A stretch of 64,000 nucleotides of DNA from Eledone cirrhosa (Eukaryota): assembly GCA_964016885.1 (NCBI GenBank), contig OZ024765.1:23735551-23799550 (forward strand), read 5' to 3'. Both the position numbers and the translations under genes were made by a program. Position 1 is the first letter of the stretch. Each line of letters opens with the position of its first letter. Positions 1 through 64,000 of the stretch are shown piece by piece. The notes beneath the pieces are model-generated. The model did no database searches and was not told the DNA's origin. It saw only the letters and a list, made by a program, of their open reading frames with translations.

Positions 1-3000
1 AAAAGCTAAGCTCACACAACTGATGGAAGCTATGAAGTAGGAAGATCTAGGATGAGGTGATAAAAGCTGACCTCAGATATTATTTATATTGAGAATACCT
101 TAATATCAGTAAGAGTGGCTTGAACAGAAAAAGGGGACAGAATTCTGGTCGGTTTAAATGTTAAAGAGTTAATCAACTTTCAGTGGATTACGTTCCAATT
201 TCCTGGAAGCTATACAGTAGGAAGACCTGGGATGAGGTGATAAAAGCTGACCTGACACAATTGATGGAAGCTATGAAGTAGGAAGACCTGGGATGAGGTG
301 ATAAAAGCTGACCTCACACAATTGATGGAAGCTATGAAGTAGGAAGATCTAGGATGTGATAAAAGCTGACCTCAGACAATTGATGGAAGCTATGAAGTAG
401 GAAGACATAGTTTGAGGTGATAAAAGCTGACCTCAGACAATTGATGGAAGCTATGAAGTAGGAAGACCTGGGATGAGGTGATAAAAGCTGACCTTACACA
501 ATTGATGGAAGCTATGAAGTAGGAAGATCTAGGATGTGATAAAAGCTGACCACAGACAATTGATGGAAGCTATGAAGTAGGAAGACCTGGGATGAGGTGA
601 TAAAAGCTGACCTCACACAACTGATGGAAGCTATGAAGTAGGAAGATCTAGGATGTGATAAAAGCTGACCTCAGACAATTGATCGAAGCTATGAAGTAGG
701 AAGACCTGGGATGAGGTGATAAAATCTGGCCTCACACAACTGATGGAAGCTATGAAGTAGGAAGACATAGTTTGAGGTGATAAAAGCTGACCTCAGACAA
801 TTGATGGAAGCTATGAAGTAGGAAGACCTGGGATGAGGTGATAAAAGCTGACCTCACACAACTGATGGAAGCTATGAAGTAGGAAGATCTAGGATGTGAT
901 AAAAGCTGACCTCAGACAATTGATCGAAGCTATGAAGTAGGAAGACCTGGGATGAGGTGATAAAATCTGGCCTCACACAACTGATGGAAGCTATGAAGTA
1001 GGAAGACATAGTTTGAGGTGATAAAAGCTGACCTCAGACAATTGATGGAAGCTATGCCGTAGGAAGACCTGGGATGAGGTAATAAAAGCTGACCTCAGAC
1101 AATTGATCGAAGCTATGAAGTAGGAAGACCTGGCATGAGGTGATAAAAGCTGACCTCAGACAATTGATCGAAGCTATGAAGTAGGAAGACCTGGGATGAG
1201 GTGATAAAAGCTGACCTCAGATAATTGATCGAAGCTATGAAGTAGGAAGACCTGGGATGAGGTGATAAAAGCTGACCTCAGACAATTGATCGAAGCTATG
1301 AAGTAGGAAGACCTGGGATGAGGTGATAAAAGTTGACCTCACACAATTGATGGAAGCTATGAAGTAGGAAGACCTAGTTTGAGGTGATAAAAGCTGACCT
1401 CAGACAATTGATAGAAGCTATGAAGTAGGAAGACCTGGGATGAGGTGATAAAAGCTGACCTCACACAACTGATGGAAGCTATGAAGTAGGAAGACCTGGG
1501 ATGAGGTGATAAAAGCAGAGCTCCCACAACTGATGGAAGCTATGAAGTAGGAAGATCTATCATGAGGTGATAAAAGCTGACCTCACACAATTGATGGAAG
1601 CTATGAAGTAGGAAGACCTGGGATGAGGTTATAAAAGCTGACTTCACACAATTGATGGAAGCTATGAAGTAGGAAGACCTGGGATGAGGTGATAAAAGCT
1701 GACCTGACACAATTGATGGAAGTTATGGAGTAGGAAGACCTAGTTTGAGGTGATAAAAGCTGACCTCACACAATTGATGGAAGCTATGAAGCAGGAAGAC
1801 CTGGGATGAGGTGATAAAAGCTGACCTCACATAATTGATGGAAGCTATGAAGTAGGAAGACCTGGGATGAGGTGATAAAACCTGACCTCACACAACTGAT
1901 GGAAGCTATGAAGTAGGAAGATCTAGTTTGAGGTGATAAAAGCTCACCTCACACAATTGATGGAAGCTATGAAGTAGGAAGATCTAGGATGAGGTGATAA
2001 AAGCTGACCTCAGACAACTGATGGAAGCTATGAAGTAGGAAGACCTGGGATGAGGTGATAAAAGCTGAGCTCACACAACTGATGGAAGCTATGAAGTAGG
2101 AAGATCTAGGATGAGGTGATAAAAGCTGACCTCAGATATTATTTATATTGAGAATACCTTAATATCAGTAAGAGTGGCTTGAACAGAAAAAGGGGACAGA
2201 ATTCTGGTCGGTTTAAATGTTAAAGAGTTAATCAACTTTCAGTGGATTACGTTCCAATTTCCTGGAAGCTATACAGTAGGAAGACCTGGGATGAGGTGAT
2301 AAAAGCTGACCTGACACAATTGATGGAAGCTATGAAGTAGGAAGACCTGGGATGAGGTGATAAAAGCTGACCTCAGACAATTGATGGAAGCTATGAAGTA
2401 GGAAGATCTAGGATGTGATAAAAGCTGACCTCAGACAATTGATGGAAGCTATGAAGTAGGAAGACATAGTTTGAGGTGATAACAGCTGACCTCAGACAAT
2501 TGATGGAAGCTATGAAGTAGGAAGACCTGGGATGAGGTGATAAAAGCTGACCTCCCACAATTGATGGAAGCTATGAAGTAGGAAGATCTAGGATGAGGTG
2601 ATAAAAGCTGACCTCACACAATTGATGGAAGCTATGAAGTAGGAAGATCTATCATAAGGTGATAAAAGATGACCTCACACAACTGATGGAAGCTATGAAG
2701 TAGGAAGATCAAGGATGAGGTGATAAAAGCTGACCTCAGACAATTGATGGAAGCTATGGAGTAGGAAGACCTGGGATGAGGTGATAAAAGCTGACCTCAC
2801 ACAATTGATGGAAGCTATGAAGTAGGAAGACCTGGGATGAGGTGATAAAAGCTGACCTCAGACAATTGATGGAAGCTATGAAGTAGGAAGACCTGGGATG
2901 AGGTGATAAAAGCTGACCTCACACAACTGATGGAAGCTATGGAGTAGGAAGACCTGTGATGAGGTGATAAAAGATGACCTCACACAACTGATGGAAGCTA

Positions 3001-6000
3001 TGAAGTAGGAAGATCAAGGATGAGGTGATAAAAGCTGACCTCAGACAATTGATGGAAGCTATAGAGTAGGAAGACCTGGGATGAGGTGATAAAAGTTGAC
3101 CTCACACAATTGATGGAAGCTATGAAGTAGGAAGACCTAGTTTGAGGTGATAAAAGCTGACCTCAGACAATTGATGGAAGCTATGAAGTAGGAAGACCTG
3201 GGATGAGGTGATAAAAGCTGACCTCACACAACTGATGGAAGCTATGGAGTAGGAAGACCTGTGATGAGGTGATAAAAGATGACCTCACACAACTGATGGA
3301 AGCTATGAAGTAGGAAGATCAAGGATGAGGTGATAAAAGCTGACCTCAGACAATTGATGGAAGCTATAGAGTAGGAAGACCTGGGATGAGGTGATAAAAG
3401 TTGACCTCACACAATTGATGGAAGCTATGAAGTAGGAAGACCTAGTTTGAGGTGATAAAAGCTGACCTCAGACAATTGATAGAAGCTATGAAGTAGGAAG
3501 ACCTGGGATGAGGTGATAAAAGCTGACCTGACACAATTGATGGAAGTTATGGAGTAGGAAGACCTAGTTTGAGGTGATAAAAGCTGACCTCACACAATTG
3601 ATGGAAGCTATGAAGCAGGAAGACCTGGGATGAGGTGATAAAAGCTGACCTCACATAATTGATGGAAGCTATGAAGTAGGAAGACCTGGGATGAGGTGAT
3701 AAAAGCTGACCTCACACAACTGATGGAAGCTATGAAGTAGGAAGATCTAGTTTGAGGTGATAAAAGCTGAGCTCACACAACTGATGGAAGCTATGAAGTA
3801 GGAAGATCTAGGATGAGGTGATAAAAGCTGACCTCAGACAACTGATGGAAGCTATGAAGTAGGAAGACCTGGGATGAGGTGATAAAAGCTAAGCTCACAC
3901 AACTGATGGAAGCTATGAAGTAGGAAGATCTAGGATGAGGTGATAAAAGCTGACCTCAGATATTATTTATATTGAGAATACCTTAATATCAGTAAGAGTG
4001 GCTTGAACAGAAAAAGGGGACAGAATTCTGGTCGGTTTAAATGTTAAAGAGTTAATCAACTTTCAGTGGATTACGTTCCAATTTCCTGGAAGCTATACAG
4101 TAGGAAGACCTGGGATGAGGTGATAAAAGCTGACCTGACACAATTGATGGAAGCTATGAAGTAGGAAGACCTGGGATGAGGTGATAAAAGCTGACCTCAC
4201 ACAATTGATGGAAGCTATGAAGTAGGAAGATCTAGGATGTGATAAAAGCTGACCTCAGACAATTGATGGAAGCTATGAAGTAGGAAGACATAGTTTGAGG
4301 TGATAAAAGCTGACCTCAGACAATTGATGGAAGCTATGAAGTAGGAAGACCTGGGATGAGGTGATAAAAGCTGACCTTACACAATTGATGGAAGCTATGA
4401 AGTAGGAAGATCTAGGATGTGATAAAAGCTGACCACAGACAATTGATGGAAGCTATGAAGTAGGAAGACCTGGGATGAGGTGATAAAAGCTGACCTCACA
4501 CAACTGATGGAAGCTATGAAGTAGGAAGATCTAGGATGTGATAAAAGCTGACCTCAGACAATTGATCGAAGCTATGAAGTAGGAAGACCTGGGATGAGGT
4601 GATAAAATCTGGCCTCACACAACTGATGGAAGCTATGAAGTAGGAAGACATAGTTTGAGGTGATAAAAGCTGACCTCAGACAATTGATGGAAGCTATGAA
4701 GTAGGAAGACCTGGGATGAGGTGATAAAAGCTGACCTCACACAACTGATGGAAGCTATGAAGTAGGAAGATCTAGGATGTGATAAAAGCTGACCTCAGAC
4801 AATTGATCGAAGCTATGAAGTAGGAAGACCTGGGATGAGGTGATAAAATCTGGCCTCACACAACTGATGGAAGCTATGAAGTAGGAAGACATAGTTTGAG
4901 GTGATAAAAGCTGACCTCAGACAATTGATGGAAGCTATGCCGTAGGAAGACCTGGGATGAGGTAATAAAAGCTGACCTCAGACAATTGATCGAAGCTATG
5001 AAGTAGGAAGACCTGGCATGAGGTGATAAAAGCTGACCTCAGACAATTGATCGAAGCTATGAAGTAGGAAGACCTGGGATGAGGTGATAAAAGCTGACCT
5101 CAGATAATTGATCGAAGCTATGAAGTAGGAAGACCTGGGATGAGGTGATAAAAGCTGACCTCAGACAATTGATCGAAGCTATGAAGTAGGAAGACCTGGG
5201 ATGAGGTGATAAAAGTTGACCTCACACAATTGATGGAAGCTATGAAGTAGGAAGACCTAGTTTGAGGTGATAAAAGCTGACCTCAGACAATTGATAGAAG
5301 CTATGAAGTAGGAAGACCTGGGATGAGGTGATAAAAGCTGACCTCACACAACTGATGGAAGCTATGAAGTAGGAAGACCTGGGATGAGGTGATAAAAGCA
5401 GAGCTCCCACAACTGATGGAAGCTATGAAGTAGGAAGATCTATCATGAGGTGATAAAAGCTGACCTCACACAATTGATGGAAGCTATGAAGTAGGAAGAC
5501 CTGGGATGAGGTTATAAAAGCTGACTTCACACAATTGATGGAAGCTATGAAGTAGGAAGACCTGGGATGAGGTGATAAAAGCTGACCTGACACAATTGAT
5601 GGAAGTTATGGAGTAGGAAGACCTAGTTTGAGGTGATAAAAGCTGACCTCACACAATTGATGGAAGCTATGAAGCAGGAAGACCTGGGATGAGGTGATAA
5701 AAGCTGACCTCACATAATTGATGGAAGCTATGAAGTAGGAAGACCTGGGATGAGGTGATAAAACCTGACCTCACACAACTGATGGAAGCTATGAAGTAGG
5801 AAGATCTAGTTTGAGGTGATAAAAGCTCACCTCACACAATTGATGGAAGCTATGAAGTAGGAAGATCTAGGATGAGGTGATAAAAGCTGACCTCAGACAA
5901 CTGATGGAAGCTATGAAGTAGGAAGACCTGGGATGAGGTGATAAAAGCTGAGCTCACACAACTGATGGAAGCTATGAAGTAGGAAGATCTAGGATGAGGT

Positions 6001-9000
6001 GATAAAAGCTGACCTCAGATATTATTTATATTGAGAATACCTTAATATCAGTAAGAGTGGCTTGAACAGAAAAAGGGGACAGAATTCTGGTCGGTTTAAA
6101 TGTTAAAGAGTTAATCAACTTTCAGTGGATTACGTTCCAATTTCCTGGAAGCTATACAGTAGGAAGACCTGGGATGAGGTGATAAAAGCTGACCTGACAC
6201 AATTGATGGAAGCTATGAAGTAGGAAGACCTGGGATGAGGTGATAAAAGCTGACCTCAGACAATTGATGGAAGCTATGAAGTAGGAAGATCTAGGATGTG
6301 ATAAAAGCTGACCTCAGACAATTGATGGAAGCTATGAAGTAGGAAGACATAGTTTGAGGTGATAACAGCTGACCTCAGACAATTGATGGAAGCTATGAAG
6401 TAGGAAGACCTGGGATGAGGTGATAAAAGCTGACCTCCCACAATTGATGGAAGCTATGAAGTAGGAAGATCTAGGATGAGGTGATAAAAGCTGACCTCAC
6501 ACAATTGATGGAAGCTATGAAGTAGGAAGATCTATCATAAGGTGATAAAAGCTGACCTCAGACAATTGATTTGAAGCTATGAAGTAGGAAGACCTGGGAT
6601 GAGGTGATAAAAGCTGACCTCACACAATTGATGGAAGCTATGAAGTAGGAAGACCTGGGATGAGGTGATAAAAGCAGAGCTCCCACAATTGATGGAAGCT
6701 ATGAAGTAGGAAGACCTGGGATGAGGTGATAAAAGCTGACCTGACACAATTGATGGAAGCTATGGAGCAGAAAGACCTAGGATGAGGTGATAAAAGCTGA
6801 CCTCACGATTGATGGAAGTTATGAAGTAGGAAGATCTAGGATGAGGTGATAAAAACTGACCTCAGACAATTGATAGAAGCTATGAAGTAGGAAGACCTGG
6901 GATGAGGTGATAAAAGCTGACCTCAGACAATTGATGGAAGCTATGAAGTAGGAAGACCTGGGATGAGGTGATAAAAGCTGACCTCACACAATTGATGGAA
7001 GCTATGGAGTAGGAAGACCTGGGATGAGGTGATAAAAGCTGACCTCACACAATTGATGGAAGCTATGGAGTAGGAAGACCTGGGATGAGGTGATAAAAGA
7101 TGACCTCACACAACTGATGGAAGCTATGAAGTAGGAAGATCAAGGATGAGGTGATAAAAGCTGACCTCAGACAATTGATGGAAGCTATGGAGTAGGAAGA
7201 CATAGTTTGAGGTGATAAAAGCTGACCTCAGACAATTGATGGAAGCTATGAAGTAGGAAGACCTGGGATGAGGTGATAAAAGATGACCTCACACAACTGA
7301 TGGAAGCTATGAAGTAGGAAGATCTAGGATGTGATAATAGCTGACCTCAGACAATTGATCGAAGCTATGAAGTAGGAAGACCTGGGATGAGGTGATAAAA
7401 TCTGGCCTCACACAACTGATGGAAGCTATGAAGTAGGAAGACATAGTTTGAGGTGATAAAAGCTGACCTCAGACAATTGATGGAAGCTATGAAGTAGGAA
7501 GACCTGGGATGAGGTGATAAAAGCTGACCTCAGACAATTGATGGAAGCTATGCCGTAGGAAGACCTGGGATGAGGTGATAAAAGCTGACCTCACACAATT
7601 GATGGAAGCTATGAAGTAGGAAGACATAGTTTGAGGTGATAAAAGCTGACCTCAGACAATTGATGGAAGCTATGAAGTAGGAAGACCTGGGATGAGGTGA
7701 TAAAAGCTGACCTCCCACAATTGATGGAAGCTATGAAGTAGGAAGATCTATCATGAGGTGATAAAAGCTGACCTCAGACAATTGATTTGAAGCTATGAAG
7801 TAGGAAGACCTGGGATGAGGTGATAAAAGCTGACCTCACACAATTGATGGAAGCTATGAAGTAGGAAGACCTGGGATGAGGTGATAAAAGCAGAGCTCCC
7901 ACAATTGATGGAAGCTATGAAGTAGGAAGACCTGGGATGAGGTGATAAAAGCTGACCTGACACAATTGATGGAAGCTATGGAGCAGAAAGACCTAGGATG
8001 AGGTGATAAAAGCTGACCTCACGATTGATGGAAGTTATGAAGTAGGAAGATCTAGGATGAGGTGATAAAAACTGACCTCAGACAATTGATAGAAGCTATG
8101 AAGTAGGAAGACCTGGGATGAGGTGATAAAAGCTGACCTCAGACAATTGATGGAAGCTATGAAGTAGGAAGACCTGGGATGAGGTGATAAAAGCTGACCT
8201 CACACAATTGATGGAAGCTATGGAGTAGGAAGACCTGGGATGAGGTGATAAAAGCTGACCTCACACAATTGATGGAAGCTATGGAGTAGGAAGACCTGGG
8301 ATGAGGTGATAAAAGCTGACCTCAGACAATTGATGGAAGCTATGAAGTAGGAAGACCTGGGATGAGGTGATAAAAGCTGACCTCACACAACTGATGGAAG
8401 CTATGGAGTAGGAAGACCTGTGATGAGGTGATAAAAGCTGACCTCACACAACTGATGGAAGCTATGAAGTAAGAAGATCAAGGATGAGGTGATAAAAGCT
8501 GACCTCAGACAATTGATCGAAGCTATGAATTAGGAAGACCTGGGATGAGGTAATAAAAGCTGACCTCACACAATTGATGGAAGCTATAGAGTAGGAAGAC
8601 CTGGGATAAGGTGATAAAAGTTGACCTCACACAATTGATGGAAGCTATGAAGTAGGAAGACCTAGTTTGAGGTGATAAAAGCTGACCTCAGACAATTGAT
8701 AGAAGCTATGAAGTAGGAAGACCTGGGATGAGGTGATAAAAGCTGACCTCACACAACTGATGAAAGCTATGAAGTAGGAAGATCTATCATGAGGTGATAA
8801 AAGCTGACCTTACACAATTGATGGAAGCTATGAAGTAGGAAGACCTGGGATGAGGTTATAAAAGCTGACTTCACACAATTGATGGAAGCTATGAAGTAGG
8901 AAGACCTGGGATGACGTGATAAAAGCTGACCTGACACAATTGATGGAAGTTATGTAGTAGGAAGACCTAGTTTGAGGTGATAAAAGCTGACCTCACACAA

Positions 9001-12000
9001 TTGATGGAAGCTATGAAGCAGGAAGACCTGGGATGAGGTGATAAAAGCTGACCTCACATAATTGATGGAAGCTATGAAGTAGGAAGACCTGGGATGAGGT
9101 GATAAAAGCTGACCTCACACAACTGATGGAAGCTATGAAGTAGGAAGATCTAGTTTGAGGTGATAAAAGCTCACCTCACACAATTGATGGAAGCTATGAA
9201 GTAGGAAGATCTAGGATGAGGTGATAAAAGCTGACCTCAGACAACTGATGGAAGCTATGAAGTAGGAAGACCTGGGATGAGGTGATAAAAGCTAAGCTCA
9301 CACAACTGATGGAAGCTATGAAGTAGGAAGATCTAGGATGAGGTGATAAAAGCTGACCTCAGATATTATTTATATTGAGAATACCTTAATATCAGTAAGA
9401 GTGGCTTGAACAGAAAAAGGGGACAGAATTCTGGTCGGTTTAAATGTTAAAGAGTTAATCAACTTTCAGTGGATTACGTTCCAATTTCCTGGAAGCTATA
9501 CAGTAGGAAGACCTGGGATGAGGTGATAAAAGCTGACCTGACACAATTGATGGAAGCTATGAAGTAGGAAGACCTGGGATGAGGTGATAAAAGCTGACCT
9601 CAGACAATTGATGGAAGCTATGAAGTAGGAAGATCTAGGATGTGATAAAAGCTGACCTCAGACAATTGATGGAAGCTATGAAGTAGGAAGACATAGTTTG
9701 AGGTGATAACAGCTGACCTCAGACAATTGATGGAAGCTATGAAGTAGGAAGACCTGGGATGAGGTGATAAAAGCTGACCTCCCACAATTGATGGAAGCTA
9801 TGAAGTAGGAAGATCTAGGATGAGGTGATAAAAGCTGACCTCACACAATTGATGGAAGCTATGAAGTAGGAAGATCTATCATAAGGTGATAAAAGCTGAC
9901 CTCAGACAATTGATTTGAAGCTATGAAGTAGGAAGACCTGGGATGAGGTGATAAAAGCTGACCTCACACAATTGATGGAAGCTATGAAGTAGGAAGACCT
10001 GGGATGAGGTGATAAAAGCAGAGCTCCCACAATTGATGGAAGCTATGAAGTAGGAAGACCTGGGATGAGGTGATAAAAGCTGACCTGACACAATTGATGG
10101 AAGCTATGGAGCAGAAAGACCTAGGATGAGGTGATAAAAGCTGACCTCACGATTGATGGAAGTTATGAAGTAGGAAGATCTAGGATGAGGTGATAAAAAC
10201 TGACCTCAGACAATTGATAGAAGCTATGAAGTAGGAAGACCTGGGATGAGGTGATAAAAGCTGACCTCAGACAATTGATGGAAGCTATGAAGTAGGAAGA
10301 CCTGGGATGAGGTGATAAAAGCTGACCTCACACAATTGATGGAAGCTATGGAGTAGGAAGACCTGGGATGAGGTGATAAAAGCTGACCTCACACAATTGA
10401 TGGAAGCTATGGAGTAGGAAGACCTGGGATGAGGTGATAAAAGATGACCTCACACAACTGATGGAAGCTATGAAGTAGGAAGATCAAGGATGAGGTGATA
10501 AAAGCTGACCTCAGACAATTGATGGAAGCTATGGAGTAGGAAGACCTGGGATGAGGTGATAAAAGCTGACCTCACACAATTGATGGAAGCTATGAAGTAG
10601 GAAGACCTGGGATGAGGTGATAAAAGCTGACCTCAGACAATTGATGGAAGCTATGAAGTAGGAAGACCTGGGATGAGGTGATAAAAGCTGACCTCACACA
10701 ACTGATGGAAGCTATGGAGTAGGAAGACCTGTGATGAGGTGATAAAAGATGACCTCACACAACTGATGGAAGCTATGAAGTAGGAAGATCAAGGATGAGG
10801 TGATAAAAGCTGACCTCAGACAATTGATGGAAGCTATAGAGTAGGAAGACCTGGGATGAGGTGATAAAAGTTGACCTCACACAATTGATGGAAGCTATGA
10901 AGTAGGAAGACCTAGTTTGAGGTGATAAAAGCTGACCTCAGACAATTGATAGAAGCTATGAAGTAGGAAGACCTGGGATGAGGTGATAAAAGCTGACCTG
11001 ACACAATTGATGGAAGTTATGGAGTAGGAAGACCTAGTTTGAGGTGATAAAAGCTGACCTCACACAATTGATGGAAGCTATGAAGCAGGAAGACCTGGGA
11101 TGAGGTGATAAAAGCTGACCTCACATAATTGATGGAAGCTATGAAGTAGGAAGACCTGGGATGAGGTGATAAAAGCTGACCTCACACAACTGATGGAAGC
11201 TATGAAGTAGGAAGATCTAGTTTGAGGTGATAAAAGCTGAGCTCACACAACTGATGGAAGCTATGAAGTAGGAAGATCTAGGATGAGGTGATAAAAGCTG
11301 ACCTCAGACAACTGATGGAAGCTATGAAGTAGGAAGACCTGGGATGAGGTGATAAAAGCTAAGCTCACACAACTGATGGAAGCTATGAAGTAGGAAGATC
11401 TAGGATGAGGTGATAAAAGCTGACCTCAGATATTATTTATATTGAGAATACCTTAATATCAGTAAGAGTGGCTTGAACAGAAAAAGGGGACAGAATTCTG
11501 GTCGGTTTAAATGTTAAAGAGTTAATCAACTTTCAGTGGATTACGTTCCAATTTCCTGGAAGCTATACAGTAGGAAGACCTGGGATGAGGTGATAAAAGC
11601 TGACCTGACACAATTGATGGAAGCTATGAAGTAGGAAGACCTGGGATGAGGTGATAAAAGCTGACCTCACACAATTGATGGAAGCTATGAAGTAGGAAGA
11701 TCTAGGATGTGATAAAAGCTGACCTCAGACAATTGATGGAAGCTATGAAGTAGGAAGACATAGTTTGAGGTGATAAAAGCTGACCTCAGACAATTGATGG
11801 AAGCTATGAAGTAGGAAGACCTGGGATGAGGTGATAAAAGCTGACCTTACACAATTGATGGAAGCTATGAAGTAGGAAGATCTAGGATGTGATAAAAGCT
11901 GACCACAGACAATTGATGGAAGCTATGAAGTAGGAAGACCTGGGATGAGGTGATAAAAGCTGACCTCACACAACTGATGGAAGCTATGAAGTAGGAAGAT

Positions 12001-15000
12001 CTAGGATGTGATAAAAGCTGACCTCAGACAATTGATCGAAGCTATGAAGTAGGAAGACCTGGGATGAGGTGATAAAATCTGGCCTCACACAACTGATGGA
12101 AGCTATGAAGTAGGAAGACATAGTTTGAGGTGATAAAAGCTGACCTCAGACAATTGATGGAAGCTATGAAGTAGGAAGACCTGGGATGAGGTGATAAAAG
12201 CTGACCTCACACAACTGATGGAAGCTATGAAGTAGGAAGATCTAGGATGTGATAAAAGCTGACCTCAGACAATTGATCGAAGCTATGAAGTAGGAAGACC
12301 TGGGATGAGGTGATAAAATCTGGCCTCACACAACTGATGGAAGCTATGAAGTAGGAAGACATAGTTTGAGGTGATAAAAGCTGACCTCAGACAATTGATG
12401 GAAGCTATGCCGTAGGAAGACCTGGGATGAGGTAATAAAAGCTGACCTCAGACAATTGATCGAAGCTATGAAGTAGGAAGACCTGGCATGAGGTGATAAA
12501 AGCTGACCTCAGACAATTGATCGAAGCTATGAAGTAGGAAGACCTGGGATGAGGTGATAAAAGCTGACCTCAGATAATTGATCGAAGCTATGAAGTAGGA
12601 AGACCTGGGATGAGGTGATAAAAGCTGACCTCAGACAATTGATCGAAGCTATGAAGTAGGAAGACCTGGGATGAGGTGATAAAAGTTGACCTCACACAAT
12701 TGATGGAAGCTATGAAGTAGGAAGACCTAGTTTGAGGTGATAAAAGCTGACCTCAGACAATTGATAGAAGCTATGAAGTAGGAAGACCTGGGATGAGGTG
12801 ATAAAAGCTGACCTCACACAACTGATGGAAGCTATGAAGTAGGAAGACCTGGGATGAGGTGATAAAAGCAGAGCTCCCACAACTGATGGAAGCTATGAAG
12901 TAGGAAGATCTATCATGAGGTGATAAAAGCTGACCTCACACAATTGATGGAAGCTATGAAGTAGGAAGACCTGGGATGAGGTTATAAAAGCTGACTTCAC
13001 ACAATTGATGGAAGCTATGAAGTAGGAAGACCTGGGATGAGGTGATAAAAGCTGACCTGACACAATTGATGGAAGTTATGGAGTAGGAAGACCTAGTTTG
13101 AGGTGATAAAAGCTGACCTCACACAATTGATGGAAGCTATGAAGCAGGAAGACCTGGGATGAGGTGATAAAAGCTGACCTCACATAATTGATGGAAGCTA
13201 TGAAGTAGGAAGACCTGGGATGAGGTGATAAAACCTGACCTCACACAACTGATGGAAGCTATGAAGTAGGAAGATCTAGTTTGAGGTGATAAAAGCTCAC
13301 CTCACACAATTGATGGAAGCTATGAAGTAGGAAGATCTAGGATGAGGTGATAAAAGCTGACCTCAGACAACTGATGGAAGCTATGAAGTAGGAAGACCTG
13401 GGATGAGGTGATAAAAGCTGAGCTCACACAACTGATGGAAGCTATGAAGTAGGAAGATCTAGGATGAGGTGATAAAAGCTGACCTCAGATATTATTTATA
13501 TTGAGAATACCTTAATATCAGTAAGAGTGGCTTGAACAGAAAAAGGGTACAGAATTCTGGTCGGTTTAAATGTTAAAGAGTTAATCAACTTTCAGTGGAT
13601 TACGTTCCAATTTCCTGGAAGCTATACAGTAGGAAGACCTGGGATGAGGTGATAAAAGCTGACCTGACACAATTGATGGAAGCTATGAAGTAGGAAGACC
13701 TGGGATGAGGTGATAAAAGCTGACCTCACACAATTGATGGAAGCTATGAAGTAGGAAGATCTAGGATGTGATAAAAGCTGACCTCAGACAATTGATGGAA
13801 GCTATGAAGTAGGAAGACATAGTTTGAGGTGATAAAAGCTGACCTCAGACAATTGATGGAAGCTATGGGATGAGGTGATAAAAGCTGACCTCACACAACT
13901 GATGGAAGCTATGAAGTAGGAAGATCTAGGATGTGATAAAAGCTGACCTCAGACAATTGATCGAAGCTATGAAGTAGGAAGACCTGGGATGAGGTGATAA
14001 AAGCTGACCTCAGACAATTGATGGAAGCTATGAAGTAGGAAGACCTGGGATGAGGTGATAAAAGCTGACCTCACACAATTGATGGAAGCTATGGAGTAGG
14101 AAGACCTGGGATGAGGTGATAAAAGCTGACCTCAGACAATTGATGGAAGCTATGCCGTAGGAAGACCTGGGATGAGGTGATAAAAGCTGACCTCACACAA
14201 TTGATGGAAGCTATGAAGTAGGAAGACATAGTTTGAGGTGATAAAAGCTGACCTCAGACAATTGATGGAAGCTATGAAGTAGGAAGACCTGGGATGAGGT
14301 GATAAAAGCTGACCTCACACAACTGATGGAAGCTATGAAGTAGGAAGACCTGGGATGAGGTGATAAAAGCAGAGCTCCCACAACTGATGGAAGCTATGAA
14401 GTAGGAAGATCTATCATGAGGTGATAAAAGCTGACCTCAAACAATTGATGGAAGCTATGAAGTAGGAAGACCTGGGATGAGGTTATAAAAGCTGACTTCA
14501 CACAATTGATGGAAGCTATGAAGTAGGAAGACCTGGGATGAGGTGATAAAAGCTGACCTGACACAATTGATGGAAGTTATGGAGTAGGAAGACTTAGTTT
14601 GAGGTGATAAAAGCTGACCTCACACAATTGATGGAAGCTATGAAGCAGGAAGACCTGGGATGAGGTGATAAAAGCTGACCTCACATAATTGATGGAAGCT
14701 ATGAAGTAGGAAGACCTGGGATGAGGTGATAAAACCTGACCTCACACAACTGATGGAAGCTATGAAGTAGGAAGATCTAGTTTGAGGTGATAAAAGCTCA
14801 CCTCACACAATTGATGGAAGCTATGAAGTAGGAAGATCTAGGATGAGGTGATAAAAGCTGACCTCAGACAACTGATGGAAGCTATGGAGTAGGAAGACCT
14901 GGGATGAGGTGATAAAAGCTGAGCTCACACAACTGATGGAAGCTATGAAGTAGGAAGATCTAGGATGAGGTGATAAAAGCTGACCTCAGATATTATTTAT

Positions 15001-18000
15001 ATTGAGAATACCTTAATATCAGTAAGAGTGGCTTGAACAGAAAAAGGGGACAGAATTCTGGTCGGTTTAAATGTTAAAGAGTTAATCAACTTTCAGTGGA
15101 TTACGTTCCAATTTCCTGGAAGCTATACAGTAGGAAGACCTGGGATGAGGTGATAAAAGCTGACCTGACACAATTGATGGAAGCTATGAAGTAGGAAGAC
15201 CTGGGATGAGGTGATAAAAGCTGACCTCACACAATTGATGGAAGCTATGAAGTAGGAAGATCTAGGATGTGATAAAAGCTGACCTCAGACAATTGATGGA
15301 AGCTATGAAGTAGGAAGACCTGGGATGAGGTGATAAAAGCTGACCTCACACAACTGATGGAAGCTATGAAGTAGGAAGATCTAGGATGTGATAAAAGCTG
15401 ACCTCAGACAATTGATCGAAGCTATGAAGTAGGAAGACCTGGGATGAGGTGATAAAATCTGGCCTCACACAACTGATGGAAGCTATGAAGTAGGAAGACC
15501 TGGGATGAGGTGATAAAAGCTGACCTCAGACAATTGATGGAAGCTATGCCGTAGGAAGACCTGGGATGAGGTGATAAAAGCTGACCTCACACAATTGATG
15601 GAAGCTATGAAGTAGGAAGACATAGTTTGAGGTGATAAAAGCTGACCTCAGACAATTGATGGAAGCTATGAAGTAGGAAGACCTGGGATGAGGTGATAAA
15701 AGCTGACCTCACACAACTGATGGAAGCTATGAAGTAGGAAGACCTGGGATGAGGTGATAAAAGCAGAGCTCCCACAACTGATGGAAGCTATGAAGTAGGA
15801 AGATCTATCATGAGGTGATAAAAGCTGACCTCACACAATTGATGGAAGCTATGAAGTAGGAAGACCTGGGATGAGGTTATAAAAGCTGACTTCACACAAT
15901 TGATGGAAGCTATGAAGTAGGAAGACCTGGGATGAGGTGATAAAAGCTGACCTGACACAATTGATGGAAGTTATGGAGTAGGAAGACCTAGTTTGAGGTG
16001 ATAAAAGCTGACCTCACACAATTGATGGAAGCTATGAAGCAGGAAGACCTGGGATGAGGTGATAAAAGCTGACCTCACATAATTGATGGAAGCTATGAAG
16101 TAGGAAGACCTGGGATGAGGTGATAAAACCTGACCTCACACAACTGATGGAAGCTATGAAGTAGGAAGATCTAGTTTGAGGTGATAAAAGCTCACCTCAC
16201 ACAATTGATGGAAGCTATGAAGTAGGAAGATCTAGGATGAGGTGATAAAAGCTGACCTCAGACAACTGATGGAAGCTATGGAGTAGGAAGACCTGGGATG
16301 AGGTGATAAAAGCTGAGCTCACACAACTGATGGAAGCTATGAAGTAGGAAGATCTAGGATGAGGTGATAAAAGCTGACCTCAGATATTATTTATATTGAG
16401 AATACCTTAATATCAGTAAGAGTGGCTTGAACAGAAAAAGGGGACAGAATTCTGGTCGGTTTAAATGTTAAAGAGTTAATCAACTTTCAGTGGATTACGT
16501 TCCAATTTCCTGGAAGCTATACAGTAGGAAGACCTGGGATGAGGTGATAAAAGCTGACCTGACACAATTGATGGAAGCTATGAAGTAGGAAGACCTGGGA
16601 TGAGGTGATAAAAGCTGACCTCACACAATTGATGGAAGCTATGAAGTAGGAAGATCTAGGATGTGATAAAAGCTGACCTCAGACAATTGATGGAAGCTAT
16701 GAAGTAGGAAGACATAGTTTGAGGTGATAAAAGCTGACCTCAGACAATTGATGGAAGCTATGAAGTAGGAAGATCTAGGATGTGATAAAAGCTGACCTCA
16801 GACAATTGATGGAAGCTATGAAGTAGGAAGACATAGTTTGAGGTGATAAAAGCTGACCTCAGACAATTGATGGAAGCTATGAAGTAGGAAGACCTGGGAT
16901 GAGGTGATAAAATCTGGCCTCACACAACTGATGGAAGCTATGAAGTAGGAAGATCTAGGATGTGATAAAAGCTGACCTCAGACAATTGATGGAAGCTATG
17001 AAGTAGGAAGACATAGTTTGAGGTGATAAAAGCTGACCTCAGACAATTGATGGAAGCTATGAAGTAGGAAGATCTAGGATGTGATAAAAGCTGACCTCAG
17101 ACAATTGATGGAAGCTATGAAGTAGGAAGACATAGTTTGAGGTGATAAAAGCTGACCTCAGACAATTGATGGAAGCTATGAAGTAGGAAGATCTAGGATG
17201 TGATAAAAGCTGACCTCAGACAATTGATGGAAGCTATGAAGTAGGAAGACATAGTTTGAGGTGATAAAAGCTGACCTCAGACAATTGATGGAAGCTATGA
17301 AGTAGGAAGACCTGGGATGAGGTGATAAAATCTGGCCTCACACAACTGATGGAAGCTATGAAGTAGGAAGATCTAGGATGTGATAAAAGCTGACCTCAGA
17401 CAATTGATGGAAGCTATGAAGTAGGAAGACATAGTTTGAGGTGATAAAAGCTGACCTCAGACAATTGATTTGAAGCTATGAAGTAGGAAGACCTGGGATG
17501 AGGTGATAAAAGCTGACCTCACACAATTGATGGAAGCTATGAAGTAGGAAGACCTGGGATGAGGTGATAAAAGCAGAGCTCCCACAATTGATGGAAGCTA
17601 TGAAGTAGGAAGACCTGGGATGAGGTGATAAAAGCTGACCTGACACAATTGATGGAAGCTATGGAGCAGAAAGACCTAGGATGAGGTGATAAAAGCTGAC
17701 CTCACGATTGATGGAAGTTATGAAGTAGGAAGATCTAGGATGAGGTGATAAAAACTGACCTCAGACAATTGATAGAAGCTATGAAGTAGGAAGACCTGGG
17801 ATGAGGTGATAAAAGCTGACCTCAGACAATTGATGGAAGCTATGAAGTAGGAAGACCTGGGATGAGGTGATAAAAGCTGACCTCACACAATTGATGGAAG
17901 CTATGGAGTAGGAAGACCTGGGATGAGGTGATAAAAGCTGACCTCACACAATTGATGGAAGCTATGGAGTAGGAAGACCTGGGATGAGGTGATAAAAGCT

Positions 18001-21000
18001 GACCTCAGACAATTGATGGAAGCTATGAAGTAGGAAGACCTGGGATGAGGTGATAAAAGCTGACCTCACACAACTGATGGAAGCTATGGAGTAGGAAGAC
18101 CTGTGATGAGGTGATAAAAGCTGACCTCACACAACTGATGGAAGCTATGAAGTAGGAAGATCAAGGATGAGGTGATAAAAGCTGACCTCAGACAATTGAT
18201 CGAAGCTATGAAGTAGGAAGACCTGGGATGAGGTAATAAAAGCTGACCTCACACAATTGATGGAAGCTATAGAGTAGGAAGACCTGGGATGAGGTGATAA
18301 AAGTTGACCTCACACAATTGATGGAAGCTATGAAGTAGGAAGACCTAGTTTGAGGTGATAAAAGCTGACCTCAGACAATTGATAGAAGCTATGAAGTAGG
18401 AAGACCTGGGATGAGGTGATAAAAGCTGACCTCGCACAACTGATGGAAGCTATGAAGTAGGAAGATCTATCATGAGGTGATAAAAGCTGACCTCACACAA
18501 TTGATGGAAGCTATGGAGTAGGAAGACCTGGGATGAGGTGATAAAAGCTGACCTCACACAACTGATGGTGCTATGAAGTAGGAAGATCTATCATGAGGTG
18601 ATAAAAGCTGACCTTACACAATTGATGGAAGCTATGAAGTAGGAAGACCTGGGATGAGGTTATAAAAGCTGACTTCACACAATTGATGGAAGCTATGAAG
18701 TAGGAAGACCTGGGATGAGGTGATAAAAGCTGACCTGACACAATTGATGGAAGTTATGGAGTAGGAAGACCTAGTTTGAGGTGATAAAAGCTGACCTCAC
18801 ACAATTGATGGAAGCTATGAAGCAGGAAGACCTGGGATGAGGTGATAAAAGCTGACCTCACATAATTGATGGAAGCTATGAAGTAGGAAGACCTGGGATG
18901 AGGTGATAAAAGCTGACCTCACACAACTCATGGAAGCTATGAAGTAGGAAGATCTAGTTTGAGGTGATAAAAGCTCACCTCACACAATTGATGGAAGCTA
19001 TGAAGTAGGAAGATCTAGGATGAGGTGATAAAAGCTGACCTCACACAACTGATGGAAGCTATGAAGTAGGAAGACCTGGGATGAGGTGATAAAAGCTGAG
19101 CTCACACAACTGATGGAAGCTATGAAGTAGGAAGATCTAGGATGAGGTGATAAAAGCTGACCTCAGATATTATTTATATTGAGACTACCTTAATATCAGT
19201 AAGAGTGGCTTGAACAGAAAAAGGGGACAGAATTCTGGTCGGTTTAAATGTTAAAGAGTTAATCAACTTTCAGTGGATTACGTTCCAATTTCCTGGAAGC
19301 TATACAGTAGGAAGACCTGGGATGAGGTGATAAAAGCTGACCTGACACAATTGATGGAAGCTATGGAGTAGGAAGACCTGGGATGAGGTGATAAAAGCTG
19401 ACCTCACACAATTGATGGAAGCTATGGAGTAGGAAGACCTGGGATGAGGTGATAAAAGCTGACCTCAGACAATTGATGGAAGCTATGAAGTAGGAAGACC
19501 TGGGATGAGGTTATAAAAGCTGACTTCACACAATTGATGGAAGCTATGAAGTAGGAAGACCTGGGATGAGGTGATAAAAGCTGACCTGACACAATTGATG
19601 GAAGCTATGAAGTAGGAAGACCTGGGATGAGGTGATAAAAGCTGACCTCACACAACTGATGGAAGCTATGAAGTAGGAAGATCTATCATGAGGTGATAAA
19701 AGCTGACCTCACACAACTGATGGAAGCTATGAAGTAGGAAGATCTATCATGAGGTGATAAAAGCTGACCTTACACAATTGATGGAAGCTATGAAGTAGGA
19801 AGACCTGGGATGAGGTTATAAAAGCTGACTTCACACAATTGATGGAAGCTATGAAGTAGGAAGACCTGGGATGAGGTTATAAAAGCTGACTTCACACAAT
19901 TGATGGAAGCTATGAAGTAGGAAGACCTGGGATGAGGTGATAAAAGCTGACCTGACACAATTGATGGAAGTTATGGAGTAGGAAGACCTAGTTTGAGGTG
20001 ATAAAAGCTGACCTCACACAATTGATGGAAGCTATGAAGCAGGAAGACCTGGGATGAGGTGATAAAAGCTGACCTCACATAATTGATGGAAGCTATGAAG
20101 TAGGAAGACCTGGGATGAGGTGATAAAAGCTGACCTCACACAACTGATGGAAGCTATGAAGTAGGAAGATCTAGTTTGAGGTGATAAAAGCTCACCTCAC
20201 ACAATTGATGGAAGCTATGAAGTAGGAAGATCTAGGATGAGGTGATAAAAGCTGACCTCAGACAACTGATGGAAGCTATGAAGTAGGAAGACCTGGGATG
20301 AGGTGATAAAAGCTGAGCTCACATAACTGATGGAAGCTATGAAGTAGGAAGATCTAGGATGAGGTGATAAAAGCTGACCTCAGATATTATTTATATTGAG
20401 AATACCTTAATATCAGTAAGAGTGGCTTGAACAGAAAAAGGGGACAGAATTCTGGTCGGTTTAAATGTTAAAGAGTTAATCAACTTTCAGTGGATTACGT
20501 TCCAATTTCCTGGAAGCTATACAGTAGGAAGACCTGGGATGAGGTGATAAAAGCTGACCTGACACAATTGATGGAAGCTATGAAGTAGGAAGACCTGGGA
20601 TGAGGTGATAAAATCTGGCCTCACACAACTGATGGAAGCTATGAAGTAGGAAGACATAGTTTGAGGTGATAAAAGCTGACCTCAGACAATTGATGGAAGC
20701 TATGCCGTAGGAAGACCTGGGATGAGGTGATAAAAGCTGACCTCACACAATTGATGGAAGCTATGAAGTAGGAAGACATAGTTTGAGGTGATAAAAGCTG
20801 ACCTCAGACAATTGATGGAAGCTATGAAGTAGGAAGACCTGGGATGAGGTGATAAAAGCTGACCTCCCACAATTGATGGAAGCTATGAAGTAGGAAGATC
20901 TATCATGAGGTGATAAAAGCTGACCTTACACAATTGATGGAAGCTATGAAGTAGGAAGACCTGGGATGAGGTTATAAAAGCTGACTTCACACAATTGATG

Positions 21001-24000
21001 GAAGCTATGAAGTAGGAAGACCTGGGATGAGGTGATAAAAGCTGACCTGACACAATTGATGGAAGTTATGGAGTAGGAAGACCTAGTTTGAGGTGATAAA
21101 AGCTGACCTCACACAATTGATGGAAGCTATGAAGCAGGAAGACCTGGGATGAGGTGATAAAAGCTGACCTCACATAATTGATGGAAGCTATGAAGTAGGA
21201 AGACCTGGGATGAGGTGATAAAAGCTGACCTCACACAACTGATGGAAGCTATGAAGTAGGAAGATCTAGTTTGAGGTGATAAAAGCTCACCTCACACAAT
21301 TGATCGAAGCTATGAAGTAGGAAGATCTAGGATGAGGTGATAAAAGCTGACCTCAGACAACTGATGGAAGCTATGAAGTAGGAAGACCTGGGATGAGGTG
21401 ATAAAAGCTGAGCTCACACAACTGATGGAAGCTATGAAGTAGGAAGATCTAGGATGAGGTGATAAAAGCTGACCTCAGATATTATTTATATTGAGAATAC
21501 CTTAATATCAGTAAGAGTGGTTGAACAGAAAAAGGGGACAGAATTCTGGTCGGTTTAAATGTTAAAGAGTTAATCAACTTTCAGTGGATTACGTTCCAAT
21601 TTCCTGGAAGCTATACAGTAGGAAGACCTGGGATGAGGTGATAAAAGCTGGCCTGACACAATTGATGGAAGCTATGAAGTAGGAAGACCTGGGATGAGGT
21701 GATAAAAGCTGACCTCACACAATTGATGGAAGCTATGAAGTAGGAAGATCTAGGATGTGATAAAAGCTGACCTCAGACAATTGATGGAAGCTATGAAGTA
21801 GGAAGACATAGTTTGAGGTGATAAAAGCTGACCTCAGACAATTGATGGAAGCTATGAAGTAGGAAGACCTGGGATGAGGTGATAAAAGATGACCTCACAC
21901 AACTGATGGAAGCTATGAAGTAGGAAGATCTAGGATGTGATAAAAGCTGACCTCAGACAATTGATGGAAGCTATGAAGTAGGAAGACATAGTTTGAGGTG
22001 ATAAAAGCTGACCTCAGACAATTGATGGAAGCTATGAAGTAGGAAGACCTGGGATGAGGTGATAAAAGATGACCTTACACAATTGATGGAAGCTATGAAG
22101 TAGGAAGATCTAGGATGTGATAAAAGCTGACCTCAGACAATTGATCGAAGCTATGAAGTAGGAAGACCTGGGATGAGGTGATAAAATCTGGCCTCACACA
22201 ACTGATGGAAGCTATGAAGTAGGAAGACATAGTTTGAGGTGATAAAAGCTGACCTCAGACAATTGATGGAAGCTATGCCGTAGGAAGACCTGGGATGAGG
22301 TGATAAAAGCTGACCTCACACAATTGATGGAAGCTGTGAAGTAGGAAGACATAGTTTGAGGTGATAAAAGCTGACCTCAGACAATTGATGGAAGCTATGA
22401 AGTAGGAAGACCTGGGATGAGGTGATAAAAGCTGACCTCCCACAATTGATGGAAGCTATGAAGTAGGAAGATCTAGGATGAGGTGATAAAAGCTGACCTC
22501 ACACAATTGATGGAAGCTATGAAGTAGGAAGATCTATCATGAGGTGATAAAAGCTGACCTCAGACAATTGATTTGAAGCTATGAAGTAGGAAGACCTGGG
22601 ATGAGGTGATAAAAGCTGACCTCACACAATTGATGGAAGCTATGAAGTAGGAAGACCTGGGATGAGGTGATAAAAGCAGAGCTCCCACAATTGATGGAAG
22701 TTATGAAGTAGGAAGACCTGGGATGAGGTGATAAAAGCTGACCTCAGACAATTGATGGAAGCTATGAAGTAGGAAGACCTGGGATGAGGTGATAAAAGCT
22801 GACCTCACACAATTGATGGAAGCTATGGAGTAGGAAGACCTGGGATGAGGTGATAAAAGCTGACCTCACACAATTGATGGAAGCTATGGAGTAGGAAGAC
22901 CTGGGATGAGGTGATAAAAGCTGACCTCAGACAATTGATGGAAGCTATGAAGTAGGAAGACCTGGGATGAGGTGATAAAAGCTGACCTCACACAACTGAT
23001 GGAAGCTATGGAGTAGGAAGACCTGTGATGAGGTGATAAAAGCTGACCTCACACAACTGATGGAAGCTATGAAGTAGGAAGACCTGGGATGAGGTGATAA
23101 AAGCTGACCTCACACAACTGATGGAAGCTATGAAGTAGGAAGATCTATCATGAGGTGATAAGAGCTGACCTTACACAATTGATGGAAGCTATGAAGTAGG
23201 AAGACCTGGGATGAGGTTATAAAAGCTGACTTCACACAATTGATGGAAGCTATGAAGTAGGAAGACCTGGGATGAGGTGATAAAAGCTGACCTGACACAA
23301 TTGATGGAAGCTATGAAGTAGGAAGACCTGGGATGAGGTGATAAAAGCTGACCTCACACAACTGATGGAAGCTATGAAGTAGGAAGATCTATCATGAGGT
23401 GATAAGAGCTGACCTTACACAATTGATGGAAGCTATGAAGTAGGAAGACCTGGGATGAGGTTATAAAAGCTGACTTCACACAATTGATGGAAGCTATGAA
23501 GTAGGAAGACCTGGGATGAGGTGATAAAAGCTGACCTGACACAATTGATGGAAGCTATGAAGTAGGAAGACCTGGGATGAGGTGATAAAAGCTGACCTGA
23601 CACAATTGATGGAAGCTATGAAGTAGGAAGACCTGGGATGAGGTTATAAAAGCTGACTTCACACAATTGATGGAAGCTATGAAGTAGGAAGACCTGGGAT
23701 GAGGTGATAAAAGCTGACCTGACACAATTGATGGAAGCTATGGAGCAGAAAGACCTAGGATGAGGTGATAAAAGCTGACCTCACGATTGATGGAAGTTAT
23801 GAAGTAGGAAGATCTAGGATGAGGTGATAAAAACTGACCTCAGACAATTGATAGAAGCTATGAAGTAGGAAGACCTGGGATGAGGTGATAAAAGCTGACC
23901 TCAGACAATTGATGGAAGCTATGAAGTAGGAAGACCTGGGATGAGGTGATAAAAGCTGACCTCACACAATTGATGGAAGCTATGGAGTAGGAAGACCTGG

Positions 24001-27000
24001 GATGAGGTGATAAAAGCTGACCTCAGACAATTGATGGAAGCTATGAAGTAGGAAGACCTGGGATGAGGTGATAAAAGCTGACCTCACACAATTGATGGAA
24101 GCTATGGAGTAGGAAGACCTGGGATGAGGTGATAAAAGCTGACCTCACACAATTGATGGAAGCTATGAAGTAGGAAGACCTGGGATGAGGTGATAAAAGC
24201 TGACCTCACACAATTGATGGAAGCTATGGAGTAGGAAGACCTGGGATGAGGTGATAAAAGCTGACCTCACACAATTGATGGAAGCTATGGAGTAGGAAGA
24301 CCTGGGATGAGGTGATAAAAGCTGACCTCACACAACTGATGGAAGCTATGAAGTAGGAAGATCTATCATGAGGTGATAAAAGCTGACCTTACACAATTGA
24401 TGGAAGCTATGAAGTAGGAAGACCTGGGATGAGGTTATAAAAGCTGACTTCACACAATTGATGGAAGCTATGAAGTAGGAAGACCTGGGATGAGGTGATA
24501 AAAGCTGACCTGACACAATTGATGGAAGTTATGGAGTAGGAAGACCTAGTTTGAGGTGATAAAAGCTGACCTCACACAATTGATGGAAGCTATGAAGCAG
24601 GAAGACCTGGGATGAGGTGATAAAAGCTGACCTCACATAATTGATGGAAGCTATGAAGTAGGAAGACCTGGGATGAGGTGATAAAAGCTGACCTCACACA
24701 ACTCATGGAAGCTATGAAGTAGGAAGATCTAGTTTGAGGTGATAAAAGCTCACCTCACACAATTGATGGAAGCTATGAAGTAGGAAGATCTAGGATGAGG
24801 TGATAAAAGCTGACCTCAGACAACTGATGGAAGCTATGAAGTAGGAAGACCTGGGATGAGGTGATAAAAGCTGAGCTCACATAACTGATGGAAGCTATGA
24901 AGTAGGAAGATCTAGGATGAGGTGATAAAAGCTGACCTCAGATATTATTTATATTGAGAATACCTTAATATCAGTAAGAGTGGCTTGAACAGAAAAAGGG
25001 GACAGAATTCTGGTCGGTTTAAATGTTAAAGAGTTAATCAACTTTCAGTGGATTACGTTCCAATTTCCTGGAAGCTATACAGTAGGAAGACCTGGGATGA
25101 GGTGATAAAAGCTGACCTGACACAATTGATGGAAGCTATGAAGTAGGAAGACCTGGGATGAGGTGATAAAATCTGGCCTCACACAACTGATGGAAGCTAT
25201 GAAGTAGGAAGACATAGTTTGAGGTGATAAAAGCTGACCTCAGACAATTGATGGAAGCTATGCCGTAGGAAGACCTGGGATGAGGTGATAAAAGCTGACC
25301 TCACACAATTGATGGAAGCTATGAAGTAGGAAGACCTGGGATGAGGTGATAAAAGCTGACCTCCCACAATTGATGGAAGCTATGAAGTAGGAAGACCTGG
25401 GATGAGGTTATAAAAGCTGACTTCACACAATTGATGGAAGCTATGAAGTAGGAAGACCTGGGATGAGGTGATAAAAGCTGACCTCACACAATTGATGGAA
25501 GCTATGAAGCAGGAAGACCTGGGATGAGGTGATAAAAGCTGACCTCACATAATTGATGGAAGCTATGAAGTAGGAAGACCTGGGATGAGGTGATAAAAGC
25601 TGACCTCACACAACTGATGGAAGCTATGAAGTAGGAAGATCTAGTTTGACGTGATAAAAGCTCACCTCACACAATTGATCGAAGCTATGAAGTAGGAAGA
25701 TCTAGGATGAGGTGATAAAAGCTGACCTCAGACAACTGATGGAAGCTATGAAGTAGGAAGACCTGGGATGAGGTGATAAAAGCTGAGCTCACACAACTGA
25801 TGGAAGCTATGAAGTAGGAAGATCTAGGATGAGGTGATAAAAGCTGACCTCAGATATTATTTATATTGAGAATACCTTAATATCAGTAAGAGTGGTTGAA
25901 CAGAAAAAGGGGACAGAATTCTGGTCGGTTTAAATGTTAAAGAGTTAATCAACTTTCAGTGGATTACGTTCCAATTTCCTGGAAGCTATGAAGTAGGAAG
26001 ACCTGGGATGAGGTGATAAAAGCTGACCTCACACAATTGATGGAAGCTATGAAGTAGGAAGATCTAGGATGTGATAAAAGCTGACCTCAGACAATTGATG
26101 GAAGCTATGAAGTAGGAAGACATAGTTTGAGGTGATAAAAGCTGACCTCAGACAATTGATGGAAGCTATGAAGTAGGAAGACCTGGGATGAGGTGATAAA
26201 AGATGACCTTACACAACTGATGGAAGCTATGAAGTAGGAAGATCTATCATGAGGTGATAAAAGCTGACCTTACACAATTGATGGAAGCTATGAAGTAGGA
26301 AGACCTGGGATGAGGTTATAAAAGCTGACTTCACACAATTGATGGAAGCTATGAAGTAGGAAGACCTGGGATGAGGTGATAAAAGCTGACCTGACACAAT
26401 TGATGGAAGTTATGGAGTAGGAAGACCTAGTTTGAGGTGATAAAAGCTGACCTCACACAATTGATGGAAGCTATGAAGCAGGAAGACCTGGGATGAGGTG
26501 ATAAAAGCTGACCTCACATAATTGATGGAAGCTATGAAGTAGGAAGACCTGGGATGAGGTGATAAAAGCTGACCTCACACAACTCATGGAAGCTATGAAG
26601 TAGGAAGATCTAGTTTGAGGTGATAAAAGCTCACCTCACACAATTGATGGAAGCTATGAAGTAGGAAGATCTAGGATGAGGTGATAAAAGCTGACCTCAG
26701 ACAACTGATGGAAGCTATGAAGTAGGAAGACCTGGGATGAGGTGATAAAAGCTGAGCTCACATAACTGATGGAAGCTATGAAGTAGGAAGATCTAGGATG
26801 AGGTGATAAAAGCTGACCTCAGATATTATTTATATTGAGAATACCTTAATATCAGTAAGAGTGGCTTGAACAGAAAAAGGGGACAGAATTCTGGTCGGTT
26901 TAAATGTTAAAGAGTTAATCAACTTTCAGTGGATTACGTTCCAATTTCCTGGAAGCTATACAGTAGGAAGACCTGGGATGAGGTGATAAAAGCTGACCTG

Positions 27001-30000
27001 ACACAATTGATGGAAGCTATGAAGTAGGAAGACCTGGGATGAGGTGATAAAATCTGGCCTCACACAACTGATGGAAGCTATGAAGTAGGAAGACATAGTT
27101 TGAGGTGATAAAAGCTGACCTCAGACAATTGATGGAAGCTATGCCGTAGGAAGACCTGGGATGAGGTGATAAAAGCTGACCTCACACAATTGATGGAAGC
27201 TATGAAGTAGGAAGACCTGGGATGAGGTGATAAAAGCTGACCTCCCACAATTGATGGAAGCTATGAAGTAGGAAGACCTGGGATGAGGTTATAAAAGCTG
27301 ACTTCACACAATTGATGGAAGCTATGAAGTAGGAAGACCTGGGATGAGGTGATAAAAGCTGACCTCACACAATTGATGGAAGCTATGAAGCAGGAAGACC
27401 TGGGATGAGGTGATAAAAGCTGACCTCACATAATTGATGGAAGCTATGAAGTAGGAAGACCTGGGATGAGGTGATAAAAGCTGACCTCACACAACTGATG
27501 GAAGCTATGAAGTAGGAAGATCTAGTTTGACGTGATAAAAGCTCACCTCACACAATTGATCGAAGCTATGAAGTAGGAAGATCTAGGATGAGGTGATAAA
27601 AGCTGACCTCAGACAACTGATGGAAGCTATGAAGTAGGAAGACCTGGGATGAGGTGATAAAAGCTGAGCTCACACAACTGATGGAAGCTATGAAGTAGGA
27701 AGATCTAGGATGAGGTGATAAAAGCTGACCTCAGATATTATTTATATTGAGAATACCTTAATATCAGTAAGAGTGGTTGAACAGAAAAAGGGGACAGAAT
27801 TCTGGTCGGTTTAAATGTTAAAGAGTTAATCAACTTTCAGTGGATTACGTTCCAATTTCCTGGAAGCTATGAAGTAGGAAGACCTGGGATGAGGTGATAA
27901 AAGCTGACCTCACACAATTGATGGAAGCTATGAAGTAGGAAGATCTAGGATGTGATAAAAGCTGACCTCAGACAATTGATGGAAGCTATGAAGTAGGAAG
28001 ACATAGTTTGAGGTGATAAAAGCTGACCTCAGACAATTGATGGAAGCTATGAAGTAGGAAGACCTGGGATGAGGTGATAAAAGATGACCTTACACAATTG
28101 ATCGAAGCTATGAAGTAGGAAGACCTGGGATGAGGTGATAAAAGATGACCTCACACAACTGATGGAAGCTATGAAGTAGGAAGATCTAGGATGTGATAAA
28201 AGCTGACCTCAGACAATTGATGGAAGCTATGAAGTAGGAAGACATAGTTTGAGGTGATAAAAGCTGACCTCAGACAATTGATGGAAGCTATGCCGTAGGA
28301 AGACCTGGGATGAGGTGATAAAAGCTGACCTCACACAATTGATGGAAGCTATGAAGTAGGAAGACATAGTTTGAGGTGATAAAAGCTGACCTCAGACAAT
28401 TGATGGAAGCTATGAAGTAGGAAGACCTGGGATGAGGTGATAAAAGCTGACCTCCCACAATTGATGGAAGCTATGAAGTAGGAAGATCTAGGATGAGGTG
28501 ATAAAAGCTGACCTCACACAATTGATGGAAGCTATGAAGTAGGAAGATCTATCATGAGGTGATAAAAGCTGACCTCAGACAATTGATTTGAAGCTATGAA
28601 GTAGGAAGACCTGGGATGAGGTGATAAAAGCTGACCTCACACAATTGATGGAAGCTATGAAGTAGGAAGACCTGGGATGAGGTGATAAAAGCAGAGCTCC
28701 CACAATTGATGGAAGCTATGAAGTAGGAAGACCTGGGATGAGGTGATAAAAGCTGACCTCAGACAATTGATGGAAGCTATGAAGTAGGAAGACCTGGGAT
28801 GAGGTGATAAAAGCTGACCTCACACAATTGATGGAAGCTATGGAGTAGGAAGACCTGGGATGAGGTGATAAAAGCTGACCTCACACAATTGATGGAAGCT
28901 ATGGAGTAGGAAGACCTGGGATGAGGTGATAAAAGCTGACCTCAGACAATTGATGGAAGCTATGAAGTAGGAAGACCTGGGATGAGGTGATAAAAGCTGA
29001 CCTCACACAACTGATGGAAGCTATGGAGTAGGAAGACCTGTGATGAGGTGATAAAAGCTGACCTCACACAACTGATGGAAGCTATGAAGTAGGAAGACCT
29101 GGGATGAGGTGATAAAAGCTGACCTCACACAACTGATGGAAGCTATGAAGTAGGAAGATCTATCATGAGGTGATAAGAGCTGACCTTACACAATTGATGG
29201 AAGCTATGAAGTAGGAAGACCTGGGATGAGGTTATAAAAGCTGACTTCACACAATTGATGGAAGCTATGAAGTAGGAAGACCTGGGATGAGGTGATAAAA
29301 GCTGACCTGACACAATTGATGGAAGCTATGAAGTAGGAAGACCTGGGATGAGGTGATAAAAGCTGACCTCACACAACTGATGGAAGCTATGAAGTAGGAA
29401 GATCTATCATGAGGTGATAAGAGCTGACCTTACACAATTGATGGAAGCTATGAAGTAGGAAGACCTGGGATGAGGTTATAAAAGCTGACTTCACACAATT
29501 GATGGAAGCTATGAAGTAGGAAGACCTGGGATGAGGTGATAAAAGCTGACCTGACACAATTGATGGAAGCTATGAAGTAGGAAGACCTGGGATGAGGTGA
29601 TAAAAGCTGACCTGACACAATTGATGGAAGCTATGGAGCAGAAAGACCTAGGATGAGGTGATAAAAGCTGACCTCACGATTGATGGAAGTTATGAAGTAG
29701 GAAGATCTAGGATGAGGTGATAAAAACTGACCTCAGACAATTGATAGAAGCTATGAAGTAGGAAGACCTGGGATGAGGTGATAAAAGCTGACCTCACACA
29801 ATTGATGGAAGCTATGGAGTAGGAAGACCTGGGATGAGGTGATAAAAGCTGACCTCACACAATTGATGGAAGCTATGGAGTAGGAAGACCTGGGATGAGG
29901 TGATAAAAGCTGACCTCAGACAATTGATGGAAGCTATGAAGTAGGAAGACCTGGGATGAGGTGATAAAAGCTGACCTCACACAATTGATGGAAGCTATGG

Positions 30001-33000
30001 AGTAGGAAGACCTGGGATGAGGTGATAAAAGCTGACCTCAGACAATTGATGGAAGCTATGAAGTAGGAAGACCTGGGATGAGGTGATAAAAGCTGACCTC
30101 ACACAATTGATGGAAGCTATGGAGTAGGAAGACCTGGGATGAGGTGATAAAAGCTGACCTCACACAATTGATGGAAGCTATGCCGTAGGAAGACCTGGGA
30201 TGAGGTGATAAAAGCTGACCTCAGACAATTGATGGAAGCTATGAAGTAGGAAGACCTGGGATGAGGTGATAAAAGCTGACCTCACACAATTGATGGAAGC
30301 TATGGAGTAGGAAGACCTGGGATGAGGTGATAAAAGCTGACCTCAGACAATTGATGGAAGCTATGAAGTAGGAAGACCTGGGATGAGGTGATAAAAGCTG
30401 ACCTCACACAATTGATGGAAGCTATGGAGTAGGAAGACCTGGGATGAGGTGATAAAAGCTGACCTCACACAATTGATGGAAGCTATGAAGTAGGAAGACC
30501 TGGGATGAGGTGATAAAAGCTGACCTCACACAATTGATGGAAGCTATGGAGTAGGAAGACCTGGGATGAGGTGATAAAAGCTGACCTCAGACAATTGATG
30601 GAAGCTATGGAGTAGGAAGACCTGGGATGAGGTGATAAAAGCTGACCTCACACAATTGATGGAAGCTATGCCGTAGGAAGACCTGGGATGAGGTGATAAA
30701 AGCTGACCTCAGACAATTGATGGAAGCTATGAAGTAGGAAGACCTGGGATGAGGTGATAAAAGCTGACCTCACACAATTGATGGAAGCTATGGAGTAGGA
30801 AGACCTGGGATGAGGTGATAAAAGCTGACCTCAGACAATTGATGGAAGCTATGAAGTAGGAAGACCTGGGATGAGGTGATAAAAGCTGACCTCACACAAT
30901 TGATGGAAGCTATGGAGTAGGAAGACCTGGGATGAGGTGATAAAAGCTGACCTCACACAATTGATGGAAGCTATGAAGTAGGAAGACCTGGGATGAGGTG
31001 ATAAAAGCTGACCTCACACAATTGATGGAAGCTATGGAGTAGGAAGACCTGGGATGAGGTGATAAAAGCTGACCTCACACAACTGATGGAAGCTATGAAG
31101 TAGGAAGATCTATCATGAGGTGATAAAAGCTGACCTTACACAATTGATGGAAGCTATGAAGTAGGAAGACCTGGGATGAGGTGATAAAAGCTGACCTCAC
31201 ATAATTGATGGAAGCTATGAAGTAGGAAGACCTGGGATGAGGTGATAAAAGCTGACCTCACACAACTGATGGAAGCTATGAAGTAGGAAGATCTAGTTTG
31301 AGGTGATAAAAGCTCACCTCACACAATTGATGGAAGCTATGAAGTAGGAAGACCTGGGATGAGGTGATAAAAGCTGACCTCAGACAACTGATGGAAGCTA
31401 TGAAGTAGGAAGACCTGGGATGAGGTGATAAAAGCTGAGCTCACATAACTGATGGAAGCTATGAAGTAGGAAGATCTAGGATGAGGTGATAAAAGCTGAC
31501 CTCAGATATTATTTATATTGAGAATACCTTAATATCAGTAAGAGTGGCTTGAACAGAAAAAGGGGACAGAATTCTGGTCGGTTTAAATGTTAAAGAGTTA
31601 ATCAACTTTCAGTGGATTACGTTCCAATTTCCTGGAAGCTATACAGTAGGAAGACCTGGGATGAGGTGATAAAATCTGGCCTCACACAACTGATGGAAGC
31701 TATGAAGTAGGAAGACATAGTTTGAGGTGATAAAAGCTGACCTCAGACAATTGATGGAAGCTATGCCGTAGGAAGACCTGGGATGAGGTGATAAAAGCTG
31801 ACCTCACACAATTGATGGAAGCTATGAAGTAGGAAGACATAGTTTGAGGTGATAAAAGCTGACCTCAGACAATTGATGGAAGCTATGAAGTAGGAAGACC
31901 TGGGATGAGGTGATAAAAGCTGACCTCCCACAATTGATGGAAGCTATGAAGTAGGAAGATCTAGGATGAGGTGATAAAAGCTGACCTCACACAATTGATG
32001 GAAGCTATGAAGTAGGAAGACCTGGGATGAGGTGATAAAAGCTGACCTCACACAATTGATGGAAGCTATGAAGTAGGAAGACCTGGGATGAGGTGATAAA
32101 AGCAGAGCTCCCACAATTGATGGAAGCTATGAAGTAGGAAGACCTGGGATGTGGTGATAAAAGCTGACCTGACACAATTGATGGAAGCTATGGAGCAGAA
32201 AGACCTAGGATGAGGTGATAAAAGCTGACCTCACGATTGATGGAAGTTATGAAGTAGGAAGATCTAGGATGAGGTGATAAAAACTGACCTCAGACAATTG
32301 ATAGAAGCTATGAAGTAGGAAGACCTGGGATGAGGTGATAAAAGCTGACCTCAGACAATTGATGGAAGCTATGAAGTAGGAAGACCTGGGATGAGGTGAT
32401 AAAAGCTGACCTCACACAATTGATGGAAGCTATGGAGTAGGAAGACCTGGGATGAGGTGATAAAAGCTGACCTCACACAATTGATGGAAGCTATGGAGTA
32501 GGAAGACCTCGGATGAGGTGATAAAAGCTGACCTCAGACAATTGATGGAAGCTATGAAGTAGGAAGACCTGGGATGAGGTGATAAAAGCTGACCTCACAC
32601 AACTGATGGAAGCTATGGAGTAGGAAGACCTGTGATGAGGTGATAAAAGCTGACCTCACACAACTGATGGAAGCTATGAAGTAGGAAGATGAAAGATGAG
32701 GTGATAAAAGCTGACCTCAGACAATTGATCGAAGCTATGAAGTAGGAAGACCTGGGATGAGGTGATAAAAGCTGACCTCACACAATTGATCGAAGCTATG
32801 AAGTACGAAGACCTGGGATGAGGTGATAAAAGCTGACCTCACACAACTGATGGAAGCTATGAAGTAGGAAGATCTATCATGAGGTGATAAAAGCTGACCT
32901 TACACAATTGATGGAAGCTATGAAGTAGGAAGACCTGGGATGAGGTTATAAAAGCTGACTTCACACAATTGATGGAAGCTATGAAGTAGGAAGACCTGGG

Positions 33001-36000
33001 ATGAGGTGATAAAAGCTGACCTGACACAATTGATGGAAGCTATGAAGTAGGAAGACCTGGGATGAGGTGATAAAAGCTGACCTCACACAATTGATGGAAG
33101 CTATGAAGTAGGAAGATCTAGGATGTGATAAAAGCTGACCTCAGACAATTGATGGAAGCTATGAAGTAGGAAGACATAGTTTGAGGTGATAAAAGCTGAC
33201 CTCAGACAATTGATGGAAGCTATGAAATAGGAAGACCTGGGATGAGGTGATAAAAGCTGACCTCACACAACTGATGGAAGCTATGAAGTAGGAAGATCTA
33301 GGATGTGATAAAAGCTGACCTCAGACAATTGATCGAAGCTATGAAGTAGGAAGACCTGGGATGAGGTGATAAAATCTGGCCTCACACAACTGATGGAAGC
33401 TATGAAGTTGGAAGACATAGTTTGAGGTGATAAAAGCTGACCTCAGACAATTGATGGAAGCTATGCCGTAGGAAGACCTGGGATGAGGTGATAAAAGCTG
33501 ACCTCACACAATTGATGGAAGCTATGAAGTAGGAAGACATAGTTTGAGGTGATAAAAGCTGACCTCAGACAATTGATGGAAGCTATGAAGTAGGAAGACC
33601 TGGGATGAGGTGATAAAAGCTGACCTCCCACAATTGATGGAAGCTATGAAGTAGGAAGATCTAGGATGAGGTGATAAAAGCTGACCTCACACAATTGATG
33701 GAAGCTATGAAGTAGGAAGATCTATCATGAGGTGATAAAAGCTGACCTCAGACAATTGATTTGAAGCTATGAAGTAGGAAGACCTGGGATGAGGTGATAA
33801 AAGCTGACCTCACACAATTGATGGAAGCTATGAAGTAGGAAGACCTGGGATGAGGTGATAAAAGCAGAGCTCCCACAATTGATGGAAGCTATGAAGTAGG
33901 AAGACGTGGGATGAGGTGATAAAAGCTGACCTGACACAATTGATGGAAGCTATGGAGCAGAAAGACCTAGGATGAGGTGATAAAAGCTGACCTCACGATT
34001 GATGGAAGTTATGAAGTAGGAAGATCTAGGAGGAGGTGATAAAAACTGACCTCAGACAATTGATAGAAGCTATGAAGTAGGAAGACCTGGGATGAGGTGA
34101 TAAAAGGTGACCTCAGACAATTGATGGAAGCTATGAAGTAGGAAGACCTGGGATGAGGTGATAAAAGCTGACCTCACACAATTGATGGAAGCTATGGATT
34201 AGGAAGACCTGGGATGAGGTGATAAAAGCTGACCTCACACAATTGATGGAAGCTATGGAGTAGGAAGACCTGGGATGAGGTGATAAAAGCTGACCTCAGA
34301 CAATTGATGGAAGCTATGAAGTAGCAAGACCTGGGATGAGGTGATAAAAGCTGACCTCACACAATTGATGGAAGCTATGGAGTAGGAAGACCTGTGATGA
34401 GGTGATAAAAGCTGACCTCACACAACTGATGGAAGCTATGAAGTAGGAAGATCAAGGATGAGGTGATAAAAGCTGACCTCAGACAATTGATCGAAGCTAT
34501 GAAGTAGGAAGACCTGGGATGAGGTAATAAAAGCTGACCTCACACAATTGATGGAAGCTATAGAGTAGGAAGACCTGGGATGAGGTGATAAAAGTTGACC
34601 TCACACAATTGATGGAAGCTATGAAGTAGGAAGACCTAGTTTGAGGTGATAAAAGCTGACCTCAGACAATTGATAGAAGCTATGAAGTAGGAAGACCTGG
34701 GATGAGGTGATAAAAGCTGACCTCACACAACTGATGGAAGCTATGAAGTAGGAAGATCTATCATGAGGTGATAAAAGCTGACCTCACACAATTGATGGAA
34801 GCTATGAAGTAGGAAGACCTGGGATGAGGTTATAAAAGCTGACTTCACACAATTGATGGAAGCTATGAAGTAGGAAGACCTGGGATGAGGTGATAAAAGC
34901 TGACCTGACACAATTGATGGAAGTTATGGAGTAGGAAGACCTAGTTTGAGGTGATAAAAGCTGACCTCACACAATTGATGGAAGCTATGAAGCAGGAAGA
35001 CCTGGGATGAGGTGATAAAACCTGACCTCACACAACTGATGGAAGCTATGAAGTAGGAAGATCTAGTTTGAGGTGATAAAAGCTCACCTCACACAATTGA
35101 TGGAAGCTATGAAGTAGGAAGATCTAGGATGAGGTGATAAAAGCTGACCTCAGACAACTGATGGAAGCTATGAAGTAGGAAGACCTGGGATGAGGTGATA
35201 AAAGCTGAGCTCACACAACTGATGGAAGCTATGAAGTAGGAAGATCTAGGATGAGGTGATAAAAGCTGACCTCAGATATTATTTATATTGAGAATACCTT
35301 AATATCAGTAAGAGTGGCTTGAACAGAAAAAGGGGACAGAATTCTGTTCGGTTTAAATGTTAAAGAGTTAATCAACTTTCAGTGGATTACGTTCCAATTT
35401 CCTGGAAGCTATACAGTAGGAAGACCTGGGATGAGGTGATAAAAGCTGACCTGACACAATTGATGGAAGCTATGAAGTAGGAAGACCTGGGATGAGGTGA
35501 TAAAAGCTGACCTCACACAATTGATGGAAGCTATGAAGTAGGAAGATCTAGGATGTGATAAAAGCTGACCTCAGACAATTGATGGAAGCTATGAAGTAGG
35601 AAGACCTGGGATGAGGTGATAAAAGCTGACCTCACACAATTGATGGAAGCTATGAAGTAGGAAGACATAGTTTGAGGTGATAAAAGCTGACCTCAGACAA
35701 TTGATGGAAGCTATGAAGTAGGAAGACCTGGGATGAGGTGATAAAAGCTGACCTCCCACAATTGATGGAAGCTATGAAGTAGGAAGATCTATCATGAGGT
35801 GATAAAAGCTGACCTCAGACAATTGATTTGAAGCTATGAAGTAGGAAGACCTGGGATGAGGTGATAAAAGCTGACCTCACACAATTGATGGAAGCTATGA
35901 AGTAGGAAGACCTGGGATGAGGTGATAAAAGCAGAGCTCCCACAATTGATGGAAGCTATGAAGTAGGAAGACCTGGGATGAGGTGATAAAAGCTGACCTG

Positions 36001-39000
36001 ACACAATTGATGGAAGCTATGGAGCAGAAAGACCTAGGATGAGGTGATAAAAGCTGACCTCACGATTGATGGAAGTTATGAAGTAGGAAGATATAGGATG
36101 AGGTGATAAAAACTGACCTCAGAAAATTGATAGAAGCTATGAAGTAGGAAGACCTGGGATGAGGTGATAAAAGCTGACCTCAGATAATTGATGGAAGCTA
36201 TGAAGTAGGAAGACCTGGGATGAGGTGATAAAAGCTGACCTCACAAAAATTGATGGAAGCTATGGAGTAGGAAGACCTGGGATGAGGTGATAAAAGCTGA
36301 CCTCACACAATTGATGGAAGCTATGGAGTAGGAAGACCTGGGATGAGGTGATAAAAGCTGACCTCAGACAATTGATGGAAGCTATGAAGTAGGAAGACCT
36401 GGGATGAGGTAATAAAAGCTGACCTCACACAATTGATGGAAGCTATAGAGTAGGAAGACCTGGGATGAGGTGATAAAAGTTGACCTCACACAATTGATGG
36501 AAGCTATGAAGTAGGAAGACCTAGTTTGAGGTGATAAAAGCTGACCTCAGACAATTGATAGAAGCTATGAAGTAGGAAGACCTGGGATGAGGTGATAAAA
36601 GCTGACCTCACACAACTGATGGTGCTATGAAGTAGGAAGATCTATCATGAGGTGATAAAAGCTGACCTTACACAATTGATGGAAGCTATGAAGTAGGAAG
36701 ACCTGGGATGAGGTTATAAAAGCTGACTTCACACAATTGATGGAAGCTATGAAGTAGGAAGACCTGGGATGAGGTGATAAAAGCTGACCTGACACAATTG
36801 ATGGAAGTTATGGAGTAGGAAGACCTAGTTTGAGGTGATAAAAGCTGACCTCACACAATTGATGGAAGCTATGAAGCAGGAAGACCTGGGATGAGGTGAT
36901 AAAAGCTGAAATCACATAATTGATGGAAGCTATGAAGTAGGAAGACCTGGGATGAGGTGATAAAAGCTGACCTCACACAACTCATGGAAGCTATGAAGTA
37001 GGAAGATCTAGTTTGAGGTGATAAAAGCTCACCTCACACAATTGATGGAAGCTATGAAGTAGGAAGATCTAGGATGAGGTGATAAAAGCTGACCTCAGAC
37101 AACTGATGGAAGCTATGAAGTAGGAAGACCTGGGATGAGGTGATAAAAGCTGAGCTCACACAACTGATGGAAGCTATGAAGTAGGAAGATCTAGGATGAG
37201 GTGATAAAAGCTGACCTCAGATATTATTTATATTGAGAATACCTTAATATCAGTAAGAGTGGCTTGAACAGAAAAAGGGGACAGAATTCTGGTCGGTTTA
37301 AATGTTAAAGAGTTAATCAACTTTCAGTGGATTACGTTCCAATTTCCTGGAAGCTATACAGTAGGAAGACCTGGGATGAGGTGATAAAAGCTGACCTGAC
37401 ACAATTGATGGAAGCTATGAAGTAGGAAGACCTGGGATGAGGTGATAAAAGCTGACCTCACACAATTGATGGAAGCTATGAAGTAGGAAGATCTAGGATG
37501 TGATAAAAGCTGACCTCAGACAATTGATGGAAGCTATGAAGTAGGAAGACATAGTTTGAGGTGATAAAAGCTGACCTCAGACAATTGATGGAAGCTATGA
37601 AGTAGGAAGATCTGGGATGAGGTGATAAAATCTGGCCTCACACAACTGATGGAAGCTATGAAGTAGGAAGACATAGTTTGAGGTGATAAAAGCTGACCTC
37701 AGACAATTGATGGAAGCTATGCCGTAGGAAGACCTGGGATGAGGTGATAAAAGCTGACCTCACACAATTGATGGAAGCTATGAAGTAGGAAGACATAGTT
37801 TGAGTTGATAAAAGCTGACCTCAGACAATTGATGGAAGCTATGAAGTAGGAAGACCTGGGATGAGGTGATAAAAGCTGACCTCCCACAATTGATGGAAGC
37901 TATGAAGTAGGAAGATCTAGGATGAGGTGATAAAAGCTGACCTCACACAATTGATGGAAGCTATGAAGTAGGAAGATCTATCATGAGGTGATAAAAGCTG
38001 ACCTCAGACAATTGATTTGAAGCTATGAAGTAGGAAGACCTGGGATGAGGTGATAAAAGCTGACCTCACACAATTGATGGAAGCTATGAAGTAGGAAGAC
38101 CTAGGATGAGGTGATAAAAGCAGAGCTCCCACAATTGATGGAAGCTATGAAGTAGGAAGACCTGGGATGAGGTGATAAAAGCTGACCTGACACAATTGAT
38201 GGAAGCTATGGAGCAGAAAGACCTGGGATGAGGTGATAAAAGCTGACCTCACGATTGATGGAAGTTATGAAGTAGGAAGATCTAGGAGGAGGTGATAAAA
38301 ACTGACCTCAGACAATTGATAGAAGCTATGAAGTAGGAAGACCTGGGATGAGGTGATAAAAGCTGACCTCAGACAATTGATGGAAGCTATGAAGTAGGAA
38401 GACCTGGGATGAGGTGATAAAACCTGACCTCACACAATTGATGGAAGCTATGGAGTAGGAAGACCTGGGATGAGGTGATAAAAGCTGACCTCACACAATT
38501 GATGGAAGCTATGGAGTAGGAAGACCTGTGATGAGGTGATAAAAGCTGACCTCACACAACTGATGGAAGCTATGAAGTAGGAAGATCAAGGATGAGGTGA
38601 TAAAAGCTGACCTCAGACAATTGATCGAAGCTATGAAGTAGGAAGACCTGGGATGAGGTAATAAAAGCTGACCTCACACAATTGATGGAAGCTATAGAGT
38701 AGGAAGACCTGGGATGAGGTGATAAAAGCTGACCTTACACAATTGATGGAAGCTATGAAGTAGGAAGATCTAGGATGTGATAAAAGCTGACCTCAGACAA
38801 TTGATGGAAGCTATGAAGTAGGAAGACATAGTTTGAGGTGATAAAAGCTGACCTCAGACAATTGATGGAAGCTATGAAGTAGGAAGACCTGGGATGAGGT
38901 GATAAAATCTGGCCTCACACAACTGATGGAAGCTATGAAGTAGGAAGACATAGTTTGAGGTGATAAAAGCTGACCTCAGACAATTGATGGAAGCTATGAA

Positions 39001-42000
39001 GTAGGAAGACCTGGGATGAGGTGATAAAAGCTGACCTCCCACAATTGATGGAAGCTATGAAGTAGGAAGATCTAGGATGAGGTGATAAAAGCTGACCTCA
39101 CACAATTGATGGAAGCTATGAAGTAGGAAGATCTTTCATGAGGTGATAAAAGCTGACCTCAGACAATTGATTTGAAGCTATGAAGTAGGAAGACCTGGGA
39201 TGAGGTGATAAAAGCTGACCTCAGACAATTGATGGAAGCTATGAAGTAGGAAGACCTGGGATGAGGTGATAAAAGCTGACCTCACACAATTGATGGAAGC
39301 TATGGAGTAGGAAGACCTGGGATGAGGTGATAAAAGCTGACCTCACACAATTGATGGAAGCTATGGAGTAGGAAGACCTGGGATGAGGTGATAAAAGCTG
39401 ACCTCAGACAATTGATGGAAGCTATGAAGTAGCAAGACCTGCGATGAGGTGATAAAAGCTGACCTCACACAATTGATGGAAGCTATGGAGTAGGAAGACC
39501 TGTGATGAGGTGATAAAAGCTGACCTCACACAACTGATGGAAGCTATGAAGTAGGAAGATCAAGGATGAGGTGATAAAAGCTGACCTCAGACAATTGATC
39601 GAAGCTATGAAGTAGGAAGACCTGGGATGAGGTAATAAAAGCTGACCTCACACAATTGATGGAAGCTATAGAGTAGGAAGACCTGGGATGAGGTGATAAA
39701 AGTTGACCTCACACAATTGATGGAAGCTATGAAGTAGGAAGACCTAGTTTGAGGTGATAAAAGCTGACCTCAGACAATTGATAGAAGCTATGAAGTAGGA
39801 AGACCTGGGATGAGGTGATAAAAGCTGACCTCACACAACTGATGGAAGCTATGAAGTAGGAAGATCTATCATGAGGTGATAAAAGCTGACCTCACACAAT
39901 TGATGGAAGCTATGAAGTAGGAAGACCTGGGATGAGGTTATAAAAGCTGACTTCACACAATTGATGGAAGCTATGAAGTAGGAAGACCTGGGATGAGGTG
40001 ATAAAAGTTGACCTGACACAATTGATGGAAGTTATGGAGTAGGAAGACCTAGTTTGAGGTGATAAAAGCTGACCTCACACAATTGATGGAAGCTATGAAG
40101 TAGGAAGACCTGGGATGAGGTGATAAAAGCTGACCTCACATAATTGATGGAAGCTATGAAGTAGGAAGACCTGGGATGAGGTGATAAAACCTGACCTCAC
40201 ACAACTGATGGAAGCTATGAAGTAGGAAGATCTAGTTTGAGGTGATAAAAGCTCACCTCACACAATTGATGGAAGCTATGAAGTAGGAAGATCTAGGATG
40301 AGGTGATAAAAGCTGACCTCAGACAACTGATGGAAGCTATGAAGTAGGAAGACCTGGGATGAGGTGATAAAAGCTGAGCTCACACAACTGATGGAAGCTA
40401 TGAAGTAGGAAGATCTAGGATGAGGTGATAAAAGCTGACCTCAGATATTATTTATATTGAGAATACCTTAATATCAGTAAGAGTGGCTTGAACAGAAAAA
40501 GGGGACAGAATTCTGGTCGGTTTAAATGTTAAAGAGTTAATCAACTTTCAGTGGATTACGTTCCAATTTCCTGGAAGCTATACAGTAGGAAGACCTGGGA
40601 TGAGGTGATAAAAGCTGACCTGACACAATTGATGGAAGCTATGAAGTAGGAAGACCTGGGATGAGGTGATAAAAGCTGACCTCACACAATTGATGGAAGC
40701 TATGAAGTAGGAAGATCTAGGATGTGATAAAAGCTGACCTCAGACAATTGATGGAAGCTATGAAGTAGGAAGACATAGTTTGAGGTGATAAAAGCTGACC
40801 TCAGACAATTGATGGAAGCTATGAAGTAGGAAGACCTGGGATGAGGTGATAAAAGCTGACCTCACACAACTGATGGAAGCTATGAAGTAGGAAGATCTAG
40901 GATGTGATAAAAGCTGACCTCAGACAATTGATCGAAGCTATGAAGTAGGAAGACCTGGGATGAGGTGATAAAATCTGGCCTCACACAACTGATGGAAGCT
41001 ATGAAGTAGGAAGACATAGTTTGAGGTGATAAAAGCTGACCTCAGACAATTGATGGAAGCTATGCCGTAGGAAGACCTGGGATGAGGTGATAAAAGCTGA
41101 CCTCACACAATTGATGGAAGCTATGAAGTAGGAAGACATAGTTTGAGGTGATAAAAGCTGACCTCAGACAATTGATGGAAGCTATGAAGTAGGAAGACCT
41201 GGGATGAGGTGATAAAAGCTGACCTCCCACAATTGATGGAAGCTATGAAGTAGGAAGATCTAGGATGAGGTGATAAAAGCTGACCTCACACAATTGATGG
41301 AAGCTATGAAGTAGGAAGATCTATCATGAGGTGATAAAAGCTGACCTCAGACAATTGATTTGAAGCTATGAAGTAGGAAGACCTGGGATGAGGTGATAAA
41401 AGCTGACCTCAGACAATTGATGGAAGCTATGAAGTAGGAAGACCTGGGATGAGGTGATAGAAGCAGAGCTCCCACAATTGATGGAAGCTATGAAGTAGGA
41501 AGACCTGGGATGAGGTGATAAAAGCTGACCTGACACAATTGATGGAAGCTATGGAGCAGAAAGACCTAGGATGAGGTGATAAAAGCTGACCTCACGATTG
41601 ATGGAAGTTATGAAGTAGGAAGATCTAGGATGAGGTGATAAAAGCTGACCTCACACAATTGATGGAAGCTATGGAGTAGGAAGACCTGGGATGAGGTGAT
41701 AAAAGCTGACCTCACACAATTGATGGAAGCTATGGAGTAGGAAGACCTGGGATGAGGTGATAAAAGCTGACCTCAGACAATTGATGGAAGCTATGAAGTA
41801 GGAAGACCTGGGATGAGGTAATAAAAGCTGACCTCACACAATTGATGGAAGCTATAGAGTAGGAAGACCTGGGATGAGGTGATAAAAGTTGACCTCACAC
41901 AATTGATGGAAGCTATGAAGTAGGAAGACCTAGTTTGAGGTGATAAAAGCTGACCTCAGACAATTGATAGAAGCTATGAAGTAGGAAGACCTGGGATGAG

Positions 42001-45000
42001 GTGATAAAAGCTGACCTCACACAACTGATGGAAGCTATGAAGTAGGAAGATCTATCATGAGGTGATAAAAGCTGACCTTACACAATTGATGGAAGCTATG
42101 AAGTAGGAAGACCTGGGATGAGGTTATAAAAGCTGACTTCACACAATTGATGGAAGCTATGAAGTAGGAAGACCTGGGATGAGGTGATAAAAGCTGACCT
42201 GACACAATTGATGGAAGTTATGGAGTAGGAAGACCTAGTCTGAGGTGATAAAAGCTGACCTCACACAATTGATGGAAGCTATGAAGCAGGAAGACCTGGG
42301 ATGAGGTGATAAAAGCTGACCTCACATAATTGATGGAAGCTATGAAGTAGGAAGACCTGGGATGAGGTGATAAAAGCTGACCTCACACAACTCATGGAAG
42401 CTATGAAGTAGGAAGATCTAGTTTGAGGTGATAAAAGCTCACCTCACACAATTGATGGAAGCTATGAAGTAGGAAGATCTAGGATGAGGTGATAAAAGCT
42501 GACCTCAGACAACTGATGGAAGCTATGAAGTAGGAAGACCTGGGATGAGGTGATAAAAGCTGAGCTCACACAACTGATGGAAGCTATGAAGTAGGAAGAT
42601 CTAGGATGAGGTGATAAAAGCTGACCTCAGATATTATTTATATTGAGAATACCTTAATATCAGTAAGAGTGGCTTGAACAGAAAAAGGGGACAGAATTCT
42701 GGTCGGTTTAAATGTTAAAGAGTTAATCAACTTTCAGTGGATTACGTTCCAATTTCCTGGAAGCTATACAGTAGGAAGACCTGGGATGAGGTGATAAAAG
42801 CTGACCTGACACAATTGATGGAAGCTATGAAGTAGGAAGACCTGGGATGAGGTGATAAAAGCTGACCTCACACAATTGATGGAAGCTATGAAGTAGGAAG
42901 ATCTAGGATGTGATAAAAGCTGACCTCAGACAATTGATGGAAGCTATGAAGTAGGAAGACATAGTTTGAGGTGATAAAAGCTGACCTCAGACAATTGATG
43001 GAAGCTATGAAGTAGGAAGACCTGGGATGAGGTGATAAAAGCTGACCTCACACAACTGATGGAAGCTATGAAGTAGGAAGATCTAGGATGTGATAAAAGC
43101 TGACCTCAGACAATTGATCGAAGCTATGAAGTAGGAAGACCTGGGATGAGGTGATAAAATCTGGCCTCACACAACTGATGGAAGCTATGAAGTAGGAAGA
43201 CATAGTTTGAGGTGATAAAAGCTGACCTCAGACAATTGATGGAAGCTATGCCGTAGGAAGACCTGGGATGAGGTGATAAAAGCTGACCTCACACAATTGA
43301 TGGAAGCTATGAAGTAGGAAGACATAGTTTGAGGTGATAAAAGCTGACCTCAGACAATTGATGGAAGCTATGAAGTAGGAAGACCTGGGATGAGGTGATA
43401 AAAGCTGACCTCCCACAATTGATGGAAGCTATGAAGTAGGAAGATCTAGGATGAGGTGATAAAAGCTGACCTCACACAATTGATGGAAGCTATGAAGTAG
43501 GAAGATCTATCATGAGGTGATAAAAGCTGACCTCAGACAATTGATTTGAAGCTATGAAGTAGGAAGACCTGGGATGAGGTGATAAAAGCTGACCTCAGAC
43601 AATTGATGGAAGCTATGAAGTAGGAAGACCTGGGATGAGGTGATAGAAGCAGAGCTCCCACAATTGATGGAAGCTATGAAGTAGGAAGACCTGGGATGAG
43701 GTGATAAAAGGTGACCTGACACAATTGATGGAAGCTATGGAGCAGAAAGACCTAGGATGAGGTGATAAAAGCTGACCTCACGATTGATGGAAGTTATGAA
43801 GTAGGAAGATCTAGGATGAGGTGATAAAAACTGACCTCAGACAATTGATAGAAGCTATGAAGTAGGAAGACCTGGGATGAGGTGATAAAAGCTGACCTCA
43901 GACAATTGATGGAAGCTATGAAGTAGGAAGACCTGGGATGAGGTGATAAAAGCTGACCTCACATAATTGATGGAAGCTATGGAGTAGGAAGACCTGGGAT
44001 GAGGTGATAAAAGCTGACCTCACACAATTGATGGAAGCTATGGAGTAGGAAGACCTGGGATGAGGTGATAAAAGCTGACCTCAGACAATTGATGGAAGCT
44101 ATGAAGTAGGAAGACCTGGGATGAGGTAATAAAAGCTGACCTCACACAATTGATGGAAGCTATAGAGTAGGAAGACCTGGGATGAGGTGATAAAAGTTGA
44201 CCTCACACAATTGATGGAAGCTATGAAGTAGGAAGACCTAGTTTGAGGTGATAAAAGCTGACCTCAGACAATTGATAGAAGCTATGAAGTAGGAAGACCT
44301 GGGATGAGGTGATAAAAGCTGACCTCACACAACTGATGGAAGCTATGAAGTAGGAAGATCTATCATGAGGTGATAAAAGCTGACCTTACACAATTGATGG
44401 AAGCTATGAAGTAGGAAGACCTGGGATGAGGTTATAAAAGCTGACTTCACACAATTGATGGAAGCTATGAAGTAGGAAGACCTGGGATGAGGTGATAAAA
44501 GCTGACCTGACACAATTGATGGAAGTTATGGAGTAGGAAGACCTAGTCTGAGGTGATAAAAGCTGACCTCACACAATTGATGGAAGCTATGAAGCAGGAA
44601 GACCTGGGATGAGGTGATAAAAGCTGACCTCACATAATTGATGGAAGCTATGAAGTAGGAAGACCTGGGATGAGGTGATAAAAGCTGACCTCACACAACT
44701 CATGGAAGCTATGAAGTAGGAAGATCTAGTTTGAGGTGATAAAAGCTCACCTCACACAATTGATGGAAGCTATGAAGTAGGAAGATCTAGGATGAGGTGA
44801 TAAAAGCTGACCTCAGACAACTGATGGAAGCTATGAAGTAGGAAGACCTGGGATGAGGTGATAAAAGCTGAGCTCACACAACTGATGGAAGCTATGAAGT
44901 AGGAAGATCTAGGATGAGGTGATAAAAGCTGACCTCAGATATTATTTATATTGAGAATACCTTAATATCAGTAAGAGTGGCTTGAACAGAAAAAGGGGAC

Positions 45001-48000
45001 AGAATTCTGGTCGGTTTAAATGTTAAAGAGTTAATCAACTTTCAGTGGATTACGTTCCAATTTCCTGGAAGCTATACAGTAGGAAGACCTGGGATGAGGT
45101 GATAAAAGCTGACCTGACACAATTGATGGAAGCTATGAAGTAGGAAGACCTGGGATGAGGTGATAAAAGCTGACCTCACACAATTGATGGAAGCTATGAA
45201 GTAGGAAGATCTAGGATGTGATAAAAGCTGACCTCAGACAATTGATGGAAGCTATGAAGTAGGAAGACATAGTTTGAGGTGATAAAAGCTGACCTCAGAC
45301 AATTGATGGAAGCTATGCCGTAGGAAGACCTGGGATGAGGTGATAAAAGCTGACCTCACACAATTGATGGAAGCTATGAAGTAGGAAGACATAGTTTGAG
45401 GTGATAAAAGCTGACCTCAGACAATTGATGGAAGCTATGAAGTAGGAAGACCTGGGATGAGGTGATAAAAGCTGACCTCCCACAATTGATGGAAGCTATG
45501 AAGTAGGAAGATCTAGGATGAGGTGATAAAAGCTGACCTCACACAATTGATGGAAGCTATGAAGTAGGAAGATCTATCATGAGGTGATAAAAGCTGACCT
45601 CAGACAATTGATTTGAAGCTATGAAGTAGGAAGACCTGGGATGAGGTGATAAAAGCTGACCTCAGACAATTGATGGAAGCTATGAAGTAGGAAGACCTGG
45701 GATGAGGTGATAGAAGCAGAGCTCCCACAATTGATGGAAGCTATGAAGTAGGAAGACCTGGGATGAGGTGATAAAAGCTGACCTGACACAATTGATGGAA
45801 GCTATGGAGCAGAAAGACCTAGGATGAGGTGATAAAAGCTGACCTCACGATTGATGGAAGTTATGAAGTAGGAAGATCTAGGATGAGGTGATAAAAACTG
45901 ACCTCAGACAATTGATAGAAGCTATGAAGTAGGAAGACCTGGGATGAGGTGATAAAAGCTGACCTCAGACAATTGATGGAAGCTATGAAGTAGGAAGACC
46001 TGGGATGAGGTGATAAAAGCTGACCTCACACAATTGATGGAAGCTATGGAGTAGGAAGACCTGGGATGAGGTGATAAAAGCTGACCTCACACAATTGATG
46101 GAAGCTATGGAGTAGGAAGACCTGGGATGAGGTGATAAAAGCTGACCTCAGACAATTGATGGAAGCTATGAAGTAGGAAGACCTGGGATGAGGTAATAAA
46201 AGCTGACCTCACACAATTGATGGAAGCTATAGAGTAGGAAGACCTGGGATGAGGTGATAAAAGTTGACCTCACACAATTGATGGAAGCTATGAAGTAGGA
46301 AGACCTAGTTTGAGGTGATAAAAGCTGACCTCAGACAATTGATAGAAGCTATGAAGTAGGAAGACCTGGGATGAGGTGATAAAAGCTGACCTCACACAAC
46401 TGATGGAAGCTATGAAGTAGGAAGATCTATCATGAGGTGATAAAAGCTGACCTTACACAATTGATGGAAGCTATGAAGTAGGAAGACCTGGGATGAGGTT
46501 ATAAAAGCTGACTTCACACAATTGATGGAAGCTATGAAGTAGGAAGACCTGGGATGAGGTGATAAAAGCTGACCTGACACAATTGATGGAAGTTATGGAG
46601 TAGGAAGACCTAGTCTGAGGTGATAAAAGCTGACCTCACACAATTGATGGAAGCTATGAAGCAGGAAGACCTGGGATGAGGTGATAAAAGCTGACCTCAC
46701 ATAATTGATGGAAGCTATGAAGTAGGAAGACCTGGGATGAGGTGATAAAAGCTGACCTCACACAACTCATGGAAGCTATGAAGTAGGAAGATCTAGTTTG
46801 AGGTGATAAAAGCTCACCTCACACAATTGATGGAAGCTATGAAGTAGGAAGATCTAGGATGAGGTGATAAAAGCTGACCTCAGACAACTGATGGAAGCTA
46901 TGAAGTAGGAAGACCTGGGATGAGGTGATAAAAGCTGAGCTCACACAACTGATGGAAGCTATGAAGTAGGAAGATCTAGGATGAGGTGATAAAAGCTGAC
47001 CTCAGATATTATTTATATTGAGAATACCTTAATATCAGTAAGAGTGGCTTGAACAGAAAAAGGGGACAGAATTCTGGTCGGTTTAAATGTTAAAGAGTTA
47101 ATCAACTTTCAGTGGATTACGTTCCAATTTCCTGGAAGCTATACAGTAGGAAGACCTGGGATGAGGTGATAAAAGCTGACCTGACACAATTGATGGAAGC
47201 TATGAAGTAGGAAGACCTGGGATGAGGTGATAAAAGCTGACCTCACACAATTGATGGAAGCTATGAAGTAGGAAGATCTAGGATGTGATAAAAGCTGACC
47301 TCAGACAATTGATGGAAGCTATGAAGTAGGAAGACATAGTTTGAGGTGATAAAAGCTGACCTCAGACAATTGATGGAAGCTATGCCGTAGGAAGACCTGG
47401 GATGAGGTGATAAAAGCTGACCTCACACAATTGATGGAAGCTATGAAGTAGGAAGACATAGTTTGAGGTGATAAAAGCTGACCTCAGACAATTGATGGAA
47501 GCTATGAAGTAGGAAGACCTGGGATGAGGTGATAAAAGCTGACCTCCCACAATTGATGGAAGCTATGAAGTAGGAAGATCTAGGATGAGGTGATAAAAGC
47601 TGACCTCACACAATTGATGGAAGCTATGAAGTAGGAAGATCTATCATGAGGTGATAAAAGCTGACCTCAGACAATTGATTTGAAGCTATGAAGTAGGAAG
47701 ACCTGGGATGAGGTGATAAAAGCTGACCTCAGACAATTGATGGAAGCTATGAAGTAGGAAGACCTGGGATGAGGTGATAGAAGCAGAGCTCCCACAATTG
47801 ATGGAAGCTATGAAGTAGGAAGACCTGGGATGAGGTGATAAAAGCTGACCTGACACAATTGATGGAAGCTATGGAGCAGAAAGACCTAGGATGAGGTGAT
47901 AAAAGCTGACCTCACGATTGATGGAAGTTATGAAGTAGGAAGATCTAGGATGAGGTGATAAAAACTGACCTCAGACAATTGATAGAAGCTATGAAGTAGG

Positions 48001-51000
48001 AAGACCTGGGATGAGGTGATAAAAGCTGACCTCAGACAATTGATGGAAGCTATGAAGTAGGAAGACCTGGGATGAGGTGATAAAAGCTGACCTCACACAA
48101 TTGATGGAAGCTATGGAGTAGGAAGACCTGGGATGAGGTGATAAAAGCTGACCTCACACAATTGATGGAAGCTATGGAGTAGGAAGACCTGGGATGAGGT
48201 GATAAAAGCTGACCTCAGACAATTGATGGAAGCTATGAAGTAGGAAGACCTGGGATGAGGTAATAAAAGCTGACCTCACACAATTGATGGAAGCTATAGA
48301 GTAGGAAGACCTGGGATGAGGTGATAAAAGTTGACCTCACACAATTGATGGAAGCTATGAAGTAGGAAGACCTAGTTTGAGGTGATAAAAGCTGACCTCA
48401 GACAATTGATAGAAGCTATGAAGTAGGAAGACCTGGGATGAGGTGATAAAAGCTGACCTCACACAACTGATGGAAGCTATGAAGTAGGAAGATCTATCAT
48501 GAGGTGATAAAAGCTGACCTTACACAATTGATGGAAGCTATGAAGTAGGAAGACCTGGGATGAGGTTATAAAAGCTGACTTCACACAATTGATGGAAGCT
48601 ATGAAGTAGGAAGACCTGGGATGAGGTGATAAAAGCTGACCTGACACAATTGATGGAAGTTATGGAGTAGGAAGACCTAGTCTGAGGTGATAAAAGCTGA
48701 CCTCACACAATTGATGGAAGCTATGAAGCAGGAAGACCTGGGATGAGGTGATAAAAGCTGACCTCACATAATTGATGGAAGCTATGAAGTAGGAAGACCT
48801 GGGATGAGGTGATAAAAGCTGACCTCACACAACTCATGGAAGCTATGAAGTAGGAAGATCTAGTTTGAGGTGATAAAAGCTCACCTCACACAATTGATGG
48901 AAGCTATGAAGTAGGAAGATCTAGGATGAGGTGATAAAAGCTGACCTCAGACAACTGATGGAAGCTATGAAGTAGGAAGACCTGGGATGAGGTGATAAAA
49001 GCTGAGCTCACACAACTGATGGAAGCTATGAAGTAGGAAGATCTAGGATGAGGTGATAAAAGCTGACCTCAGATATTATTTATATTGAGAATACCTTAAT
49101 ATCAGTAAGAGTGGCTTGAACAGAAAAAGGGGACAGAATTCTGGTCGGTTTAAATGTTAAAGAGTTAATCAACTTTCAGTGGATTACGTTCCAATTTCCT
49201 GGAAGCTATACAGTAGGAAGACCTGGGATGAGGTGATAAAAGCTGACCTGACACAATTGATGGAAGCTATGAAGTAGGAAGACCTGGGATGAGGTGATAA
49301 AAGCTGACCTCACACAATTGATGGAAGCTATGAAGTAGGAAGATCTAGGATGTGATAAAAGCTGACCTCAGACAATTGATGGAAGCTATGAAGTAGGAAG
49401 ACATAGTTTGAGGTGATAAAAGCTGACCTCAGACAATTGATGGAAGCTATGAAGTAGGAAGACCTGGGATGAGGTGATAAAAGCTGACCTTACACAATTG
49501 ATGGAAGCTATGAAGTAGGAAGATCTAGGATGTGATAAAAGCTGACCTCAGACAATTGATGGAAGCTATGAAGTAGGAAGACCTGGGATGAGGTGATAAA
49601 AGCTGACCTCACACAACTGATGGAAGCTATGAAGTAGGAAGATCTAGGATGTGATAAAAGCTGACCTCAGACAATTGATCGAAGCTATGAAGTAGGAAGA
49701 CCTGGGATGAGGTGATAAAATCTGGCCTCACACAACTGATGGAAGCTATGAAGTAGGAAGACATAGTTTGAGGTGATAAAAGCTGACCTCAGACAATTGA
49801 TGGAAGCTATGCCGTAGGAAGACCTGGGATGAGGTGATAAAAGCTGACCTCACACAATTGATGGAAGCTATGAAGTAGGAAGACATAGTTTGAGGTGATA
49901 AAATTGACCTCAGACAATTGATGGAAGCTATGAAGTAGGAAGACCTGGGATGAGGTGATAAAAGCTGACCTCCCACAATTGATGGAAGCTATGAAGTAGG
50001 AAGATCTAGGATGATGTGATAAAAGCTGACCTCACACAATTGATGGAAGCTATGAAGTAGGAAGATCTATCATGAGGTGATAAAAGCTGACCTCAGACAA
50101 TTGATTTGAAGCTATGAAGTAGGAAGACCTGGGATGAGGTGATAAAAGCTGACCTCACACAATTGATGGAAGCTATGAAGTAGGAAGACCTGGGATGAGG
50201 TGATAAAAGTTGACCTCACACAATTGATGGAAGCTATGAAGTAGGAAGACCTAGTTTGAGGTGATAAAAGCTGACCTCAGACAATTGATGGAAGCTATGA
50301 AGTAGGAAGACCTGGGATGAGGTGATAAAAGCAGAGCTCCCACAATTGATGGAAGCTATGAAGTAGGAAGACCTGGGATGAGGTGATAAAAGCTGACCTG
50401 ACACAATTGATGGAAGCTATGGAGCAGAAAGACCTAGGATGAGGTGATAAAAGCTGACCTCACGATTGATGGAAGTTATGAAGTAGGAAGATCTAGGATG
50501 AGGTGATAAAAACTGACCTCAGACAATTGATAGAAGCTATGAAGTAGGAAGACCTGGGATGAGGTGATAAAAGCTGACCTCAGACAATTGATGGAAGCTA
50601 TGAAGTAGGAAGACCTGGGATGAGGTGATAAAAGCTGACCTCACACAATTGATGGAGGCTATGAAGTAGGAAGACCTGGGATGAGGTGATAAAAGCTGAC
50701 CTCAGACAATTGATGGAAGCTATGAAGTAGGAAGATCTGGGATGAGGTAATAAAAGCTGACCTCACACAATTGATGGAAGCTATGGAGTAGGAAGACCTG
50801 GGATGAGGTGATAAAAGTTGACCTCACACAATTGATGGAAGCTATGAAGTAGGAAGACCTAGTTTGAGGTGATAAAAGCTGACCTCAGACAATTGATAGA
50901 AGCTATGAAGGAGGAAGACCTGTGATGAGGTGATAAAAGCTGACCTCACACAACTGATGGAAGCTATGAAGTAGGAAGATCTATCATGAGGTGATAAAAG

Positions 51001-52286
51001 CTGACCTTACACAATTGATGGAAGCTATGAAGTAGGAAGACCTGGGATGAGGTTATAAAAGCTGACTTCACACAATTGATGGAAGCTATGAAGTAGGAAG
51101 ACCTGGGATGAGGTGATAAAAGCTGACCTGACACAATTGATGGAAGCTATGAAGTAGGAAGACCTGGGATGAGGTGATAAAAGCTGACCTCACACAACTG
51201 ATGGAAGCTATGAAGTAGGAAGATCTAGTTTGAGGTGATAAAAGCTCACCTCACACAATTGATGGAAGCTATGAAGTAGGAAGATCTAGGATGAGGTGAT
51301 AAAAGCTGACCTCAGACAACTGATAGAAGCTATGAAGTAGGAAGACCTGGGATGAGGTGATAAAAGCTGAGCTCACACAACTGATGGAAGCTATGAAGTA
51401 GGAAGATCTAGGATGAGGTGATAAAAGCTGACCTCAGATATTATTTATATTGAGAATACCTTAATATCAGTAAGAGTGGCTTGAACAGAAAAAGGGGACA
51501 GAATTCTGGTCGGTTTAAATGTTAAAGAGTTAATCAACTTTCAGTGGATTACGTTCCAATTTCCTGGAAGCTATACAGTAGGAAGACCTGGGATGAGGTG
51601 ATAAAAGCTGACCTGACACAATTGATGGAAGCTATGAAGTAGGAAGATCTGGGATGTGATAAAAGCTGACCTCAGACAATTGATGGAAGCTATGAAGTAG
51701 GAAGACATAGTTTGAGGTGATAAAAGCTGACCTCAGACAATTGATGGAAGCTATGAAGTAGGAAGACCTGGGATGAGGTGATAAAAGCTGACCTTACACA
51801 ATTGGTGGAAGCTATGAAGTAGGAAGATCTAGGATGTGATAAAAGCTGACCTCAGACAATTGATGGAAGCTATGAAGTAGGAAGACATAGTTTGAGGTGA
51901 TAAAAGCTGACCTCAGACAATTGATGGAAGCTATGAAGTAGGAAGACCTGGGATGAGGTGATAAAAGTTGACCTCACACAACTGATGGAAGCTATGAAGT
52001 AGGAAGATCTAGGATGTGATAAAAGCTGACCTCAGACAATTGATCGAAGCTATGAAGTAGGAAGACCTGGGATGAGGTGATAAAAGCTGACCTCCCACAA
52101 TTGATGGAAGCTATGAAGTAGGAAGATCTAGGATGAGGTGATAAAAGCTGACCTCACACAATTGATGGAAGCTATGAAGTAGGAAGATCTATCATGAGGT
52201 GATAAAAGCTGACCTCAGACAATTGATTTGAAGCTATGAAGTAGGAAGACCTGGGATGAGGTGATAAAAGCTGACCTGACACAATT
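1..52286 (+). repeat. Satellite array of a 61-bp monomer (consensus GGAAGCTATGAAGTAGGAAGACCTGGGATGAGGTGATAAAAGCTGACCTCACACAATTGAT), roughly 800 copies; probably extends beyond the left window edge
   Basis: Head-to-tail repeats with a 61-bp period and recurrent 58/59/62-bp indel variants. Consensus has 40/61 purines on the + strand and no CpG. Ends at ...GACCTGACACAATT (52286). Confidence 0.99.
78..203 (+). repeat. ~126-bp non-satellite spacer, first of 25 near-identical copies inside the array
   Basis: TATTATTTATATTGAGAATACC...GAATTC...GGTTTAAATGTTAAAGAGTTAATC...CCAATTTCC. Copies start at 78, 2137, 3961, 6020, 9364, 11431, 13490, 14991, 16385, 19168, 20385, 21480, 24943, 25855, 26824, 27736, 31507, 35277, 37222, 40446, 42632, 44940, 47007, 49074 and 51439. 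Confidence 0.97.
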
Positions 52287-52360
52287 ACACTTCTCAAAGA
52301 CAATGACACAGGATCGAGATCTTTGTTGTTATACAGTAATATAGAAGACCAGCCTTCCCT
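52287..52360 (+). mobile_element. RTE-clade LINE 3' remnant contiguous with the last satellite monomer
   Basis: Reading through from the last monomer gives RKTWDEVIKADLTQLHFSKTMTQDRDLCCYTVI*KT. 52271-52350 aligns ungapped (66/80 by eye) to the reverse complement of 59198-59277. Confidence 0.9.
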
Positions 52361-52429
52361 AGCATTGGTATCAATGACTCCCACATGGACATCAATACAC
52401 ATCTATATATACACACCTAACATATTGAA

Positions 52430-52612
52430 GACCCACGTGGGTCACAAATGACCATGTGATTTGCAACTAGAAAGTTCCCCTCCAAGGCACAAGTCTGGTT
52501 GTTTGAGGAAGACCAGCAGTCACCCAAGTATATCAGTCTACCCTCTCCACATCACTGATGATGTCCAAGGGAAAGGCAATGGCTGACAGCTTGACACCAG
52601 TGACATCACAAC
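52430..52612 (-). mobile_element. Probable SINE body/3' fragment
   Basis: Higher-GC block (GGTCACAAATGACC...GGAAGACCAGCAGTC...CCAAGGGAAAGGC...CACCAGTGAC) resembling an abundant octopus SINE recalled from memory; not verified by search. Confidence 0.45.
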
Positions 52613-53019
52613 ATATATATATACTTATATCCCAGACATCCATAGATTATTTCTATTCTACAGCTATCTCTCTTTCCCAATTTCAAAATGTTCTGTTTAC
52701 ATTATTATTATTATCATTCACTTGTTTCCACAACATATAGACTTCGACCTTGTTTTTTATATAAACCATGTCTCTTTCGCTACAAACTCATCCCTAACCC
52801 CCGCCATTACCTCCCCTTTCTCTCACTCATTCATTTCGGTGTTTATGAAGCTAGGTGACCATCTTTGAAATTCTTGCATATTTGTCTTGTTTAATAAACC
52901 TACTTATATCTGCTTATTTCCTCCGAATCTCATGTGATGATATATGTCATGATGGCTACCTATCTCACAATTTCCCACTCACCACCATAGGCTATTTGAC
53001 CAATCAAACCACAGCAACA

Positions 53020-54018
53020 TGTCCTTACCCATTACCAGCTCCAACAAACTCTGTCATTACGACTACTGTCTTTCTAGCCCTTACCAGTCCCAACAAACTC
53101 TGCCATTACTACTACTGTCCGTCTAGCCCTTACTAGCCCCAACAAACTCTGCCATTACTACTACTGTCCTGCTAGACCTTACCATCCCCAACAAACTCTG
53201 CCATTACTACTACTGTCCTTCTAGCCGTTACCAGCCCCAACAAACTCTGCCATTACTACTACTGTCCTTCTAGCCCTTACCAGTCCCAACAAACTCTGCC
53301 ATTACTACTACTGTCCTGCTAGACCTTACCATCCCCAACAAACTCTGCCATTACTACTACTGTCCTTCTAGCCGTTACCAGCCCCAACAAACTCTGCCAT
53401 TACTACTACTGTCCTTCTAGCCCTTACTAGCCCCAGCAAACTCTACTATTACTACTACTGTCCTTCTAGCCGTTACCAGCCCCAACAAACTCTGCCATTA
53501 CTACTACTGTCCTTCTAGCCCTTACTAGCCCCAACAAACTCTGCCATTACTACTACTACTGTCCTTCTAGCCCTTACTAGCCCCAACAAACTCTGCTATT
53601 ACTACTACTGTCCTTCTAGCCCCAACAAACTCTGCTATTACTACTACTTTCCTTCTAGACCTTACCAGCCCCAAAAAACTCTGCCATTACTACTACTGTC
53701 CTTCTAGCCCCAACAAACTCTGCTATTACTACTACTGTCCTTCTAGCCCTTACCAGCCCCAACAAACTCTGCCATTACTACTACTGTCCTAGACCTTACC
53801 AGCCCCAACAAACTCTGCCATTACTACTACTGTCCTTCTAGACCTTACCAGCCCCAACAAACTCTGCCATTACTACTACTGTCTTTCTAGACCTTACCAG
53901 CCCCAACAAACTCTGCCATTACTACTACTGTCCTTCTAGCCCTTACTAGCTCCAACAGACTCTGCTATTACTACTACTGTCCTTCTAGCCGTTACCAGCC
54001 CCAACAAACTCTGCCATT
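53020..54018 (+). repeat. 49-bp minisatellite (CCCCAACAAACTCTGCCATTACTACTACTGTCCTTCTAGCCCTTACCAG), about 20 copies
   Basis: Period 49 (e.g. CCAACAAACT at 53041 and 53090), internal (TAC)n, a few shortened units. Confidence 0.97.
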
Positions 54019-54048
54019 GCTCTAACCACTAAGCCATGATACCTTCCA
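54019..54048 (-). mobile_element. tRNA-derived SINE head fragment with Pol III A-box
   Basis: Reverse complement reads TGGAAGGTATCATGGCTTAGTGGTTAGAGC. TGGCTTAGTGG (54026-54036) matches the A-box TGGCNNAGTGG. The minisatellite occupies the B-box position. Confidence 0.6.
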
Positions 54049-54221
54049 GAACCAACCGTGATATAGAGAGACCAATAAGACATTTGTTCATAATTAAAGC
54101 CTTAACATGTCCCTTCTTTACGATATACACTTTAATAATGAAACTTATTTAATAAGTTTAAAATTTAAACACTTTTTATTCAGACATACAGCGATAAGAA
54201 AATAGATATGTTCTAACGAAT

Positions 54222-54334
54222 AATCCGCGATGTGGCGAGGATTACCGCGATAGGAAATTAGATACGTTTCAAAGAAATATTCGCGATGTAACGGGACCGC
54301 GAAAAGTGAACCGCGATATAGCTGGTGATTACTG
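54222..54334. mobile_element. Tc1/mariner pogo/Tigger-like terminal fragment (MITE end)
   Basis: Ends ...CCGCGATATAGCTGGTGATTACTG|TA (reverse complement TA|CAGTAATCACCAGCTATATCGCGG), the typical Tigger TIR pattern with repeated CGCG subterminal motifs. The other end was not found. Confidence 0.55.
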
Positions 54335-54460
54335 TATATATACACACACAATATACATTTATCTATATACACTCATAACATTTATTTCGATGTTTGATAT
54401 TAAAATGTTGACTGAGGGTGACAACTGTTTCTTGTGTGAGGTTGTTCCAGTGGTTGAAAT

Positions 54461-54739
54461 ATAGACGGAGGTTTTTTAAATAATAAAGACAGTCATGATA
54501 ACAATATATTTTATATCACATGTAACAGTGGAATCTGGTTAATTACTGGATCGTTGTAGGGTTCACATAATTATATTATTTACACACATTAATATAGACA
54601 TTAAGTAAATCTTTGTCAACTTACCTCCATCACATATAATCAATGTGTTGTGTTGTTAGGTTTTACTAAACAACCAAAGAAATAATCTCTTTGTTATCAA
54701 ATTAGAAGTTTCAAAGATGTTATCAGCTTTATTTCACGA
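54461..54739 (+). repeat. 279-bp direct duplication, copy 1
   Basis: ATAGACGGAG...TTTATTTCACGA is repeated at 55322-55599 with about 10 differences. Confidence 0.95.
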
Positions 54740-55194
54740 GAGAGGATAGGATTGAAGTTTAGAGAGCTACTTCCACTGTTGGCAAATACAGGTTTCTCCC
54801 TACGTACAAAGATGTTGGCTGTACAATGCTTGTGTGTAAAGTGCAATACTGCATGGAAGTGAAGATTGGGCAGTAACTGCAGAAGACATGCATAAGCTGG
54901 GGAGAAATGGAGCAACCATGATTCGTTGGGTGTGCAACGTAAATGTGAGAGGAAGGCAGAGCTTGGATAAAATGAGGAAGAAATTGGTAATCACTGGTTA
55001 AAGAAGTGCCACGGAAAACCAGAGAAGGGAAGCCATACTAGAGGGAGACCAGGGTAGATGTGGTGAGAGCTGATCTCAAATTGCTGAGACTCACAGATAA
55101 CGAAGGAACAAGCGAGTGGGGAGATGTTGTGCTTAAAAGGACCCATCCAACCCATGCCATGATTGAAAAACGGACGTAAAACTATGATGATGAT
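54740..55194 (+). mobile_element. 5'-truncated, degenerate RTE LINE fragment
   Basis: Translates RIGLKFRELLPLLANTGFSLRTK..LYNACV*SAILHGSEDWAVTAEDM..MIRWVCNV..RGRP and ends CGGACGTAAAAC plus an (ATG)n tail. Confidence 0.9.
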
Positions 55195-55321
55195 ATAGAT
55201 GAAGTAAATTATATCAAAATAGATTTAGACTAAAACGAACAAAACTTCCCTGAAACAACAACAAGGTACAGCTAAATATAAAATATATTTTATAATGTAA
55301 GGTAGTGAACCACATAATTAA

Positions 55322-55599
55322 ATAGACGGAGTATTTTAAATAATAAAGACAGTCATGATAACAATATATTTTATATCACATGTAACAGTGGAATCTGGTT
55401 AATTACTGGATCGTTGTATTTTTCACATAATTATATTATTTACATACATTAATATAGACATTAAGTAAATCTTTGTCAACTTACCACCTTCAGATATAAT
55501 CAATGTGTTGTGTTGTTAGGTTTTACTAAACAACCAAAGAAATAATCTCTTTGTTATCAAATTAGAAGTTTCAAAGATGTTATCAGCTTTATTTCACGA
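55322..55599 (+). repeat. 279-bp direct duplication, copy 2
   Basis: Matches 54461-54739, then continues into unique sequence. Confidence 0.95.
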
Positions 55600-56268
55600 C
55601 ATTAACGTTGGTGTATCTTCTTCATCTTTAGTCATAAATTGATATCTTGTCAGAATGAAGTAGTGAAGCTGACTTTATGTCTTTAGCTACAGATCTGATA
55701 TGAAATATATATATATTAGGTTGATATGTGGTCTAAAATATATATATTGTCTATAAATGATTGATAGCAGATGTCCTGGTGAAATAGTAGTTTTACTACT
55801 ACAGATTGTAATGGAACTCTTAGTAGACACAATTGTAAAGAAAGAATAGATATGACAGTGTAAGACTGATGTCGGGGAATTAAAATTGTGTGTATATATA
55901 TATAATTGTTACACAAGATATAATTAGATTAGATTAATTAAAGTTATAATGAAGACAGCAGGTACCCGGTGTCGTTGGGAATGTTTCAACTCTCGTACCG
56001 GTGTCGTACGTTAAAAGTCTCTGATATAATTTAACACCTTCAGACAGTTACAATAGTATTTAATTTATTGTAAATCAGAAAGTATCACTCAGTAAAATAT
56101 CAATTATATATCAATAAGAAAACCTCTATGTAGTCTCCCTTAACTGCTAGAAACAGCAGTGATATTATCCAATACAACTGCTATCTCTCTCTCTATATAT
56201 ATATTTATATATATACGCACACATATGGACGTATGTATGTAAATGTGTATACAACTCTTATGTGTATG

Positions 56269-56827
56269 TATAAACAACTATTTTATGGAGAGTTAGTTAA
56301 AGGAAAACAACCTCCACATAAACCAAAAAAGAGGTATAAGGATTCGTTGAAAGCCCCTTTGAAATACGCTAACATCTCTGCTGATACATGGGAAAATGTT
56401 GCTGGTGATCGTAATAAATGGGGAAAGTTGCCTTTGAGGCATCTCGACTCGCATACAAGAAAGTAAAGAGGGATGTGAGGAAGGGCATTGCTGTTGCACT
56501 TCCAGACGGAGATGGTCCCCCTATGGTGCTGACATGCAGCGTCTGTGCGAGACTCTGCCTAAGCAAAGCTGGACTCGAAAGTCATCTTCGCAGTCATAAA
56601 GTGAGACCAGTGGTTGACTACCAGGCTGCTGTTGGAGATGCTACTCATCATGCCTGCCAAACATGTTTTAGAGAATGTAAATCAACAGGAGGGCTCAAGC
56701 GACATGCAAAAGTACATCAAATCCAACCACAGCCGACTATTCTCAGTGAATGTTTTGGTTGCCGACTAAGTGCAAGACATTTTCATTGGCTGGGCTAAAA
56801 AGCCACATTCGATCGCAGCGCTGTTAA
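56269..56827 (+). mobile_element. RTE (BovB-like) LINE ORF C-terminus, frameshifted, with three C2H2-type fingers
   Basis: KQLFYGELVKGKQPPHKPKKRYKDSLK..TWENVAGDRNKW, then CSVC..GLESHLRSH, CQTC..GLKRHAKVH and frameshifted CFGC..KCKT..AGLKSHIRSQ; stop at 56825-56827. Confidence 0.85.
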
Positions 56828-56960
56828 TTGCTATCGTGTGTGTGTGTAGATATGTTTGTGTGTGTGTGTATATATATATATATATACGTGTGTTTAATGG
56901 TAGCTATGGTGCTTCCATAGGCGGTATGCCAAAATTAGCACTCAATGTTCTTACAGAGCT

Positions 56961-57313
56961 AGTGTGAATAGTATAAAAAAACGAAAAATCAGTGATGTAT
57001 CTAGACTCTGTTTATAGCGTGTTTCAATTGATTCACCGACAGGTAGCTCGAGACATGATCATTGTATGGATCTGGCTGATTCTACGGCTGCAGGTTCTTC
57101 GGACACATGGACATCTTTCGGAGAATATTTTCTCACTGGGGTGTAATCATCAAAAAACATCTTCCACTCTTGTGTTGCCATTGTCTGTTGTTTTTCTACG
57201 TCATCATAAATTCTGGTCAGTATTTACTGCTACACAGGTCAGCAGCCATTCTCCGTCTGACACACTTCACTGGAGCCATGCTGTGTTTGGTATCTCACAC
57301 GTCTGTTCACACT
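56961..57313. repeat. Dispersed repeat copy A (possibly Penelope-like LTR remnant)
   Basis: Colinear with 63296-63662 (shared AAAACGAAAAATCAGTGATG, GTAGCTCGAG, GGCTGATTCTAC, CACTGGGGTG, TTCTGGTCAGTAT). Both copies are followed by CA-rich tracts. The family assignment is tentative. Confidence 0.8.
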
Positions 57314-57319
57314 CGCGAG

Positions 57320-58070
57320 CATGTACACACACATATACACACACACGCAGGCACATACACCTGCATGCATACACACATGTACGCACAGATGTGAAGGCAC
57401 ACACATCCCCGTACACATATATACGCACACACACACTCTCCCTCTCTTACACATACCCAAGCACACCCACACCCAAAACTATACCACCACAGGTCTACTG
57501 GCGCCTGCCTCCATGGCCCTCACATCCTGACTCACATGCATGCACAAGCGCATACAAGGACACACGTACACGCATACAAGGACACATATCGGCGTTCGGG
57601 CACATCTGCACATATATACACAAGCACTCACAGACACATACATGGACACACATACGCACATACATGCATATTCTTATGGCTAGGCAACAAAGACAGACAC
57701 ACTTCTAAAGATATAAGTACAGATACACACACAGAGATACAGACCTGTACACATATCTACACACAGGTACATGTACCCGCATATAAACATATAAACAAAC
57801 CCTGTCCTATGCGGGTGTACGTACGCACACACATACACACTGACATAGATACATCATGTATATATGTGTGTGTGTGTACACACACACACATATAAACATA
57901 TACATACATATACACATACACATACATACTTATAGAGACATGTCTATATGTGTACACATACGCACACACCCACAACCACACGCTCATACGCACACACATA
58001 TACCTACGCATATACCTATATGCATATATATATACACACAAACGTATATACACACACATACATATATATA
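57320..58070. repeat. Degenerate (CA)/(TA)-rich low-complexity tract
   Basis: Dense ACAC/ATAC/ATAT runs; source of the spurious H/T/Y-rich ORFs. Confidence 0.9.
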
Positions 58071-58092
58071 TTATTATTGTTGTTGTTGTCAT

Positions 58093-58285
58093 TATGGTGG
58101 ATTGGCAGTATCGGTAGAGGGTCGGACGCCATGCTTTGACGCATAGAGTTACGACCCTTGCTATTCTGAGTTCAAATCCCGCCGAGGTTAACTTTGCCTT
58201 TCATCCTTACGGGGTTGATAAAATAAAGTACCAGTAATGCACTGGGATAATTGCTGGCCTTGTGCCAAAAGTAGAAACACTTATT
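58093..58285 (+). mobile_element. tRNA-derived SINE, full length
   Basis: A-box-like TGGCAGTATCGG, B-box GAGTTCAAATCC, central GCCTTTCATCCTTACGGGGTTGATAAAATAAAGTACCAG, and a TTA tail. TTATTATTGTTGTT occurs on both sides (58071 and 58281). Confidence 0.88.
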
Positions 58286-58339
58286 ATTGTTGTTTTCTTC
58301 TCGTGCAATGGCCATACTCGATAACGAGGGGGCAGCTAT

Positions 58340-58690
58340 CATATATAGGTGTGTATGTGTGTTTACACGTATGTATGGTGTGTATATATGTACATAGGGT
58401 TTTGGTATATGTACGTTTGGTGAACATATGTGTATTTACCTGTATGTATGTGTGAGTGTGCGTTCTATACGCCTTTATGCGTGTATATTTATATATGTAT
58501 ATATAATTATATGTATATACACACATATTTATATGTGTATTTGGTGTATATGTCCGTACGTGTGCGGGTATATGTGTCGCCCCGGTTTACGTCTGTGTGT
58601 GCGTCTTTATGTGTACGTGCATGTATATGCATGCATGCCGTGAGTTTTCGCATATGCTCGTGTATAAATGTGTGTATGTATATATTTAAT
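58340..58690. repeat. Degenerate (TG)/(TA)-rich low-complexity tract
   Basis: Dense GTGT/GTAT/ATAT runs. Confidence 0.88.
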
Positions 58691-59189
58691 TATTATTACT
58701 TTTATTATTTTAATAACCTCTGTCATTTTCGTTCAACTAATTTATTTACATTATTCTGAACTCCGAAGCCGAGAATCATTCAGTTTCCTAAATAGTATAT
58801 TAGTCTACGACTCCATTTATACCATAAACGTGGTTTTGTCTTTACGTGTAATTGTTGTCACCGCTCCACATAACGACGTACTATCTTCGCTTTGTTCCAT
58901 TCATTGCCAGAGAACGTCTTCACGAACCAAAGTATCGTCTTCCTGTTTTCCTTCAGTAGCAACGTTTTTCGAAATATTAACTTCTGCGTTCACAGATTGA
59001 TTTTTTTTTAGTTTCAGAAGATCCCGTTAAGGGTGAAAGCAGCGATTCATTGTGTATGTAGGGTGGGGATTGGAGCGATAGGTCAGCGGGGTTACTTCGC
59101 TGGTAAGGGGGTGGAGTGTTAAGATGTGGAGAGGAGGAAAATTGAAGCATACTTCAAACCACTAAATGTTGCTTCAACCCGTGCACATT

Positions 59190-59886
59190 GGAATGCAGGT
59201 CTCCTGTAGTACTGTATAACGCCAGAGATTTCGATCCTGTGTCATCACCTTTGAGAGGTACAATGGTGTCAGGTCAGTTTTTACCTCCTCATCCAAAGCT
59301 TTCCTAGGTCTTCCTCTTCCATCAATTTCAAGCGGTCAACCTTTTATACAGCATCTCTACCTTCATACACATCACATGTCCATACCACAGCAATCTCCTC
59401 TCCTGCATACTCTATCTTATCCCTCCCATGCCCAGGTTCTCTATCTGTTTATTTACACTTGTTCTTCATGTATATTAATATTACACATCCATCGGAGAAT
59501 TCAAGCTTCATTTCTATCCAATCTTCGCAGATCCACTGCACACACCGCCCACATCTCACTGCAATGCAGCATTGCTGTTCATATGCTGACCTCAATTTGG
59601 TAAAACAACCCTTTGTAGCTAGCAGCAGTAGTAGCACCCTAAACCTTTGCCATCTTGTTCTTACTCTGGTTACTGTACTTTCAGAACACCTACCTCCACT
59701 GCTAATTTGGTCCCCCAGGTAACAGAAACTGTCAACTGCTTCTACAGAATCCTTTAAATATTTGATAGAGCTTGTCTCCAAAAGTGATTGCGTCTCACTG
59801 CTCCAGTGCAGTGACCCCTTGTAAAACCTACGTTCTTAGCTAACTTACCGTGTATCCCACTAAATCTCTTGTGTACCCATAGTCTC
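59190..59886 (-). mobile_element. Degenerate RTE LINE fragment (RT C-terminal part to 3' end); closest local relative of the satellite
   Basis: ORF 59449-59781 reads VEAVDSFCYLGDQISSGGRCSESTVTRVRTRWQRFRVLLLLLATKG. Upstream it reads LWVHKRFSGIHGKL; downstream EIDGRGRPRKALDEEVKTDLTPLYLSKVMTQDRNLWRYTVLQET. It may continue past the SINE to about 60135. Confidence 0.92.
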
Positions 59887-59901
59887 TTTAGTGTAAATAA
59901 T

Positions 59902-60080
59902 TGTTTCTACTTTTGGCACAATGCCAGCAATTATCTCAGTGTACCACTGGTACTTTATTTAATCGACCCCGTAAGGCAAAGTTAACCTCGGCGGGATTTG
60001 AACTCAGACCATAAAGGGCCGTAACTCTTTGCTGCAAAGCATGGCGTCCGACCCTCTACTGATACTCCCAATCCGCTGCC
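59902..60080 (-). mobile_element. tRNA-derived SINE (same family as 58093-58285) with a 15-bp TSD
   Basis: Reverse complement matches the + copy, with B-box GAGTTCAAATCC. TSD is TTTAGTGTAAATAAT (59887-59901) / TTTAGTGTATATAAT (60081-60095). Confidence 0.9.
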
Positions 60081-60340
60081 TTTAGTGTATATAATGTTTC
60101 ATACACATAACATGTATATGTGACCATTGGTTTCCAAGTCCACTTATGGCCACCACTGTTTATTGGGGGGGGGGGGGCTTACAAACAGATCCTTCATTAG
60201 GCATGCTGACAAATATATTAAAAGTTCTTTCCTCCAACAATCTTCACCCCAAACATAGGAGAGTTTCATTTTGTCAAAAAGGGAGGTAAATTCTTCGTAG
60301 TGAAATTGTCAGGCTTAATAATATATGTAATTAGACACAC

Positions 60341-60975
60341 ATAGAAGTGGCTGATAGCTTTTACAATCTAGGTGACTTAATTAGAAGTGGAGGGGGCTGC
60401 TCTGAAAGATGAATAGCTAGAATAAGGATAGGATGGAAAAAGTTTAGAGAGCTACTGCAACAGTTGACCATAAAAGGTTCCTCTCTCTGTACAAAAGGAC
60501 AACTGTATGACACATGTGGGTGATGTGCAATGATGCATGGTAACGAAACAAGGGCTGTGACTGCAGGGGATATGTAGACTGGAGAGAAATGAAACAACCA
60601 TTCTTTGTAGGATATGTTGTGTAAGTGTGAGAGGAAGGCAGAGCTTGGACAAGTTCAAGAAGAAGCTGGGTTTAAGAGTGATCTGAAGTGGTGTGTAAGA
60701 GAGAAGACTGCGTTTGTACAGACATGTGATGCCCATGGATAATGACCACTGGGTGATGAAGTGCCAGGAAATCCCAAGTAGAAGGAAGCCATGGTAGAGG
60801 TAGACCAAGCAAGACCTGGACAGAGGCTGTGTGAATTGACTTCAAATAATTGACTCTAACAGGACATGTAAAAGGAACACGACGAGTTGAAAGATGCCAT
60901 GTTAAGAAGGACCTGTCCAACCAAGCAAGCATGGAAAAACCGACATAAAAACAGTTATGATGTTGATGAAGATGA
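60341..60975 (+). mobile_element. 5'-truncated, degenerate RTE LINE fragment
   Basis: IEVADSFYNLGDLIRSGGGCSER*IARIRIGWKKFRELL..KGQLYDTC..MHGNETRAV..ERRLRLYRHV..VEGSHGRGRPSKTWTEAV, with a (GAT)n-like tail. Confidence 0.92.
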
Positions 60976-61187
60976 CGTACATATACAAACATACATAATC
61001 AAATAAATCAAATACAGATATGCACATACTTATATACAAACACGGATAAACATATACATGGACAGAAATTTCTACACACATACATATAGCGTATGTCAAT
61101 TCTGAACGATACAGTTTTGTCAGCACAAGTCTTGGTTACAACTTCTACAAATAAAATCAAAGGAGAAGTATTTCTTAGCAAAACAGT

Positions 61188-61193
61188 TTTATT
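61188..61193 (-). promoter_or_regulatory. Candidate polyadenylation signal (AATAAA) of the zinc-finger gene
   Basis: TTTATT on + just past the decayed fingers, followed on the minus strand by a T-rich stretch. Confidence 0.4.
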
Positions 61194-61261
61194 CAAAATA
61201 TTAACAACATTGGTGGCACTATCTTAGGTGAGTGACATGGTTTTTATCTTGTCTGATTATG

Positions 61262-61530
61262 TTGCATTAAGTAATCTTTACAAGGGAATGATTTATCACA
61301 GACACCACAGTGATATAGTTCTTCTCCTGTATATGTTATTGTGTAGTGAAGCCACAACATTTAGAGAATGATTTATCACAGACATCACAGTGATATAGTT
61401 CCTCTCCTGTATATGTTAGTGTCTACTGAAGCCACAACATTTAGAGAAGGATCTATCACAGACATCACAGTGATATGGTTCCTCTCCTGTATGTTAGTGT
61501 CTAGTGAAATCAAAATTAGAAAATGATTTA
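61262..61530 (-). pseudogene. Decayed C2H2 finger repeats (3-4 units)
   Basis: Minus strand repeats ACAGGAGAGGAAC..TATCACTGTGATGTCTGTGATAAATCATTCTCT (TGEE.YHCDVCDKSFS) with stops and frameshifts. Confidence 0.85.
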
Positions 61531-61673
61531 CATGGGCGGAGGTGGTGAGAGCAGACCTTTGAAGCTCACGGTGGAGATGACGAAGGACCGTGACAAGTGG
61601 AGAGATGCTGTGCTGAATAGGAACCATTCCACCCTTGCAAGCAGAGAAAAGCGGACGTAAAATGATGATGATG
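61531..61673 (+). mobile_element. Short RTE LINE 3' end inserted antisense into the decayed fingers
   Basis: WAEVVRADL..LTVEMTKDRDKWRDAVLNR, then CGGACGTAAA plus an (ATG)n tail, like 54740-55194. Confidence 0.88.
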
Positions 61674-61675
61674 GT

Positions 61676-61896
61676 GATATGATTTGCCTCATCTATGCAT
61701 ATATTTAGTTAAATTGCTGCATTAAAAGAAATATTTTCCAAACATATCAAAGTGATATGGCTCCCCACCTGTATATGTTTGTGTGGAGTTAATATAGCAT
61801 TGAAAGAGAATGATTTACCATAGATATTACACTGATATATATTTGTATTCTCATTAATTCACAATTTTGTGAGGATTTATCACTGATGTAAATGCG
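61676..61896 (-). pseudogene. Decayed C2H2 finger repeats immediately after the stop codon (about 3 units)
   Basis: Remnants YQCNIYGKSFSFNAILTPHKHI and GGEPYHFDMFGKYF, with frameshifts. Confidence 0.8.
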
Positions 61897-62580
61897 TTAT
61901 GATTTCTCCTCTGCATGTATAAGTTTGTGAGTAGTTAGGCTACTTTTCCCAGAGAATGATATACCACAGATATCACAGTGATATGGCATGTCTCCTGTAT
62001 GGATACGATTGTGTCTAGTTAAGTGACTACTTCGAGAGAATGATTTACCACAGATATCACAGTGATACGGCTTGTCTCCTGTATGGGTACGATTGTGGCT
62101 AGTTAAGGCATTACTTTGAGAGTATGATTTACCACAGATATCACAGTCATATGGCTTGTCTCCTGTATGTATACGTTTGTGGCTAGTTAAGGTGCTATTT
62201 ATAGAGAATGATTTGCCACAAATATTACAGTGATATGGTTTCTCTCCTGTATGTATACGTTTATGGTTAGTTAAGGCACTACATTGTGAGAATGATATCC
62301 CACAGAACTCACAATGATATGGCTTATCTCCTGTATGTATACCTTTGTGACTAGCTAAGGTACTACTGTGAGAGAATGATTTACTACAGATATCACAATG
62401 ATATGGCCCATCTCCTGTATATATAACTTTGTGAGTAGTTAAGATACTACATTTATTGAATGATTTACCACAGATATTGCAGTGATATGGCTTCTCTTCA
62501 ACCTTTGTCATCTCACCAGGAATACTTAACATTTTCGATTGTGTTTCGCATTTAACCTTTTCAATGAATTTATTTTTCAT
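61897..62580 (-). CDS. Tandem C2H2 zinc-finger protein, 227 aa, 7 fingers, no recognisable effector domain
   Basis: Seven YxCxxCxxSF/Y...HxxxH repeats with TGDKP/TGEKP-type linkers; finger 1 has Tyr in place of the last His. In-frame stops lie about 22 codons upstream of the ATG. Confidence 0.92.
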   Translation of the reverse strand: MKNKFIEKVKCETQSKMLSIPGEMTKVEEKPYHCNICGKSFNKCSILTTHKVIYTGDGPYHCDICSKSFSHSSTLASHKGIHTGDKPYHCEFCGISFSQCSALTNHKRIHTGEKPYHCNICGKSFSINSTLTSHKRIHTGDKPYDCDICGKSYSQSNALTSHNRTHTGDKPYHCDICGKSFSRSSHLTRHNRIHTGDMPYHCDICGISFSGKSSLTTHKLIHAEEKS

Positions 62581-62928
62581 AATAAATTTTTCTTCAACAG
62601 AATATACAAATGTTTTTCTTGTAATATTTTTTATATTATATTCCTAAAAATATATCTTCTATATTTCCCTCAACTGTGATTTCAGTTAATATCTGAAGAT
62701 AATACAAACTTATGCTTCATCCAAGTTTAGTTAAAATACAAAATCATCTGATAGTGAAAAAAATTAAACTCGGTTTTGAGGAAATATTTCACAGTAATTT
62801 CACGACAGATTTATATAAACAGTGTTATATAAGTTCTATTTAAAAAAATTTAGTCTTCAAATGATGATAAACACAGTTGGTGTATTCGAGATTGAAAATA
62901 ATAATTTATCCCACTGTCATCTGGTATT

Positions 62929-62948
62929 CTGAAATAAGAAAGAAACAG
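62929..62948 (-). promoter_or_regulatory. Candidate 3' splice acceptor for the zinc-finger coding exon
   Basis: Minus strand CTGTTTCTTTCTTATTTCAG|AATACCAG is a polypyrimidine tract plus CAG about 350 nt upstream of the ATG. Confidence 0.55.
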
Positions 62949-63295
62949 TATGAGATAATAGAGAATACTTAAAAAGCAGAGATAGATTTAACAGTGGGAA
63001 TTTTATATTTCTATATTGATAAACTGTAGATATAAATTTTCCTGTCCAGAGTAATTCTCTCCAATGTAAACAGTGGTATTCCCGCATGCTATATACATGT
63101 TATCCTTCTATCTCTAGAGAGGTCTGCTCTATGGCAGTTTAGTGAAAAATTCATTCTGATAGGACTTTCTAACATAGCAATCATCTCCTCTCCTGATGAC
63201 ATGTCAACACCTGTTTAACTTCCATCTTTTTATTAGAAGGAGTCAATTGTTCCTCTATATCTTTTTCTTACTTCTTTTCTATCCTAGAAAAGTAG

Positions 63296-63662
63296 AGTGT
63301 AGATATTATAAAGAAAACGAAAAATCAGTGATGCATCTGGACTTAGTTTATTTCGTGTTACAAATGTTTGGCCGGCATGTAGCTCGAGTCATGATCCTTG
63401 TATGGATTTGGCTGATTCTACTTCTGCGGGTTCTTTCAGACACGGGTGTTATGTCCGGAGCAAATTTTATCACTGGGGTGTTATCATCAAAACAACACCC
63501 TCAAAAAACCCTAATTCCACTCCTGTCATGCCAATGGCTGTTTTTACTCCACATCATCACAAGTTCTGGTCAGTATCTGCTGCCACACGGTTCATCAACC
63601 ATTTTCCGTCCGACACATTTGGAGTCATGCTGGGTTTAGTACCTCACGCGTCTGCTCACACT
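63296..63662. repeat. Dispersed repeat copy B (possibly Penelope-like LTR remnant)
   Basis: Colinear with 56961-57313 and followed by a CA-rich tract to the window end. Confidence 0.8.
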
Positions 63663-64000
63663 TCAGATTAAGCACCCACACGTACTAGAATACACACATA
63701 ACAACACACAAACATGCAGACACATACCTATCTATGCATACACACTCGTACGCCTACATGTGCAGACACCCCCACCCTCACTTACATACCTCACAGTATA
63801 TATACTCACACACCCTCTCTCCCGCACTTCCACGGACCCAGTCACACCCACTTGTTGATACATATCGGCACAAGCCTTCTGACGGTTGTTTACGTCGCGC
63901 TCTGTATCACTTAGGAAAAGCATATCCTACTCAAACGTACACATATATACATACGCGCGCACATACACATTCGCGCAACCTTCTATACACTTATATATAT

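What the first reader, a model, noticed from the sequence alone, without database searches (positions are those of the whole stretch)
1..52360. A >52-kb satellite born in situ from the coding 3' end of an RTE LINE
Seen: the 61-bp monomer encodes IDGSYEVGRP in one frame and RKTWDEVIKADL in another. The last monomer continues without a break into LHFSKTMTQDRDLCCYTVI*KT. That junction (52271-52350) aligns ungapped at 66/80 to the minus-strand RTE copy at 59198-59277, which also carries AATTGATGGAAG..AGGAAGACCT..GGATGAGG..AAAACTGACCTGACAC. Other local RTE fragments give VEGSHGRGRPSKTWTEAV and WAEVVRADL. Known: GRPRKTW is the conserved C-terminal motif of RTE ORFs, and TE-derived satellites are documented in other animals. 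Inference: one old LINE insertion had 61 bp amplified about 800-fold at its original site, leaving the birth junction intact.
Basis: partly seen in the sequence, partly recalled or inferred. Interest (0 to 1): 0.88.

Follow-up and report, generated by a model that had tools for sequence, protein, structure and literature searches.

The report
LINE-born satellite spread by zinc-finger genes
A 61-letter piece of a jumping gene sits as a short repeat beside about 90 zinc-finger gene copies in this genome and has grown into a giant block at two of them (67 kb here, 107 kb elsewhere), likely because one old insertion was copied along with the genes and then expanded twice independently.

Summary
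The 61-bp monomer is the ORF end of a LINE, and the array runs on into the LINE's 3' part (66/80 confirmed). Closer dispersed donors match 81-92%.

The single-locus birth claim fails. The same ~190-bp LINE stub, with the same flanks, stands at about 90 places on 20 contigs. It lies beside a C2H2 zinc-finger exon in 60 of 72 arrays examined. Seventy hold 1-58 copies; two are giant: this one (66.7 kb, ~1,040 monomers, starting 14.4 kb before the window) and one on C17 (106.6 kb, ~1,750).

The giants share no exact monomer, and each has small-array sister loci, so they expanded independently. This one grew as ~2-kb higher-order units that captured 126 bp of left flank 30 times. No upstream LINE lies at the left edge.

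Retroelement-derived satellites with a kept junction are known, and the scan found other LINE-derived satellites in this genome. What is unusual is the complete paralog series from 1 to 1,750 copies. No function is shown.

The parts
1..52286 (+). 61-bp tandem array, window part (about 810 monomers) of a 66.7-kb array, G000:C26:23721104-23787836, about 1,040 monomers
78..203 (+). First in-window copy of the 126-bp spacer: a captured copy of the array's own left flank (140 bp there, 14 bp deleted here). 25 copies in the window, 30 in the array, median spacing 2,067 bp; it marks the higher-order unit
51439..51564 (+). Last spacer copy
52221..52286 (+). Last monomer, continuous with the LINE remainder
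52287..52406 (+). Unamplified remainder of the LINE stub: ORF end and start of the 3' UTR; the rest of the UTR and the tail are missing
52407..53031 (.). Right flank shared with paralogous loci (47 of 71 loci at 52690-53090)
53032..54018 (.). Unrelated 49-bp minisatellite, shared with about 40 of 71 paralogous loci
55300..56200 (-). Block found on the same side of the stub at other zinc-finger units; holds a predicted non-coding exon (about 55484-55693) with canonical splice sites, which would place the array in a 5' intron
   Evidence: exon predicted from sequence only, no RNA
59051..59907 (-).
61897..62643 (-). C2H2 zinc-finger ORF of the next tandem unit (the 84-bp repeat)

Best explanation
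The array is a LINE-derived tandem repeat whose seed, a ~190-bp LINE stub, stands with the same flanks at about 90 places, mostly beside C2H2 zinc-finger genes, and was likely inserted once, copied with the genes and then expanded locally. Step 1 (shown by similarity): the stub comes from a dispersed LINE subfamily that has the same 10-bp deletion near the ORF end. Step 2 (inferred): its first 61 bp duplicated by slippage between two AATTG repeats that lie 61 bp apart in the donor. Step 3 (shown as paralogy; mechanism inferred): tandem and inter-chromosomal duplication of the zinc-finger unit carried the seed, which drifted between 1 and 58 copies. Step 4 (inferred from the tree): two loci jumped 50- to 75-fold, independently. 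Step 5 (shown as structure; mechanism inferred): here a ~2-kb piece made of the flank tail plus about 30 monomers was duplicated and multiplied about 30 times, likely by unequal exchange or break-induced copying. The array is most likely a neutral passenger.
For: Left-junction pattern 71 hits and right-flank pattern 55 hits, 0 in controls; 90 distinct places on 20 contigs, and 36 paired places hold 1-37 copies. Of 72 arrays in fetched DNA, 68 have the left flank, 54 the LINE 3' continuation, 61 the right flank, and 60 a zinc-finger motif on the opposite strand within 4.5 kb to the left, 0 on the same strand. The C17 giant was found by a monomer-only pattern and still has the cassette flank. 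Flank tree of 59 loci: this array's sister holds 19 copies (2.5% apart, bootstrap 100); C17's sisters hold 23-24 copies (2.9-3.8%); the giants are 12.5% apart; one clade for both is rejected, p-AU 4e-75. 0 exact 61-mer types shared, of 117 and 87. The monomer-spacer junction occurs 29 times, all in this array; 27 full-length spacer units differ by 0.37% on average. Spacing between cassettes varies from 11 kb to over 300 kb, unlike a fixed mobile element. Donors match 81-91.5% and 10 of 10 deletion-type donors tested carry upstream LINE ORF.
Against: Most loci were picked by flank-containing patterns, so shared flanks are partly by selection; monomer-only searches listed only the first 100 of 1,285 and 2,657 hits. 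One orphan ~55-bp junction fragment lies in unrelated DNA (L099). No clean pre-duplication locus was found: the only complete one-copy locus (L151) carries a derived state, not the donor state, and is likely a collapse. No target-site duplication or empty site was identified. Direction of change (growth of the giants rather than shrinkage of sisters) rests on parsimony. A 7.5-kb stretch is duplicated with one difference, so part of the length could be an assembly error. No sister species could be checked.
Confidence: 0.85

Rival explanations
1. One reading: one LINE inserted at this site and 61 bp of it were amplified here only.
For: Intact 3' junction; the higher-order unit with captured flank is private to this locus, so the giant did grow here.
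Against: About 90 places share the stub and flanks; second giant on C17; this locus is a derived tip of the flank tree with a flank deletion shared by one sister.
Confidence: 0.03
2. The zinc-finger exon, inverted-repeat element and stub form a mobile cassette (a DNA transposon with cargo) that spreads the repeat, as Helentrons do in oyster.
For: Presence on 20 contigs in both orientations; an element with TTAA ends and 16/18 inverted repeats abuts the left flank.
Against: The inverted-repeat element closes before the stub; loci cluster in tandem with very unequal unit sizes; shared flank coverage fades stepwise; on C20 the stub rides in a 100-130-kb tandem unit. Cassette ends were not mapped exhaustively (flanks of 4.5 kb).
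Confidence: 0.07
3. The giant arrays are largely assembly inflation of an ordinary 20-35-copy minisatellite.
For: Some higher-order units are identical over 2-3 kb. In three short-read runs of one sample the depth ratio of a monomer word to the spacer junction is about 95-100, against 42 in the assembly (1,210/29); a weak hint only, as the tool says depth is no copy number.
Against: 117 monomer types and irregular unit lengths of 911-3,772 bp; no N in the C17 stretch; a short-read contig bridges the monomer-spacer junction at depth 172-205, far above the depths of about 4-17 of the lowest listed contigs. These runs may be the assembly's own sample.
Confidence: 0.05

Closest known systems
SINE-derived satellites (sSats) of squamates, PMC10702118 (abstract, Discussion section and passages read)
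   Same: Tandem unit of 67-290 nt from part of a retroposon, a longer terminal unit that continues to the element's end, loci from a few to about 1,000 units.
   Different: Here the source is a LINE ORF end; the loci descend from one insertion with shared flanks beside zinc-finger genes; one giant has a ~2-kb higher-order unit with captured flank. In the passages read, spread by segmental duplication is not discussed ('segmental': 0 occurrences).
Satellites containing LINE ORF2 pieces: chicken HinfI/CR1, Phodopus PROsat/L1, seal Pvc 20, cetacean common satellite/L1, as listed in review PMC9659126 (passages and table)
   Same: LINE coding or 3' sequence as satellite material.
   Different: The passages describe similarity of mature satellites to LINEs; here the donor subfamily, the stub, small arrays and giant arrays are all in one assembly.
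Satellite-like arrays carried by Helentrons in Pacific oyster, PMC7492417 (search listing and start of abstract only)
   Same: Short arrays dispersed with conserved flanks in a mollusc genome.
   Different: The carrier here is likely gene duplication, not a mobile element.
Octopod C2H2 zinc-finger clusters, PMC9795677 (passages)
   Same: Tandem clusters on several chromosomes. The best named hit for the neighbouring zinc-finger protein is from Octopus sinensis, so the genome is likely an octopod.
   Different: The passages read mention no LINE-derived repeat in the units. A link between satellites and zinc-finger clusters in octopus and human is recalled only; the paper was not held and a search found none.

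Membership tests
Retroelement-derived satellite | Long head-to-tail array of one monomer | tested here: met
   66.7 kb, about 1,040 monomers, 7.6% mean pairwise divergence
Retroelement-derived satellite | Monomer homologous to part of a retroelement above chance | tested here: met
   66/80 against a shuffle maximum of 44; 81-91.5% to 14 dispersed copies
Retroelement-derived satellite | Terminal unit continues into the element | tested here: met
   3' side yes (54 of 72 arrays); 5' side has no upstream LINE
Single-locus satellite at its birth site | One locus, unique flanks | tested here: not met
Non-LTR retrotransposon (donor) | ORF with reverse transcriptase and AP endonuclease | tested here: met
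   A nearby 723-aa ORF ends in the monomer peptide and has RVT_1, E 6e-32, and PHD; full-length relatives of 1,030-1,110 aa carry PF03372 plus PF00078
RTE clade (donor) | Single ORF, no ORF1 (PMC13295347, passages) | tested here: inconclusive
   Relatives are single ~1,050-aa proteins mostly on 3.3-4.3-kb contigs, which fits; no full-length copy of this genome was examined
RTE clade (donor) | RT phylogeny with named RTE elements | not testable with these tools
   No named RTE reference among the hits; the label and the GRPRKTW motif are recalled. RTE LINEs are reported in octopus (PMC9115989, passages), identity to this family untested
RTE clade (donor) | Microsatellite-like 3' tail and target-site duplication | tested here: inconclusive
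   The stub lacks its tail; donor tails were not mapped
Higher-order-repeat satellite | Multi-monomer units more alike than their monomers | tested here: met
   Units of equal length differ by 0-0.05% within subfamilies while monomers differ by 7.6%; unit length irregular
Centromeric or subtelomeric satellite | Location and chromatin role | not testable with these tools
   This array ends 11.7 kb from the end of a 23.8-Mb contig, with no telomere repeat seen; the C17 array is interstitial, 10.2 of 44.7 Mb

The most novel reading that the evidence does not exclude
The repeat lies in the 5' intron of about 90 zinc-finger transcription-factor genes and acts as a copy-number dial on them: rare jumps to 67-107 kb, possibly still polymorphic between homologous chromosomes, silence or retime single paralogs, so a LINE scrap drives turnover of the octopod zinc-finger repertoire.
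Probability: 0.08. Interest if true: 0.7.

Novelty: new variant of a known kind. Interest (0 to 1): 0.42.

Why it matters
Satellite birth is usually inferred from end products. Here one assembly holds the donor LINE subfamily, about 90 paralogous seeds of 1-58 copies with a resolvable flank tree, and two independent jumps to over 1,000 copies, one with its first higher-order duplication marked by a captured flank. That allows direct tests of seed drift versus sudden amplification and of why 2 of about 90 equivalent seeds took off. It is tempered by the finding that unrelated minisatellites fill 8-22% of three neighbouring or paralogous stretches, so local tandem growth is routine in this genome, and by the lack of any evidence for function.

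Tried and rejected
Upstream LINE at the left edge: absent. Donor upstream sequence matched the left 1.5 kb in 3 of 72 loci, each ending over 800 bp before the stub.

One-copy locus L151 as the ancestral state: rejected as likely secondary. It was among 9 of 68 loci left out of the tree for lacking the upstream anchor. Three of 62 short fetched regions gave no row (L099, L104, L109).

A third giant array: on the + strand only 177 of 2,196 monomer-junction hits lie outside the two giant regions; the - strand has 461 in all, spread over many small loci. A diverged giant would be missed.

Expression and gene structure: no RNA holder listed. The three runs cover introns and repeats evenly and gave no usable joints. 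Splice-site conservation is uninformative because paralogs are mostly 85-97% alike throughout.

An ungapped comparison of the array's majority monomer with each donor was left out; donor identity rests on the last monomer plus its continuation.

Rfam on 50000-64000: no match.

Literature: searches showed no paper on this repeat (listings only, except papers cited as read). The first octopus genome paper was not held. No supplements were opened; repeat libraries there may already list this satellite.

Earlier scan notes: nothing by sequence, by words or near this place.
Full report
Setting. The window is the last 64 kb of contig C26 of a 3.0-Gb genome. The best named hit of the neighbouring zinc-finger protein is from Octopus sinensis, so it is likely an octopod.

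TRF finds a 61-bp array at 204-52286. The last monomer runs in frame into a LINE ORF end, and the quoted 80-mer matches the minus-strand copy at 66/80, against at most 44 in 200 shuffles. A 723-aa ORF about 70 kb upstream ends in almost the same peptide and carries RVT_1 and PHD domains. Its full-length relatives are single proteins of about 1,050 aa with endonuclease and RT. The donor is a non-LTR retrotransposon. RTE fits the architecture, but no named reference was available for a tree.

The true donor subfamily is dispersed. A 31-letter monomer word has 1,210 hits. Of 14 isolated hits fetched, 13 are ordinary LINE copies with the same 10-bp deletion as the monomer and one is a cassette locus. 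76 places have the undeleted form. Fourteen dispersed copies match the last monomer plus continuation at 81-91.5%; the window's own copy gives 81%. The deletion removes one of two short direct repeats and explains the two reading frames. In the donors the monomer is bounded by AATTG on both sides, which suggests slippage as the first duplication (inferred).

The left edge. The array starts 14,447 bp before the window, giving 66.7 kb and about 1,040 monomers. Left of it is no LINE sequence but a short host flank, a small element with TTAA ends and inverted repeats (piggyBac-like; label recalled), and, 1.9 kb from the array, an open zinc-finger ORF on the opposite strand (480 aa from its first methionine). 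A tandem paralog 10.9 kb upstream has the same anatomy with two monomers.

Not single-locus. The right junction matched full length at 40 of 40 scored candidates. Exact junction patterns give 71 and 55 hits with none in controls, together 90 places on 20 contigs; 36 paired places hold 1-37 copies. The four C17 loci come on top. In fetched DNA 72 arrays were scored: 68 have the left flank, 54 the LINE continuation, 61 the right flank and 60 a zinc-finger motif to the left on the opposite strand; 70 hold 1-58 copies, median 7. About 58 of 71 share the whole stretch to the zinc-finger exon. These loci were largely chosen by flank patterns, which favours shared flanks. Monomer-only searches, of which only the first 100 hits were listed, led to cassette loci, free LINE copies and one orphan fragment. 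Spacing between cassettes is very unequal, and on C20 the stub is carried in a 100-130-kb tandem unit, which points to segmental duplication.

Two independent giants. C17:10183116-10289736 holds 106.6 kb, about 1,750 monomers, followed by three tandem sisters of 23-24 copies. The giants share no exact 61-mer. In a flank tree of 59 loci (median distance 10.3%) this array groups with a 19-copy locus about 290 kb upstream (2.5% apart), C17 groups with its neighbours (2.9-3.8%), and the giants are 12.5% apart. Holding them together is rejected. Each giant's monomers are nearest to those of its own sisters.

How this one grew. Thirty spacers (25 in the window) interrupt the array at a median 2,067 bp. 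The spacer is a 126-bp copy of the array's own left flank, and its junction exists only here (29 exact hits). Spacers differ by 0.37% and some units are identical over 2-3 kb. The unit of amplification was therefore about the size of the ancestral minisatellite plus flank tail, and the growth is recent (inferred). A contig from three runs of one sample bridges the junction; these may be the assembly's own sample. Its depth relative to a monomer word is about half of what the assembly predicts, a weak hint of heterozygosity or of under-assembled arrays elsewhere.

Against and open. The only complete one-copy locus carries a derived state and is likely a collapse, so the pre-duplication state is inferred from the donors. 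No target duplication or empty site was found. A block right of the array with a predicted exon lies on the same side at other units, so the array may be intronic, but no RNA holder was listed. The C17 zinc-finger frame is open for 479 aa but has no start methionine. Sister species could not be checked. Other minisatellites fill 8-22% of three stretches examined.

Comparison. Satellites from parts of retroposons with a kept terminal unit and up to about 1,000 repeats are described in reptiles (PMC10702118; abstract, Discussion, passages), and LINE ORF pieces in satellites are reviewed in PMC9659126 (passages). Earlier notes of this scan report other LINE-derived satellites in this genome (not checked by me). 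The difference here is one seed spread by gene-family duplication with two separate take-offs.

Verdict. Real; LINE origin right; single-site birth wrong. New variant of a known kind, interest 0.42.

Noticed in passing
G000:C17:10183116-10289736 (L082-L093): Second, larger array of the same monomer (106.6 kb), with no spacer and irregular periodicity.
   Followed up: yes
G000:C20:3.5-5.3 Mb (L061-L076) and C27:13.1-15.4 Mb: Tandem units of roughly 70-210 kb, about 98% alike between two C20 neighbours where compared, with exon-like cysteine-rich pieces; 20 other minisatellites fill 22% of 160 kb, including a 9.2-kb 54-bp array that starts inside such a piece.
   Followed up: partly
L023:3925-4457: The inverted-repeat element left of the stub has its own 60-bp tandem expansion in the two-copy paralog; related 72- and 144-bp expansions on C20.
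   Followed up: no
L099:4040-4095 (G000:C5:66723042): Orphan ~55-bp piece spanning the tail-to-head junction of the satellite in unrelated DNA, possibly a templated insertion at a break.
   Followed up: no
window 53032-54018: 49-bp minisatellite of varying length that travels with the same cassette.
   Followed up: partly
G000:C26:23429152-23433623 (L077-L078): Sister locus has two arrays (19 and 20 copies) 2 kb apart, the second with a partial left flank: a separate local duplication.
   Followed up: partly
L138 (G000:C23:28.62 Mb): A later repeat insertion splits one small array, and another array there abuts zinc-finger coding sequence directly.
   Followed up: no
window 56950-57500 and 63270-63900: Two diverged copies of another repeat with open frames of 243 and 153 aa; a similar frame lies at the sister locus. 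Unidentified.
   Followed up: no
G000:C26, about 86-82 kb upstream of the window (L029): A second LINE type with long open frames (742 and 409 aa), also present on C20 with a 1,152-aa frame; looks young.
   Followed up: no
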